DNA from: Rhizophagus irregularis
Taxonomy: Eukaryota
NCBI RefSeq assembly: GCF_026210795.1
Contig: NC_089433.1
Span: 4,340,001 to 4,404,000 of the forward strand
Direction of reading: 5' to 3'
DNA: 64,000 nt
In this document: piece by piece, positions 1 to 64,000 of the stretch
How the letters are laid out: each line of letters opens with the position of its first letter
Numbering within the stretch: position 1 is the stretch's first letter
Made by a program: the position numbers and the translations under genes
Notes under the pieces: model-generated
Databases searched by the model: none
What the model saw: the letters and a program-made list of their open reading frames with translations, nothing else
What the model was told of the DNA's origin: nothing

Positions 1-1140
1 TACGACCACTGGATGGCGAATAATATCAAGTTTCGCATTTTTTTAAAATTTTCGAGCGTTAAAAATTAAAAATTCCGATACATGAATTTATTCGTCGTCC
101 AATGGTCATACAAATATGAATTAGGACTCATTGGATTTGTATCAATGAGACGAGTCGAATGGTGGTAAGATCACGTCTCTAGCATCAATAGATAGCTTGC
201 TAATGCCAATTTTTTATAAATCATTTAGTGTGAATTAACTTACGATCTATTGATGCTAGAGACATGGAACTCACCACCAATCGACTCGTCTCATTGATAC
301 GAATCCAATGAGTCCTAATTCATATTTGTACGACCATTGGACGACGAATAAATTCATGTATCAGAATTTTTAATTTTTAACGCTCGAAAATTTTAAAAAA
401 ATGCGAAACTTGATATTATTCGCAATCCAGTGGTCATACACGAACGAATTTATATTCATTGGATTTGTCTCACTGAGACGTGTCAAATGGTGCTAAGATC
501 ATATCTCTAGCACCGATAGATAGCTTGCTAATTCAAATTATTGATAAATCATTTAGCGTGGGTTAACATGTGATCAATCGATGCTAGAGACATGATCTTA
601 GCACCATTCGACGTGTCTCGTCGAGAGAAATCCAATGAATATAAATTCGTTCGTGTATGACCACTGGATGGCGAATAATATCAAGTTTCGTATTTTTTTA
701 AAAATTTTGAGCGTTAAAAATTAAAAATTCCGATACATGAATTTATTCGTCGTCCAATGGTCGTACAAATATGAATTAGGACTCATTGGATTCGTCTCGA
801 TGAGACGAGTCGAATGGTGGTGAGATCATATCTCTAGCACCGATAGATAGCTTGCTAATTCCAATTATTTATAAATCATTTAGTGTGGGTTAACGTGTGA
901 TCTATCGATGTTAGAGACATGATCTTACCACTATTCGACGCGTCTCGTCGAGACGAATCCAATGATATATGGCTCGAATTTATACGATCACTAAATGGCT
1001 GGCTATTCGATTTTTCGCATTTTTATAAAAATCGGATTAAACCGAACCGAATCGCTGGTTTTTCAGTTCAGTTCTTACGGATTTCGGCTCTAATCTGAAC
1101 CGTCTATAATCTGGACCAAACCGACCCATTCGGAGCTTTA
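1..1140. mobile_element. Right-hand part of a non-autonomous TIR element (hAT-like end) whose interior is an array of alternating inverted repeats
   Basis: 1-~194 is the reverse complement of ~244-438. The same ~50-bp spacer (agcttgctaat...ttaac) recurs at ~194, ~521 and ~849. The element ends with AACCG-type subterminal motifs and CATTCGGAGCTTTA at 1140. The left end lies outside the window. Confidence 0.6.
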
Positions 1141-2353
1141 AGTAGAATCTTCTGTAAATATTATCAGAAAGTAAAAACTAAAGGTAGTAATCTTAAATGT
1201 TTTTTATCAATTAATCTTTAAAATTTGTAATGTTGTTCTGATTATACTATTTGATGGTTTCTTCTGGTTTCTTTATAGAGAATTTTTGGTTCTTTTAATA
1301 GTATTGACATCTAAATCAAAAAGACGAAAAACAATGAAAGAGAAATGAACACTTATGGGGATGCAAAGTAATTGACGAAAAAAGGAAAAAATTTGACTAA
1401 AGAAAGAGAGAAGAGTGTGTATAGACATTTAAATGAGAATAGAAGATGATTGAGTAATGCAAATAAATCTTCTGGTAAACAAAATTGATAGTAAAATCGA
1501 ACTGGAAGAATGGCTGGAAAGAAGTAATAAGAGGGAGAAAATAGGTGATATAGTTTTTACAGGAAGCAAGTTTATTTACTGAGAATACAATTAATAGAGA
1601 CGTGTCTAAAAATTCAGTTATAGTTGTGTCACAAGGGGCGCTATGTCAACGGAAATTTAGTACATTGATCACTTAAAAATCTGCAGCTATCCAATTATAA
1701 CGAATTTGTAATGAACTGTATTTTATGTTAAATTTACAATATATTTATTTTACAATATATTTTACAATAATTGTTATAATTTATTAAATATACATGTTAA
1801 TAAATTGTATAATGTAATGCTTTTTTAAATATATATTTGGATACTAAGTATTTGTACATATAATAAATTTCCAATAATTCTGGCGCCATCATCTTGATAT
1901 TTATTTCACTAATTTCACTATTACTGCAATTTCATACCTAAGTGGCCTAATTTTAACCTTTTTACTTGATATATTAATTTTAATAATTAATAAAATTTAT
2001 GATTATTCCGAGTTTTGGATTATAGGTCACTTAACTAAAATTTATAAAATAACACAAAAGAAATATTTATAAATAAATAAAATACAGCTACCTGGTCGCA
2101 GCTTAGGAAAAGAAAAAAAGCAGTAACTAGGTAGCTTCAAAGCTGAAAAATACGGGTTTCAGTAAAGAATACATGTATTTGATATTTGGATAAAATATAA
2201 AAGAAGGAATTATTTAATTACAAACTAAGAATCTTTAAAATATCTTACTACTCTAGCCTTAGTGTTTAAATAAATAAAAAAAGAATAAAATAAAGAACAA
2301 TTTTTGTTGAATGCATGATATTAAATATCATTTAGAAAAGCTATAAACCTTTT

Positions 2354-2709
2354 TTAAAATCCATAAAAATAAACATTATCATATGAATCTAAACAATTTT
2401 CATGATGTTTCCACTATAAAAAAATAATAATATATTAACACAAATAGATTATACTTTACTTTAAAAAAATAAATAATATAACATTTTACTTCATTTAAAA
2501 ATTCAATTAAATTTTCATTTAAATCATTATGACATTTAAGAATTACTTCTTCACTATCTCTATTACTCTTTAACCAAATAGCTTTGTATATAATACCAAA
2601 TCCCCCTTTATTAAGATATTCAACATCTTTAAATTTATTATAAGGGATCCATTTTAACTTATTTTCAAGAATAAATTCATCTAAGATTGTATTGCCACTT
2701 TTTCCATAT
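2354..2709 (-). pseudogene. Truncated protein kinase gene fragment (TKL-like, subdomains I-III)
   Basis: Exon 2709-2490 translates YGKSGNTILDEFILENKLKWIPYNKFKDVEYLNKGGFGIIYKAIW...VILKCHNDLNENLIEFLNE, bounded by AG and GT. The next exon (2413-2354) reads WKHHENCLDSYDNVYFYGF then stop. No catalytic-loop exon seen downstream. Confidence 0.8.
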
Positions 2710-4999
2710 CTATAAATTTAAATAATTAATATATTAAAGTTTATAATAAAATTTACACTAACATTTAAGATTAAAATTAGTAACACTTACTCTAAAATCA
2801 CCCCAGCCAAATGATCGATATAGTTCGTGATAGTATACTTTTAATGTGATAGTTATTGATGATCACTTTCCAAATAAATGTATTTTTTCGCTTAATTTGG
2901 TATTTGTTGTGTGATCTTCAAGTATTTTTTCAGAAATTTGGAAGTGTACAACGCGAACTTTAGAGTTCAAATTTATATATATATAAAACAAGAAATTGAC
3001 TTATTAGCAGGGGAGCAGGGGAGCTGCCATTCGATTTGTTTCATTGTGTTATAGGATAATAAGAACCATTTAAAGGAGGACTAAATAGTAAGCTTTATTT
3101 ACTAATAAATTCACATAAAATTTTCGTGATTAGGTATTTTAAACATCAATAAGATAATTTCACAATCTAGCCCTATTCTCCTCCTGTAATCTTTCATATT
3201 CTTTGATTACATTTTTATCCACCTTAATGGAATTAAGGTCAAAGTATGTAGTATAAATAAAAAATTATAGATTATTTTAGTGATTAAATGGATAGTCTCT
3301 ATGGGTTGAAATAGTTTTTTTTAAAAAAATATTGATTTATATAATAAAATGATAAAAATAATTTTTTATTTTTCTTGAATACTTTTATTGTAGTATAACT
3401 TGCTATTAATAAAAGAAATGAACTATATTAAAATAAGTATTATACTAATCATTTAGATAAAAAAAATTATCTATGTAATTTAAAAATTATAATTTATTAA
3501 TTTTCAATTTAACTAATTTTATTTTTACTAAATAAAAAAATATATTTATCCTAACTAAAAAATCATGTGAAACATGTTTATTCAAATAAAAAAATCATTT
3601 ATTTGATTATATTACTTGAAAGAACAAAAAAAATTTTAGCAAAAAAATATTGTAATTAGGAAAAATAATTATTATTAAAAATAAGAATTGGAAAAAAGGC
3701 GCTGAATGTAACAGCATAATGTCATAGTGTTAATCTGATCACTGATCTAGATTCAAGTCTAAAAACAAAATAAACAATAATATACTTATATAACAATAAT
3801 TTAAAAAAATACATGGAAAAAATTATATAAAAAAATATAGTATGGATTATAAAGGAAAATTAAAAATATTTCAAACCAATTTTTGATTTTAGAAAAAACA
3901 AACTCAAAAAAGGAAAGGGTGAGTCAGAAAACCTGAAAAATTTTGTTTTAAAAGAAAAAAGGAAAAATTAAAAAAAATCAGTTCAAAAAAAAATGAAAAA
4001 AAATATCAAAAAAAAATTTTAAAGATCGGAAGAGGATCAGAAATGAAATTTATATAAAATAATTTTAGTAATTACAAGTTTCAAATTAGCTAGGTCTTAT
4101 TTAGTGTAGGTTTCAATAGAAAATAGATACTTTGTTATGTATATATGGCAAATAAAGGTATGATTACAATGTAATTGGTTCAGTACTAATAAAGTTTTCA
4201 TTAAAAAAAAAAAAAATATTAAGGGTAAAAAGTATTAGTAAAAAAAAAATCCTAAATTTACAATAAGAAAAAAGAAACGAAAAAAAGGTGCTTACCGTTG
4301 CCTGCAGCACTAATCTGATCACCTGATCCAAACCTAAATGGTGAAAAATTCAGTTTGAAAAAAAAAAGCCAACCCAAAAAAAGAAAGGTGAAAAAAAATT
4401 TTCAGATTGGAAAAAAAGCCAAAGCCAACCTGAAGAAAGAAAAAGGTTTAAAGAATTCTAAAAAAATTGAAAAAAAAAAATTGTGGGGAGGGAAAAGAGA
4501 AAAATCGGGTTGAAAAAAGAAATTGAAAAGGAAAAGGAAAGAAAAATAAAAAAAAAAGATCAAAAAAAAAATAATATAAGCTATTTAATAAAAAAAAACG
4601 ACAATAATTTTTCAGTTTTGGAAAAAAAAAATCTAAGTGGAGAAAGAATGAAAAAAAAATAAAAAAAAAGAAAGAGGGAAAAAAACGAAAATTTTTAAAA
4701 AAAGATAAAAAAAAAGGAAAAGAAAAAGGTGGTTAAAAGAGAAATGACGGAATTTAAAAAAAAGAAAGAACTAAAAGTAAAAGATTGGTTCAAGAAAAAA
4801 ATTTGAAAATTTAAAAAAAGGTGAACTGAAAAAATTTAGATTAGTTGGAAAAAAAATAAATATTTGAAAAAAAAAAAATTCTGATTAGATGTACAATATG
4901 ACTTGCCGATCAAGTAGGTCTTAAGTCTTAACTATAAAAAATACGATTTATATTAATTATTAAATATATATATAAAAAAAAATAAAAAAAATTCTTTAC

Positions 5000-5420
5000 G
5001 AAAGAGAGCAAAAATAAAAAGGCATTTTCTTTTATTTTTATAAATTTTTTTTTTTTAACAAAAAAAAAATTTTTATGAAAGAAAAAAAGATATTAAAAAT
5101 GGAAAGGTATTTCCATTTTTATTTTTATAAAATTTTTTTTTGACGAAAAAAAATGTCTTTTTTATGAAAAGAGAAAAAGATAAATCAAAAATGGAAAGGT
5201 GTTTCCTTTTTATTTTTGTAAATCTTTTTTTTTGATTTTTTTTCAACGAAAAAAAAATTTTTTTTTACGAAAAGAGAAAAATGTAAATCAAAGATGGAAA
5301 GGTGTTTCCTTTTTTATTTTTATAATTTTTTTTTTATTTCTTTTTTTCAACGAAAAAAAAAAAGTTTTTTACAAAAAGAGAAAAAGGTAAAACAAAAATG
5401 GAAAGTTATTTCCTTTTTCA
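5000..5420. repeat. ~90-105-bp tandem repeat in an A/T-homopolymer-rich tract, each unit with a GGAAAggtgTTTCC mini-hairpin
   Basis: aa(a/g)atggaaag(g/t)t(a/g)tttcc recurs at ~5097, ~5188, ~5291 and ~5395. Confidence 0.6.
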
Positions 5421-6116
5421 ATTAAAAAAAAATCTAAAAAGCTATACTAACATATATATAAAATTATCTGAGACTTTTTCATCCAAATTTGGACTTATGG
5501 TTAGATCAAATGCAAAATCTAATCCATAAAAATGCACTAACTAATCCATAAAAACGCAAAATTTTTCACAATTTTTCATAATTTTTTATTTTAAGATATG
5601 ATTGTCAATGATCTAATGCATTCCAGGATATGATCATCATTTTGGCACAAAAAAATCTATCGAATTATTTGATATGAGGGTTAATGCAATATGCATATTC
5701 GCAATTTCAATAGTAATACATTATTTAATGCTAATATTTCAAAAAATATTGCTATATGCAAATATTGCTTCTTTTGACATCATTAGAATAAAATCATAAA
5801 TTGGGCACTTCTGTGATACTCTTATTGCTTGTTAAGTTTAATTATCAAATAATAAACTTTTGTAAAAAAAAAATTTTGTTGATCATCTTTTTTCTTTGAT
5901 CATCGTCAAAGAGATAAATAAAAAAAAATTTAAAAAAAATTAAAAAATGAAAAAACAATTAAATTTAATTAACATTTAATTAAATAATGAAGTTTTTATT
6001 AAAATTTATTAAAAATAATATATTGTTTTAATTATTTTATCCATTACAATATAATTTTTATATTAAAAAATTAAACCAATAATACTAGTGCGTTGATCAT
6101 TTCAATTGAATAATAA

Positions 6117-6350
6117 AAAAGCTCCGAACAGTTCCAATTTTCAATTCTTTTTTAATTGGTCAGAATTGTTTTCACGTAATAACTCACCATTCAGTGATCG
6201 TAGAAAGATGATTAAGAGCTCATTAGAATCCTCTTATCGAGAGCTTTCAAATGATGCCAAAATCATCATTTTAGCATCGATAGATGGCGAGTTATTTTGA
6301 CACATTATCAAAAAAAAAATAAAATTGAAACCATTTGGTCGGGAGCTTTA
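6117..6350. mobile_element. Small degenerate MITE related to the 1-1140 element
   Basis: Ends are AAAGCTCCGAA... and ...TCGGGAGCTTTA. The internal ctcattagaatc...tagcatcgatagat resembles the repeat core at ~128-195. Confidence 0.45.
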
Positions 6351-7850
6351 AACAATACGCAAAATAATATTATGTACTGATTATTGACATTTACTGAACA
6401 TTATTCACTCAAGAATTGCTCATTGTATTGTTCAATGCTATATTATTTTTTGTAGAATTATTTTACTTTTTATTCAATACTTATCAATTTTTAAACTTCA
6501 CAATAAGAAACTTTCAGTTAGTAAAAATTAAATATGTGTTATATATTCAGATAATCCAAATTTATCAGAAAATAAAAAAATTTTTTTTATTATATTCAAA
6601 AACAAACATAATAACCAATTCTTTTTTCAATCACTTTTCAATCACTTTTTTGTTAAAAAAAATTAATAAATATATAAAGTGGTTATTTTAAACAGTAAGT
6701 AAAAAAAAAATTATTTTTCATAAGAAAAAATTATTTTTTATTTGTATTAACTTCAGTTCCCTACTTTTTTTTATATAACTGAAAATATTAAAAATATAAG
6801 CTATGATTTAAGATTTTTGATTTTTTTAAGTTAATAAGATTCTAAAATTTTTTTTTGATAAGAAATGATAACTTTATGTCAGTTTATGCAATTAACAAGT
6901 TCATTAATATCTTGGCATTTACATATGCTAATCAAATAATTTTAAACTCATTTGAAAGGTAAGAATGTACTTTATTTTAGCATTACTAGGCATGGTGATA
7001 TCAACAATCAAAGATAAAAATTAAAAAAAAAAATATATTGAATGCATTTGCTCAGAAACCAGTGAATCAATTCATTTGTTTTTGGATTCATTAGATAGGT
7101 CTTAATTTTCTCTTTTGGGTGAATATAAATTCATCCATTTATCTTATATAGACATCAAGTTATTTGCAATTTTGTTCCAAGAATTTTATTCTGATTATTT
7201 AAATTTTAATAATGGTGTATTAAAAAAAATATGATTAACAATTTTATTCATAGATTATTATTTTGTGCAACCGGTAATTTGGTAAAGTTTGTTTTTTAGA
7301 AATATTTTTTTATTAGTAAATTTTTATAAAAAATGTATTGCAGTATTAATGAATTTTATTTTATAAAGATTTTTTTCTTTAATAAAAAATTAAAAGAATT
7401 TAAGGTTATAAAATAAAATATTATAATAAAATTTTGTATTTTATTATAGCATTTAATTTTATTTTTGATTTTTAATTTCAGATTTTTTAATTTTATTTTT
7501 TTTATTCAATTTTTAGTTTTAATATTTCTATAGCAGATAGTACTATTTTTTAATTTTCTTAAAATACTAACAATTTGTTAAAATAGGTAAAGCATTTATT
7601 TTTTTTATATAAAAACTTTTATTAGAAAATTTTTGATAAAGAATTTTATTAAAAAAATTTTTTTTAATATAAAAGATTTTTTTTTAATAAAAAATTTTAT
7701 TGGAAATTTTAATGCAATTTAATAATAAATTTTAAAGAAGTTTTATTTTTTTAAATTTAATTATATAAATAAAAGGCTATTTTTCATAAAAAAGTTATTT
7801 TATAATAGTTATTTATATTTACTTTATATTTTAATTACTTTATGATAATT

Positions 7851-8002
7851 GGGGTGAGTGCTGGAAAAAGAGAAAAAGAGACCAAATTGAAATTTTTAGT
7901 TTATAAGTAAAATAGATGTAGATCTGATTATCTGATTCAGAACATTTGTTATTTTAAAAAAAATTTTTTGTCAATTTGGTCCCTTTTCTCAGCACTCATC
8001 CC
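7851..8002. mobile_element. MITE with ~30-bp imperfect TIRs
   Basis: GGGGTGAGTGCTG...GACCAAATTGA at the left pairs with TCAATTTGGTC...CAGCACTCATCCC at the right. Only a degenerate possible ~9-bp TSD. Confidence 0.55.
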
Positions 8003-8235
8003 ATATTATAGTTATATATAAATTAAATTTGCTATTATTTATAAAAGATGAAATTTATCATATTAAAATTATGAAAAAAATACAGCATTTTCTTAATTAT
8101 AAATTAAATAAATTAAATAAAGAATTTTAAGAAAAAAATATAATTGAAAAATAGTTATCATATTTTTTTAAGGAATTAATATTAAATAAAGTTATTTTCA
8201 GAAAACTTTACAAAAACTTTTAAAATTTAAACTTA

Positions 8236-11209
8236 TTTTTATTTATTTATTTATTTTATTACTAAAAGAGTGTTAAAACCCAGGCTATTACAAATAGAAG
8301 AAGAAAAGAGTTCGAAAAAACTTAAAACTAATATATGTGTATAGACCTTTGTTCGTCATCCCTACGGGACCCCACTCTTTGATCTGTACTATTTGATAAA
8401 GTAGGACTACGCTAATAAATCAAATGGGAACCATAAGAAAACCATTTGAGAAACTAGCGGCTATCTAAAAAAAAAGAAAGTTAAAGGGCGGTTAATATAG
8501 TCTAACTTTATCTACAGTATGTGATGAGCGAAGAGGTTATATGGTATAATAAAACAATCAAAATTAGAAAAAAAATAATGATCCGTATTTTCCTTTCAAC
8601 CAAGGTTGCCACCTGTGAATACTGTAAGAGGTGGAGTGTTTCATACTATTTTAAGTTGTGTTATACATGTGATAACGAAAATGAACAGAAATGTAGCTAA
8701 TACTACTAGATAAGGGTATCGTACTCCTAATATTGAGAATACTAATATATATAATATATAAATTAAATGTTCTTTGAACTTGAAGGTCCTGGAGCCAGGG
8801 AGTCATTGGTAGTAATTGGCGTAGGACGGAGTCATTTCATCTTATGATCTAGAAATGGCAAATAATGATAATCATTATGAGCGTTATCCCGTTTATTGGG
8901 GTGATATTCAAACTCAGCTGTGTCATCAGATACTGTGGCTACTATATGTGTAGGAAAGCGCATAGCTCCTTGAGTTCAGAGTCTATTGTTTTTGAGGAAT
9001 TTAGTAAGATTTTTATCTAATGTGGCGTTACTACAACCATATTCGTAATTTTCTTTTCTCTTCGCCAAATATTTAGGTATGCAGGTGTGAAAATTATCTG
9101 AAGCCTCAGTTAGGGATTTAATGGTATTGATCTGAGAATAATAATGTTTGGGAGTAGTTCCATAATAAGCTGATTCTTTGCGTAAGGCAACCGCCTTCAA
9201 CTTTTCCAGGCTCTGTTTTTGAGCTTTTTCTACAATATGAGTTGGTACATAATTTCCGATGACTTGTGAACGGTAAATAGGATATCTTGGAATATATTTC
9301 CCTTTTCTGTCATAACGTGTGGTTTTATCCTCTAGTGGGTAGAAAGATTCATCAAAATTGTACATATAAGTAAACCACTCACGAGATCCAGGAACTACAT
9401 AACGATCGTTCACATATATTGGATCCTTTGGTATAATATCATGATATTTTGAGGGTATGAATATATCCGGAATTGGGTTGTAATCAGAAGGAGGTGCTGA
9501 AAGTGCTGTAGGCACTTGACTGAGTTTAGTCATGATTTGTTTCTTATGATTGGCATCTATAGCGAAAAAAGGAACCAAGAACGGATAGTCATCAGCGTTA
9601 GGGATCGTATGAGCATATTTGTACAGTAAATGTCGAATAGGTACTTTGACATATTGAGATTTCAAAAATAGAAAACGGTATTTGCGCGCTATCGCCAAAT
9701 AATCTTGATTTTTAGCTTCACGATTGGAAGGTAATCGCATCTTATTAAATACACGATGGCAAGTGCGTTTAAAACATATTTCTTGTTGCTTTTGAGTGCG
9801 TAAATTAGGACTCAAATCATATTTGAAGTTGGACAAAGATTTACGATACATATGTCTATTGTCCCGTTTGGTGATAGATAGAGAGTCTCTAGCATGAATA
9901 TTGCTGTCATATGAAATACCCAGTCGTCTAGAGGTAATACGTTTGGTTTTACTATCGAGCCATCTGTAATATAATAAATTGGCATGAGAAGCCTTATTAT
10001 TAACAAAATCAGTTGATGTAGTTGCCGGATTTTGTATATCTTTTTGTTTAATATTATTGAAACATTGTGTTTTTACGAAAACATGTTGATGAATGACGCA
10101 TGCGCGTCGATGTTGTGACATAACAAAGGGGTAGAATACTACATTGTGTATCTTTATGAAAGTGTTCAGGGTCGTTAACATGAGGGCAAGGAACATATAT
10201 GCCAAAGTAAAAGTGACGTTTCTTATAAGTAAAGTTAAAAAAAGTCTTTGTAGAATAATTTCTTTTTGCTGTACTAGTTGCACGTGATTTGATGATCTTG
10301 ATTCTATCCAATAATTTGTTGCGGAGAAAATTGAAATATTTATCTTGTACACGACGAGGGAGAACTCTTTGTGAGATAAAAAAATGCGTAAGCATACAGC
10401 TGATTTGATATTTGTCATTAGGGAACGAACTTGTGTTATTATAACTAATTGGTTTAGTTTTCATATGATAATCATTCGTGTGTATCTTCAAATGAATTTC
10501 ATTGGTGTTTTGATTATGATCAGCAAGCTCAAAAAAGAAACTCCTAGATCGGCGAATTTCGTAAATCTTGTTATAACCGGAACGCTTTGGCGTAGTCACG
10601 TGAAATTTTTTCAGGGAAACCAGCAAGGTATTTTTTTCTCGTCTGTGGGTAATTTTTCTAAGAAAGGCACAGTATCCAAAGGTGCCATAGGATTAATGTC
10701 TTGTATGGGAGGTTATCAACAGGAGGTATATCATTTCTTAGTATGCTGACTTCTTCTATTTCAGCATTTAAATTAGCCTGTAGTAGCTGTTGAAAATAGT
10801 CTTCATCGTCGTAGTGTTCTTCCGTTTCATTGTCTTCAAGATGAAGAGTTGAGTACATATAAGGATAAATATCGTCAATATCAAGAGAGAGAATATCCTT
10901 AGCGGAAAGTACTTCTGGCCGCTCAGTATTGTATGGTATATTAGCTGAGTGACTTTCAGATGGTGTAGAGTCACCGAGTTGAGGATAAGAATGTTGTGAA
11001 GCGGAAGACCAGTCTATTTCAATAAAAGGTGTAGAAGACATATTCCTTTATAATGTAGGATATTAAAGAACTAAAAACCTCATCGTATGCCCGAGGCGCC
11101 CTATAGGGCCTCTTCCTCTTATGAGTTTATATAAAATTTAAAACTAAAAAAAACTTCGCTATTTACTGCGGAAAACTAACAAAAAATAAAAAAGGGGAAA
11201 GAGTTTTTT
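8236..11209 (-). mobile_element. Full-length RT-less (non-autonomous) non-LTR retroposon carrying one long disrupted ORF
   Basis: 18-bp direct repeat TTTTAAAATTTAAACTTA at 8218-8235 and 11210-11227. (TAAA/TAAAA)n tail at the minus-strand 3' end. A second copy of the 5' part lies at ~42670-43470. Confidence 0.8.
8770..11041 (-). pseudogene. Frameshifted long ORF of the retroposon (acidic N-terminus MSSTPFIEIDW..., basic Cys/His-containing core); function unknown
   Basis: ORFs 10658-11041, 10054-10626 and 8976-10418 join as consecutive frames. In the copy at 42842-43312 the first two segments are in one frame (…LLVSLEKFHVTTPK). No RT or endonuclease motifs seen. Confidence 0.7.
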
Positions 11210-13313
11210 TTTTAAAATTTAAACTTAAAATAGTAATTATGTAAAATTTATTGTAAAACTTTGGTCATTATATCCACTGATCGGCAGAATTAAGGATTTA
11301 GGTCACATGACGTTTAATCGGCTGAATGTGACATGATCAAACCATTCCCAAATAAAAAAAGATCAAATATCATATTAAAACTAGAATATGCGATTTGCCA
11401 GGGGACTTCGTCCCCCAGGAGTTATTATTTTATTTATGGCTTATAGTTTTAAATATACAAATAAAATATATAAAAAAAAGTATAGAAACTTGGAATATAC
11501 TAATGTTTTTATTTAATAAATTAATATGTTAATTATTTTAATAATTAATATTTAATAAATTTTACATTTATAAAGGTAATGGAACAGCAGCTTTTTGTTC
11601 TAAACGTTTATATTCTTCAATCATTGATTTATCTGTAATAAAAGTAGAAGGATGTAAGGAAGCTATATGCAATTTAGATAAATCTGAATATCTACTTAAT
11701 GCAGTGTATGCTTACCCAGCAGCAAAAAATTGGTTATCAAGACTTACAGAAACTTCTGGTAAAGTTAAACCTTGTGTTTTATGAACTGTAAGTGCAAATG
11801 CATTTTGTAGAGGAAATTGACATCTACTTGATGGCTTTCCATTATTAATCATAAATGTTGCAGTTTCTTTTTTAATTCCAATATCAATAATACCACCTTT
11901 TACACTAAAGGCTATCCTTACTTCTAGATTTTGTAAATCAAGATCAGTTATAACTCCAATAGTACCATTATATATATTTTGATCTATTAAATTATTTTTA
12001 AGATACATAACACGAGCACCTTGTTGTAAACATAAATGACTGGAAAGATTAGTTTTCTTTTTAAAAAGTTTTTGTGTATCATCTGGATTGTATTGTTGGT
12101 TATCAATATAATCAATAGCTGAACTAATTAGAAATTTATCTTCATTTACTGGTAACATATTACAAATAATATTATTAATCCGATTAGCAGTTTGGTTATA
12201 TCCAACAATATTTGTAATATTAAGAATGGTGTTAAGAGGTTTATTATGATCAAAATTATTTTCTTTTTCATATAAAATAGTCCATGTAGTTATAGAAATA
12301 TTACCAAATCTAATTTCTTGTAAGGCATTATAATATTGCATATCTTGATTTTGTCTTTGTAGTTCTTTTAAAAATAAAGGATAAAAGAGTTTTCATTCTG
12401 ATGATTTATATACTGGTGAGCCAGTTACTGGAGGTAATTGAGCTAAATCACCAACAATTATTACATTTAATCCTCCAAATGCAATAGTTTGTTGCTGAAT
12501 AATAGAAAACATATCAGAAATAAAACTAAAAAGAGTAGCTGATACCATAGAAATTTCATCAATAATTAAAGTATCTATAGTTTTTAAATATTTGAAAAAA
12601 TCATAATCATAAAAAGCTAAAGATTGAAATCCACTGTGTGTTTCATGAATCCTTAATGTGGAATGTATAGTTTCACCTCCAATATTTGTAGCAGCTATAC
12701 CAGTTGGAGCTAGTAATAAATAATTTGACCTTTTACTTTTTAAATCATTAATAATTAAATTAATTAAAAATGATTTACCAGTACCAGATGATCCAGTAAT
12801 GAAAAAATATGGATGTTTGTTTTTTTGATGACTTGGGCCACCCAAAATATTGCGAATTGTAGAAAGAGCATTTAATTGATCATTTGGAAGAGTTAATGCA
12901 TTACAATGGGAATAAATAGGAGGATCAATTCGTAAGGAATTAAGTTGTATTGTAAGAAGTTCTGTTATAGAAGCTGGTATTATAGTTTGTAAATTATTAA
13001 TTAAAGATTCTAATAAATTATTAAATTGAAGATTAATCTTTAATTGTTGTGAACGTAAAAAATCTTGGGTAACTTGTTGTATTTCTTCTTGAAATTCTGG
13101 ATGATGATGCAGCCAATGTTCTCAATATGTTGAAAAAGTGCCAAGTAATTCTTCTTCCCTTCTGCAAGGAATTTCAAGTAAAAGTTTTTGATAAAAAAAT
13201 AGTTCTCCATCTTCTAATTTTAAATGTCTAAATCTAACTAATTTTTGATTTGTTCTTTTAATTACATAATTTCCTAATTTATCAATATAAATAAACTGTG
13301 GAGTTGTTGGTCT

Positions 13314-14401
13314 TAGTGCTCTACATGAGCTGGCTCGAGCCGAGCTACAGTCTGGCTTGGCTCGGCTTGAAGATCTGCGCCAAGCCAAGCCTGAAATGAG
13401 CCGAGTCACAAAAAATCTTGGCTCAGCTCAGTTCGAGCCAAGCTGAGCCATGAAAATCCTGGCTTGAGCCAAGCTGGGCTCGAGCTGGCTCGAGCTTTAT
13501 CATAAAAATGTTTTCGCAACATTTTTACTTTAAATTATTAAAAAAAACGTTGTGAAACATTTTTTACTTTTATATTTATATAAAACGCTGAAACTATTTG
13601 TTTCGGTGTTTTTCCTTTTAATTTTACATGTAAAAACGCTGAAACTGATAGTTTCGGCGTTTTTTTTTCGATTTTACATGTAAAAGCACCGGAATAATTG
13701 GTTCCGGCATATTTTCTTTTGGTTTTACATGTAAAAATGCCAAAACTGATAGTTTTGGCATTTTTTTTGATTTTACATGTAAAAACGCTGGAATAATTGG
13801 TTCCGGTGTATTTCCTTTTGGTTTTACATGTAAAAACGCCAAAACTGATAGTTTCGGCATTTTTTTCGATTTTACATGTAAAAGCACTGGAATAATTGGT
13901 TCCGGCGTATTTCTTTTTGATTTTACATGTAAAAACGTCGGAATCATTAGTTCCGGCATTTTTTTTTCAATTTTACATGTAAAAATGCCAGAATCATTAG
14001 TTCCGGCATTTTTTTCAATTTTACATGTAAAAATGCCAAAATTATTAGTTCCAGCATTTTTTTTCAATTTTACATGTAAAAACTTAAATAAATGTTTTCG
14101 CAACGTTCTTTAATAAACAATGAAAAAAAGTTGCGAAAACGTTTCATTTATGCATGCATTATTATATAAAAACATTTCGCAACATTATTTGTATAATAGC
14201 TCATTTGGCTCATAAGCCAGCTTGAGCTTTTTGAGCCAAGTTTGTTACAGGCTCGAGCTTTTTGAGCTGAGCCTAATAACTGGCTCGAGCTCTTCCAAGC
14301 TGGCTTGTGAGCCACCAAGCCAATTTAATCATGGCTTGGCTTGGCTCAGCTTGAAAAGCTTGAGCCAGCTCATGAGCCAGCTTGGCTCGTGTAGAGCACT
14401 A
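13314..14401. mobile_element. Non-autonomous hAT element inserted in the Helitron RepHel gene
   Basis: TIR TAGTGCTCTACA(T/C)GAGC. 8-bp TSD GTTGGTCT (13306-13313 and 14402-14409). GAGCC/GGCTC subterminal repeats. Internal ~58-bp tandem repeat built on the palindrome TTTTACATGTAAAA. Confidence 0.93.
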
Positions 14402-14537
14402 GTTGGTCTAGTTATTACTACTTCATAATTTTGAAAATATTGTGGATAAGTTAAATTGCTAAATTCTTCTTCTACTGGACGATCAAAATATTTTTCAATA
14501 TGGTTTTTCCAATAAGGATTATTATTTTCATCAATTA

Positions 14538-15006
14538 TTGCCATTTTCAGAAATGTTGGCACTCAGTGTGTTGATCATTTCTCAAATCGAACACACTGAA
14601 CACACACTGAACACAAACAAAACACAGCAATTAAAATTGCGAAAAAAAATTTTTTCCTTTATAAAACAAAAAATTAGACTTCGATAATATATTTTTAGGT
14701 AGTGTGCATAAAAAAATGTATAAAAATTATATTATTTATATATATGTATTCACTTGTATTTGCTTGTATTCGCTTATATTCAGTGTGTTCGGTTGTGTTC
14801 AGTTGTGTTCAGTGTGTGTTCGGTATAAATTTTAACATTTTCAATTTTTTTCATAACTAAAAATTGATAAAAATAGTTTTTATGTAAAACTATATACGCA
14901 CACTTCAAGTTCTCATAATTTTTTATATGTGTTCACGGTGTGTTCGGTGTGTTCATTTTGTAAAAATGATTGACACATTGAGTGCCAACATTTCTGAAAA
15001 CGGCAA
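14538..15006. mobile_element. MITE with TA target duplication (Tc1/mariner-type)
   Basis: ~35-bp TIR TTGCC(A/G)TTTTCAGAAATGTTGGCACTCA(A/G)TGTGT. Removing the element and one TA restores the Rep frame (…IRPIYL-IDENNNPYW…). Confidence 0.88.
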
Positions 15007-15912
15007 TAAATAAATAGGTCGAATAGCTTTTTGTCTACTTGTAGGAGGATCAGTAGTAAGATATGTAACAGCACAGGAAGAGTTACAAATAGTTTCTCCT
15101 AATATTAAGAACATTAATTCCATAGATCCTAATCTTCGAGCTACTATATGTTCTTTGAATTTGTCATCTTCTTGTATATTGAAAACATGGGATAGTTCTG
15201 ATTTTGCTATATATTTTGTTAAATAAAAGGCTAATTTTCTAGAACTAACATATTGTATATTCATATGAGCATTCCAAATCATTAAAGTTTGTGGATGATA
15301 AGGAACTATCCATTGATCTTCAGCTTTAATACATCTGTAAATATAATGTTGAGTATCAATATCAAAATATGTAACTGGAGAAAAAGGATGAGGAAATCCT
15401 TTTTTACAAGTATGACCTAAAGTAGCTGAACCTCCACATTTTGCACTACATGTATGAACTTGATTTGCTTTTACTTTTTCATATAAATCAGATTCAATAT
15501 CTGGATCAGGTAAATCAGATCTTATAAGATTTTTAGCAATCATTTGTTCAATAGATTTAGAAACCCAATATACACCATGGGTATGTGCTGCACCACGATT
15601 TTGAAATTCTACTCTTTCAAAAAAGTTAGTTAAATTACCCCATTCTGAATGTTCAGGGTTTTTCCAAATATGTTTTTTAAGTTGCTGTAAACGGTGTATA
15701 AAATGTAATGTAGTATGTAATGGTCTATTTGTTGGAATAGTATCATGATTATCTGTTGCTTTTAAAATTTTATGCAAATGTGTCCAGTGGCTTTCAGCCA
15801 TTGTAAGAGTAATAAATAGTGATGGTAATCCAAATGTTGAAATCATTGTATTTACATGAAGTTCTTTTTCATAAAAATATATATCACCAGTACGAATAAA
15901 AGTAGGTAAAGT

Positions 15913-16125
15913 AGGGATGCTCAACCAACTCGACTCATATAGAGGATAATCCTGTGTGCATAAAGAAGGAAAATATCACAAATCAACAATTATTGACGTA
16001 AAACGTCCAACCAATAATTACCAGAACACTTCCACTTTTGAGATTTTGACACCTGTTGATTTGATCAAGACGAGAATAATTACGAAACCTTCATTGTACG
16101 AGAATGAATCCCCTTTTGTATCACT
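15913..16125. other. ~210-bp insertion of unclear class in the Rep coding region
   Basis: Rep reads …IDESITT [insert] TLPTFIRTG…. Ends AGGGATGC and GTATCACT are weakly inverted. No convincing TSD. Confidence 0.45.
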
Positions 16126-16335
16126 TGTTGTTATAGATTCATCTATTATAAGTCTATTGGAATAACTTGATGTTTTTATAATTTCTGCTGCAGTTGGTGG
16201 ACGATAAACTTCATCAGCCTTATTTTGCCTCCAGATACGTTGATTATTTTGGTGATTACGAATTTTTTCTAATTGTAAATATGACCATGCTAACCATTTA
16301 GGATGAAGTCTAAATCGTGAATCAATATTTAAGAC

Positions 16336-19300
16336 TAGTGCTCCGAACGAGTCGATTCGAGTTAAGTTAAAATTAAACTCGGTTTGACTCGAAAAAAACG
16401 AGTCGATCCGAGTCAAGTTTTAATTATAAAAAATTATCAAATCGATTCAGATCGACTCGGAAAATGTATTGGCTCGTACTCGACTCGAATCGGTCAAGTC
16501 AAATCGAGTTAAGTACCCGAATCGAATTTAACTGGGTAATATTGTATTTTATAATGTCTGGTTTTTCTTGAGAGAAATGTGTCAAAACAATTCTCTTTTA
16601 TTTGAAACTCAAAGTTCAGTTATTGTTTTACACTTTTATTTGACCTAATATATTCTTTATTAATATTAACGTTTTGATAATACTCAAGGTGTATACTTTG
16701 AATTATAGCGCATTATACACATAAAGAAATTAGTGGTAGTCTGGTAGATGATAATAAACAAATAATAAATGCGGAAAGGACTACGAACAGCTTAATTCTT
16801 AAATTGTCAGATATTGACAAACTGTTTAAATGAAGTTAACAAACCATAAATTGAGGAAAATGCGCGTTAACGATGTACCAGGTAAAGAAGAACAAGAAAG
16901 TCAACGTATTAGAACTTCGTTCAATGTTCAACAATATTCTGGCTACGTTTTGGACTCTAGGATTCTTTGTACGATCAGTTATACTCAAATCAACGTGGTA
17001 TATTTTTATTTATAGAAAAGAGACTAGTTTAATTGTTTGGTTTATGGATACGTTATGTAGATTAGTTAGATAATTATTATTTATCGAGTATCAACATAAA
17101 AATAATAATGGAATACTTGAACCCAATTACATTAATATATTTTTCGATTATAAAATTTAAACAGTTAATCACATATGCAACACCTGTTATTCAGTAAATC
17201 ACATTTTTAAAAAAATTACATTAATTATTCAATCCTAATTTTTCCACCACGATTTTAAACACATGCACGCTTTTATAGTTTCGGGTGAAAGGCTGCATCT
17301 TTTTTGCGTCACAAGATCGGTACCTCCAGAAAAAGCTCTTTCGATTGGTACACTGGTTGCTAATTTAAACAATTAAACATTAAATCAGTAAATTAAAGTT
17401 TTGATCAATAATATATTTTTAAAGAATTTACCAGGAATGGCGAGATAATCACGCGCCATTGCCGCCAAGTGAGGATATTGGGATTCATTCAACTATAAAT
17501 AAATAATTTAGATTTAATAAATTATAAATTTTCCAATAAAATTATATTTTATTAGCCATACCTTCCACCATTCCAGTAAATTTATTCCATTTATACCTCC
17601 AGCTACAATCGGACATCCAAGATATAAATCCAATTCATTTTCATTCGATGATCATCATTTTTTGTATATATGTTGAAAGAGATCATCATCGGGAGATGAT
17701 ATATCATTGTCTTGAACTACATTTAGATCTAGTGTTGGCGCATACTGTGTTTCATATAAATTGTAAATATGTTGTCGTGCCTCTAATATATATTCATCCT
17801 CCCAATTATTATCCTTATAGTAGGTAAGTTTCAACCGGGGATCAAGAACTAAAAAAAAAATATAAACGTTAAAAATAAGTAAATAAAATTAAAATATAAA
17901 TGTTAAAAATAAGTAAACAAAATTAAAATAACAAAAAAAAACATACTGGTAGAAATGCTATATACCAAAGCATCTGTATACTGATAGTATTTTTTAAGTT
18001 TGTTCATAGCCTTCATTGCCGCTGTCTTTATAACATCTTTTATATCACTATTTTGAAAATCCTCAATTTTGTCCATTAACCAATTAAAAACAGGAATGGA
18101 GTTTTCAATTGTTGGAAAACGATTATGAGAAACATGTTTTGTAGCACGATCAAATATCTATAATATAAAAAATATTGTAATTTCACTAATTTGTAAATCA
18201 ATAAAAAATAATTATTTTATATAATTCATAAATCATAATATTCTTACATGTAATAACTGGTTTATTTCGTCAAGTAGTTCCCATTCAGCATCTTCTAACT
18301 CCCATCGGCATAAATCTTTATCTGCTGTTGCGGTGTTATCTAAAGCCTAAAGTGATTAATTAATTAATAAACAATTATAAATAAAATTTATTAATGATGG
18401 CAAATATTACCTCACGCAATTCACAGCTTCGTTTGATCATACTGTAGGTCGAGTTCCATCTCGTCCTTACATCAAGGACAAGTTCTTTATCGGGTAAGTT
18501 AGCTGCTCCACATTGGCGCGCAAATTTTTCTCATCTTTGTGAAGATGCGAGAATTTTTACAACAAGTTTACGGAGCTTAGGAATGACATCAACTATTTCT
18601 TTATTTTGGTTTAAAATCTCATCCTCACTCTCAACATATCCAACTTTCAAACTAGATAGTGCATCTTGTGCAGCAAGATTGATTACATGGGCCATGCACC
18701 TAATATGATTATTGTACGCAGTAAAATCGATACCTTTTTCCTGACAAGTTGTTTCTAATGCACTCATTAGGGTATCATTATTTGTAGCATTGTCTGTAGT
18801 ACATGCTATAATCTAAATTTCATATAATAAAAAATAATTAATAAATTATAATTTATGCCAACTAATAATGAACAAATTACTCTACCTTTGTGAGTATTTT
18901 CATGTCATCACAAACACATCGTACAAAAGATTCATATAGGTTTTCACCAGAATGTAGTCCAGATAATTTAACAAAATCAAGTAAAAGTTCTTTTAGTTTC
19001 CAATCTTGGGATATCCAATGTACAGTGATCCCAAGAAACGGAATGCAACTTGGTGAGGTCCATGCATCAAGCGTGAATGAAAGACGTCCCGGAGTATTCT
19101 AATAATCAATATAATTATTAATTAATAATAATATTATTAGTTAAATAAATAAAAGTAATAAAAAAATTTACCTGTAAAGTATCCCCGTATTTTATTTATT
19201 TCTTCTTTAAATGCATTCATGATATCATTGCGGACTGTGTCTGCAGATGGTACTTTAGCATTAGGATTAAGTAAACAAAATAATCTTCGAAGTTGATCAC

Positions 19301-19982
19301 ATTCTACAACTACAAAAGGTTGGTCGTCACAAACGACCCATTTAAAAATAAATTCTCAAAATAAATCTGCAGTAAAACGCTAAATATATTTATTAAAACT
19401 CAAACATATTAGTTTTATTGTTAAATATTAAATATATTAATACAAAAAAAAAATTAAAAACTTACGGGAAATTCTTTTATGACAAACTTATCAATCTCAC
19501 TGGTATTTTCTATGTCTGACTCAACTTTATTAGGATGCTTATTTTTTAAGTGTTTATGAAGGTTAGAAGTATTTCCACCAGTTCATTTATACGCTTTACT
19601 TTTTATTTTAAATTATTTATTAATAAATTTACCTATAAAACTTAATAATAATAATTTTTAAATAATATACTTACGAACAGTAATTACATTGTGCCTTTTC
19701 CTTAACTATTGTAAAGTGTGCCCATACTGAACTATAAGTTCTTGATGAACTCTCACTCATTTTGGAGTTCGGGCTTATGGTTAAAATAAAAAAAAAAGTA
19801 TTGATCATCGATTTCAAACCAGGTCAGTCAAGTTTAATAGGGGACTCGGATTTGACTCGACTCGTGATCGACTCGTGACTCGACTTGATATCACGAGTAT
19901 AAAAATTATTTGACTCGTAATCGACTCGACTCGACTCGACTCGAAATTAAACCCGATTTGGCTCGACTCGTTCAGAGCACTA
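16336..19982. mobile_element. hAT (Ac-like) transposon inserted in the Helitron
   Basis: TIR TAGTGCTC(C/T)GAACGAGTCGA. 8-bp TSD TTTAAGAC (16328-16335 and 19983-19990). GACTC subterminal repeats. Confidence 0.95.
17250..19760 (-). pseudogene. Multi-exon BED-finger hAT transposase with in-frame stops
   Basis: MSESSSRTYSSVWAHFT..AQCNYC / NTSNLHKHL (BED finger); SFTLDAWTS; CTTDNATNND; HIRCMAHVINLAAQ; DVRTRWNST; LDPRLK; YPHLAAMARDYLAIP / ATSVPIERAFS. Internal TGA stops, e.g. at 18531. Confidence 0.92.
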
Positions 19983-21159
19983 TTTAAGACTCTTTATTTG
20001 ATATATTTGGAATATGTTTCTTCACGAGTAAGATTTGAATTAGAAGTATTATCATTATAATATCCTTTTCCATTTGGGAATAAATCAGGAAATAATAATG
20101 CTTCTAAATCTGGATCATTTATAGCTAAAGGTAATAAAGTACTATCTGGTGTTCTGATAAATCCTGCCATTAAATGAGAATAATGGTAATCCTCATTATG
20201 AATTTCAACATTAAAATTAGCATTAGGAACTACAATATCATTTGGCAAATATGGTGGTGCTGAATTATCATCAGGTAAATGAAAGGCACTTGGAAATGGA
20301 TTAGCTGTTTGTGAACCAGGTAAATCTAAAAGATGTGAATAATTTTTTAAAAAGGGGTTATGTTGTTTTAACCAATTGGCTGCTTCAATTAAAGTATCAT
20401 CAAGCCAAGAATTATTATTTCTTGATGAATTATTATCAAGGTAAGCACCAAGCATTCCAGAATATAATGTTAAAGCACGCATATTTTTTGAAAGGTTCAT
20501 TGATCCAGTTAATGTTCTGTATTCTGTATATATGGCACTTTGACCAGAAGTTCTACCTAAAGAATAATGTATAAATACGGGAGATAAATACATTCGTTTT
20601 CCTATAGGTATGGCTTGAATTTCATTTGGAATGGGATAAAGAAATGGAAATGCATATCTAGTAGTAGGTTTTTTACATGATAAATATACAGCAATGCGTC
20701 GTGGAGGTTTAATGTGAAAAGTTAATAATGATTTAGGTTCAGTTTCTGGGTATGCTTGCAAAAGAGGGTAAGAAAAATTCTCATCATAAGGTAACCATTC
20801 ACATTTCTCAGGATATATTAGACGACCACAAAATGCACATACAGCGCAAATAAATTGATTTAAAATAGATAAATTAAAATTTGATAGCAGGGTTAAGAAT
20901 TTTGTGCTTGGTATCCAAGGGTCAATGGGTGAATAATTTACAATAATAGGCATTGAATTTTCATATCACCAAGATTGGTGAGACTGTAATTGATTTTGTA
21001 ATTGTCTTAACATAATTTCAGGATCACTTTGATGATCAGTAAGAGGATCTGTATCAAAAGTATAATGTTGATATGTATTGAAAGACATAGTAATTAAATG
21101 TAAAGTTAAAAAAAAATTATTAAAATTTTAATTTTTTTTAAAGAAAAAAAAAAAGGTTC

Positions 21160-21600
21160 ATTTTATACTATGTTAACTGGTCATGATCGGTCATGACCAT
21201 GGCTGATATTGGTCGGTCAAAGGCTTTGTGATCAACTATCTTAAATGCCTAAAATGTTAACTGATCAGGATTGATTATGACTGTGGCTGTTTGGCTGATA
21301 TTGGTTGGCCAAAGGCTTTGTAATTGACTATCTTAAATGCCTAAAATGTTAACTGATCAGGATTTGTCATGGCTGTGCTTATTTTTTTTTAAAGAAAAAA
21401 AAAGTTCAGAATATGCATTATTTTATACTATATTAACTGGTCGTGGTCGGTCATGACCGTGGCTGATATTGGTCGATCAAAGCCTCAAAGGCTTTGTGAT
21501 CGACTATCTTAAATGCCTAAAATGCTAACTGATCGGGATTGGTCATGGCTGTGCTGGTCAAAGGCTTTGTGATCGACTATCTTAAATGCTTAAAATGGGC
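21160..21600. repeat. Tandem ~75-95-bp repeats upstream of the RepHel start
   Basis: aaaggctttgtgatc(g/a)actatcttaaatgc(c/t)taaaatg recurs four times (one copy diverged). Confidence 0.75.
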
Positions 21601-22259
21601 AGAATGCTGAAAAATGCTGAAAATGTCGAAAAATGCCGAAAATGCTGAAAAATCAAGAATGCCGAAGGCTGAGAATTCATTGATTTTTGTGCGAAATGTA
21701 TGAATTTTGGCAATTATTATAATATGAAATTTTTTAAATTACCTAACAAATTTATTTAAAAATTTTTATTTTATGGTAAAATCATTACATTTATTTTTTA
21801 ATTGTTTTACTTAAAAAGAATTAGTGAATATATTAACGAAATCAGTGGCAATTTATTATCAAATTTCTTTTTGGATTTTATTTGTAATTTTATTTATTTT
21901 TTCTAAAAATATTAATATTTCAATTAATCAATTGTTAATGATAAATGAAAAAATAAGTTTATCAGTGTCATGTGCTTTCAATAAAAAAGTTTTTTTTATT
22001 TACAAATAAATAATTAATAAATCATTTTTTTTAAATTAGAACATTTATTTTTTTAGTAATTCATAAGTATCATGCTTTAATGTCTTTTAGAAAAAAAAGA
22101 ATAATAAATTTTATTCAAAACGAAAGTTTCAAAATGTACTAATCTTGAAAAGTTTGAATAAAAAGAAACTGAAAAATACTTTAAAAAAAATTAAAGAAAA
22201 AAATTCAAAGCTGTTTTAAAATTATTCATTCAATGAACCTATTATATTCGAAAATAAAA

Positions 22260-23160
22260 GGTGACCTACGATAAGTAGAGAAAATGTTGTTTCAAGATGA
22301 CATTTATTAACCCATGCAAATCAAAGCAAAGGACCTATAGAAAGAAAAAATGAATTGTTAAAAGTTTTTCAAGATTAATAAAAAGGAAATTAAAAAATAA
22401 ATTTACCAAGAATCTGAGATAGTAAAATGAAATCGAAGAAATCTACAAAACAAAAAAATAAAGAAATGTTAAATCTATTTTCAAGAAAAAAGATAAAAAA
22501 AGTTTCAAATTTACGTTATTATCAATCATCATTATAATTCGCTATCTACTTCTAAATCATTGTTCTCATCTTTCTTTTTCGTGTCTTTGTCCTCTAAATT
22601 GTTGTTTTTGTCATCTAGAACCATTTCCACTTCTCTTTGTGTTGATTGGTTAGACTATGGAATCATTGGGTCATTATAATAGAATATTTATCTGAATTAT
22701 CCAAATCGAAATAGGAACAGAAATCTACAAAAGATAAAAGGAAACATTAGTAATGTTTCTTAAGTCAATTCCGAATAGAACGCCACTCTTACAACTTACC
22801 CAGGTAAGTTTCAGGTCTTCAAGGCCGTTCTCTACAAAAACAAAAGAAAAACAAAACGTTAATAACGTTTCTTAAGCCAATTCCGAATAGAACGCCACCA
22901 TTACAACTTACCCAGATAAGTTCCAGATCTTCAAGGCCATTCCCTACAAAAACAAAGGAAAAATGAAACGTTAAAAACGTTTCTTAAGTATTAAAAAAAA
23001 CCTTTGTCCCCAATGAACTTACGAAATCGTTTCCAAGATTTCAAGAGTCCGTTTCCTATAAAATATAAAAAATAAACGTTAATAAAATTTTTAAAAAGTG
23101 AATTTAAAAACTTTTTGATATTTACCTTTCAAGTCGAGTCCTAAATAAAGTTCTGTGCTC
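22260..23160 (-). repeat. Array of micro-exon/short-intron units inside the Helitron
   Basis: About 6-7 GTAAG/GTAAA...TAG introns of ~65-75 nt separated mostly by 30-40-nt exons. Units at ~22720-22990 are near-identical. Confidence 0.6.
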
Positions 23161-24271
23161 CTGATTTTATATTTGAAATTTTTTTTTTAAAAAAAGAAAA
23201 ATCAAAATCCCAAAAAAATTTATATAAAAAAAATAAAAATCAGGTGTAAAACTGAAAAAAATAATGATTTAATAAAATCGAAAAAAATATATTTTTTAAA
23301 AAATAAAAAATAAAACTGATAAAAAAAAATTAAATAACAAAAAAAGCCATAACGGGAAAAAATGTTTATATAAAAAAAAAATTATATAAAAAAAAAGGGT
23401 TTAGTTTATAAAAAAAAATATTACCGATACGAAATTTTTTTTTTATTTAAAAATTGAAAAAAAAGAGATCGATAAATAATTTATCAAATCTGATTTATTT
23501 AGTCCAATTAAATTTGATTGTCAAAAATTATTTTGGTCATTTATTTTTGACGTAATTACAATACGGCCTTGTGCGACATTTGGAACAGAATCTTTTTTTT
23601 TTTTTACGATGACAAACGCATATTTATTTAATTATAATACCCTTGTAAATGGTATATTGCTCACAAATACAAATACAAGCTATAGAATAATCTCAATATA
23701 TCCATTGAAATTAAGTATGTAAAACCACTCGCTCTCTTCATGTCAAAGCGATTCCCGTCCCTGATCAACACCTTAACCACTACACCAACCTATCTAGAGC
23801 TATCTACGCCCAGGGTTCTTTTCTTTTTTTAACTTTAACTTCTCTCAAACCGTCTTCTGATTCTTCAAAATCCATGTCGCTGCGTGTTCCCTGTTTTTTC
23901 TTTATACGCTTTTTGACTTTTTTATATAATCTTCATCCTCCTCTGATGATGACGATGTAGGCAGTGAAAATCCACTACTTTTGATATAGCAAATGGATTC
24001 CGATTCATATACAGTATTGGAATCTGACATTCTGAGGATGAGGATTTGAAATTAGTGTAGTATGATTAACAGTTTAATATACATCACTTATTATATGTCC
24101 ATGTTAACAAATATTTTATTTATATAAAGAAAATGCGAAATACAGATAAGATAAAACAAAAAGAGAATGATATATTTATAAAGGGATATAATAAAATGGA
24201 AAATGAGAAATGTAGAGAATGAAGAATCAAAAAAATAGAACTATCAAAGTAAAAAAGTGAAATGTAAAAAG

Positions 24272-25389
24272 CTAATTAGGGTTATCCAAATTATTATTGG
24301 AATCAGTGGTGGCAAGAACGTCTGAAGCGATATCTGCTAATTTTTGTAATTTGTTAACACGAAAAGATGATCTCGGTTTTCTTTTTGTAGGTTATTTGGG
24401 TTGTTGCAAGTTTTTATGGATTGTTTTCGCGTTAGTATGTGTGTTTGCTGCTGGTGGAGTAGAGATTGTTTTCACGTTAGTATGTGTATTTGCTACTGGC
24501 GGAGTAGAGATTGTTTTCACGTTAGTATGTGTATTTGCTGCTGGCGGAGTAGAAGAGGAAGTGGTATTTGTTGTTGAAGTAGGAGGTAGTTGAGGCTTGA
24601 TAGGTGATGCATCAGGACTTGAAACAGGTGATTTTAAGGAATTTAGCCATGACATACGTTTTGTTGGGGATGAAGTAATAGGAGATTGTTGGCCTTGAAG
24701 GAAACTAAAGTTGTGTAGCTCTAAATAGAGCTTGCCTTTGATTGATGATAGTGTGCCTGAAAAAAAAACAGATGATCCTCGTTTAACAATAGTGGTTTGA
24801 TTCATAAACCTGCTACCGGTTGGGTGAAATAATGTAATTGACACTTCAGTAGGTTTATCTTTTGATAAATAATCGGTAATAACACAATCTATTTGAATAC
24901 CAATATCAGTAATTAGAGCAGGTTCAGATGCCACAGCGATACCAACTACATTAATTTGGTGTACTGGAAGATTTTCGGGCAATATATCCAAAATAGTGGC
25001 CGAAGTTAAGATAATCTAAATTGGTTAATAATAATTTTTTTTCAATATTCTTTCCCTTTTTTTCTTGAAGTTTAATTAATGACAACAAAAATACATGATT
25101 AAATTTTATTTATTTACAAAAATTGAATACTTACGTCAAGTTCATTATTTTTAGCACTTTTACTAAATTTAGAGTTTGCAATTGATAAAACTTGTCCTTC
25201 GCTCAATTTCGGTACATAACATGGCTTAGTTTCATCTACAGGATAAAATACTGTAATGTTGAAAGTTTGTACAGCCTCTCCCTCCTCCTCGAGCCGAGCG
25301 TATCCAAGAGCAGAACCTATGAAAAAGTCACTCAAGGTTCTTTCTTTATAATCTGATACGTAAAGTATCGTCGAAAGTTGGGCAGGCAT
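24272..25389 (-). pseudogene. Two-exon putative tandem OB-fold ssDNA-binding (RPA-like) protein with a Ser/Thr/Pro-rich tail; Helitron accessory gene
   Basis: ATG at 25389; intron 25134-25016 (GTAAGT..TAG) joins the frames. Two beta-rich modules (QTFNITVFYP..LSEGQVLSIANSKF; VSITLFHP..VKRGSSVFFSGTL). Premature TAA at 24392, with the frame open again to TAG at 24272. The fold call is pattern-based. Confidence 0.6.
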
Positions 25390-27669
25390 TATTGATGTAT
25401 ATATATAAAGACAGGTAAAAGAAAATAGGAAAAGAAAAAAATTTTTTTTTTCATTCAAATTAAAAGGACTAGATAATTTATTATCAGTCACCAGAAATGT
25501 CACATGCAAATCATTTTCATAATAAATCGATTTTGTGTAATGTTAATCCAACAACTTTATTTTATAATTAAACGTCAAATTCCAAATGTACCACGCTTGT
25601 GTAAATTACAAAATTTATAGATAATCATGTGTTCTATAAATTTTATCATTACTTTCCATTTTAGTAATTTTTTTTTTCGTTTTACATTTCGTGCAAAAAA
25701 CCCTTAAAAAAAGCTTTTCTTTGAGATTAAAGTTGAGAAATGGAGTAAAAAATATTTTTAACAATAGTAATATATGCAAATTCACGAGAAGAAAATGTTT
25801 TTCTAAGTTATTAATGACGGTCAGTTAGGTAGTTTTTGTGTAAAATGTAAAAAATTGGATTTTTTTTTATTATAAGGAGCTTTTTAATATAAAAAACGAA
25901 AAAAAAGTATATTAAAATCATTTATTTTTGTAAGTTATCAATATCCTCTCGTATCTACAACTCTTCAATTATACTTGTTAGTTATACAATACTATATGCT
26001 AATACTAATTTCTCTTCTCTAGGCGATCTGGAATTATTTTTGATGATTTGGAATTTCTTATTTTTTCAGCTTAGAAATTTTGCCTAAAGTAAAGATAATT
26101 ATTTTTTTTCTCATACTACCATTACTTATTTTATAACTAATATGTATTGTTTGTCCTTTTTTTTATGTAGGTTTAATAGTAGTTAAAAATTATTTTTGAC
26201 GATTTCTTAATTTTCGTGATGGACGTCAAATAATATTAATTAATCAGATGAAAACAAGTTGATTATTCATGTGAGTTTATTTTTTGCATAGATAATTTTG
26301 TATTCATATAGGATAGATTTATTTTTATGTAGAACAATTATTTTTTCGTGTATAATAGAAATTTTTTTATCAATTTTCATAGATAAATAAATATAAATTT
26401 ATTTTTTTTTAAATATTTTATGCTGCCATCAAAATTTTTTTTAATATTTTAATTAAAAATAATTTATTTTTTTTACAAATTACTATAGCATAACACTAGT
26501 CGAAAAAGGAATATTTGGCCTTAGTAAAATTCGGCCTATATTCGACTAAAATTAAAAATTCGACCTTAATTAGCAATGATCTACGATTAGACATTGGTCG
26601 AATAACCAACCATGCTGGTCGAATAGCCATGTCACGCATTACGCGTATCAAAAGTTTAAAAAAGAATCTTATGCATTCTTTTTTAAACTTTTATTCCTTC
26701 TTTTCCTCGTCCTTTGGCTCTATAGGCGCGGAAAAAAACAAAAAAAAATTATTTTATTTTCTTTTTAAAAATTTTAATGTGGCCCTTTCCCTTTTCGTAG
26801 TAATTCTATGGGAATACTGGTCGAAACCACGCACCGGACTTTGGATAATAAGGTAAATGGGAAGGGAAGTCGTTTTTTTTACTTTAGAACCGGTTTTTTT
26901 TACTTTAGAAACGTTTTAACGTTTCTTTTTTTTCTTTTTCTTGCAGGTATTGCCGGATGAAACGAGCTTCGTGATAATAAAAAAACTAAGATTCGTAAGT
27001 AGAATCTTAGTAGTTCTTTTTAATATTATGGAACAGTTACTAACCGTTCTTGTTTTTTTTTATAGGTTTCGGGAAAACGAAGGGAAAGGGTAAAACGAAG
27101 GGAAAAGGGTAAGACGAAGGGAAAAGAGTAAAACGAAGGGAAAGGGTAAGACAAAGGGGAAAGGGTAAGACGAAGGGGAAAGGGTAAGACGAAGGGGAAA
27201 GGGTAAGACGAAGGGGAAAGAGAAAATGAAAGGAAAGGGTAAAACAAAAGGGAAAGGGAAAGTGGGGACGGAAAAAGGAGTACTTTTTTAAGATTCGTAA
27301 GTATTATATTACGAATCTTAAATTTTTTTTTTCTTTTTTATTATTATGGAACGGTTTACTAACCATTCCTTTCTTTTTTTATAGGTTCGGGTGGACTTCC
27401 GACGAATGGAAAACCAAGATTCGTAAGTAAGTACGAATCTTGATTTAATTTTTTTTCTTTTTTTTAAAAAATATTACGAACGGTTACTAATAACCGTTCT
27501 TTTCTATTTTTTAGGTTTCGGATGGGCTTCCGAAGAAGGAAAACCAAGAAACCAAGATTCGTAAGTAAGTACGAATCTTGGTTTAATTTTTTTTTCTTTT
27601 TTTAAAAAAATATTACGAATGGTTACTAATAACCGTTTTTTTCTATTTTTTAGGTTTCGGGTGGGCTTC

Positions 27670-28031
27670 CACAGGTCGAAATTAGTTAAATAGGGTATCA
27701 ATAGGTTATCAATAGGTTATCAATCGGCTATCAATAGGCTACCCTATTGGTAGCCTATTGAACTTACGCCATAATCCGTCACCAATCGGGCAGGCTGATT
27801 GTTAGCCAATTAATAACTTATTGATAACCTATTAGTATCCTATTGGTATTTTTATCAAATTGGTTATCAATAAGGTATTAATAGGTTATCAATAGGTTAT
27901 AATCAGCCTGCCCGATTGGTGACGGATTATGGCGCAAGTTCAATAGGCTACCAATAGGGTAGCCTATTGATAGCCGATTGATAACCTATTGATAACCTAT
28001 TGATACCCTATTTAACTAATTTCGACCTGTA
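27670..28031. mobile_element. Foldback MITE with CACAG termini (CACTA/CMC family), same terminus as the 44563-61686 transposon
   Basis: ~130-bp near-perfect inverted arms beginning CACAGGTCGAAA. 3-bp TSD TTC. Confidence 0.9.
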
Positions 28032-28797
28032 TTCGATCTTCGGAAAAAGTGAAACCAAGATTCGTAAGTAACTACGAATCTTGGTTTCACTTTTTTTTGT
28101 TTTTTTTTAATATATGAACGGTTTACTAACCGTTCTTTCTTTTTTTTAGGATCTGGTGGCTTCCGAAGTATAGAAAAACCAAGTTTCGTAAGTATGAAAC
28201 TTGGTTTATTTTTATTTATTTTTTAATTTAATATGAACGGTTACTAACCGTTCTTTTTTTACTTTTTTTTTAGGTTCGGCCGTTCGGGTGGGCTTCTGAA
28301 GTATAGAAACTCCAAAGATTCGTAAGTACGAATTCTTTGGAGTTTTTTTTTTATATTTTTAATATAAACGGTTAATACTAACCGTTATTTTTTATTTTTT
28401 TTTTAGGTTCGGCTCTCGGGTGACTTTTGAAAAATGAAAAAAACCAAGTTTCGTAAGTTCGTACGAAACTTGGTTATTTTTTTTGTTTATTTTTAATATT
28501 ATAAACGGTTATTAATAACCGTTCTTTTTCTTTTTTTTAGGATCGGATGTTCCGAAGGACAGGAAAATTCCAAGATTCGTAAGAATCTTGGATTTTTTTA
28601 TTTTTTTAAAAAAATATTACGAACGGTTACTAATAACCGTTCTTTTATTTTTTATAGATTCGGGTGGGCTTCTGTGTTCCGAAGAACGGGAAAATTCCAA
28701 AGATTTATAAGAATCTTGGATTTTTTTTTATTTTTTTAAAAAAATATTACGAACGGTTACTAATAACCGTTCTTTTCTATTTTCTAGGATCTGGCGG

Positions 28798-29467
28798 TGT
28801 AACCCGAGAAATCAGGATAATCACGTGAACGGATGAATAGAAGACCGAATGGAACAAGGATAAATAATTAGCTGAAGGATAAATAATTAGCCGATAAAAT
28901 AATATTTATAGTTTAGTTTAGTTTAGTCACGAGATAGTCATATGATAATACATCTTTATTTTCTTATTGTTCTTAAATTTTTATTAGTAGAAAAGTTAGA
29001 AATGGTAGAAATAATTTTCTTAAAATGTATAAATATAGGTGGGATTCGTTAGGAATTCCGCAGTCAGTTTTGACTCAAATTTAATAAAATAAATATTAAT
29101 TATTAAAAGTTATCTTGAATATGCTCATTGTACGCTTGAGAATTAATTAATATTATTATTAAGTCCAGAAAAGTAAAGAAAAGGGAATTATTCTCGTTTT
29201 GTTGTATGAAATATAATAAGAAGATAGGAGAACTCTCGCAGTTTATAAGAAATGAAGTGGTAATATTTGAAAGAATAAATATTACAGGAAGCATAATATT
29301 TTGGGAATATTATGAATAAGTGGTAGTATTGAGAATAAATACTACGGACAAATGAGAAAGGAAGCGAGAAGTTAAAGGAAAAATAAAATCTAAACCAAGC
29401 AAAGTAACGAGAAATAAAGTTAAATGAGAAAGATGTGTTTATCCACGGGTGGCAGACATGGGTGACA
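28798..29467. mobile_element. Solo LTR (probably Ty3/gypsy)
   Basis: TGTAACCC...GGGTGACA termini. 4-bp TSD GCGG. Interrupts one micro-exon of the array. Confidence 0.88.
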
Positions 29468-30809
29468 GCGGACTTCTGAAGAAAGGAAAATCAAGAAACC
29501 AAGATTCGTAAGTAAGTACGAATCTTGGTTTAATTTTTTTGTTTTTTTTTAATATATGAACAGTTCTAACCGTTCTTTTCTTTTTTTTTAGGATCTGGCG
29601 GGCTTCCGAAGAACGGAAAACCAAGAAACCAAGATTCGTAAGTAAGTACGAATCTTGGTTCTTTTTTTTGTTTTTTTTTAATATATGAACGGTTTACTAA
29701 TAACCGTTCTTTTCTTTTTTTTAGGATCGGGTGGGCTTCCGAAAAATGAAAACCCAAAGATTCGTAAGTACGAGTACAAATCTTTAATTTTTTTTTATTT
29801 ATTATTATTACGAATGGTTTACTAACCATTCTTTCTTTTTTTAATAGGTTCGGGTGGGCTTCCGAAGAACGAAAACCAAAAGATAAAGATTCGTAAGTAC
29901 GAATCTTTATATATATTTTTTTTTTATCATTTTGGAACGGTTTACTAACCGTTCCTTTCTTTTTTTATAGGTTCGGGCGGGCTTTTGTGTGGAAAAACCA
30001 AGATTCGTAAGTACGAATCTTGGTTTATTTTTTTTTGATTTTTTTTTTTAATATTAATGAACGGTTACTAATAACCGTTCTTTCTTTTTTTTTAGGCTTC
30101 GGATTGGCTTCTGATCTTTGGAAAAGTGGAACCAAGATTCGTAAATACGAATCTTGGTTTATTTTTTTTGATTTTTTTTTTAATATTATTATGAACGGTT
30201 ACTAATAACCATTCTTTTTAGGTCTCGGGTGTCTCGGATGTCTTCCGAAGAACGGAAAAAACCAAAGATTCGTAAGTAAGTACGAATCTTGGTTTTTTTT
30301 CTTATTTTTTTTTAATATTATGAACGGTTACTAACCGTTCTTCTCTTTTTTTTATAGGTTCGGGTGGATTGCTAAAGAATAATCAAAGATTCGTATATAC
30401 GAATACATGAATCATGTAATTGTGGAATTGTATTTGAATTAGCAATATTTTTTGTAAATTAGATAGATGCAATAATAATAATATAATTATAAAGTATTTA
30501 AGCATTAATAAATACATTTATTTAATAAATTTGATAAAAAAAATCAAAATAAATTCATAAATAAATAGGTTGTTATTAGACTATAATTCGGCTTAAAGTT
30601 TTAAGGTCGAATATTGGTCAATTTAAACCTAAATAATGGTCGAATAATTAGTCCGAATTTGGGATGATTGGCACCCTAAATGCGCCCAAAAATTTGACCT
30701 CAATTTGACACAGGTTAGACCATTATTCGACCTATATTCGACCTGGTCAAATTTAGGCCGAATTGTCCTTTTTCGACTAGTGTGAACGTATAATAGTTTG
30801 GGATTTAAG

Positions 30810-33800
30810 TATCAGTTGCTTCATCATCATCATCAGATAGCATGTTTGTTTCTTCTTCTTTCCCCCTCCCCCTCCCTCTCCCTCTCCCCCTCCCCCTTCC
30901 TCTTCCTCTCCCTCCTCTCCCTTTTTCTTTTTCTTTTTCTTCTCTTATTTCTATTTTTTTTTTCTTTTTTTATTTTAGTAATATCAGCAACTGTAACCTG
31001 TGTGATATTTCTTGCTCTTCTTCCAATAGTTGTATAACTTTCTGTTAAAAAAATTTCTTGATTTGCTATTGTTTGTAATCTCTTAATTCCAATATCATAC
31101 ACAATAATTAATTGATTAACTCCATTATCATTTAAATTGTTACAGAATTCAAATACTGGATTTTTAAGAGGATTTAAAGATTCAAAAGCATTTATCAATA
31201 AGTGTGCGAGCTCCCGCCAAATCTTTTCCTTTCGAGATTGAACATTACGTGGTCAGGAACTTTGAACAGAATCTCCAATGTAATCACAAATCAGCATTTC
31301 TGTTAGTTCCTTTTCTAGTTGAGTAGCTTTTATTCTTAATTTCAACTCTTCCCCATCTGCCAGAATTCTTGTTACATTTTGTTTTACAAATTTTACTCCA
31401 AATGTTTCTAGTGCTTCGTCATATGCAAAAAAATGTCCAGGATTTGTTAAATTAATGGATGGTGCTGTACGAAGCATTTTACGAAGTAGAGGATTATTTT
31501 CTATGCAATGTATATGATACGTTACAGATCTAGCATAATTTATTTGATTTACCGGTGTTACCCCTAGTCACGTGTAGAGTTACAACTTACTGCGCCAGAA
31601 GATTATGTGGAAAATTAGGATCTACTGTGCCCAACTGTGCCAAGCCGACCTAGCCGCAGCCTACTTAGCCTATTATTTCTATTATATTTATTATATTAAT
31701 TATATTTAATATAATCGATATAATTATTTTATTTATTATATTTATTATATTAGTTATATTTATTATATTAGTTATATCTATTATATTTATTATATCTTTA
31801 TATGTAGTAACTTTTATATAAATAACGTTGGTATTTTCCCTCATTATAAGTTTAGTTCCTTCAGTTCGAATTAGTTTACCTTTAGTTCCTTAATTCTTAT
31901 TCTTGTAATTATAAAGTTCTATAATAAAGTATAACCTTTTACACTATAAACGAACTCCCTATATTAAGCGTGTCTTGTTTGATTGGATTTCAGTCATAGT
32001 TAAACGTACTTAATCTTCCTGACTGCAAATCATAGTTAATCTATTCAACGTACCGAATCAGTTAACACCGGCAATAGGAAATAAAGGTGAAAAAGCTTTT
32101 AAACTTTCATGTTGTAAATCAAATATTCCCCATCTAATACCAAACCAATGTGCACGCCAATAACTAGCCCATTGAAAATATAAATACCAAACTTTTACAC
32201 AATTATTTTCTTCTTTTAAAATATTATCTAATGTCTGTTTTTTCTTTTTTTACATATATATGAATTGCTATTCCTACGGAAATCCAAATCAATTCCAATA
32301 CTCTTGAAGTTGCTCTGAAATCTACACCTTTCTCTAATTTATCTAGAAATCGTACACCTAATATTCCTGCCATATTGAATATTCTGTAACCAGAAAAAAT
32401 TGTAATTAATGCCATCATCATATCCTTATTGGTATGCCATTGTCCAAGGATCATTTTTGTTTTTTGATTTGTTTTACAATAACTAATACCTCATCTAAAA
32501 ATAGCTTCATCCGCAACTACATTAATATATTCATTATTTTCCATACCAATTTCATTTTTATACATTTCTAGACATTTATGCACAGCGGAATCACTTGATG
32601 GTAGATCTCCAGCATCAAGAATTATAACATTAGGAGGCGGAAGATTAAAACTAACTTCAAAATGTGTCATAATTTGATTACATATATCATCTTCATTAAA
32701 ATCTGAACGATAATTAGGAGTGAAATTTTCATTAAACGTAAGTAATTGTTCAAAAACTGAATTAAAAATATTAAATGTTTGTTGTGAAAAATTATTTTGC
32801 CCAAAAAGTTTTTGCTTATTTTCGTCTTGTATTTCAATAATTTCAGGTAATTCATTAGGTAGTTGGTATTGAAAGAGCATCCGTAATGTAGCGTGTGAAT
32901 TTCCTCTAACAGCATCAAAAATGTTTCCATAACCAAATGTAGTTTCTTTAAAATCCACATTATCAATAATACCAAGATTCCAAATATTCTTTTCATGGCA
33001 AATTCGATCAGTTGGATCTACTAAGAGAGCACGAATTTTTTTCAAATTTCGTTCATGTCTTTGAGAGTGGCTTGTAATATTAACAACTTCTAAAATTCCC
33101 TGCAATGATGACAAAAGTTTTGGTTTTCGGCAAAGACTTGTCATTGTTCGAGGTAACCAAATTTTCCATCCTTTAAATGCAATGTTTAAAATTATTGAAA
33201 TAAAAAATGTGGTTTGTTTAGTAATTTTTTCATAATTTAAAGGTTTTAATGGTTTTTTACGATATTTTCTTTGTCTATCTATAATTTTTTTTTTGTTTCA
33301 TATAAAGTTTTTAAAAGACCATCATAAAATTGTACTAAACATGAAGGAAATATAGAATGATATTCTTCTATAGAAGTAGGTGATTCAAGTAATTTTTTGT
33401 GAATTTTTAATTCATTTTTCGCGAGTATTATTGAATGTGCTAATGCTTCTCCAAATTCAAAAAAATGTTTTGACGTAAAATTCTTAGGATTTAATTTTTT
33501 ATCAAAATTGTAATTAAATTTGACTAAAATAAGAATAATAAGAATTATAAATAAAGAAGGTACTTCATTTTTTATATTTTGTACTGATAGTAGCATTGAT
33601 GATGTAGTCTCAGATTTTTCTTGAGTATTAATAATACATAAAATAGGAGCTAAATGTGCTAAAATTTTTTCTTAAAATGCTAAATTATCAGAATTAGCAA
33701 TATTAAGAATCCAATATCCAATTACTTCTAATGCCTTTTTGGTATCGTTTTTATGATGTGACAGGTTATCACAATTTGGATCTTTTTTTATACCTTATCC

Positions 33801-34589
33801 AACACGTTGATAAATATGCCCACCCTTTTCTTCATAACAATTCATACATATATATCGTGCCTGTTTACTCGAATTTGTTGGAATTACAAAAGAATGGTAT
33901 GTTTGCAATGCACCACATTTCATTTGCCTTATACAAGGTACCTGAATATTTTTACCTATAACTTTATATGAGTGATTTTCACAATTAGGACCACGACTAA
34001 AAAAAATTTTATTTTTATTACAAAATAAACATCTGCGTCTATGAATAATACTTTCCATATAATCTATAGTTTATTTTAAATTTGATGAATGCAATTGATT
34101 TTGATCATATAAAAAATGCGAATAACAAACACCTAAATCTTCAATTAAAAAATTTTTTGCTTTAACTTCTTCATCGTCAATTTGCCAAGTTCCAATCATT
34201 TGCCAAAGTCATCTTAATTTTTTTTTAGAGTTGCACCGCTGAATTTTACCATCTAACATATCAATTACAACGCATGGAGTTAAATTTTCATTATTTGGTA
34301 CTTTAGTAATTATTTCATCACGCTCATCATCAGATTCTGTCTCAGAAAAATTACTTCCTATATCACTCAGATTCTCCCAATTGTCTTCTTCCTCTGAAAT
34401 ATTTTGTTGAACTAATTTTTTTGCATTTGTAAGCATATTAAAATCTAATTCAAATAAAGATTTTAAAGATTCATTTTCCTCTACATTATCGAAACTCTCA
34501 TTTTCATCATATTCACTATAAAAAGTTTCATTCTTATCCGTTAAACTTTCCTCTAAATTCTCATATTCTAAGCTTTTCTCTAAATCCAT
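30810..34589 (-). pseudogene. Large disrupted ORF (~1000 codons): Cys-rich N-terminal half and a putative RNase H-like/DDE-type C-terminal domain (DUF6589/Chapaev-like motif pattern)
   Basis: Consecutive frames give motifs IIDNVDF, VVADEAIFR, ILGQWHT, GKSNYARS and FAYDEALE. Several stops and frameshifts; split by a solo LTR. Family call is by motif recall only. Confidence 0.5.
31556..32067. mobile_element. Solo LTR (probably Ty3/gypsy)
   Basis: TGTTA...TAACA termini. 4-bp TSD CCGG. A near-identical LTR starts at 63776. Removal restores …FPIAG-KSNYARS. Confidence 0.92.
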
Positions 34590-35621
34590 TATATAAATCT
34601 AAAAAAAAAAATTTTTTTTTTAAGAAAAAAACACGTTATATTTTACTAATTTATTGTTTAAAACTTTAAATTTCTTGTTATTTTTGGTAAATTTCAAGTT
34701 TTTCTTATCTTTTATTATTTTTAATATCAAAAATACAACAACTTCCAGTGAAGATTAAAGTTGAATAACAAAGAGTATGAGAGATTTTTTTTAATAAGGT
34801 TATAGAAGCGGTCAATATGTTCATTTTTTATTATTTAAGTTAGATCGATCATATTGTGTAAATTTGGTGTTACATATGATTTAATGTTTTTTAATTTAAC
34901 GGAATTTAGGCTGGCATTACGGAATTGGCCAGAATTAACAAAAATTTGGCCAGAATTATAAATTGTTGATCGGCAAATTTAACCAGATTTAATTAATTTT
35001 GGCCAACTTTAATTATATATTTGTATTATACATTTGAAGAGGGTACTGCGCCATAAATTTTTTTTTCTCGACCTTAATAAAAAAAATTTGCCTTTTTTTA
35101 TTGTGTCATTTCCAGTGACTGTTATTTTAGATAAAGATAAAAAATAATCAGTTATTTTTTTTCATTATCAATGTGAATTTTTTTTTTTTTTTTTATCATT
35201 ATCATCTGTGAAATGTATTTTTTTAGAAAATAACAACGAGAAAAAAATTAGAAATAGAAATATAGCGCTATTATTTTTTCAAAAATCACAGAATCATATG
35301 ATTTTTTTTTTATACAAAATTTTATCGATAGCCACACTTTTGAAAAAATTTTTTACTAAACAAAAAAAGAAATTGTAGCCACACTTTTTTGAGTCACTTT
35401 TTTTTTAGGGGGAAAAAAAAAAAATTTTTTTTCATTTTCATTTTAAATTTTTTTTTTTTAAAAAAAAATATATAATAAAAAGATCAGCAAAGATCAACAA
35501 AATCGAAATGAATGTAAAAATTTATTAATTGATGCCATTAAGTTAACGTGCAATGAAAGTGGCACAAAAGTGAATAATTTTCAATTTTATTTCTGTGATA
35601 TCAAAGAAGCAATATTGCGTC

Positions 35622-35716
35622 TATAGCTATAGCAATAGCAATAGCAATAGCAATAGCAATAGCTATAGCAATAGCTATAGCAATAGCTAATAGCTATATA
35701 GCTATATAGCTATAGT
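35622..35716. repeat. (GCAATA/GCTATA)n microsatellite at the Helitron 5' end
   Basis: Directly visible hexamer array. Confidence 0.9.
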
Positions 35717-35878
35717 ATAAGATTCAACTACGAAGTTCACATGGTGCATTCCCAAAAAGATGAAAATCTGCATGAAGATCAGAGGACAAACTACAAATTA
35801 AGCGAAAAAGTGAATAAATAGGAAGGTCATGCAGGATGATCACCACTTCAGAAATATACTATCGCCAAATAATAATTC

Positions 35879-36762
35879 TTCCAAGTTGTCCTATGTGTGA
35901 AGAGGATGAAGAAGATTTCAATCATATCTGGTTTTGTGAAGAAAGACGAGAGGATATGGATGTTTTAATTTCAGGAGTACAAAATTGGCTTCTTTTAGAA
36001 ATTAATTAAATTTTAGATCCTATTAATCATATTACTCTTGAACATATTAAAAATCTCAATGATATTTGGAAACTTGAAGTATCAGAGGATCACATAACTT
36101 TCATAGATTTAATTAAAGGTTTCTTTCCTTGTTCGTTAATTAATTTTTTTAAACAATTATTATCTATGAAATCAAAAGTTGAAATTTTGTCATATAATTT
36201 TAGGAATGAAATTTTGGATAAATCTATGATTTTTTGGAAAGTGAGGTGTAATAAACTTAATGAAATTGATAGAGGTTTGGGAATTGATAAAAATGTTAAA
36301 AAACAACATTTTGGTAAAGAACAGTTTATTGACAAAACGCGTAAATCAAAAAATAAGAAATACTTTAATCTACAAAGTCTTCAAAGTCATATTTATTTTG
36401 GGGGTAATACAATAGATTACTATAATATTGTTGATTACGGTAGTGTTTCGTAGTATTATTTTTATTATCTTTGATGTTGTAGTAGTAATTAAAGGAGTTG
36501 TGGTGAGTTTTTATATAACATTACCGAAGTCCATACGAATAGTAGTAGTTATGCCGCCTTATGCGGATAGTTTAGTGAACCTATTTGGGTGAGCAGGATG
36601 GTAGATAGTTCTTTTGAACATAAAATCTTAAGTCCCTAATAATATTATAGTATTAGTTCGATCGTGTTCTTTACTAAATGTTATATAATGTAGATCTTTT
36701 CCTTTTTTGTAATTTTTCTTATTTCTAAATAAAGTTGACCGTTAAAAAAAAAAAAAAAAAAA
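35879..36762 (+). mobile_element. 5'-truncated LINE (C-terminal zinc-knuckle part of ORF2, 3' UTR, poly-A)
   Basis: CPMCEEDEEDFNHIWFC…ITFIDLIKGFFP…IFWKVRC. Poly-A at 36744-36765. TSD AAATAATAATTC (35867-35878 and 36763-36774). Confidence 0.9.
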
Positions 36763-38569
36763 AAATAATAATTCATCCAAAATTTCTATTATGTTAGTTT
36801 ATTAAAAAAAAAATAAAATTCATAATATTTAACAAAAAAAAATTAAAAAATAATAAATTATTTAAAAATAAATACAAATAAAATTTAACTAAATACTTTA
36901 TTAATTCATAATTTAATCTGTTACAATTTAATAAATTACACTTAAAACTATTAATTATGATTTTTTAAATATTTCTATTGAGTAATGCATTTTTTTTCCA
37001 ACAGAATGTTAAAAAAACTTTCAAATAATAAAAAAAAGAACTACTGCTTGTATATAAAGTAGAAACATTACTCTATATGCTTTCAAAACTATTCAGCTTA
37101 CCTAACTTAAAAAACTGATGGGAAAACTGATTGGGAAACTAACATAGTTTGCGAAAGAAAGAAATATTTTTATCGTTATAAATAAATTAAATGCATATCA
37201 TTGATATTTGGCAATTCGATGTTAGATTTTGGTCATACTATAACAAGTAATTCTAAATTTATAAAATTGCTTTTTATATTTAAAAAAAATTACTAAGAAT
37301 AGTTAAAATTAAAAAATAGCAATATATATGCTAGATTTATTAGTAAATGATTTACTTAATCAGGCAACTGTTTGCCTATCAGTAACAGTTTGATGGTGAA
37401 CGACAAAGATTATAGCTGTAAAACCAAACAGTTTGACGGTAATGGCAAAGGTTATGATGAAATTGGTAAAATATTTGACTGTCACAGTTAACCTTAAACG
37501 TCAAACAATTTAACCCTCAGCATTAAATTTCTGTCCAGTCTGGCACGCCATATTTTAGCAATGATTTTAGTAAATATTTAGTTTTTGAGGCAACGCATAG
37601 TATAAAAAGTCGTAGGTTAAGTTCAACAGGTTAACTATATTCAGAAAAAAATAAATAGCAGATCGTTTTAATCTTGTTAAAAATCAGGATACGAATTTTG
37701 AAAATAAAAAAATTTTAGGATAAATATTTAACCGTTATTTATTATTATTAAACCAACCATATTATCGTATTTATTTATATTATTAATAAAGTATTATTTT
37801 GTCAATATCTAAGGTGGCAAACGTGACTTATCACGGGCTTAGGTATTACAATGTTTATTAAAAACACGGAAGAATAACATTAATTAAGTGATATTTCCCA
37901 TTTTGTTAGATGTCTGTAACCATCACGCAGAACAAATTTCTCCAATTTTTCAATCTTTCCCTCCAGAACCTTATCTGGTGCAATGCCTGAAAAACAGTTT
38001 GAGAATTTTTTCGTCTTTTTTATTAGGAGAAATTAAAGGTTCTTCCAAGGTTATTTTTTTTGGTAAGCATTGTCAGGTATTTGCTGCATTCGTGCACAAT
38101 TATTCAACAAGTCATAAACACGACGAGATGAAAATATGGTATTTAAAGCCATTGTCTTTGCAGCATTAGGAATCCTGTCTTTGGAATCTTTGATTTCCTG
38201 AATCGCTTCTGGTGACAATATCGTTGCACCTGCTCTCTATAAAACTCACTACTAATACGAGGCATAAAAGATCTTTTGGGGATACTATGTATCAGAAATG
38301 CGAGTAGTATATATACAGTAAATATCGAAATTTTTAATATACATCAAAAATCACAGAATCTTGTTTATTGATAATTATCAATACCTATCACAGAGTTTCA
38401 AAATTTACCACCCAATAATTACCAATAAAAATCGCAAAGTTTTGATACTTGTTGATAAGTATTGTAGTAATCCTATTGATAATTACTGATTAAATTTTTT
38501 TTTTGCGCTTGTCATTCAATAACTCATAATTACAAAATTTTTATTACGTAATATAACCAAGAGATAACA

Positions 38570-39380
38570 TGCTCGATGTACACATTATATGGGATTCATC
38601 TATAATAGGCGAAGGGAAAAACTGGGCAGTTCACCAAATAATAGATACTTCACTAATTGCGTGATAGCACAACCGAGAAATTAAATAAAGTTGTCAACCA
38701 TGCTTTATATCTCGCAGATAGGTACGAGAAAATTAAGGGCGATTATTGTCTATTGAAACAGCAATATTATAATGTTTCTAATAAAAATATAAATTTGAGG
38801 AACGAATTAGAACAAATTATCATTTCGTCAAAGAAGTTAAGTAAAGAGGTAAAACAATTACTAACCAACGCAAAGAATGTTTCGAATCTTGAACGGCAGA
38901 TAGCATTTGATAAACAACATATCCAAAGTCTAACGACGGAATTGGAAAGGCTTAAGTCACAATATCTTGATATACAATCCACCGCATCACAGCTTAGGCA
39001 AATTCGATTGCTAGTGAAAAGAATTAGATGTGCTTAATTTGAGACTAAAAGAATTAGAATTTATTTTATCATCAAAAATAACGGAAATACATACCTTAGA
39101 ATCTAAACTTTCATCAAAGAATTGCAAAATTGTGAGGCGGAACTTTCGTCAAAGTCATTTGAGTTACAGACACTCAAAACTGGATGTGGTGTGTTCAAAC
39201 AATATGTATCCAATATGGTCAAACAGTCTTCGATAAAAAAATATCATACGCAAAGCCCCATTCCAGAGAATCAGAATAAAGAAACGTTAGGGGCTGGTAT
39301 TACCGGCTATTCATTTTTATACTCTGCCTCAGTTAAACGTAACACAATAATAATTTACGTTGTTCATATTCTGGATATGT
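38570..39380 (+). pseudogene. Frameshifted coiled-coil protein gene of unknown function
   Basis: Overlapping heptad-rich ORFs 38657-39037, 39030-39236 and 39122-39382. Confidence 0.4.
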
Positions 39381-39820
39381 AAAAACAAATTAATATTATT
39401 AATACGGAACATATACGTTAAAGCCAAGTGCGATTATTTTCCGATGCAAAAAATCATGTACGGGACAATAACCCAATTAATTCTTTTCCTATTGAAGAAA
39501 CATTATCACATACTCATAGTCCTCTTCAAAGTTCAGATGAAACCCCAAATGAAATCGCCCTATTCAGAACTTGGTAATTATCTGCATTTTTATATTAAAT
39601 GATATTTATTCTTTTTAGGCGCAATTTTCAGAGTTGTAATACACTTTAATTACTTTAGTTATAACTAATGGATTGGAAATAAATATTATGATTTTCTGCG
39701 ATAATTTTTCAGTTCAGGTCTTTTCAACTTTTATTAGCTCATGATTAAAGTTACAAAATTTTTTATTTATATTTAATAAGATCAATAAGATTAAAGAGAA
39801 GGATATACATATAAATATTA

Positions 39821-40985
39821 TCACAACGATTTACATGTCATAATATCAATCTGACTATCACCTTCTATTTCTCGTAGACGCTCTCTAAGACGCTTTCTAA
39901 GATCTACGCGTTGAGTTTCAATTCCATCAAGTTCGACATTCTTTGCAACAAAAAGGTGATCGTTTAATTTGTTTATTTTGGCATTCAATCCGTTTGCTGT
40001 TAGAATAAATTTCTTGACTGTGTCCCAATGAATTGCATAAGAAATACCATTCTCATCCGTACGAATTGTTATACCAATAGAATACCCTTTAGTATCATAT
40101 ACTGGAGATCCTGGAGTAATTTTTTTGGTGGTACCTTGATATTTGATGATTTTACTTGAATTTATCTCAAAAATTTCCGTGATATTTTGATTAAATGTAT
40201 ACTGCTTATGTTGTTTCATATCACTGTGAAATTCCTCGCCGAACTATAAAGCATTTAATGGATCTAAGTTAAAAAAATAAGAGTTCGGAATTTTTTTCCA
40301 TAAGTACTTACATGGATTAAATGTATTTTACTTCCAACGGCAATTTCCTCGCCGAACTATAAAGTATTTAATAGATCTAAGTAAAAAAATAAGAGTTCGA
40401 ATTTTTTCTTTTCATACTTACATTAATTGACTGCACATATTCGCCTGAACCGTTGTTTATGCGTACTGCTCTATCAATTTCCATTCTATTTGTATGAAAA
40501 TGAGAGCCAATTGTTGGCTCTCTTTTAGTCTCCATTTTCATGATCAATAAATCTGGATAATTTTTCTGAATTATTGGAATTACAAATTATTAATGTCACG
40601 TCTCATTTTTATATTGAAGCATGGAATGTACAGCATATTCGTCTTTAGATAATACCTTTAGTTCATGGTCATCTGGAACGGTACGATAACGGAAAGCAAT
40701 TTCAGGAGGACCATATGTGAGGGGTTCGGTATTGCTTGGAGATGTAAACTCTATGCCCGCCCCAAAAATATCATTCTCATTGGGTAATACGTCAGAAGTA
40801 GTTACAATCCAACCAATATCATAATGAAAACCAGAGCCGATATATATTCCACTGCGAATTCGACAAACACCGTATGCTGTTTTTTTTTTAAGAAGTGTTT
40901 TTATCAGATTATACACTTCCGCATCTTCAAATGTACCATTTTCATCAAGTAATTTTGTTATTTCTAGTTCAGAAAAAGTATTCAT
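39821..40985 (-). CDS. Trypsin-like (S1/Trypsin_2) fold protein, 4 exons, 313 aa, catalytic His and Ser apparently replaced
   Basis: Exons 40985-40656, 40565-40422, 40356-40312 and 40243-39821, all phase 0 with GT..AG and no stop. Motifs GVCRI..IGSGF..WIVTTSDVL, YPDLLIMK and TPGSPVYD..G.SIGI. Confidence 0.75.
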
Positions 40986-41324
40986 TTGTTATTTAAGTTT
41001 GAAATCAGCAAAAGTATTTTCTTTAAATAAATAATCAATACAGTCGTACCATTACATCATATCATCATGAGTGTTGCGGTTAATAAAAAAGAATGTGAAA
41101 ATAATAAATAGGATACCTTTATTAAGAAATTCAATGGTTTATCATAACCATGTTTCATTACGATCTACTATAAGTCCCGCAGTACGTTTCAATATTATTA
41201 GTAATCAACAAAATGATTAGTAATCGGCAATTCGGCAGAACTTACCGACTAAATTTACTTATCTAGCAAGCGAAAAAAGATATATATATATATATATATA
41301 TCAAAAAAAAATTCACTAGCACGA

Positions 41325-41432
41325 AATGCCCGGCCCGGGTGAATTTTGAAGAAAATTTGCCGGCCCAAACCCGGATCCGGGTCCGGGTCGAGTTAAGGTT
41401 TCCGGGTTCCGGGTCCCGTTTGCAGACCGCAT
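41325..41432. mobile_element. Isolated GC-rich hAT-like terminal fragment
   Basis: CCGGG/ACCCGG repeats ending CCCGTTTGCAGACCGCATA. No partner end found. Confidence 0.45.
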
Positions 41433-41499
41433 ATATGTGTATGACAAACAAATTTTGCATGTCAATCATCAAAAATCACAAAATAGAGAAAATTTCTTA

Positions 41500-42150
41500 A
41501 TAATATTAAATATACAAATTTCAAAAGTTATTAAGAAGATTAAGTTTGGCTACTTTGCAAGTTTACTTAGGATGACAAAGAAATGGCAAAAGTAGTTTTA
41601 AATATCACTTAATTTTTCGTTAAAACCAACTTGAAATGATCGGCATATGTTTATTTTCTAGATATGATAGATATGTTAGTTAGTATAGCAAAGCTAATAA
41701 CGTCATTATTGCTAATTAAATTTTTTCCTAATTGGTATACTGATAGAATTAAGTTTAAGAAAATTTTTAAAAATATATACGAATATTTTTAATTTGGAAC
41801 AATCGTAATCATAAATATCAAAACCTACAAGTATACATTTTATCTATTACAAGGGGACCAAGGTACCACGCATACAGATTTTTATGAATCTAAGTTAAAG
41901 AGAAAAAAGATTCAATTTCTTATCAAAGAAATACCTACGATAGAACAAATTAAAAATTGTATTTTTCAATTTTCAAAGATCATTTTTATCTGATATGTAA
42001 TATAGAAAGAGAAGAATTTATCATGTTTGGACATGTAATCAAAGATCAGAAGAGAATTTTATATTAATTCAACAAATAAAACAAATTTTAATTGATAGTA
42101 TTAATGATCAAATAGAAAATAAGCATTACATGTAGAAGATATTGATCTGT
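41500..42150 (+). pseudogene. Highly degraded LINE ORF2 3' fragment
   Basis: Remnants of FLIKEIPTIEQIK and ICNIEREE.-HVWTC, with many stops and frameshifts. Confidence 0.5.
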
Positions 42151-42669
42151 CAGACAATTCGGCTCATATCACTAATTAAATTTTAGTGACAAACATGAAA
42201 TTTGATCGGACACATGATCAAAATAAACATCAAATTTGTGATAAATTCGAATAATACATAATGACATTAATGACGATTTTACTCAATTGTTGAAAGTTAC
42301 GTTGGGGTCCCGTTTCCTAGTATAAAAATATATTGCGAAACGATTTTTTATATTAAAACACTTAGAAAAAAAAACGTTTTTTATCAAAGATATAATATTA
42401 ATTTAAAGTTTTATTCATTTATAATTTGGATTAAAATGTAAGTGAAAAATATAAAAATTGACACTAAATAAAATAAATTATAAAAATTTTTTATTGTTTA
42501 GTGTATTTTTTTTTTTTAAAAAAAGTATTTTAACATGAAAAGGGAAAAGAAAAGGGAGAGAAATTTGTAGTAAGTTTACAGTAAACTGATCACGCTACAC
42601 AAGTCACGTGAGATTAAATCACTGAAGATCAAAATTTTATTTGTCCCACATCTAAACAACTAGTGAACA

Positions 42670-43470
42670 GGAAAAAAACTCTTTCCCCTTTTTTTATTTT
42701 CGTTAGTTTTCCGCAGTAATTTTGCACAAGTTTAATTTTTTTAGTTTCTATTTGAAACGCCAAAGGGGGAGAGGCCCAAATGGGCATCTCTGTTTTATAC
42801 GAGGTTTTTAGTTCTTTTTATAACCTATATTATAAAGGAATATGACTTCTACACCCTATATTGAAATAGACTGGTCTTCCACTTCACAACATCCTTTTCC
42901 TCAACTCGGTGATCCAACACCACCTGAAAATGACTCAGATAAAATATTACATAATACTGAGCTGCCTACAGTACTCTCTTCTAAGGATATTTTTTTCCTT
43001 GATATTGATGATATTTATCCTTATACATACTCAACTCTTCACCTCGACGAAGATGAAATGGAAGATACCTATGATGATGAAGATTACTTTGAACAGTTAC
43101 TACATAATGAAATAAATGCTGAAATAGAAGAAGTTAGCTATGGAGGAAATAATATACCTTCATTTTCCAACACTCCTTTAACTCCCATACAGGACAATAT
43201 TCCTTTACCACCTTCGGATATTGCGCCTATCTCAGAAAATTTACTCAAAGACGGGAAAAAAACTACCCTCTTGGTCTCCCTGGAAAAATTTCACGTGACT
43301 ACGCCAAAATGATCAGGTTATAACAAGATTTATGAAATCTGCCGATCTAGGAGTTTCTTATTCAAGCTTGCTGATCGTGATCAAAACACCAATGAAATTC
43401 ATTTGAAGATATACATGAATGATTATCATATGAAAACTAAACCGATTAGTTATAACAACACAAGTTTGTT
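42670..43470 (+). mobile_element. 5' part of a second, diverged copy of the 8236-11209 retroposon, cut off at 43470
   Basis: 5' UTR and ORF (MTSTPYIEIDWSS…NDYHMKTKPISYNNTS) match 11209->10425 on the opposite strand. Similarity stops abruptly after caagtttgtt. Confidence 0.9.
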
Positions 43471-44912
43471 AGTAGTATATAAATCCCAGTTCTGGCTCAC
43501 TTTTCTCGGAGTCCAATCCTGGTTACCTTTTTCTTGCTACCAACTCATTGCTCCCCCACCGGCTGTGGGTCCAATTCTAGTCACCTTTTTCTTGCTACTC
43601 CCATTACTCTCACACCGGCTGTGGGTCCAATCCTGACTACCTTTTTATATTTTTTACCTACTTATATCCTACTTATCTCATAATCTAAACCGTTTATTAA
43701 TATTTTCACCTACTTATTTCATAATCTAAATCATTTATTAATATTTTCACCTACTTACCCCAACCGAACAAGAAATAGGATTTCAAAGCCAACGGAGCCA
43801 AAAAAGGTAAGGAAATATTAACCCATCCAGGAAACCAGCCATGGGGTCAATAGAGCGGAATAGCAAGGCAAGCAATTTCTCTTATACCGAGAAAAAATGT
43901 AATTGAATAAAAGATTCATATATAAAAGGTTTACAAGATGTCACAATACAGACCATCACTAAGACGTATACTAGGTCAGTTTGAACTCAACATAGAAGAA
44001 TGGGTAAAGGAAATAATGTGGTATTTAGATATAGCATATTTAAAAGCTTTAGATTCCGAATTAGGCAAAGAAAGTATGTTAGTATCTGGATTAGAAGAGC
44101 TAGTAGAAATATTTGATGAGATGTTAGAAGGTGATGATATATGGATACATCCATCACTTTTATCACGAATAAGATATTCTATTCTACCAGATGAGATGGC
44201 AATATATGAAAGATTTTCAGATATCATTAAGAACTTCTCAGAGGATAAAGAATTAGCATATGCATTATTAGACTTAGTAGAAATATTATCAAAAAAGAAA
44301 CCTTCAACATTCAACATTATAGATTACAATATACAAAGAATATTCACAAATCCTAATGATGAATATAGAAATGAATTCAGCATCTACCATATTAAAGGAG
44401 ATGAAGATATGGACGAAGACACAGATGAAGACATAGATGAAGTAGAGCAGAATGAATTCAATGAATACTATCAGAATCTTGCACCGACCACCAAGAGTCA
44501 GCTGGATAGACTAAAAAATGAGTTGGCTATAACTCTATGTGATGAATGTCTTATGCCAATAACACAGGTCGAAATATAATATACCGGTCATCAATCGGTC
44601 ATATAACTGATTGGTACCTGATTGGTAGCTGATCTGTTACTGATTCATTCATTCAGATACCAACCGGTCATCAATCAGGCATTTATTTCAATCGGCTACA
44701 CATCAGTTGTATGACCGATTGGTGCCGATTGGTGACTGATTGGTGCCAGTTTAACAATCGGTAAACAATCAGCCATCTGTCATCTATATTGGAAGTTGAC
44801 CGATTGGTTGCTGATTGGATATTGTTGACTATCAGTCATCAATCGGCTATCAGCAGGTTGAATTATTGTCAATCGGGTACCAATCAGGCATATGTCCGAT
44901 TGATACAGATTA

Positions 44913-45198
44913 CAGCTATTTGCGAAATAACGGACCACTTACAGCTATTTGCGAAAATAATGGACCACCTAATTCATTTTCGACTGCGTATGAAATTTTC
45001 ATACGCAGTCATACGCATGGTAATATCTGCCCAGACCATCAAACTCATTTTTTGAGTTTTTCATATGTAATCATCCGCAGTTATATCACAATAATTTTAG
45101 CAGTTAACTATGCGTATATGACTGCATATGGCTGCGTATGAAATATTCATACGCAATCGAAAATCGAATTAGCTGGTCCGTTATTTTGCAAATAGTTG
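44913..45198. mobile_element. TA-flanked MITE in the CACTA left subterminal region
   Basis: TA-CAGCTATTTGCGAAATAACGGACCA … TGGTCCGTTATTTTGCAAATAGTTG-TA. The left TIR is locally duplicated. Confidence 0.75.
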
Positions 45199-45799
45199 TA
45201 ATAGATGATTTGTATGTAGCCGATTGATGCTCATTCAATAAATGTGCTTTATGATTTTATCTGATCTAAGACTTATCGAAGAATAAAAATTCGATACTAC
45301 TGGCCGACTTATTTTAACTGTTACTAGTAAACCGAACAATGATGGAAATCATAATAAAAATGTATGTACCCACATTCTTTTATATTGCATAAGCTAGTAA
45401 ATGATTTATTCTAAATAATAAACAATTTTGTCACCAATTGTATTAAAAGATTTAATAATTCTCCTAATTACCCACTGAAAATTTATCATTTGACTATACA
45501 TGATGAAATAATGTGTACAAAATGAACAAGGGAATATACAAGGAATGATATTTAATAAAGAAAAAATAGGCAGAAAGTCGAAGATTTTTATAAAAAAGAA
45601 TATCGTTGGATGATTAAAGAAATAATTGAAAAAAGAAATATTACAATAATATTATTTGAAGGAAGTATTTTTAGAAAAAAAAAATTAACTGTATGTACTA
45701 ATTAATATACATAAAATTCGCAAAAGCAGGGGAGGGGGGATCGGTTATTAGTGAAAAATAGGTAAATAGAATACAAAATATAGGAAATCACCACCATCA

Positions 45800-47828
45800 C
45801 AACACCACCACAATCACTACCATCAATCGTCCATTTCAAGATAATCATCGTCAGAAAGTTGGTCAGAAGGTTAGCCAGAAGGTTGGTTGGAAGATTGGCC
45901 GGAAGGTTGTTGGTTGGAGGATTGATCGGAAGGTTGTTGGTTAGAGGATTGATCGGAAGGTTGTTGGTTGGAGGATTGATCGGAAGGTTGTTGGTTAGAG
46001 GATTGGTCGGAAGATTGGTTAGAAGGTTGGTTGGAAGATTGGTTGGAAGGTTGGTCAGTACTTGTTAATAAAACAGTCTCTTCCATTTCTTCCTCCCCTT
46101 CTCCAATGTCAGCATCATATCCATCATTAAAGGACTTTTCACTTTCTGCAAATTTCATCAAGTCATACTGCTGGTCTTGACGCTGGTCCAGCTGCTGGGT
46201 GACTGCGATCTTTAACTTTCCTTTATATCCGGAACGAGTCCAATGCAGCGCCAACAAAGGCGCCGCCGGTTCATTATTACAAAAACAATTGCCCGTAACT
46301 CGCTCACGTAATTTTCTATTATTTGGTTGTTCGGTTCTTAATCGGTCAATATATTCACGCAAAAATAATCGTAACTTAAAAAAATTAAAATAGTTGGTAA
46401 AATTAAAAATAGTTAGAAATAGTTAGTAAATAAATTAAAAATAGGTAGAAATAGTTAGTAAAATTAAAAATAGTCAGAAATGGTAAAATTAAAAATAATA
46501 AAAGCAGGAAGAAATACTCACTGTGTCAGATCTCCACTTAAGATCTTTAACAATAATATTGTTTCTCCTGTTTTCGCAATCAGTCTCGGATTCCTCGGGT
46601 GAATGGTAAGCGTTATTGTCAATTATTAATTGTAAGTCTTCGTCCTTAAATTTCTTGACTAATGAATTTTTCACCATCTGTAAATGTTTTATTAGTCTTC
46701 CTCTTTTTAATCTTTTCTGTATTAGATAAGAAGTTAGTATTAAGCAAATATATACACTGTACAAAACTTTATTTACTCACGTCGTGGCGTCTGGAATTGA
46801 AATGTTTTCTTTTTTCTTGCAGTTTTTTTCTTGACGATGACCAATTCTTTTTAAGGTGCTCTTCACGTCGATGATGATGAAGGGAGTGAATTATATCATA
46901 TAAAATTTCGTTAGAAATAGGAAATATATTATTATTAATATTTTCCATTATACTAGGTATAATATCATTAATAACGCGATTTCGCTGATTAGTGAATGTT
47001 TGACCCAAATCAATCCTTCTCCCTTCTGGTAACGCATCATACTTCCAAATAACTTCCTTCTATATAAAATCAACAATATCAGTTAATAAATATATATAAA
47101 ATTAATTTGAGATATCCTTATTTACCCTTAAGGCTTCTCTTAGATCTTTTGGCATATCACTTTTCGTCAAATAGAAGGGAGTATTTGAACTATTTGAGCT
47201 ATAGGAGCTGTCCGAATCACTTGAATCGTCTGAACTTGATTGGACTGGGGCTTTTCCCTTTGCTTTATCGCTGATGGCTTTTCTGGAATTTTTGTCGCCA
47301 TCGTTAGTATTTTTTTTTTTGACGGCCTTTTTAGTACCCCTGTATTTTTCATTAGTAGCACTGGTTACAGCGCTTACATCTTCTTTTTCATTAGTGGCGC
47401 TGGTTACAGCGCCAGCGCTTTCATCTTCTTTTTCATTAGTGGCGCTGGTTACAGCGCTTTCTTCACCTTTTTCACTAATACCGCTAGTTACAGCGGTGTC
47501 GCTTTTTTCCATTTTAATTGTTATATCCTCATCTGACGATATAAGAATTGGTTCTTGTTGAGAACCAGCCTGTGAAGAATCCCGTGAAGAAACAGCCCAT
47601 GAAGAAACAGCCCGTGAAGAACCTGGCACCCCATAGGGTTCATTATTTTGCTGTTCTTGTTGTCCTTGTATAATATTCGCAATTTTTTCAAAAAAATATT
47701 TGGCTTGTTGGGTAAAAGCTATTAATTTAGATAATCATTAGTTTTTAGTAATATCCTGATATCTGCTGTCCGCCGATCAACTTACCCAATAGCTCGTCTA
47801 CTTTCTCTAAATCTTTCTTATTGGACAT
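45800..47828 (-). pseudogene. Multi-exon CACTA accessory gene A (TnpA-like position) with repeat-rich tails; probably disrupted
   Basis: Exons containing MPKDLREALR | KEVIWK…DLGQTF..Q…RRHD | KRLKR…AYHSPEESETD…IIVKDLKWRSDT | LRLFLREYID…HWTRSGY. GT..AG boundaries. Confidence 0.65.
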
Positions 47829-48019
47829 ATTTAATTCAAATTTTTTAAATTTTTTTAAAAAACATAAAAATATCCACAGTATAGAAAGAAATCAGTATTT
47901 TTTTTTCAGATCGATTATTTTCATTATTTTTAACAATTTTAACAATTTTCAATTGTTCTAACAATTAACAATTAAATGATTAATAAATTTAATAAATTAA
48001 AATCTTGACAATTAATCAT

Positions 48020-48290
48020 TAGACTAATGATGTAATGATGTAATATTATACGCGAAATTTGCAGAAATTAAGCAACACCGGTATATGTTATATGTTATTT
48101 AATAACATATATCATTGACTTACAACTTTTCTATAATTTATTATTTGACTGTAACGATGTAATGATGTAATATGATACGCGAAATTTGCAGAAATTAAGC
48201 AACACCGGTATATGTTATATGTTATTTAATAAGATATATCATTGACTTACAAACTTTTCTATTATTTATTATTTGACTTTATTATTTGAC
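48020..48290. repeat. ~125-bp tandem duplication
   Basis: gatgtaatgatgtaatat..tacgcgaaatttgcagaaattaagcaacaccgg… occurs twice. Confidence 0.85.
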
Positions 48291-48312
48291 AAATATTATA
48301 TCGAAATAAGAC

Positions 48313-48762
48313 TTACTCGCATATTTCACGTATTTTAATTTTACCGTCTTCATCCTCCTCACCCTCCTCACTTCTGATATTATTTATTTTGACAGAGGAT
48401 GCTAACATCAGAGCACTGCTGAACGAATTTACTTCTTGATTATTTAATAAAGTTCCCATTTCTGAATTATTAAGTAGGGATAGTTGAGTTTCTAATATAT
48501 CGATCTTTTGTTGTAGAAAATCATTTGCTTCTTTCTGCATACTCATGATTTCCATTAACGCACGATTACAGTTTTCTAATTCTACAACCTTTTTCCGAGA
48601 TTCTATATCCCTGATCGTTGCATGATTCGACATTATTTGTAAAGAGTCATTTACTCGCGTTAAATTCTCATTCTTTCGTATCAGGTTTTGCCTAATGTAT
48701 TTAAGGCTACTATGTTTATGCTTTCGGCCTATTATAACCCCTAGGATTAAAATAAAAATCAA
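48313..48762 (-). CDS. Hypothetical coiled-coil protein with a hydrophobic N-terminal stretch (CACTA cargo); start uncertain
   Basis: 149-codon ORF with a heptad pattern. No family recognised. Confidence 0.35.
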   Translation of the reverse strand: MIFILILGVIIGRKHKHSSLKYIRQNLIRKNENLTRVNDSLQIMSNHATIRDIESRKKVVELENCNRALMEIMSMQKEANDFLQQKIDILETQLSLLNNSEMGTLLNNQEVNSFSSALMLASSVKINNIRSEEGEEDEDGKIKIREICE

Positions 48763-49656
48763 TTTATAACCTTTGACTATTTACAAAAAAATGAGATAAA
48801 AAAAAAATGCAGATATAAAAACCGAATATTGTGATATTCGTACGAAAGACCAATAACTATAAGAAAAAACCGGTATGAATATATAAGATAATTGTTAAGA
48901 ATGTTTATTATTATATTAAAGCGGAATCGGTTTATATAAAAGAAAATCGATAACCGTAAAAAAGAAACTGACTTGAATGTAATCTTTGTTTTCACCGACC
49001 TATTAAAATTGAAGGATATGCATTAAATTTTCAAGTAAATTTGTTCCATTTGATCATTATCGGTATACCTGTAATAAATTTTTGAAATTACAATCCACTT
49101 TCAAAAAAACTTTCAAACGTAAGAGATGACCGGCAGAAAGCTGATGAACTTATTTATCATTGAGTTTTTTTATAATCGGCACGATTTTTATTGCTGCTTA
49201 CAGACTAATTACTCATGCATGATTACCTTATAAGAAAATCAATCAAATAAATTATATTGGAACTTTTTTATTGTAACTTTAATGCTGCAGTGGCGTATTG
49301 GTTAGGGAATGTAATACCTGGATTATATTTCTGAGTTCAGTACCTGCTGTATGCATTACTTTCCAGAATATTTGACCATAACCGTGAGTTCTCTGGACCG
49401 GTTGGCTTGGATGCCGTGAGTCCTTTGGACCGGCCCGAGTCTTGATATTCTGATCTTTTTTGTATATTAACAACAGTCGAAGGGTTATTTAACTATCATT
49501 TTAGTTACTTGAATTGAAATAGTCGTGTAACTAATTAATTACTCAAAATAAAAATATAATACATCGTACACTTCCATTAAATGTTAAAGTAAATCTGCAT
49601 ATTTAAAATTTATATTTTCACCAAACAATAGAATTCTATTATACCAGTAAAAATTC

Positions 49657-52600
49657 TCACAAATGAAACTGCCTATTTATTGGGATTACAGCATTATATG
49701 TGATAGGATTCTTTTTGCCAATTACAAATTCACCAGATACAAAGCGACTATATAGGTAATGAATTGGAATTAAACAATCTCGCTCTATCTCATAAAATTC
49801 ATTTCGCCAAAGTTCAATATTTGAGCTTTTTTCATCACCATCAATACTTGTATAAAATCGGGTTTTCTGGTTTGGCGCCGGTTTATACCATTTAACAAAT
49901 ACTAATCGATGTGTTTTAAGTTCACCCGAAATTCTCACAGTATGTTCAAAATAATACTGTACCTGACCTGGAAATAAGTCGGTCGTTTCATTGTTTTGGA
50001 TAAATTTCGCCAAAACATTCACATTTTTCAGGTATCGGGGTGCCATTGCCGATCTAAACACTTCTGCTGAGATCCTAACCCGCCCAAATTGATCAACCAT
50101 ATTTGGCACAACTATTGCATCTCTTGAACTGGTTGATGTTGACTCAGCAATTGTTACAAATTGCAAGTCGTAAGCAATATTATAATATTCGGTTAGGATT
50201 TGATAAATATCATCAGGCAAGGCAACCCGATTTTTACATGGCGTAAGCATTTCTCCAGGAAATGGTTCGCTACTGACAATCGTTTCATCAACTTCTTGGA
50301 AGAATACCTTTCTAAATTGATACAGCTCAGTGTAATTAAAATTATCGTAAGCTGCCAAACTTCTGGAAGTTGATCGTGGTTGAATTAATTTTAAAGCTTC
50401 AACAAGCTTAACATTATTTGATTGAACGGATACAAGGTTATCAAGTCTCCAATTCCGCATTATAATTCGTAAAAGTTTGGGTTCAATTTGACGATTACTA
50501 TTGGGAAAAGAGCCTATTGATATATTATTTAATAAATTATTAGCAAGCTTAAACGATTAAACAGTTCACAAAATACCTACTGAGGATACCGTTCATTCTT
50601 TCAAAGGAAAAACACCAGAAAGAATATAATGGACCATAATCCTGGCAACAATCGGCAATATGAAGATACAAATGGAGGTTTGGGGTTATTCTTTCCGGAC
50701 CATAATTTTCTTCAATTAACGTTGCAACTTTGAGCAAACGTTCGTGAGCTTCGTTCAATATGTCACAGTCAATAATTCGATAAACTAGCAGAGAACAAGC
50801 TCTAACGAAATTCCCCAAAATTTGTCGATCTGGTTCAGCGAGCAAATCCCACATCAACGGGATAGCATAAATTAGAACAAACGTTTTCCATTGGTCGGCC
50901 GTAAATCCGGAAAATCCTTCTCCAGTTGCGATTTTATTTGGAATACGCCCCAAATCCGTGGGTATTTGTATGTATTTTGCTCGCTTTTCCATTTTTTCTA
51001 GATCTTGTTTCGTGATCTTGTTGCCATCGATCCATAATTTTTTAATTATCCAATGGGCTATTCCGAGGAACAAACAGTGCATTGGATCTACGACAAGGTA
51101 CCTTATCGGATTAAAATACGGTAATCGAAGCAGTTCGGACCATCTAACATGGGTTGAACTCACATGACGTTTTCTTTCCTCCTCAGATTTACACAGTCTC
51201 CAAAGCTCAGCATTCCGTCGATGTTCATCCAAATCTCTTTCTACAAACCAGTCAACCATATCATCAAAGCCGCCAAAACTTGACTTATTTCCATTTCCAT
51301 TTGAATTTGCAGTTTTATAACACCTATGGCAGCTCACTGATGCTGATATGTGACCGCAGAGCTTCCTCGCCGCAGGAATGTCATTCGAACAGCATATTAA
51401 TGCCAATCGGATATTTTTTTCAGCGGCGGGAATCTCAATCCCATCCCAGAACTCTAATAACTCATCAACAATTGGAGCGAGATAATGGTTAATTTTGTGT
51501 AACTTAACCTCGCTTGGTCCTGGTAGTAGACCAAGCGTCAACATATTTTTTTTTTAAATCTAATTTCACGCGGTAGGTTACAAATAACCCCATAAATAGC
51601 CCCACAGCTGTATACAGATGACTCGAAAGGCTGAAACCAATCGAGATTAATCATAATTCCCAAGTGGGAATCTGCAGTCTCCGGTGTAAAAAATGGGACG
51701 TCTGAAGTGTCTGGAAAAGTTTTCCAGATTTTACCGTCATAAATATCTGCTAACATACCATTATTTACATCCCGATTGGTCCATTTTCGTAGTTGTTGCT
51801 TGAATTCTGGTCTCTGGTACAAATTGTTTATCTGTATTTTCAAATTCGGCAATGGAAATAACAATTTAGGGCGTCTTTTATTTCCATTACCATGCGGTAC
51901 TTGCACAGTTAATTCTATTCCGCAAAATTTTTCCTTCGGTTTCATTGGAAATTCTATATGCGTACATTTAAATCCTTCATCCGCAACAACATCAGCTATA
52001 TTATATAATGTATTACAGCTCGGACATACTGCGTAAGACATAGATTGGTTGTCGATTCGTAATAACTTAGTCGCAGTGTATAAAGAAGACGGGAAATCTT
52101 TGAATCTTGTCTGATTAGCATCCATTAATACTTGATGAAAAAACTTTATTAAAGAATCTAGTGCAACATCCGGCAAGCAAAATCTTGCTTGATATTTGAA
52201 TATCCATGTTAATATCCAAGAATCTGCAATATTAACATTTGTGTCGGGATATGCAAATTCTGAATCATTTTCGGGCGCAGCAAATTGTTCAACAGGATCA
52301 TCGTCCAAATCCATATTGTCTTCTGGAGAAATGTCACCTTCATATTCATATTCATTAATCAGTTCATTGCTTTCCTTATTGGTTTCCGGTTCCCGAAACT
52401 GGTCTTGTCTACGCCTTTTTTGAGGGACAAAACCGGCAAAATCTGATTCATAATTATTATTAAATGATGTTGACTCTTCTTGTCCGGTCATTTCTTTTGA
52501 TCTTGATGATCCTTCTACGATCGGACTATAATAGACGGTATGTGCTGGCTTAATTCGATTGTTTCCGGGTAAAAAAGGGACAAATCCGGAAATGCTAGAC

Positions 52601-52710
52601 GCTAAATGACGCTCTAAATCTAGATGTCTTTTTCTGGTTCTTTCATCAACATATTTGCCATTGCATTCCTTGCAATCACATGATACTTTATATCTAAGTT
52701 TTGTAGACAT
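49657..52710 (-). pseudogene. CACTA/EnSpm Tnp2 (Transposase_21-type) transposase, frameshifted in a poly-A run at ~51545
   Basis: N-terminal CxCxxC; YAVCPSC; LDWFQPF; GAIYGVICNLPR; LGLLPGP; NDIPAARK; DPMHCLFLG; TPNLH; YGPLYSFWCFSFERMNG. One intron at ~50515-50580. Confidence 0.93.
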
Positions 52711-53999
52711 GATTATGTTTTAGTAAGATCGAAGCGTTCAATGAAAAATTTGAGAATTTCTACGTATGTATCTTATAGCCTATTTATGAATGTCAAAATC
52801 GACGAATAAAGAGCTTTTAATATGTACAATTTCATATATTAGTCCAGTCTGAATAGACTATTATTGCTTAATGGCATGTGAAGATAGGAAATTGTACGGG
52901 ATATTAATGAAAAATTAATATTAATCGGGTTTTACTATAGCGAAACCAGAAAATTATCACGCGGTCCGTCCGTTTTGGTAATTCGCTCAAATGATTTAGT
53001 TGCAAAAATATCGGACTTGACCCTTCTGGTGACATCATCTTGACCCTTATTAAAATATATTATGCGGGTCAGCACCGCGTGGTGGGTTAAGAACGATACT
53101 GACATTCGCGAATTAATTATATTGCAGAGCGAAACGTTGTTCTTTTTTACCATATTATAAGTCTTTTTTTTTTGGTCTAAAATTTTCAGTTCTTTCAGTC
53201 CTTTATAGTAAGTAAAGTTATAAAATCTTGTCGTTGGATTTCTGCAACGACTGAAGTTAAAAGCCCGAAGGCTTCCGAGCCCTCTACCAACAAGGCTTCC
53301 TAATAGATAAAGAACCGGACCTTTTTTATTCCAGAGAACCTCGGAGGCTAACCGATACATAACTTTCTCTTTTTTTTTCAACATAACTTTCAATAGAGTT
53401 TACAAAATGGGAAACAAAAAGCTTCGTAAGGAAGAGTAAGTAACCCTTCGTGTCAGTTAACTTATCAAAAATTGAGATATATTTATAAATTTATACAAAA
53501 AGCAGCCCGGAATCAGAAATCTTATACGAATCTAGTTCAGAATCAGAATCAAAATCGGAATCGGAACTAGGTACATTTAGTATGTCGTATAATTCTGCTT
53601 ATTGTGTTCTAAACATTCTGATTCACTGCTTAATGGTCAATATACAATTGATAGAATTAAACCCGGAAGGCACTCAAATTCTTGATTCTGATTCTAGGCC
53701 AAGAGATGACAAGAAAAGAAAAAGGTCAAAAGAACGACGATACCAACATGTATCTGAAATGCCCAAAGATTTGAGAGAAGCATTAAGGGTAAACAAAACT
53801 TTCGCTGTATTTTTTATTTTTTATAAATTTACTGATAATAATATATTTTTAGAGAGATCTATTCTGGAATCAGGCAAGAATGCCTCAGGAAACTCAATTA
53901 GATATCGAAAAAACATTCGAGCTTCAAAAGGATCTTGTAGTTAAAATGATTGTGCCAAATTTAATGAAAACATTGGATCTTGACACCTACACCATAGGG

Positions 54000-56900
54000 C
54001 AGTGATGTGCATTGGAAGCTTCCAATGAAATTTATTGGAATTGGAAGTTCCATTGGAAAAAATTGGAAGAATTGGAAAGATGCCGATCTTCCAATGTTTC
54101 ATGTGCATTGGAAGCTTCCAATCAAAATTCTTGGAAATTGGACATAGTAATTGGAAGCTTCCAATGGAAGCTTCCAATACAAAATTAGTAATTTTATTGT
54201 CACGAATGACGTAAATGACACGTATATTAATTATCAAAATTACAATACGTTTTTATGTGATCGTTTCATTCTTTTTTTAATAATGAAAAGACCCAGAACC
54301 CACCGTCTTACTAAATATATAAAGGTTCTTGGAAAACAAAATTCATGTAATACCTACGCGGCATGTATTGCTTGTTTTGAAAGGTTGGAAAGTAGTGAAC
54401 TTTCAAGAAATACTTTTACAAATAAAAAACCGCAAGTTAAAAATTACTTGAAAAATTGTCCATATTTTCGAGAAAAAATTGGAAATCAAGAAGAACTAGA
54501 TGATATTATTAATTTGACAGATAATGAGATAGAAGAAGAAATATGTCAAAAACGTAAAAAAGTGGATAATGAATTTGGTAAGAATGATGAAAAAGTCTTA
54601 AAGTATTTAAAATCTTTGCAGTATAATTTCAAAATTCCAAAATTTAAATCAATAGAAGAAACAGGTTCGGTAAAGTCATTTGGGTCATTTGCTTCAACAA
54701 CATCTGCACGCAACTTTAATTCAAAAAATACAATTAAAAATAATCTCATTCGCACTCCTACTAAAAGTGAAATACCAAAATTTGAACGTTTTTTATTAAG
54801 AATGTCAGTAGCGAATGGTTTTGCATTTCAGTGGATTGATCACCCTGCAACCTTGGAACTCTTTGAATTTTTAAATCCACATCTCATATTACCAAATAGA
54901 AAAGCTCTATCTAATCGTATATTAACGAAAGAAACTGAAAACTTGAATACATTGAGAAATGATAAATTAATTAATGATAAAGTTGGGGTTGTATTAGCAT
55001 TTGATGGTTGGAAGAACATTTTAAATCAGCATATATTCGGATCATTATTTATATCATCTTCAGGTGAAATTTTAATATGGGAAGCTTTGGACATTAGCAG
55101 TGAACGTGAACGGTTAATTGAAGTAATACCAAAAATAACTGGATTAATTCAAGAAACTAAAAGATTAGGTATTAAACTTAATGCAATAGTGTCAGATAGT
55201 GCACCGGCTTATGCTGCAGCACGGTAAATAAATAAAATTATTAAAATGGATGCATGATTAATTTCAAACTATTACTTATTTAATAATTTATCATAGGCGA
55301 CGTCTTCGATTAGAATATGCAGAAATTGTCTTTCTTCCTTGTTTTGCACACCAATGTCAACTAGCAATCGGAGATATTTTTAAAGAATCATCAATTTTGA
55401 AAACTGCATCAAGTAAAGCAATTAAAATTGCTTCTTACTTTAAAAATGCAAATAATAGTTATTTCATTAGTAAATTGCGAGATATACAAAATGAATTGTA
55501 TGAGAAATATTATTCAATTGTAATTCCTGGTGAAACAAGATGGAACAGTCATTATTTCTGCTTTAAAAGTCTCATTCGATCTAAACAAGCTCTACGAGTA
55601 ATTTTTTTTTTTATTTATTTTTTATAATAATAATACGACAATTAAAAAAGTTTTTTTATTATTTTTAGAATTTGGCAATTCGTTACGAACGTCCACAAAT
55701 TGGTTCAGGAGATGAACTTTACTTGAATTCAGAACTTTGCCAAATACTTCTTGATAATGATTGGTGGGAAAAAATTGAGCTTTTGCAAGACATTTTATTA
55801 CCTTATTGTGGTGTTTTAAATAAGCTGCAATGTGATAAAGCGCGTCTTTATGAAGTGCTTCATGCTCTTGGATATTTTATGCAATTCTGGAAGCAATTTC
55901 CCGATACAGATTTGGGCAATCAAATGATCGATCGATTAGAAAAACGTTGGAGTCAATGGGAGCAGCCATTATTCTTACTTTCTTTTGCTCTCCATCCAAA
56001 ATATCGTTTTGCATATTTCAATTCTGACCTTAATAATTTATCATTTACTTCCTTAGGACGATATTTGACATATTATTATAAAGCATGGTTTAAAAAACGC
56101 CCATTACGATTATTATTGGAATTTGAAGATTTTCGTCAGAAAGTTGAACCATTTAATAATGAGACTTTTGAACAATTTGGAGATGATGCTTTTAAATTTT
56201 GGGGATACGTAGAAGGTGATTATAAAGAATTGGCTGCAGTTGCTTTAAAAATTTTTGGTATGTGTGTGAATGCTGCATCTGTTGAACGAATGTGGTCTTC
56301 CATGGGTTTTTTACATACAGTTCGTTGTAACTGATTAAAAGTAAGTTGTTTAAAGCTAGAACTTCATTATTTAGTTAATATATATATACCAATTTTGATA
56401 ACGAATTAATTAATTTAATTATTAAACAATGGTTTATTTATTAATTTATTTTATGGCGAGTTTTTTTATTAGATCCTTTAGTATTTGTTTGATGTTGGGT
56501 TTCTTATTTATTTAATTATCATTTCTTTTATTAATTAAAATATTAAAATTTTTTTTTTTTTAATAGAATGAAAAAATATTAGCAATGAGTCAACTTCGGG
56601 CATCTATTAATTTTTCGTTAAGAGAAAAGGAATTACAACAAAGTCAAATCCAATTTTTGGATTCAAATGCTCTTCCAATGGAAACTGATTCTGAAGTTTT
56701 TACGCCAAATTCAAATATTGAAGAGGACGAAGATATTGAAGATAACACTATTGTTACTCCTGAACATTGGGAACAAGAATTGAGAGAGTGGGAAGAGATG
56801 TTAATAGAAGAAGAGGTAGCACGATTGGAAGAGGAAGAGGAATTAAGGAGTAATTCAAATAATAATATGGAAGGTGATCTCTTAAGCGAATATATACATC

Positions 56901-57285
56901 CAGCAATAGACGAAAAAGCAAAATGGGAGCTTAAAAGTTTATTTAGTTCATCTCTTAATGCTCCTAATTACTTAAATATAGGATCAAATGAATAAAACAT
57001 AATAAAACTTTTTTTCGTTTAATGCCTTTAAAAATTTTCATTTTTATTTATTTATTTTGTCAAAGTGGGAAACAAATAAGAAGATGCTAGGTTGTGATCA
57101 AGGGACTGAAAATAGCCTTTAAAAATTTTTGTATTGGTATCTGATTTAATTTTATTGGATAAAATATGTTCGTGTAATAAAGTGCTTCCAAACTTCCAAT
57201 AAAAATTCATTGGAATTGGAAGTATGATTGGAATTGGAAGATTTGGAAGTCCAAATATGCTTCCAACTTCCAATGCCCATCACTG
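54000..57285. mobile_element. hAT transposon nested in the CACTA element
   Basis: TIR CAGTGATG(T/G)GCATTGGAAG. 8-bp TSD CCATAGGG. TTGGAA/TTCCAA subterminal repeats. Confidence 0.95.
54283..56995 (+). pseudogene. Multi-exon hAT transposase with one visible premature stop (56332)
   Basis: LAFDGWKN; IVSDSAPAYAAAR; PCFAHQCQL; GETRWNS; LHPKY; NAASVERMWSSMG; RCN*LK, where RRNRL is expected. Confidence 0.92.
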
Positions 57286-58849
57286 CCATAGGGGAAGGTG
57301 TCATATACGAGATGATCTATCAGCGGCACCGCCACAAAAGGGACAATCTTCGGGTCAAAAATAAATCAGAAAATGATATAAAGAAAGAAACAGGACGGAA
57401 ACACCAAAATTCACGATGATCGGAGGTAAATATAAATGTTATATTTTACTAATCATCCTAATCATCATTATTTATTTACGAGTTTTTTATAAAATAGAAA
57501 AGAAAAAAAAGATCAAAGACGATCAACAATTTAAAAAAAATTAATGATCCGTTGATTGAAAAGTTCAGTAACGAAGAATTGCGGCCAATAATCACAGAAA
57601 ACGGCTATCATAGCCCGGAAATTTCAGAAAGCGAGGACGAGCGAAACATAATCGTCATGCGTAACCTGCGATGGCGTTCCAGTACTGTAAGTGAATTTAT
57701 TGAAATGGGTTACATATAACTGGCATATGCTAATTCATTTTAAAACAAAGCTGCGCAGATTTTTGTACTATGTTGACAGTAATACAACAAAAGGCGACAA
57801 AAAGCGTGAACGGGTGTACAAGCCTAGTGAGTACGTTGAAGAAACGGCGCCGAATAGCGCGCCTAGTTGGACGAAATCAGGCTACGATGGGCCATTAAAA
57901 AATCCAGTTGCCAAGGCGATTAGTAAATTACAAAATAAATGAAATATGTCAGTAAATTTAATAAATATAAATAAATATATCAGTAAATTTAATAAATATC
58001 AGTAAATTTAATAAATATATCAGTAAATATAATGCTTGAGTCAAACAGATTGAAAAGAAATTAAAGACTGAGACAACCTTTTTGGTTCAATTTTCACAAT
58101 ACCTAATTTTTTTATTTTATTTCATCAACTGACAATCATACCGATATACCGATATATCAAGCTAATTTAGCTGCGGATTACCAGCCAGATTATTTTTGAC
58201 ATTAATTTAGAAATTGACATATATACGCAAAGTTGCTAAATTTTGTAAATTTCACGAGTCGGGCTAACTAATAAATCGGTATCCGTATTTGCAAATATAT
58301 TGTTATAATACGCAAATAGTCCAATTTGATTAGTGATCTGGATCATCGAAATTTAATCTGATTGGCCAGATCTCTGTTTGATTACGATAAATATGGAAAT
58401 AAGCACATTTTGTTTACAACAACCTTTTTACCTATTTGCGAATTTTTCTTCTTTTTGCCGTTTGCCTATTTGCGAATTTTTCTTCTTTTGCCGTTTTGCC
58501 TATTTGCGAATTTTTCTTATACCATCTTACGAATGCGTTGCCTATTTTTTGTTTATTTTTGCTTATTATATCACCGTTTACTTTCTACACCCATAATATA
58601 TGGTGTGAAATTATTGGACTCGTTCACTGACAATGGTTGACATACTGGTATGTCAGTTACTCAGCTGTACGAGTTTATAACAAATTAATAATAATAAGCA
58701 CTTTCACATTCAACAATCGTGAACGGGAATATTCCAATTTTATTCTGGAGACAGATACGGAAACTGTTATTTATCGCTAACCTTCACTATTTCCTTTTTG
58801 TAAAACAGGTTTCATTGAGTTGTGTTTCAAATATCCTCCTGTTTTTATA

Positions 58850-60950
58850 GGTGCGAGAACATGCCGATTTTTTGATGAATTTAATACTTCTTTGCTCCTC
58901 ACACTCAATCAAAGTGAAATATAGAACGACAATGCATATTTCTTTCGATTTTCATTTTACTGAGTGTAACTTTAAAAATGGTAAGCGAATATTTATACTG
59001 ATCTTCACTTCTAACGAAATAAACTTTATTCGTTTTCAGCGATCAGAAATGAAATGTATATATACCGATTTTGATAAACTTCATTTAGAGGCAAGCCTGA
59101 CTGATGGGTCTAATGGTATTATGGTAAGTAATAATAGGTATACTTTTTTTTGATATAACATTCTAGTTATGTATTTTTTTTCATGCATATTTTTACATAT
59201 AGTACGCTGTGGTCTGGAACCACCCGAGATTTTTGACTACCTAGGGATGAAGTTGTAAGGTGCTTGTACCTGATAGGCTAGCCTCCTCTGATCTAGGGTC
59301 TCATTAATCGGGAGACGAGGTGGTTCCTAAGTACCTTCCACATCAAGGGCGGACATTTTTTGTAAAATCACACGTTGGGAATACTATCTCGTAACGGATA
59401 CTTCAAAGACAAAAGGAGCGAAAAGCCTTCAGTTTGTTGTTAGCGGTGAAGATGTAGTGGTCGTGCCATTTAATGGTTGCGTTGATTGATTGATATACTC
59501 ATATTTTGTAGGATTAGCTAATACATGAGATTTCTCGAAAATCGGAAATGAACACTGCCGATTTTCACCCTACCGACATATATTTTTAAATTCATTTTCT
59601 GCAATCAGAAACGAAGTGTATCTACCGGTGTTGAAAAACTTTAAAGGTGAGTTCATTCCTAGCACAATTCGTTTAGATAATTAACGTGACGGTATCTTTA
59701 AATTGTTCCTACTTTCAGCAATCGGCAAACTCATCTCTGATATCAGTAACTATGACCAGTTTTATGGTGGGCTAATGGAGTAAAATAGGTATGCTTTTTT
59801 TTGATATATAACATAGTTATGTGTATTTTTTCATGTATATCAAAAGGAGCGAAAAGCCTTCAGTTTGCTAGCGGTGAAGATGTAATAATGATCGTGCCAT
59901 TTAATGGTTGCGTTGATTGATTGATTAACGTATGCCTTACTCATATTTTGTAGGATTAGCTAATACATGAGATTTCTCGAAAATCGGAAATGAACACTGC
60001 CGATTTTCACCCTACCGACATATATTTTTAAATTCATTTTCTTCAATCAGAAGCGAAGTGTAACTACCGGTTTTGACAAACTTTAAAGGTGAGTTCATTC
60101 CTAGCACAATTCGTTTAGATAATTAACGTGACGGTATCTTTAAATTGCTCCTACTTTCAGCAATCGGCAAACTCGATTTCTGATATCAGTAACTATGACC
60201 AGTTTTATGGTGGGCTAATGGTACAAATAGGTATGCTTTTTTTTTTTGATATATAACATAGTTATGTGTATTTTTTCATGTATATCAAAGGGAGCGAAAA
60301 GTCTACAGTTTGTTAGCGGTGAAGATGTAGTGGTCGTGCCATTTGATGGTTGCGTTGATTGATTGATTAACGTACACCTTACTACTCATATTTTGTAAGA
60401 TTAGCTAATACGCGAGATTTCTTGAAAAATCAAAAACACTGCCGATTCTCACCCTACCGACATATTTTCTGCGATCAATAGCGAATTGTGTATTTACCGA
60501 TTTTGACGAACTTTATTAAAGGTGAGTTCATTCTTAGCACAATTCGTTTGAGATATTTAACGTGTCAATAATTAACGTTTCGGTCAGATCTAAATTGCTT
60601 CTACTTTCAGCAATTGGATAACTCGATTTCTGACGAAATGTAGAAGTACTGTGCCGAGGAGCGAAAATTAATTATTGCATTTGTCAGCGGTTCTTTATTA
60701 AATAGTTGCTCATGTTGATTGATCGATTAATGTACGCCCTTATTCATATTCTAATTCGCAAGATTTCTCAAAAAATCAGAAATGAACCGTATTTTATTTC
60801 ATTTTTAGAAACGAATTTGTATATCTATCGATTTTGACGAATTTCATTCATTCGATGATTAACATGATGGTCCTTAAGCTGTTCCTACTTTCAGTAATCG
60901 GAAAACTCGATTTCTGACGGACATTCGTTAGGAGTTTGGTAAGCAAGATT
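58850..60950 (+). repeat. ~370-445-bp tandem repeat (4-5 copies) rich in splice-site-like motifs, inside the CACTA
   Basis: ggagcgaaaa at ~59415, 59845, 60291 and 60657. Units contain AAAG|GTGAGT…CTACTTTCAG, AG|GTATG and TTTTGTAG. Confidence 0.75.
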
Positions 60951-61755
60951 TCATCACCATTTATTTCTAATAACTTGTTTGTTCGTTTAATGTATAACAT
61001 TTATTAATTCTTTATTTTTAAATTCGTTCCTGTTAGCAATCAGAACAATCAGAAACAAAAACGTACCGATTTTCGCTTAATCATATTACTTTTATTATGA
61101 TTGTATACATTGATATAAGTTCCCATTTGAAATAAATTATATTTACAACTATGATTGTACAATCAAATTTTTGAATATATTGTAAATTGTAATTAATAAA
61201 GCGCATGTAGGCTGGAATTAAAACCATTGTTTTTAATAATTTGTAATTAATAATGCGTAAATAAATATATAATAAATAAAATAGGTGCATCATAAACATT
61301 TTATAAAACCGATTTTACCAATCGGCTATTACAAATCAGCTATTAATCAGTCATCAATACATTATCAATCGGTCATTAATACGCTACCAATCGGTCATTA
61401 ATCAGATACTGCCCGATTGCTGTCGGATTAAGCAAATCCAATAAGTCATCAATCAGTTATCAATTGACCATTAATTGACCATCGTTCGGCCATCAATTGA
61501 CTCTCAATTTGTTACCAATCGGGCAGCCCGGATGATAGCCAGTTGTTGTCAGATTTTGGCGGAAATCAACTATCAATCGGGCAGCCCGATTGGTATCAAA
61601 TTGAGAAAATCAGTCACCAACCAGGCATCAATCGGATACCCGATTGATGCCTGGTTGGTGACTGATTTGGCATCTTTCGACCTGTGTAAGAAGCCAGGAA
61701 TGTGATTGCTCGATTTTACAAATAGAGGGTTTCTAGTTCCCAGTGAAACCATTTT

Positions 61756-62547
61756 TTACCTCTCACAATCTGGAATAGGTACATCACAAATAAAATCCCC
61801 AAAATCATTCGGATTAGAAAACAACTTCTGTAAGAACTTATAAATCATATCAGCAGCCAATTCAGTCTTAGTGCCAAATATATTAACCTTACCAGATTTA
61901 GGCCAGATATGTACCCGAATTTTTGATGTGAAGACTATAACAATTTTAGAATGAATATCACCCGCATCATTCTTAATATACTTTATTGGAAAGGGAAGAA
62001 TCTCATGAATACCATCTACAGATTCTAAAGCATATGCTAAGGTAGAAAGATGAATAAACTTATTACTCCCAATATTAATCACAAATTTGTAATTACACAG
62101 GAGAGCCTTATTTCCACCCACAAGTTCTACAGAAGAAAACTCAGGTAGGGAACATTCAGAAAGGTAACGTAAGAAGATAGTAACAGGATCAAAAGACCCG
62201 AAAACTTGTATACTACCAGATCTAGGAAAATAACGAATGGTATGTACAGAATCAGCTAAAATGATAACAAACTCAATGCAAGCATTAAAAGTGCTACCAT
62301 CCCCTGTACGTCGCCGTCTATTTAATGGATTGTCAGGTGTACTTTGTCTGCATCACCTCTCACCTTTTGGTTTAGACAAGTACTGTTCATAACCCTCAAA
62401 AGCTTTATGAATAAAGTTGCTATTAATGGCAATAACATCCTTAGTAGGTTCAAGCTTATGACCAAGCATGGTGTAATCAAGCCTTTCAACATTGATCTTA
62501 AATTCAGTAACAGTAAGAGATAGAGTAAGTTCACTAAAAGTAAGCAT
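61756..62547 (-). pseudogene. Intronless TBP-fold gene resembling asfarvirus B263R-type viral TATA-binding-like protein; 263 codons with one in-frame TGA (62353-62355)
   Basis: Reading through the stop gives …RRRRTGDGSTFNACIEF…IRYFPRSGSIQVFG…LCNYKF…IRVHIWPKSGKVNIFGTKTELAADMIYKFL. This is a two-fold repeat of the TBP-type (hydrophobic)F/W-x-x-SG-x-(I/V)-x-(V/I)-x-G motif, and is far from fungal TBP. Confidence 0.65.
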
Positions 62548-62651
62548 GTCTGGTTTTTTCTATTGATAGAAAAGAAATGTTCAAATTATTTTATCCTAAG
62601 AAAAAATCTAATTAAATAAAACTTCTTCATCAATATCTCATATGAGATACT

Positions 62652-63164
62652 ATGACAAACAATAGCTTACCTTTCGAACTTTTAGAAAAGATATTCAAAA
62701 CTTCATATGAAGGTACTTACTCCCGTTGGTATTGTCTTTGCAATTATGCATTAGTGTGTCGAAAATGGGCTGTAGTAGCAAACTCTCTCCTATGGGGTGA
62801 AACAGACCTTTATAACCACTATAATATTAAGGAGTTCCAAATGTACAAACATCTCACAAAACCAGGGACAGTATGTGGAAAATATATCAGAAAACTTAAT
62901 ATGGATGAGGTAAAATTATGGCCCATTTGTATTGTAAAAATGCTACAAGCTTGTCCCAATATCCAGGAACTTAGCATAATAGATTATCAATACTATGGTG
63001 GAAAAGGTGACGTTAGAGATTTGCTAAGTGAAATTCTGCATATATTACCAAACCTTTGAATGATAGATATCAGATATAGTCGATATTTTAAAAATAGAAA
63101 TGCCATTGAAAAACTTATAGAAACCCGTAAAGACCTAGAAATCAGAATAACATGGCAAATGTAA
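62652..63164 (+). pseudogene. Intronless F-box/LRR-like protein with a premature TGA at 63057
   Basis: SLPFELLEKIF…ALVCRKW..VANSLLW (F-box); YIRKLNM, CPNIQELSI and LPNL*MIDI (LRR-like). Confidence 0.8.
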
Positions 63165-63180
63165 TATTTGTAAAAGCTAA

Positions 63181-63325
63181 TCACTGCCAAAAAATTTGGG
63201 CACAGCCCTGTTACTGCCCGTCACTGCCGAAAAAATTTGGGCACTGCCCTGTTACTGCCCGTCACTGCCGAAAAAATTTGAGCACTGCCCTGTCACTGCC
63301 CGCCACTGCCCATCATTGCCGCAGA
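63181..63325. repeat. ~41-bp tandem repeat (CACTGCC core)
   Basis: cactgccgaaaaaatttgggcactgccctgttactgcccgt, ~3.5 copies. Confidence 0.85.
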
Positions 63326-63329
63326 AGTT

Positions 63330-63775
63330 TGGGAAACACATGGATTTTTTCTAGCAAGATGACGCTTTAATTTAGAGGGAAAGTCAAAACTTGCTCCACA
63401 TAGATGACAGGTTAATCTTTCTCGAGAGTGTGAATTTTTTTTAAGTCGATAGTATCCATCTGCAAGGAAGTCACGTTAGTTTTCCGTTTATGTAGAGAAA
63501 TTGGAATGGTAATTTTTTTACGTAATGATAGAGGGATGGTCAGTTGCCGATTTTGGAAATCTAGAATGACATTAGCACGATCAATCCAAGGTACACCTAG
63601 CAATAAAAAGTCCTTATCACTCTTAACAACCATGAAGTCATCTTCGATTTTTTTAGAGTTCTCCCCATCATACACAAGAATACCAAGACCATATACTGTC
63701 CCAATAGTATCAGATTTTGTCGCAACACTACTAAGGTCAGGAGCATTACTTCTATCGACATCAAGATTTAGGCGA
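63330..63775 (-). pseudogene. C-terminal half of a retropepsin-like aspartic protease, followed in the -1 frame by a CxxC..H..C zinc finger; 5' part cut by an LTR
   Basis: DDFMVVKSDKDFLLLGVPWIDRANVILDF (retropepsin C-terminus). -1 frame: KKNSHSRERLTCHLCGASFDFPSKLKRHLARKNPC. Confidence 0.7.
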
Positions 63776-64000
63776 TGTTACCCCTAGTTACGTGTAGAGT
63801 TACAATTTACTACGCCAGAAAATCATGTGGAAAATTAGGATCTACTGTGCCTAACTGTGCCAAGCCGACCTAGCCGCAGCCTACTTAGCCTATTATTTCT
63901 ATTATATTTATTATATTAATTATATTTAATATAATCGATATAATTATTTTATTTATTATATTTAATTTATTTATTATATTTATTATATTAGTTATATTTC
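63776..64000. mobile_element. LTR (same family as 31556-32067), runs off the window
   Basis: TGTTACCCCTAGT(T/C)ACGTGTAGAGTTAC… is near-identical to the sequence from 31556. Confidence 0.92.

What the first reader, a model, noticed from the sequence alone, without database searches (positions are those of the whole stretch)
22260..23160. A second array with the same hairpin-caged splice architecture but unrelated sequence, inside the Helitron
Seen on the minus strand: short introns with mostly 30-40-nt exons. One donor is in a palindrome with the exon end (AACTTAC-CTGG-GTAAGTT at ~22792-22810; the neighbouring unit has one mismatch). The branch regions are palindromic (AAACGTTATTAACGTTT, GAAACGTTTTTAACGTTTC, GAAACATTACTAATGTTTC). 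The exon sequence differs from the CACTA array. Inference: the same RNA design in two TE classes suggests a general TE-borne system or convergence, rather than one satellite.
Basis: partly seen in the sequence, partly recalled or inferred. Interest (0 to 1): 0.7.

Follow-up and report, generated by a model that had tools for sequence, protein, structure and literature searches.

The report
Shared branch-site hairpin in transposon introns
Three duplicated, predicted introns inside a likely Helitron transposon of a mycorrhizal-type fungus end in a small predicted RNA hairpin over the branch site; the same intron end occurs in a neighbouring transposon of another class and in RNA from other loci, so it is likely a copied cassette rather than an independently evolved splice cage, and splicing of this copy was not seen.

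Summary
All quoted motifs are at the stated places. They belong to seven predicted GT-AG introns (59-80 nt; internal exons 33, 32, 32, 210, 36, 65 nt) between an SSB-fold cargo gene and the Rep-helicase of a Rhizophagus-type Helitron. Only introns 2-4, which are tandem duplicates, carry hairpins. The 8-bp branch hairpin is real: 3 of 7 here, 15 of 17 in the CACTA element, 0 of 26 other predicted introns. It is not unrelated sequence: the CACTA element's first intron has the same one, and up to 119 polyA reads place it in other introns with other exons. The donor hairpins are weak and built differently from the CACTA ones. A public R. irregularis gene model (59 aa) maps to exons 5-7, so the hairpin introns likely lie in a 5' leader. 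No splice junction was seen in RNA, and this copy looks CpG-decayed and silent. Verdict: a shared intron-end cassette, probably spread by duplication and transposon shuffling. Convergence is unlikely; a selected splicing element remains possible but untested.

The parts
23056..23125 (-). Predicted intron 1 (70 nt); branch TTAAC followed by GTTT, no hairpin
23023..23055 (-).
22944..23022 (-). Predicted intron 2 (79 nt) with branch hairpin at 22983-22965; its last ~45 nt are the module hit by polyA reads from other loci
22912..22943 (-). Predicted exon 3 (32 nt); donor stem 22922-22905 with one G-U pair, broken by an A-G mismatch in L003
22832..22911 (-). Predicted intron 3 (80 nt) with branch hairpin at 22871-22853
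22800..22831 (-). Predicted exon 4 (32 nt), duplicate of exon 3; perfect 7-bp donor stem 22810-22793
22725..22799 (-). Predicted intron 4 (75 nt) with branch hairpin at 22759-22741; both stem CpGs decayed, giving an A-U pair
22515..22724 (-). Predicted exon 5 (210 nt); holds the ATG (22624) of a small ORF and an alternative donor at 22549 used by the public gene model P0039
22443..22514 (-). Predicted intron 5 (72 nt), no stable hairpin; acceptor used by model P0039
22335..22406 (-). Predicted intron 6 (72 nt), no stable hairpin; both ends used by model P0039; weakly similar to the module
22266..22624 (-). Span of the modelled 59-aa ORF (22624-22550, 22442-22407, 22334-22266), open in the window and in L003; 54 of 59 and 57 of 59 residues identical to P0039 (UniRef U9TTZ0, R. 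irregularis, uncharacterized)
22211..22269 (-). Weak predicted intron 7 (59 nt); its donor overlaps the stop codon of the ORF
24392..25542 (-). Upstream cargo gene in two ORFs; second part folds as an OB/SSB-like domain; relatives named Rhizophagus
11380..21100 (-). Helitron Rep-helicase region, broken by stops and nested insertions (PF14214 at 14953-15975, PIF1 at 12393-13121), ending in a GC hairpin plus CTAG near 11380
26909..26924 (+). Same Helitron-type branch hairpin in the first predicted intron (26853-26946) of the CACTA element
26995..30357 (+). CACTA array: 16 further predicted introns with the variant branch hairpin and long stems bracketing the donor

Best explanation
The stretch is likely a silent, CpG-decayed copy of a small Helitron-carried gene whose predicted 5' leader holds four short introns, three of them duplicates that end in a shared cassette of about 40 nt (8-bp hairpin with the predicted branch motif at its tip, then poly-pyrimidine and AG), and this cassette likely spread among transposon-borne transcripts by being copied along with DNA. 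Shown: the motifs, the duplication, the same cassette in the CACTA element and in polyA reads with other flanks, the decay pattern, and a public gene model on exons 5-7. Inferred: the hairpin arose from a short duplication of the self-complementary hexamer AACGTT next to the branch site (a period-9 direct repeat is also an inverted repeat) and was perfected by arm-to-arm copying; in RNA it would act as a mild brake on branch-site recognition (2-2.3 kcal/mol to expose the branch A, 2.5-4.7 with the next C), so these introns would splice slowly or be partly retained. The donor stems are a local, weaker feature of these three units and not part of the shared design.
For: Duplication. Same cassette in CACTA intron 1. 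Up to 119 polyA reads of X21 lie only on 22941-22985 and run on into at least two other exon families and several other intron 5' halves, two with their own GT donors; contigs of X16 and X17 show the same. Branch hairpin energy at or below -4.5 kcal/mol in 3 of 7, 15 of 17 and 0 of 26 introns. 71 of 72 cells paired across 9 chosen hairpins while the loops vary. Loop length of 2-7 nt fits a hairpin, not a fixed DNA site. Decay: 31 of 41 differences from L003 are C>T or G>A; stem CpGs kept 4 of 6 against 14 of 26 elsewhere. TAACGTTT without a partner arm occurs in intron 1 and in a hAT intron. Gene model P0039 uses intron 6 and the intron-5 acceptor. Opening energies.
Against: No junction read for any of the seven introns; exon 5 had depth 0 over 22545-22643 in all four runs, and X20 and X21 had depth 0 over 22330-22661, so splicing rests on motifs and one gene model of unknown basis. 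Only about a quarter of each polyA run was read and the strains may differ. Two double-sided differences between Helitron-type and CACTA-type stems and double-sided non-CpG changes in CACTA donor stems could reflect selection rather than arm copying. The intron-2 donor also sits in an exon-side hairpin (p 0.01), so donor pairing in these units may not be accidental. The ORF shows 5 synonymous and 3 non-synonymous changes (p 0.13), which does not prove it is a gene. The Helitron 5' end was not found.
Confidence: 0.5

Rival explanations
1. The hairpin is a selected splicing element of mycorrhizal-fungus transposon transcripts: it presents or gates the branch site (and long stems present the donor in the CACTA array) to control intron retention, and so expression or small-RNA silencing of the element.
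For: Fixed position of the hairpin's AAC 22-29 nt before AG in all but one tabulated hairpin unit; identical tip geometry in two sequence types with double-sided differences; presence in transcribed introns of other loci; ordinary fungal introns avoid folding at these sites (PMC4574748 abstract); stalled spliceosomes trigger siRNA in Cryptococcus (as cited in PMC6643885).
Against: No excess retention of stem CpGs in this copy; four A-C type mismatches among CACTA branch stems against G-U at two units, so no bias to RNA-tolerated changes; 4 of 25 control branch sites are as costly to open as intron 3; the nine hairpins are related, so the shuffle control overstates covariation; no junction data.
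Confidence: 0.22
2. The palindromes are neutral DNA features produced by slippage and template switching in AT-rich repeats, and the sites are not used for splicing at all.
For: No junctions; the reads and contigs that cover the array are unspliced (records 1, 7, 9); whole units 3 and 4 fold no better than shuffles (z 0.42 and -0.78).
Against: Seven correctly spaced donor, branch, poly-Y, AG sets on one strand, all 13 splice ends checked unchanged in L003; a public gene model joins exons 5-7 in a frame open in both copies.
Confidence: 0.15
3. The two arrays evolved the same design independently (convergence).
For: Exons are unrelated; the CACTA array stem has a different sequence; donor stems differ in geometry.
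Against: The CACTA element itself carries the Helitron-type cassette in its first intron, and the cassette recurs with other exons, which is what copying predicts.
Confidence: 0.08
4. The palindrome is a double-stranded DNA binding site (transposase or transcription factor) that happens to lie in introns.
For: It is a near-perfect inverted repeat present in two DNA transposons.
Against: Spacer length varies from 2 to 7 nt and the site is tied to the 3' splice site on one strand; it is not subterminal.
Confidence: 0.05

Closest known systems
Same-gene duplicated (SGD) and low-copy near-identical introns of fungi (PMC3609843, first third of text read)
   Same: Near-identical short spliceosomal introns repeated within one transcript by duplication
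   Different: Here the exon is duplicated with the intron, the host is a transposon cargo gene, and only the 3' part is shared with other loci
Introner-like elements (ILEs) of Dothideomycetes (PMC3609843)
   Same: Repeated intron sequence at unrelated loci with predicted secondary structure
   Different: ILEs are whole near-identical introns, longer than ordinary ones; here lengths are ordinary (75-80 nt against a control median of 73) and the 5' halves differ
Sister stwintrons and sister introns of Hypoxylaceae (PMC8469720, passages)
   Same: Proliferated introns with inverted repeats and an internal palindrome; the symmetry is reported not to be needed for excision
   Different: There the 45-55 nt terminal repeats fold the whole intron and the branch A is often unpaired; here a 19-nt local hairpin holds the predicted branch A paired at its tip
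Helitron captured or cargo genes (Pleurotus, PMC4289320, passages)
   Same: Small genes of unknown function carried between Helitron ends
   Different: Here the cargo lies upstream of Rep-helicase, is intron-rich, and appears silent
Stalled-spliceosome-triggered RNAi of transposons in Cryptococcus (Dumesic 2013, seen only as cited in PMC6643885)
   Same: Would give a function to poorly accessible splice sites in transposon RNA
   Different: No structural element is part of that account as cited; no small-RNA data were examined here

Membership tests
Helitron (host element) | Rep (HUH) and PIF1 helicase domains | tested here: met
   PF14214 E 9e-18 and PF05970 E 2e-29 on the same strand
Helitron (host element) | 3' hairpin followed by CTRR, before T | tested here: met
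   GC hairpin then CTAG|T near 11380; feature as defined in PMC4289320
Helitron (host element) | 5' TC end upstream of the array, showing that the array is inside | tested here: inconclusive
   End not located; the array lies between an SSB-fold gene and Rep; diverged second copies cover both regions but only as short contigs; L003 is colinear down to about 21700
Introner-like element | Whole introns near-identical at unrelated sites | tested here: not met
   Only the 3' ~40 nt are shared; 5' halves differ
Introner-like element | Longer than ordinary introns with stable whole-intron structure | tested here: not met
   75-80 nt against control median 73; unit z-scores -2.26, 0.42, -0.78
Introner-like element | Precise presence/absence at orthologous exon positions | not testable with these tools
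   No genome held; one homologous contig only
Same-gene duplicated introns | Near-identical introns within one transcription unit | tested here: met
   Units 3 and 4 are 88% identical over 112 nt
Spliceosomal U2 intron | GT donor, branch motif, poly-Y, YAG at normal spacing | tested here: met
   (intron 7 has only a weak branch motif)
Spliceosomal U2 intron | Excision in RNA | tested here: inconclusive
   No junctions; locus essentially uncovered in polyA reads; gene model P0039 implies intron 6 and the intron-5 acceptor
   Introns 2-4 only
   0 of 7 donor windows at or below -10 kcal/mol against 15 of 17; opposite geometry
Known Rfam RNA family | Match at gathering score | tested here: not met
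   No match in 22260-23160; 13 weak matches elsewhere in 21500-31000, all below gathering

The most novel reading that the evidence does not exclude
Glomeraceae transposons and their cargo transcripts share a selected intron-end RNA element that holds the branch motif at the tip of an 8-bp hairpin, conserved through compensatory change across element classes, and uses it to set intron retention and so the balance between expression and small-RNA silencing.
Probability: 0.22. Interest if true: 0.75.

Novelty: new variant of a known kind. Interest (0 to 1): 0.4.

Why it matters
Fungal introns normally avoid structure at donor and branch sites (PMC4574748 abstract). A branch-tip hairpin repeated across transposon classes and transcribed loci in a model mycorrhizal fungus would be either a new mode of partial intron propagation or a lineage-specific splicing control, and is testable at once with the public R. 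irregularis genome and long-read RNA. This particular locus, a decayed three-unit duplication, is supporting evidence for that wider module, not a second independent invention.

Tried and rejected
No whole genome is held, so the genome-wide transposon-versus-host test could not be run; the 26 control introns are hand-picked predictions from the window, mostly transposon-borne, some duplicated, none RNA-verified. The run search listed no indexed RNA holder (no evidence either way); X18 laid 0 records. Four viral-contig scans found nothing usable. Genome-contig scans gave 0 and 6 bacterial hits that were not examined and are taken as chance. Of 3 metagenome hits, L001 and L002 are bacterial chance matches and were dropped; only L003 was used. 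An unspliced 54-aa frame across exon 3 found no protein relatives; an antisense frame of the CACTA array found 2 similar unspliced translations. Atlas searches gave no usable hit; Pfam gave nothing significant for the small ORF; plasmids no match. Earlier-finding look-ups gave nothing on this locus or unrelated arrays. P0038 lies on a contig of the same length as L003 and is not counted as independent. Rejected: Introner membership; a long spliced ORF through exons 1-7 (11-17 stops per frame); the double A-U change in intron 4 as proof of selection (two mirrored CpG decays). Literature: searches found no description of this module in mycorrhizal fungi; subscription journals and supplements were not covered, and the Dumesic 2013 paper was not held.

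Full report
Setting. The window is an AT-rich nest of transposons; relatives of its proteins are named Rhizophagus irregularis and R. diaphanus. No genome is held. On the minus strand lie an SSB/OB-fold gene (24392-25542; model pLDDT 76.5, top Foldseek hits all single-stranded DNA binding proteins), the finding, and a broken Rep-helicase (PF14214, PIF1) ending in a hairpin plus CTAG near 11380. The array is therefore likely inside the Helitron, but the 5' end was not located.

Observation. All quoted strings are present. Seven GT-AG introns are predicted (six by a crude scan; the seventh by eye), with internal exons of 33, 32, 32, 210, 36 and 65 nt. Hairpins are confined to introns 2-4. Units 3 and 4 are a 112-nt tandem duplication at 88% and intron 2 shares their 3' half, so they count as about one event.

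Branch hairpin. It is an 8-bp stem with a 3-nt loop; the branch motif runs over the tip and the predicted branch A is paired at 0.94-0.97. Local folding at or below -4.5 kcal/mol occurs in 3 of 7 introns here, 15 of 17 in the CACTA element and 0 of 26 other predicted introns. By accessibility the contrast is weaker: opening costs 4.6, 3.8 and 2.9 kcal/mol against a control median of 1.6, and 4 of 25 controls reach 3.8; exposing the loop through the A costs only 2.0-2.3. Across nine hairpins chosen for a 3-nt loop, 71 of 72 cells pair and three pairs change on both sides; two of these separate the Helitron type from the CACTA type and may be one register shift, and the third is a mirrored CpG decay. 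The sequences are related, so this is not a probability.

Not unrelated. The Helitron-type hairpin is also in the first intron of the CACTA element, with 80% identity over 60 nt (AT-rich matches reach similar E-values, but the 31-nt core scores 45 against 22-29 in shuffles). Exons are unrelated. In polyA run X21, up to 119 reads lie on 22941-22985 alone at 80% likeness; 62, 17 and 10 reads continue into other exons and 85 and 12 into other intron 5' halves, the commonest with a GTGAGT donor about 30 nt upstream; X16 and X17 contigs agree. These reads contain intron sequence, but no spliced-to-unspliced ratio is available and both mate orientations are equally common. The one exon core searched is not enriched in the window, so the cassette is multi-locus; whether those loci are transposons is unknown.

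Donor hairpins. With G-U allowed none of 7 donors beats shuffles at p<0.05, against 11 of 17 in the CACTA element. The perfect stem at donor 4 has a chance rate of 20 in 3000; its neighbour is wobbled in the window and mismatched in L003, while 3 reads of a paralogue keep it. The intron-2 donor has its own exon-side hairpin (9.1 kcal/mol, p 0.01; 6.8, p 0.05 in L003), which tells somewhat against pure chance. The geometry differs from the CACTA array, where a 10-14 bp stem brackets the donor.

State of this copy. L003, a 95% identical metagenome copy, keeps all three branch stems perfect. Of 41 differences, 31 are C>T or G>A towards the window; stem CpGs are kept 4 of 6 times and others 14 of 26, as expected for a methylated, decaying element. 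Diverged copies also appear in X9 and X15.

Transcript. No junction matching any predicted intron was listed: none, none among the 15 shown of 37. Exon 5 was essentially uncovered in polyA reads; about a quarter of each run was read and strain identity is unknown. A search with an exon-5 frame found three proteins; P0039 (UniRef U9TTZ0, R. irregularis, uncharacterized) maps to 22624-22550, 22442-22407 and 22334-22266, is open in the window and L003, and uses intron 6 and the intron-5 acceptor with an earlier donor. Its basis (prediction or transcript) is unknown, and 5 synonymous against 3 non-synonymous changes is not significant (p 0.13). On this model introns 1-4 are 5' leader introns.

Mechanism. 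Most likely a copied intron-end cassette: the hexamer AACGTT is self-complementary, so a short duplication beside a TAACGTT branch site (seen unpaired in intron 1 and a hAT intron) creates the hairpin; tandem duplication and transposon shuffling then spread it (inferred). In RNA it would be a mild brake on branch recognition (predicted). The main rival is a selected element that gates splicing, with a possible link to small-RNA silencing as in Cryptococcus (cited in PMC6643885, passages). Convergence is unlikely.

Comparison. Closest are same-gene duplicated introns and introner-like elements (PMC3609843, first third read) and Hypoxylaceae sister introns (PMC8469720, passages); it fails the introner tests because only the 3' end is shared. 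Ordinary fungal introns avoid folding at these sites (PMC4574748, abstract). Passages of two mycorrhizal genome papers (10.1101/2024.11.04.621924, 10.1101/2022.10.19.511543) and ten searches showed no description of the module; bioRxiv supplements were not visible.

Verdict. Observation partly confirmed, interpretation partly supported, new variant of a known kind, interest 0.4; the selected-element reading has probability about 0.22 and would deserve 0.75.

Noticed in passing
window 26494-30782: Non-autonomous CACTA-type element (CACTAGTCGAAAAAGG ends) with 17 predicted introns; donor stems of 10-14 bp show double-sided non-CpG changes, a much stronger case for a maintained structure than the present finding
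   Followed up: partly
window ~16330-19982 (-): hAT-type element inserted in the Helitron Rep gene, with short inverted ends and an 8-bp target duplication GTCTTAAA; its nine predicted introns lack stable hairpins
   Followed up: partly
window 27680-28030: About 350-nt inverted repeat of 11-nt units inserted in the CACTA array, folding as a long hairpin
   Followed up: no
window 23804-24051 (-): Frameshifted small acidic/basic ORF between the SSB-like gene and the array; polyA reads of diverged paralogues hit it
   Followed up: no
window 22941-22985, loose ends: At least two other exon families and several other donors flank the same cassette in RNA and contigs; they would seed a genome-wide search
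   Followed up: partly
window 58981-61036 (+): Repeat-type gene upstream of an F-box hit with three duplicated introns beginning GTGAGTTCATTC; donor stems of 9 bp with G-U pairs (p 0.06-0.10), no branch hairpin
   Followed up: no
window 21180-21660: 92-nt and 9-10-nt tandem repeats directly upstream of the Helitron Rep start
   Followed up: no
window 13320-14400: Insertion with palindromic GAGCTCG/GGCTC-rich ends and a 51-nt tandem array inside the Helitron
   Followed up: no
window 22657-22655 (-): The stop before the exon-5 acidic frame reads as Gln in P0037, giving a 44-aa unspliced ORF in another copy
   Followed up: partly

Follow-up and report, generated by a model that had tools for sequence, protein, structure and literature searches.

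The 64,000-nucleotide stretch of the Rhizophagus irregularis genome that was analysed (hereafter the window; NC_089433.1, positions 4,340,001 to 4,404,000) contains a gene-less DNA transposon with an interior consisting largely of short introns in tandem, each with its own exon (Table 1). By its sequence features the element belongs to the non-autonomous CACTA/CMC-EnSpm class, having CACTA TIRs, subterminal repeats, no transposase and dispersed copies. Its flanks, TAA and TGA, are one mismatch short of a 3-bp TSD, and perfect 3-bp TSDs (TAA/TAA and TTC/TTC) flank two related elements of the window, while the subterminal motifs are concentrated at the ends, with 4 and 5 in the ~210 bp of each end versus 3 in the 3.5 kb of array. 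The first-pass annotation of this DNA had described a CACTA lacking a transposase and carrying almost nothing but repeats; a Pfam search of the element's two frames of at least 110 aa indeed gave no match, but the array is interrupted by a minisatellite, a nested MITE and a 670-bp insert. The MITE has its TIR in common with a 17-kb element at 44563-61686, the insert appears solo-LTR-like, as judged by its ends and TSD alone, and the reverse complement of a similar minisatellite precedes intron 0 in another copy of the family, locus L013. The window copy is probably ageing, as it carries two nested inserts and shows CpG decay. At 10/12 bases the ends of a tnp2 element in the window match those of the CACTA element; 113 array-derived models compared with 120 tnp2 proteins gave no match, and the array models showed no link to other genes in the window.

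Table 1. Features of the intron-array element, in window coordinates
Feature	Position	Strand	Details
Non-autonomous CACTA (CMC-EnSpm-type) element, 4289 bp	26494..30782	+	Identical 17-bp TIRs beginning CACTA
Left TIR (26494-26510) and subterminal region	26494..26700	+	4 GG(T/C)CGAA-type motifs
First intron, differing sequence	26853..26946	+	Predicted; branch-site palindrome, no donor hairpin; NCBI model P0140 joins identically
Units 1-4	26995..27653	+	Predicted; introns 26995-27065, 27297-27384, 27423-27514, 27561-27653
19-nt purine-rich minisatellite, ~10 copies	27074..27262	+	Within exon 2; several GTAAG words
Nested CACTA-type MITE	27670..28031	.	CACAG ends; TTC/TTC TSD
Units 5-10	28064..28787	+	Introns 28064-28149, 28188-28273, 28322-28406, 28453-28540, 28579-28657, 28707-28787
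670-bp TG..CA insert	28798..29467	.	GCGG/GCGG TSD; absent from locus L009
Units 11-17	29508..30357	+	Introns 29508-29591, 29638/29642-29724, 29764/29768-29847, 29893-29970, 30007-30095, 30141-30221, 30272-30357
Likely last exon	30358..30565	+	Decayed donor hairpin (30393); AATAAA at 30507, 30524, 30548, 30560
Right subterminal region and TIR (30766-30782)	30560..30782	-	5 motifs

The array comprises 17 complete exon+intron units on the forward strand (26995-30357), plus one first intron of differing sequence. About 18 units had been counted earlier, and while the tandem array stands, the number of complete units is 17, since the final donor-like hairpin at 30393 reads GTATAT and has neither branch site nor acceptor downstream; NCBI gene models read through it. 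Each unit is laid out as donor, T tract, palindromic branch site, T tract and TAG, the introns measure 71-93 nt, and the branch A lies 16-26 nt upstream of the AG in 17/17. GT donor, YTAAY branch site, pyrimidine tract and YAG occur in this order in 16 of the 17 units, the exception being unit 10 (28707) with its dead donor, ATAAG. These ordered signals, together with the removal from RNA of all three introns that could be tested, identify the repeats as U2 spliceosomal introns; the canonical GT, branch site and AG led me to dismiss an IRE1-type, tRNA-like or self-splicing intron.

Both the hairpin that the donor forms with the exon end and the second hairpin at the branch point, as originally proposed, are present: perfect stems of at least 7 bp enclose the donor in 14/17 array candidates and the branch site in 12/17, compared with 0/10 and 1/10 of the other intron candidates in the window, and the two-hairpin pattern has 8 matches in the window versus 0 in 100 shuffles. 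Five of the 17 units were folded, giving z-scores of -6.2, -1.9, -5.2, -9.0 and -7.8 (two control introns gave +0.6 and +1.2), and the folds take the form of two local hairpins per unit. The image of motifs caged in these hairpins is, however, too strong, as donor and branch motifs sit at the tips, partly in loops, and are not buried in the stems. Donor stems alter their sequence yet keep pairing, with loops of 4-16 nt, and all the compensated donor stems named in the first-pass annotation were found. The covariation it had also ascribed to the branch point fares differently, for the branch-site stems are near-invariant and hardly co-vary, 45 hairpins having 4 compensated cells (one C-G to T-A change, at a CpG) versus 5 G-U and 10 mismatched; covariation is confined to the donor stems.

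Whether each intron is spliced had been named among the checks, and I addressed this with raw-read runs carrying the same species label, three of RNA type (X19, X20 and X22) and one contig run (X15), over one 551-base stretch in which 3 of the 17 introns could be tested; the first intron within that stretch has no depth, the repeat there having been skipped in placement. Reads joined at the predicted GT..AG bases in 3/3 testable introns, with 9-22 reads each in all three RNA-type runs, and X15 had 0 such joints for all introns covered. The joints observed are 29641>29725, 29763>29848, 29767>29848 and 29892>29971; one intron has a second donor, used by 13, 5 and 0 reads in X19, X20 and X22, and the listed joint of the doubled donor employs the copy within the loop. 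Reads at least 99% identical to the window copy made up 43/1287, 58/1619 and 0/292 of the reads placed in the three runs, most deriving from other copies; the family is transcribed and spliced, and the reads speak for the family and mostly not for this copy. Joints that "go back" by one exon length were taken to connect neighbouring, similar exons in the spliced RNA of other copies and not to be circles, because the loose ends do not match the exon itself. Splicing proceeds in spite of the hairpins.

The splice signals have outlasted the exons around them. The acceptor TAG is kept in 45/45 units with downstream sequence while exon columns vary, the donor G is retained in 41/45, and YTAAY in 11/11 branch-loop variants, with CTAAY on the sense strand in 9/11 and on the opposite strand in 0/11; these unit counts are not independent events, as the units share ancestry. 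Among 21 non-consensus donor-loop variants, only the donor side was kept in 12, only the other side in 0, both in 3 and neither in 6. Signals kept while exons drift point to selection on splicing, although strand-biased mutation could mimic the asymmetry of the loops. No reading frame has been preserved along with them, in agreement with the earlier expectation that a conserved protein is unlikely: exon lengths modulo 3 are distributed 13/15/11 over 39 exons, 52/80 gene models with at least 3 repeats use all three frames, neighbours switch frame in 157/283 cases, and at least 85 R. irregularis "hypothetical proteins" stem from the family with all three frames mixed. Since the introns are really spliced, no frame is kept and the signals are kept better than the exons, what the array produces is likely the spliced RNA or splicing as such, much as the first-pass annotation had proposed in calling the splicing substrate itself the product.

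The family extends to five further loci among 15 metagenome loci, the other 10 having been dropped as single matches without blastn similarity. Locus L013 has the same left element end with another flank, and L009 is near-colinear with units 5-10, its own unit 10 having GTAAG. Viral contigs gave 0 matches. In prokaryote genomes there were 8 single matches.

Several known systems resemble the array in part. Among these, snoRNA host genes such as GAS5 are non-coding, with many short frameless exons, and their splicing outweighs their exons. The many short exons and lack of frame are shared, but here the array sits in a mobile element, the donor hairpin straddles the boundary between exon and intron, and with Rfam matches reaching the gathering score in 0/32 cases and no end-to-end intron hairpin, a snoRNA or mirtron host was rejected. 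In MAPT exon 10 and SMN2 exon 7 the exon end likewise pairs with the intron start around the donor, these stems being lone regulators in coding genes, whereas each unit of the array here has structure at both donor and branch site. Schistosome micro-exon genes (MEGs) also have runs of very short exons, which are multiples of three and encode secreted proteins; here only 13/39 exons are multiples of three, and with mixed frames the identity with such a gene was discarded. Among transposons, SmTRC1 of Schistosoma mansoni is described as having CACTA-type ends, internal tandem repeats and spliced transcripts, also from truncated copies, without a transposase ORF (PMC1636069); unlike in that description, the tandem unit here is a complete intron+exon whose splice signals are palindromic, present in 17 copies with no frame kept. 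Introners and sister stwintrons are likewise families of similar U2 introns with inverted repeats and ties to DNA transposons, reported as single insertions in unrelated genes with repeats pairing both intron ends (PMC12403724), whereas the introns here lie head-to-tail with their exon inside one element; this identity was rejected given two local hairpins, no end-joining inverted repeats and 46/46 units in tandem with their own exon over 6 loci. VANDAL elements likewise carry fast-changing tandem repeats in non-coding DNA-transposon parts, and an anti-silencing role is proposed for the array as well, but the VANC targets described are protein-bound DNA motifs (PMC5735166), and here it is splice signals and pairing that are kept. 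No description of such an array was found in the literature, and supplements of R. irregularis TE papers, such as repeat libraries or tables of small-RNA loci, may list the family under an uninformative name.

My best guess is a form of camouflage: a gene-less CACTA whose tandem exon+intron units yield a spliced non-coding RNA, and whose dense splicing may act as an "intron shield" that keeps the copy transcribed, less silenced and hence mobilised more often, a reading to which I would give a probability of about 0.4. Units would multiply by slippage or unequal exchange, aided by T runs and palindromes; in the pre-mRNA the palindromes would form hairpins that present the donor and branch motifs at the tip, slowing or gating U1/U2 and not blocking them; replication template switching may partly repair the stems, with selection preserving the side of each loop that carries the splice signal; a nascent RNA crowded with spliceosomes would look like that of a host gene and be a poorer target for small-RNA silencing and methylation; and the tnp2-type transposase of a related CACTA could move the element in trans. 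There are precedents: the presence of introns impedes nuclear RNAi in C. elegans (PMC5554785), introns raise RNA levels cumulatively in Cryptococcus (PMC3744415), and R. irregularis is reported to methylate its TEs and make TE-derived small RNAs (PMC8647823).

A rather unlikely alternative, though the one that survives best, is a neutral or selfish minisatellite, in which an ancestral exon+intron with palindromes was amplified by slippage at hairpins and T runs, template switching keeps the stems, and splicing is a by-product. Template switching can create and repair stems in one step (10.1101/2021.04.15.439925), and its marks are present: the donor loop is inverted in locus L007, a loose end with an inverted loop occurs in runs X19 and X20, some loops have been perfected to zero-loop palindromes, stems are extended up to 23 bp and loop duplications are many. 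One-sided stem changes comprise 12 G-U and 16 A-C (p 0.57), without a G-U excess, C>T and G>A are the commonest read differences, and pairs changed on both sides are not in excess either (6 versus 5.0 in shuffles; 153 of 500). The inverted loop and the missing G-U excess suggest that DNA template switching contributes to stem maintenance, and covariation is unsupported as proof of RNA-level selection because it is limited to the donor stem, involves few events and comes with these marks. However, a strand-symmetric DNA process would not be expected to leave TAG in 45/45 units, the branch motif in all loop variants and the 12 versus 0 one-sidedness of the donor loops; only 1/45 donor loops is inverted, and the layout recurs in other arrays whose stems differ.

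It is improbable that the hairpins instead serve as a splicing attenuator, slowing U1/U2 so that RNA is retained and holds spliceosomes or feeds small RNAs against the family, perhaps depending on conditions. The predicted folds are strong, it is the copy in the loop that the joint listed for the doubled donor uses, spliceosome stalling sets off siRNA production in C. neoformans (cited in PMC6643885), and the intron/exon depth was 0.67 in X19 and 0.62 in X20 versus 0.03 in X22, although X19 and X20 are poly(A) runs from unstranded libraries that may include DNA or antisense reads, the depths lack a host-gene control, and the difference between runs may come from library type; the values of 0.62-0.67 fit partial retention as well as the shield. 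The donors are consensus GTAAGT and the branch sites consensus CTAAY, not weak, and a self-silencing trigger in a transposon would be selected against. The cage stalling U1/U2 that the first-pass annotation envisaged is unsupported as stated, because X22 is almost fully spliced and the doubled donor uses the copy in the loop. Very unlikely is a DNA-level binding array, with CG-rich palindromes parked in introns as repeated sites for a putative element-encoded TnpA- or VANC-like anti-silencing protein: VANC target motifs do accumulate by tandem repeats in non-coding parts of VANDALs, introns included (PMC5735166), and the branch stem sequence is nearly invariant, but donor stems change sequence and loop length while staying paired, the subterminal motif is rare within the array, and the kept splice signals are left unexplained. 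Least credible of all is a micro-exon gene for variable repetitive peptides open in whichever frame, since against 22/39 exons stop-free in every frame, 24 stops versus 37 in dinucleotide shuffles, and NCBI model P0183 following the window copy's exons 29458-30380 in one open frame stand the descent of all exons from one unit (chance of being stop-free 0.02-0.12), still fewer stops (7) on the antisense strand, mixed frames, no Pfam match above cut-off in 26 gene models and named matches all from one species.

Beyond the intron shield of this family, it is conceivable, though doubtful, that Rhizophagus harbours a new kind of DNA-transposon cargo, arrays of structured introns whose only product is splicing and whose tip hairpins set the splicing rate, forming a tunable shield (or a trigger, if retained) against host small-RNA silencing, and that several unrelated arrays in the genome would explain a class of "orphan genes". 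Whatever the function, the at least 85 "hypothetical proteins" are likely spurious as genes and raise the apparent number of young orphan genes, and the array offers a clear case in which stem covariation may arise from DNA template switching and not from RNA selection. The dozens of natural donor and branch-point hairpin variants that are still spliced bear on how U1/U2 enter structured sites. If splicing itself is selected, the family would provide a natural many-copy test of whether a transcript is recognised as self, and spared silencing, by virtue of its introns, as the number of units and the intactness of the signals vary from copy to copy and R. irregularis already has chromosome-level assemblies, methylomes and small-RNA data (PMC10234402, PMC8647823).

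The studied element, which is classed as a non-autonomous CACTA, lies in an AT-rich window dense in mobile DNA; a Helitron is present, as is a tnp2 (Transposase_21) element whose transposase piece is 96% identical to an R. irregularis protein. It is flanked by TAA on one side and TGA on the other, has four subterminal motifs at one end and five at the other, and its two frames of at least 110 aa have no match in Pfam; the ends of the window's 17-kb CACTA-type element match the nested MITE, and agree with those of the studied element at 10 of 12 bases. The first-pass annotation had described about 18 tandem mini-introns with donor and branch point caged in hairpins, and the hairpin layout holds, with 17 units after a first intron and the motifs at the hairpin tips instead of caged; each unit runs from exon end and donor hairpin through a T tract to the branch-site hairpin, then through a second T tract to TAG. 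Introns measure 71-93 nt with the AG 16-26 nt past the branch A, the donor of unit 10 is dead, the exons are interrupted by a purine-rich minisatellite (whose GTAAG words may be extra donors), a CACTA-type MITE and a 670-bp insert, and AATAAA occurs four times downstream of the last exon's start. The layout is beyond chance, its two-hairpin pattern matching 8 times in the window versus 0 in 100 shuffles; perfect stems of at least 7 bp occur at 14/17 donors and 12/17 branch sites, compared with 0/10 and 1/10 among the window's other intron candidates, and folding z-scores run from -1.9 to -9.0 for five folded units against +0.6 and +1.2 for two controls.

Features of the window and of two metagenome loci of the family
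Feature	Position (strand)	Details
Fold-back element	1-970	three units of 327 bp whose orientation alternates, giving long inverted repeats
104-bp tandem repeats	4980-5420	12-bp hairpin, loop GGTA; 20% GC stretch; no clear acceptor
Broken Helitron	11712-16419 (-)	PIF1 + Helitron_like_N
50-bp tandem repeat	13582-14083	hairpin-bearing; inserted between Helitron parts
Second short-exon array	22400-23130 (-)	upstream of Helitron region; exons 32-33 nt, introns 70-80 nt
Studied CACTA element	26494-30782 (+)	TIRs identical over 17 bp, beginning CACTA
First intron of array	26853-26946	
Purine-rich 19-nt minisatellite	27074-27262	several GTAAG words
Nested CACTA-type MITE	27670-28031	TTC/TTC TSD
670-bp TG..CA insert in array		GCGG/GCGG TSD
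CACTA-type element, 17 kb	44563-61686	CACAG ends, TAA/TAA TSD; Transposase_21 50549-51553 (-)
Locus L013	1-240 and 575-690 (read on -)	other hairpin introns
Locus L010	1470-1707	donor hairpins continue past array

A metagenome scan gave 15 loci, of which five (L006, L007, L009, L010 and L013) are family members by blastn and the other ten were discarded as chance matches; viral contigs gave no match and prokaryote genomes 8 single matches. The five contribute 29 further units (46 branch hairpins in total) and have unit subtypes in common, arranged in differing orders; their flanks are other ones, and the end of one is related but not the same. L013 holds a similar purine-rich repeat, opposite in orientation to that of the window.

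RNA alignment was restricted to one 551-base stretch, in which 3 of the 17 unit introns could be assessed, and all three are spliced at the predicted bases. Among the best 15 of 63 joints, reads in X19 and X20 (poly(A) raw-read runs) and X22 (a raw-read run from another study labelled RNA-Seq/RT-PCR) number 10, 12 and 9 for 29641>29725, 17, 22 and 9 for 29763>29848, 13, 5 and 0 for 29767>29848, and 21, 10 and 11 for 29892>29971; all four are GT..AG, and each has 0 in X15, a contig run of unrecorded kind in which 25 joint rows at repeats were left out. At a doubled donor (GTAAGTAAGT) the listed joint takes the second GT, which is situated in the hairpin loop and is also the slightly better U1 match, the two causes being inseparable. 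Reads at least 99% alike to this copy are few (43/1287, 58/1619 and 0/292 in the three RNA-type runs), so most stem from other copies and the splicing claim belongs to the family. In these unstranded libraries, intron/exon depth is 0.67, 0.62 and 0.03 in X19, X20 and X22, a roughly twentyfold gap between studies that may reflect either the kind of library or retention that varies with condition.

The retention of TAG after the T tract in 45/45 units amid variable exon columns, of YTAAY in 11/11 branch-loop variants (CTAAY 9 times on the sense strand, 0 on the other) and of one side of the donor loop points to selection on splicing: 21 non-consensus donor loops keep the donor side only in 12, the far side only in 0, both in 3 and neither in 6 (12 versus 0, sign test 0.0005, the loops not being independent). 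The donor G, within a CpG, is kept in 41/45, changed to A in 3 and deleted in 1, losses about as frequent as those at other CpGs; recent single-copy decay therefore looks neutral, and we infer that selection probably acts on active master copies. The claimed covariation of the stems divides: among 45 donor hairpins (42 distinct, rows related by descent), 86.8% of cells pair versus 78.1% shuffled, the score is 0.214 versus 0.090 (reached by 0/500 shuffles) and, four bases inside the exon, pairing is by A-U in 33, U-A in 7 and G-C in 1 and is never absent, but donor pairs changed on both sides number 6 versus 5.0 shuffled (153/500; rows related), and branch stems are near-invariant (19 departures over 45 hairpins: 4 compensated, one a CpG change, 5 G-U and 10 mismatched). 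One-sided changes pooled over both stems (12 G-U, 16 A-C) show no excess on the sense strand. One donor loop of L007 is exactly inverted, a form that recurs among the loose read ends in X19 and X20, and further loops are perfected or lengthened; these are signatures of template switching, which can create and mend stems in a single event (10.1101/2021.04.15.439925), so covariation by itself is no proof of RNA function.

A gene-less DNA transposon would benefit only from aids to the movement of its own DNA, and dense, completed splicing would suit that end. At a probability of roughly 40%, we read the array as a putative intron shield against silencing, by analogy with reports that introns work against nuclear RNAi in C. 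elegans (PMC5554785) and cumulatively stabilise RNA in Cryptococcus (PMC3744415), and that TE methylation and TE-derived small RNAs exist in R. irregularis (PMC8647823). A neutral satellite is less probable; a putative splicing attenuator or siRNA trigger (cf. PMC6643885) is unlikely, and a putative VANC-like DNA array (cf. PMC5735166) still more so.

That the array encodes putative peptides is the most improbable reading. Dismissing it outright would overlook that 22/39 exons are free of stops in every frame, with 24 exon stops versus 37 in shuffles, but all units go back to a single ancestor, and stops are scarcer still on the antisense strand (7). There is no kept protein in the array, in agreement with the earlier judgement: exon lengths modulo 3 are mixed (13/15/11 over 39 exons), and searching with the NCBI model P0124, reached via a frame from L010, led to 85 proteins of 110-352 aa, all R. 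irregularis hypothetical or unnamed, whose repeats are spread over all three frames (139, 217 and 150), with all three used in 52/80 models having at least three repeats and a switch at 157/283 neighbour pairs. Without a length limit, 66 representatives were found (longest 480 aa); of the 24 that were new, a sample of 10 proved to be R. irregularis throughout, and 0/26 scanned array models reached the Pfam cut-off. The R. irregularis gene model P0183 agrees with the element's exons at every letter over 29458-30380, which, with the transposase identity, points to R. irregularis or a very close relative as the source. Two long models, P0222 and P0226, place array exons after a coding-looking stretch that is unrelated, suggesting that the array may trap read-through transcripts.

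The array is neither a micro-exon gene nor, by Rfam scan and folding, a snoRNA or mirtron host. GAS5, MAPT, SMN2 and the schistosome micro-exon genes are comparison systems. The array's family is also no introner or stwintron family (cf. PMC12403724); for SmTRC1, both internal repeats and truncated copies that give spliced transcripts are on record (PMC1636069). Such arrays are not described in the openly accessible main texts searched, nor in passages of papers on the R. irregularis genome and its TEs (PMC10234402, PMC11075540 and PMC8647823).

This hairpin-intron layout is apparently repeated elsewhere in the genome, judging from sequence: the branch-site palindromes of the second array differ in sequence from those of the CACTA array, with stems of at least 7 bp at 3/6 candidates and one donor in a hairpin too, and L013 and L010 have additional hairpin introns with stems of other sequence. 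In L013/L010, hairpin introns with palindromic branch sites stand in tandem beside the element end on the opposite strand, and a 12-bp stem holds the donor of a first intron in its 5' arm. The family may, at less than even odds, represent a novel type of transposon device that works through splicing. The other short repeated exon types that precede array exons in P0125, P0144, P0170, P0175, P0205 and P0209 hint that further families of micro-exon arrays underlie orphan genes of R. irregularis.

Follow-up and report, generated by a model that had tools for sequence, protein, structure and literature searches.

Mavericks/Polintons are self-synthesising transposons whose defining gene pair is a family-B DNA polymerase (PolB) and an rve integrase. 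They have already been reported in Rhizophagus irregularis and are expanded in Glomerales (PMC7805220, PMC11952901, PMC8647823). Recent expansion in R. irregularis and expansion only in Glomerales have been described (PMC8647823, PMC11952901), and the available text of PMC7805220 states that the Polintons of G. intraradices have no detectable major capsid gene. In 2021, a figure legend placed the labels 'TBP' and 'Matrix/Capsid/NC/Pro' (Gag/retropepsin) on elements with an adintovirus-like PolB. The paper also states that similar elements were confirmed in WGS data from fungi, and it names Rhizophagus PolB-like sequences (PMC8502044). Among giant viruses, the asfarvirus protein B263R has been described as TBP-like (PMC5825884, PMC7458399).

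The window analyzed here is a stretch of 64,000 nucleotides from R. irregularis. Its positions 43471-63775 are most likely (probability roughly 0.8) the outer arm of a dead Maverick/Polinton-type self-synthesising transposon, interrupted by a CACTA transposon and truncated by a further repeat that lies short of the Gag-like, integrase, and polymerase genes. An earlier, sequence-only reading had proposed a discrete integrating virus-like element that fits no standard class. The first part of this proposal is borne out, the region being a piece of such an element that is present in multiple copies. The second part is not supported, because relatives carry both PolB and an rve integrase, the pair that defines Mavericks/Polintons, and such elements were already reported in R. 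irregularis. Given the conserved gene order and the linkage to integrase and PolB elsewhere, the most likely reading is therefore that the region represents an arm of a Maverick/Polinton. It would thus belong to a standard class, whose expansion in Glomerales is on record, rather than defy classification.

Architecture and decay of the window copy

The features of the region are collected in Table 1. On the left, a dispersed repeat matches a second copy with 82% identity over 472 columns, and the match ends at 43470. The two copies agree up to ...GTT and then part, the copy at 43471 continuing as AGTAGTATATAAATCCCAG and the other as CCCTAATGAC; contigs of two runs also extend beyond 43465 with unlike sequence. 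The break at 43470, the new sequence beginning with AGTAGT, and the subterminal tandem repeats had all been read from the letters, and self-BLAST and alignment place the break exactly at 43470/43471, followed by two arrays. The second copy of the interrupted repeat adjoins the 3' side of a gene for a Helitron Rep/helicase (Pfam matches: Helitron_like_N 9.2e-18, PIF1 1.8e-29).

Table 1. Features in and around the candidate element (window positions)
Feature	Position	Strand	Basis or remark
Dispersed-repeat copy, interrupted at 43470	43001..43470	+	Self-BLAST against 10882-10424 (-), alignment, contigs
Non-coding end region, starts AGTAGT, two tandem arrays	43471..43937	+	Sequence and tandem-repeat search
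Tandem array	43511-43646		Period 56, 2.4 copies, 80% matches
Tandem array	43668-43757		Period 41, 2.2 copies, 93% matches
First 208 codons of 223-codon ORF (orf213/218 family)	43938..44562	+	ORF list, homologues; severed by CACTA
CACTA-type transposon, 17.1 kb, composite	44563..61686	.	Inverted ends, TSD, tnp2-like ORF, empty-site contigs
tnp2-like ORF inside CACTA	49657-52710	-	Pfam Transposase_21 1.5e-6, 28.0 bits, just under 28.6 cut-off
hAT-like ORF inside CACTA	54283-56995
Tandem repeats of roughly 442 bp inside CACTA	59410-60564
Last 15 codons and stop of split 223-codon ORF	61690..61736	+	C-terminus agrees with L007 and L008 homologues
TBP-like gene, giant-virus (B263R-like) type, 263 codons, pseudogene	61756..62547	-	Homologues, structure model
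Divergent intergenic region, 104 bp	62548..62651	.	One box A[AT]TTGAA[TC]A
F-box gene	62652..63152	+	ORF open to 63059; Pfam F-box-like 2.9e-7, 30.6 bits, above cut-off
Three 41-bp tandem repeats between F-box gene and zinc finger	63181..63311	.	Repeat family D16, self-BLAST
C2H2/C2HC-like zinc-finger ORF	63293..63475	-	zf-C2H2 2e-4, below cut-off
Retropepsin-like aspartic protease, C-terminal 119 residues	63412..63775	-	L011 relative, Pfam
Another repeat, starts TGTTACCCCTAG..., severs protease gene	63776..64000	+	Self-BLAST

Position 43471 is a candidate terminus of the element, and the non-coding region that it opens is possibly a terminal inverted repeat. With up to 3 mismatches allowed, the window holds no further occurrence of its first 25 bases, self-BLAST gave no inverted partner of 43471-43760 within the window, and no second copy sharing the 43471 boundary was seen. 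In three runs, the interval 43638-44575 has a summed contig depth 5-25 times as high as the flank, and the rise starts from about 43638. Because depth over 43471-43637 (roughly 170 bases, left uncovered in run X7 at 85% likeness) is far lower than over the sequence that follows, the true end of the element could sit nearer 43640.

The nested CACTA transposon that had been described is confirmed: its inverted ends CACAGGTCGAAA... are located at 44563 and 61686, both flanks carry the 3-bp TSD TAA (44560-44562 and 61687-61689), a tnp2-type ORF lies inside, and the empty site is traversed without a break by contigs of four public runs, seen as loose ends behind 44559. With the CACTA removed, the gene order is as the sequence-only reading gave it, namely the 223-codon ORF, a gap of 19 bp, the TBP-like gene, the divergent gap, the F-box gene, the zinc finger, and the protease. 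These genes are intronless, tightly packed, and in part overlapping, with a coding density of 0.77. The single box in the divergent region lies 39 nt upstream of the TBP-like ATG. The family of the 223-codon ORF shares a conserved Cys motif at the C-terminus in the alignment; the model of its product is a helical bundle (pLDDT 65.6) without a specific fold match.

The TBP-like gene holds an in-frame TGA at 62353-62355. In the F-box gene, tblastn with the F-box protein of L011, a related soil-metagenome locus, covers residues 1-169 over the interval listed, and the stop that closes the ORF is judged premature because homology to 207-aa relatives runs in frame to 63152. This gene had been called F-box/LRR; the F-box part stands, and the Pfam search detected no LRR family. 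The zinc-finger ORF has no ATG ahead of the finger and lies in the -1 frame relative to the protease ORF, the overlap of the two spanning an A8 run. The protease, earlier named retroviral-type, is indeed retropepsin-like. The ORF holds only the C-terminal 119 residues of a protein of about 287 and shares 75% identity with positions 169-287 of the L011 protease; the N-terminal stretch, where the catalytic D-T-G-S would stand, is absent, and the gene is severed at 63775. The severing repeat recurs from the same start at 31552 (94% over 233 columns, self-BLAST), there with a different flank, and is therefore an independent insertion. All genes of the window copy that are comparable with a full-length relative are broken, so that the copy is, judged from its reading frames, dead. 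In agreement with the earlier statement that the window lacks hallmark replication and capsid genes, PolB, integrase, and a Gag-like gene are all absent from it, and four of the eight L011 proteins have no tblastn match there. Consequently, the membership of the window copy rests on synteny elsewhere.

Gene order and hallmark genes in related loci

The window proteins were compared by tblastn with 29 fetched loci, of which 23 are soil-metagenome contigs and 6 are viral. The conserved string runs from the protease and the -1-frame zinc finger through an oppositely oriented F-box gene and the TBP-like gene to the 223-codon ORF, which converges with the TBP-like gene. In 11 of the 23 metagenome loci, the protease gene is found upstream of the TBP-like gene and on the same strand. 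Among the remaining 12, 11 hold fewer than 900 bases upstream of the TBP-like gene, and L023 has 2,180 bases there without a protease. An F-box gene divergent from the TBP-like gene is found in 10/23 loci, the zinc finger in 12/23, and a homologue of the 223-codon ORF, convergent with the TBP-like gene, in 8/23. This order is kept across lineages whose TBP-like proteins are merely 44-69% identical to that of the window; the best conserved protein of the module is the protease (56-91%).

Only L010 and L011 extend more than 3.7 kb upstream, and both run into a Gag-like ORF of 743-750 aa and then an rve integrase (Pfam rve 3.3e-10; 40.5 bits, cut-off 32.6). The Gag-like ORF matches known families weakly (Retrotrans_gag 0.034, zf-CCHC 0.052, RSV Gag 5a9e E 0.004). 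At its end, L011 holds a truncated polymerase (C-terminal 363 aa), a fragment that itself has no Pfam family or PDB sequence match. Of 7,991 candidates, 7,658 qualify as longer relatives of this fragment at E<=1e-3; PF03175 (DNA_pol_B_2) is present in many of them, and they include animal proteins roughly 50% identical as well as R. irregularis proteins (963 to 1,242 aa, 79-81% identity). The predicted linkage of hallmark genes to these ORFs elsewhere was thus found in the form of protein-primed PolB and integrase. Of the other hallmark genes that the sequence-only reading had proposed to search for, jelly-roll capsid and packaging ATPase were seen in none of the loci, and a D5 helicase gene did not come to light either; a cysteine protease was likewise seen in no locus.

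Linkage also appears in two R. irregularis annotations, where a TBP-like gene stands 4-5 accession numbers from integrase or PolB, provided that numbering follows gene order. PolB GET54113-54115 (RIR_jg31686) and TBP-like GET54120 (RIR_jg31690) share one contig of 3,621,719 bases, and integrase CAB4408612 and TBP-like CAB4408616 share one of 45,329 bases. The TBP-like protein has 67 homologues, its R. irregularis paralogues being 92, 86, 84, 78, and 73% identical, and this multi-copy family is present in runs under four organism labels.

These data also bear on an unlikely alternative, in which the module from protease to 223-codon ORF forms a multi-copy cassette of its own, or a family of host genes, and only sometimes lies beside Maverick genes, position 43471 being the cassette end or a rearrangement breakpoint. 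Hallmark genes adjoin the module in only two metagenome and two annotated loci, depth falls upstream of about 43638, and the R. irregularis gene numbers of TBP-like, PolB, and integrase genes are mostly not neighbours, with one jg-numbered pair among the matches listed and a second pair by accession number. However, the two hallmark-bearing metagenome loci are all of the loci that extend far enough, and the TBP-like, PolB, and integrase relatives compared are only the best 120 of clusters at 90% identity. Furthermore, intronless, packed, partly overlapping genes with a conserved -1 frame relation are typical of a virus-like unit.

The TBP-like protein and its giant-virus relatives

The AF2 model of the TBP-like protein (pLDDT 88) predicts a full TBP saddle; between positions 55 and 89 it has a basic, disordered insert some 30 residues long. 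In VIA-align, the 38 best PDB entries are all TBPs (Z 11.6-13.8, 166-178 residues aligned), and the next entry reaches only Z 7.6. At the sequence level, Pfam TBP gave no match at E<=0.1, and a profile of 30 family members found no PDB sequence at E<=10. The best full-length match in BFVD, at rank 2, is the B263R homologue of Abalone asfa-like virus (E 2.1e-17), and BLASTP against a giant-virus contig ORF gave E 1e-15 with 27% identity over 255 columns. As modelled, the TBP-fold protein of the element most resembles that of asfarvirus-like giant viruses, in line with the NCLDV-type transcription factor noted before.

The same resemblance would be expected if the stretch were a fragment of an endogenous giant virus (asfarvirus-like GEVE) and the TBP-like gene a remnant of an integrated Nucleocytoviricota genome. 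TBP-like relatives do occur on giant-virus contigs (6 loci, two named GVMAG), and a 1.5-Mb Asfarviridae-like region has been published for R. irregularis (PMC10640383). This origin is nevertheless highly improbable. In related loci, the neighbours are an rve integrase, a retropepsin, a Gag-like ORF, and a protein-primed PolB that is about 50% identical to Maverick-type proteins of animals, none of which is a giant-virus marker; the other four proteins of the window have no match in the 6 viral loci; and the TBP-like family is multi-copy and occurs in runs under four organism labels, whereas the published GEVE is, in the available text, present in 1/5 strains (PMC10640383). The GC content of the stretch (0.34-0.36) is slightly below that of the GEVE (36.58%; PMC10640383) and therefore does not separate this origin from the Maverick one. 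That the protease and zinc finger are LTR retrotransposon remains lying by chance beside unrelated genes is scarcely credible: the families matched in Pfam are retrotransposon and retroviral proteases, the upstream ORF of L010/L011 is Gag-like with a CCHC knuckle, and a repeat beginning TG... abuts the protease at 63776, but that repeat inserted independently, L010 and L011 hold no reverse transcriptase or RNase H, their Gag-like ORF is directly preceded by the integrase, on the opposite strand, and by PolB, and the protease-to-TBP-like order spans 11 loci of at least four lineages with the protease best conserved.

Possible mode of action and comparison with known systems

If the Maverick/Polinton assignment holds, intact relatives would be inserted as linear DNA by their integrase, and PolB would copy the element DNA from its ends via protein priming. 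The TBP-like factor may bind AT-rich promoter boxes ahead of element genes and recruit an RNA polymerase, most probably host Pol II; a polymerase supplied by an asfarvirus-like giant virus in the same cell is the less likely option. The F-box protein could tether host proteins to the SCF ubiquitin ligase. Translation with a frameshift would join the Gag-like protein, protease, and zinc finger in one polyprotein in the fashion of retroelements.

Compared with cellular and archaeal TBP (Pfam PF00352), the whole core superposes (3eik_B, Z 13.8, rmsd 3.0, 172/179 residues), whereas a sequence-level match is absent and the basic insert is present in the window protein. The Nucleocytoviricota B263R type is similar in length (263 residues in the window protein and 262 in the homologue from the asfa-like virus), the saddles of these two proteins, each built of two repeats, superpose (TM 0.75/0.75, 22% identity), and motifs are common to the window protein and giant-virus contig ORFs. 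In contrast to these viruses, the window gene belongs to a small integrating element whose observed parts encode no RNA polymerase, and the giant-virus contig relatives are longer (398-477 aa) and just 21-27% identical.

The F-box gene, frameshift, promoter box, and B263R link are not mentioned in the available parts of PMC8502044, but its elements show the same unusual combination of TBP, Gag/retropepsin, and PolB, as labelled in the legend. Unlike the Mavericks described in Rhizophagus and Glomerales, the window copy is one arm without hallmark genes, and its cargo (TBP-like, F-box, and retropepsin-like genes with the -1 zinc finger and the 223-codon ORF) is not mentioned in the accessible text of PMC7805220, PMC11952901, and PMC8647823. 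Like those Mavericks, the syntenic relatives of the window string carry a protein-primed family-B polymerase and an rve integrase, and the window family is multi-copy, intronless, and dense, with a candidate end that begins with AG.

Gene string, its decay and its left boundary

The AT-rich, transposon-filled window (GC 0.296) carries a compact string of genes, listed in the table, with a coding density of 0.77 once the nested CACTA/EnSpm element is left out. The sequence-only reading described these features correctly, namely the break in a repeat, the AGTAGT start, the tandem arrays, the nested CACTA and the dense gene string. The nested CACTA is confirmed: its inverted ends start with CAC, TAA is duplicated on both sides, a tnp2-type ORF within the element matches Transposase_21 at 1.5e-6 (slightly under the cut-off), and the CACTA-free empty site of other copies is crossed by contigs in four runs, with loose ends behind 44559.

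The window copy is defunct and by itself serves no function. The TBP-like gene carries an in-frame TGA, and homology to the F-box gene extends in frame beyond a stop codon, to 63152. The protease gene is cut at 63776 by the repeat starting TGTTACCCCTAG, which is trailed by AT-rich sequence of 9-bp periodicity; the remaining ORF corresponds to residues 169-287 of a 287-residue relative and is without the catalytic D-T-G-S. For the 223-codon ORF, Pfam gives a match at chance level only and the Atlas no usable match, and its structural model is middling, with best matches at E 0.14 in BFVD and to generic helical bundles in the PDB (Z up to 8.9).

Features of the window and of related loci (L008 to L029, fetched loci with their own coordinates)
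Feature	Position	Strand	Details
Helitron	8976-20965	minus	Helitron_like_N and PIF1 helicase domains
Tandem array	43511-43646		period 56 bp
Tandem array	43668-43757		period 41 bp
Box A[AT]TTGAA[TC]A	43900-43910		upstream of 223-codon ORF
Box A[AT]TTGAA[TC]A	62580-62590		upstream of TBP-like gene
Box A[AT]TTGAA[TC]A	L008, L009, L011, L018, L019		in upstream regions
223-codon ORF	43938-44562 and 61690-61736		split by CACTA; followed by 19-bp gap
Nested CACTA/EnSpm	44563-61686		12-base perfect inverted ends starting CAC; TSD TAA on both sides
hAT-like ORF series nested in CACTA	54283-56995	plus	Dimer_Tnp_hAT at E 0.038 only
Tandem repeats of about 442 bp inside CACTA	59410-60564
TBP-like gene	61756-62547	minus	followed by 104-bp divergent gap
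F-box gene	starts 62652
Zinc-finger ORF	63293-63475	minus
Protease-like ORF	63412-63775	minus
Zinc-finger/protease overlap	63412-63484	minus	also in L009, L011, L013, L014, L016, L018, L027, L028, L029
Repeat starting TGTTACCCCTAG...	63776-64000		second copy at 31552-31777 with different flank; 94% alike
Ankyrin-repeat protein and small F-box-like ORFs	L018 2423-4134; L019 1415-4421		Pfam Ank 5.4e-10

On its left side, the string follows a break in another repeat. Positions 43001-43470 are a repeat copy whose partner lies at 10882-10424 on the minus strand (82% over 472 columns), and the match stops at 43470. The two copies agree base by base up to ...GTT, after which the copy here continues with AGTAGTATATAAATCCCAG and the partner with its own sequence; in contigs of two public runs, the repeat likewise continues past 43465 with unlike sequence. 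Because the partner copy lies directly 3' of the Helitron Rep/helicase, the interrupted repeat, labeled a retroposon by the sequence-only reading, may instead be a Helitron tail.

The ends of Mavericks/Polintons begin with 5'-AG according to the original description of these elements, which are bounded by terminal inverted repeats of some hundred bases and a 6-bp target-site duplication. The first bases after the break are AGTAGT, an AG start that is weak when taken alone, and TTTGTT stands immediately 5' of 43471 at the single junction visible in the window. Together with the clean junction within another repeat and the tandem arrays, the AG start favors 43471 as a true element terminus, which it probably is. 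Opposing this assignment or leaving it open are the lack of an inverted match to 43471-43760 inside the window, the lack of a second copy with the same boundary (in the window, the 29 related loci and the public-run contigs listed) and a drop in depth. The summed contig depth over 43471-43637 is about that of the flank and 5-25 times below the depth from about 43638 onward, and one public run (X7) gives zero cover of this interval at 85% likeness. Sequence resembling the 56-bp unit occurs just before 43651 in other copies, in 15-letter loose ends of contigs, so rapid change of the repeats, instead of a different origin, may account for the low depth. Among the listed contigs that match the window, none bridges 43470/43471 and none has a loose end at 43471; the terminal 19-mer has no match in the viral contigs and, with up to 3 mismatches allowed, none in the 29 loci.

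No recognizable terminus was seen at the contig ends of two metagenome loci, L022 and L009, beyond their homologue of the 223-codon ORF. These ends (L022 1899-2384; L009 2944-3285) contain a motif, some 60 bases long, that is repeated (...CAAACAAGTC...AATCACAGGA...). Since both contigs stop there, the subterminal regions appear to be repeat-rich and to break assemblies.

Linked genes in relatives and the class of the element

A metagenome scan with the alignment of the TBP-like family yielded 23 related loci from diverse lineages, in which the TBP-like protein is 44-69% identical to that of the window; the other genes were located in them by tblastn with the window proteins. The protease is found upstream of the TBP-like gene, on the same strand, in 11 of the 23; 11 of the other 12 have fewer than 900 bases upstream, and the remaining one (L023), with 2,180 bases of upstream sequence, lacks the protease. 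Matches to the zinc finger were obtained in 12 loci, to the F-box gene in 10 and to the family of the 223-codon ORF in 8. In one distant lineage (L018 and L019), an ankyrin gene and several small F-box-like ORFs behind the TBP-like gene replace the 223-codon ORF, which shows that the cargo of the arm varies between lineages.

Only two loci, L010 and L011, reach more than 3.7 kb upstream. Both contain an ORF of 743-750 aa with a CCHC knuckle, whose assignment as Gag-like is weak (Retrotrans_gag 0.034; RSV Gag 5a9e, E 0.004), and, on the opposite strand, an rve integrase (Pfam rve 3.3e-10, above cut-off). The edge of L011 encodes 363 residues of a polymerase. This fragment has no match in the Pfam or PDB sequence searches; it is matched by 7,658 longer proteins at E<=1e-3 among 7,991 candidates, many of them with PF03175 and including animal proteins about 50% identical. 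Its relatives in R. irregularis are 963 to 1,242 aa long and share 79-81% identity with the fragment, and its Atlas cluster is named DNA polymerase.

The same linkage is indicated in R. irregularis itself. One contig of 3.62 Mb carries PolB (GET54113-54115, RIR_jg31686) and a TBP-like gene (GET54120, RIR_jg31690) 5 numbers apart, and one contig of 45,329 bases carries the integrase (CAB4408612) and a TBP-like gene (CAB4408616) 4 numbers apart. If accession numbers follow gene order, a spacing of 4-5 numbers would be as the gene order of L011 predicts. Two of the viral hallmark genes listed by the sequence-only reading are linked to these ORFs elsewhere: the integrase in L010 and L011, PolB at the edge of L011 and, by accession order, one of each in the two R. 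irregularis contigs.

Protein-primed PolB and an rve integrase are the defining pair of Mavericks/Polintons. As this pair is linked to the module of protease, zinc finger, F-box gene, TBP-like gene and 223-codon ORF, the module is most likely an accessory arm of a Maverick/Polinton, and the window shows this arm up to the repeat that cuts it. The proposal that an integrating, virus-like element here combines a factor of giant-virus type with a retropepsin was right in spirit; the accompanying statement that it fits no standard class was wrong, given the PolB and integrase of the syntenic loci. Neither of these two genes is present in the window (tblastn with the L011 proteins). Jelly-roll capsid, packaging ATPase and cysteine protease genes were not seen in the window or in L010 and L011, which sample the element no further than PolB. 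The viral contigs contain no relative of the integrase or of the protease alignment. A giant endogenous viral element (Nucleocytoviricota) is very unlikely, as none of its markers (NCLDV-type PolB, RNA polymerase subunits, capping enzyme, VLTF3, capsid) was found in the window or the 23 metagenome loci and the linked polymerase is of the protein-primed type.

Cargo of the arm

The protease family appears to be related to retropepsins (peptidase A2), and the window copy is truncated. The window fragment begins just after the catalytic Asp-Thr/Ser-Gly motif; the four relatives whose sequence reaches this far (L011, L018, L009 and L029) all have the motif, and L017 repeats the L018 sequence there. 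The family reaches 20.3 bits with RVP_2, exactly at the cut-off, and five of six members match gag-asp_proteas, with a best E of 8.6e-5 that is below the cut-off of that profile. In all 10 copies examined, the zinc-finger ORF lacks an ATG and lies in the -1 frame relative to the protease ORF, whose end it overlaps, with a run of A8-A10 within the overlap. This arrangement probably reflects retrovirus-like frameshifting or slippage, which would yield a protease-zinc-finger fusion. In L010 (3148-3202), the protease ORF is in turn in the -1 frame relative to the Gag-like ORF over another A-run, while L011 (4440-4500) has an indel difference there; two slips may thus be used to make a Gag-protease-zinc-finger polyprotein.

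A search with the TBP-like protein, read with X at its stop codon, gave 557 candidates, of which 67 are homologues at E<=1e-3; a Pfam domain is absent from all 67. They include R. irregularis paralogues at 92, 86, 84, 78 and 73% identity and unnamed metagenome proteins down to 38%, and the alignment of 30 homologues has 18 invariant columns. Sequence profiles do not identify the family: neither piece of the ORF matches a Pfam TBP family at E<=0.1, the family profile of cellular TBP (PF00352) included, and the profile of the alignment is without a match to any PDB chain at E<=10. For the intact paralogue at 92% identity, a confident AF2 model (pLDDT 88, pTM 0.77) is matched by Foldseek at E<=0.001 to TBP chains, with a query-normalized TM of 0.41-0.52. 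With VIA-align, the top 38 PDB entries are all TBP (Z 11.6-13.8, 166-178 residues aligned), and the next entry has Z 7.6. The model thus predicts two tandem TBP repeats that form a saddle.

A better match than that of Foldseek to the PDB TBP chains is found among predicted viral structures (BFVD), where a B263R homologue of Abalone asfa-like virus (TM 0.75/0.75, E 2.1e-17) is followed by named TBPs of Terrestrivirus, Heterosigma akashiwo virus, ChoanoV1 and Yasminevirus. Relatives at 21-27% identity occur in six viral-contig loci, two of them named GVMAG, and the ORF of one of these loci (L001; BLASTP E 1e-15) has the motifs of the TBP-like family in common with it. The B263R match and the viral-contig relatives with shared motifs support a giant-virus-type kinship of the protein. 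To this extent, the earlier designation as an NCLDV-type transcription factor appears sound as regards kinship; DNA binding is putative.

The box A[AT]TTGAA[TC]A precedes the ATG of 10 of 24 module genes by 13-42 nt, and 48 kb of background holds 14 occurrences, 10 of which are these promoter sites. In 2,000 shuffles the mean was 0.24 and the highest value 3, a statistic that is inflated because the motif was picked after looking and several of the promoters are orthologous. This post hoc enrichment is the one observation that bears on the putative binding of a promoter element by the TBP-like protein. The box is reminiscent of the early-promoter octamer of mimiviruses. A second motif, CATCAATATCT[CT]A, also defined post hoc, is found just upstream of the F-box gene in four of four lineages.

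Relation to known elements

Recognition of the module as a Maverick arm allows a seemingly unclassifiable virus-like gene block in a model mycorrhizal fungus to be filed, and is of use in annotating these genomes, in which a large fraction of repeats is unclassified. The point of interest is the content of the arm: a full TBP saddle with its closest counterparts in asfarvirus-like viruses, an F-box protein, and a retropepsin accompanied by a zinc finger in a conserved -1 frame. If intact copies are expressed, they would offer a small system for studying a virus-like transposon that brings its own factor for promoter recognition. The locus is also relevant to the question of whether genes moved between Mavericks, retroelements and the giant viruses that left DNA in R. 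irregularis.

A more specific and rather unlikely scenario is that of a Glomeromycotan Maverick lineage that kept PolB and integrase and took on two foreign modules: a retrovirus-style Gag-protease-zinc-finger cassette, expressed by -1 slips on A-runs, and an asfarvirus-type TBP with its own box A[AT]TTGAA[TC]A. If true, the particle and the expression strategy of this DNA element would resemble those of retroelements, and its transcription switch that of giant viruses. Such a two-module lineage may be adapted to the asfarvirus-like giant viruses that infect these fungi, or may parasitize them.

Literature searches turned up no publication that deals with the kinship to B263R, the F-box gene, the zinc finger in the -1 frame or the promoter box, nothing on 'Polinton-1_GI' and nothing relevant on a Polinton aspartic protease in fungi; Glomus and fungi are unmentioned in PMC4028283 and PMC3671162. 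The terms Maverick, Polinton, TATA and B263R are absent from the main text of PMC10640383, which in the passages concerned describes a 1.5-Mb asfarvirus-like region in one strain. Mavericks themselves are known from these fungi. Individual passages report G. intraradices Polintons in which no capsid gene is detectable (PMC7805220), a recent Maverick expansion in R. irregularis (PMC8647823), the confinement of this type of expansion to Glomerales (PMC11952901) and Maverick-type A32-like ATPases in Glomus and Rhizophagus assemblies (2026 preprint, 10.64898/2026.06.19.733378). The unusual combination of genes was very probably already drawn by Starrett et al. (2021, PMC8502044), where a figure legend gives the labels 'TBP' and 'Matrix/Capsid/NC/Pro' for elements with an adintovirus-like PolB. 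The window thus most likely holds a decayed copy of a known kind of element, whose conserved cargo arm merits a description in full.
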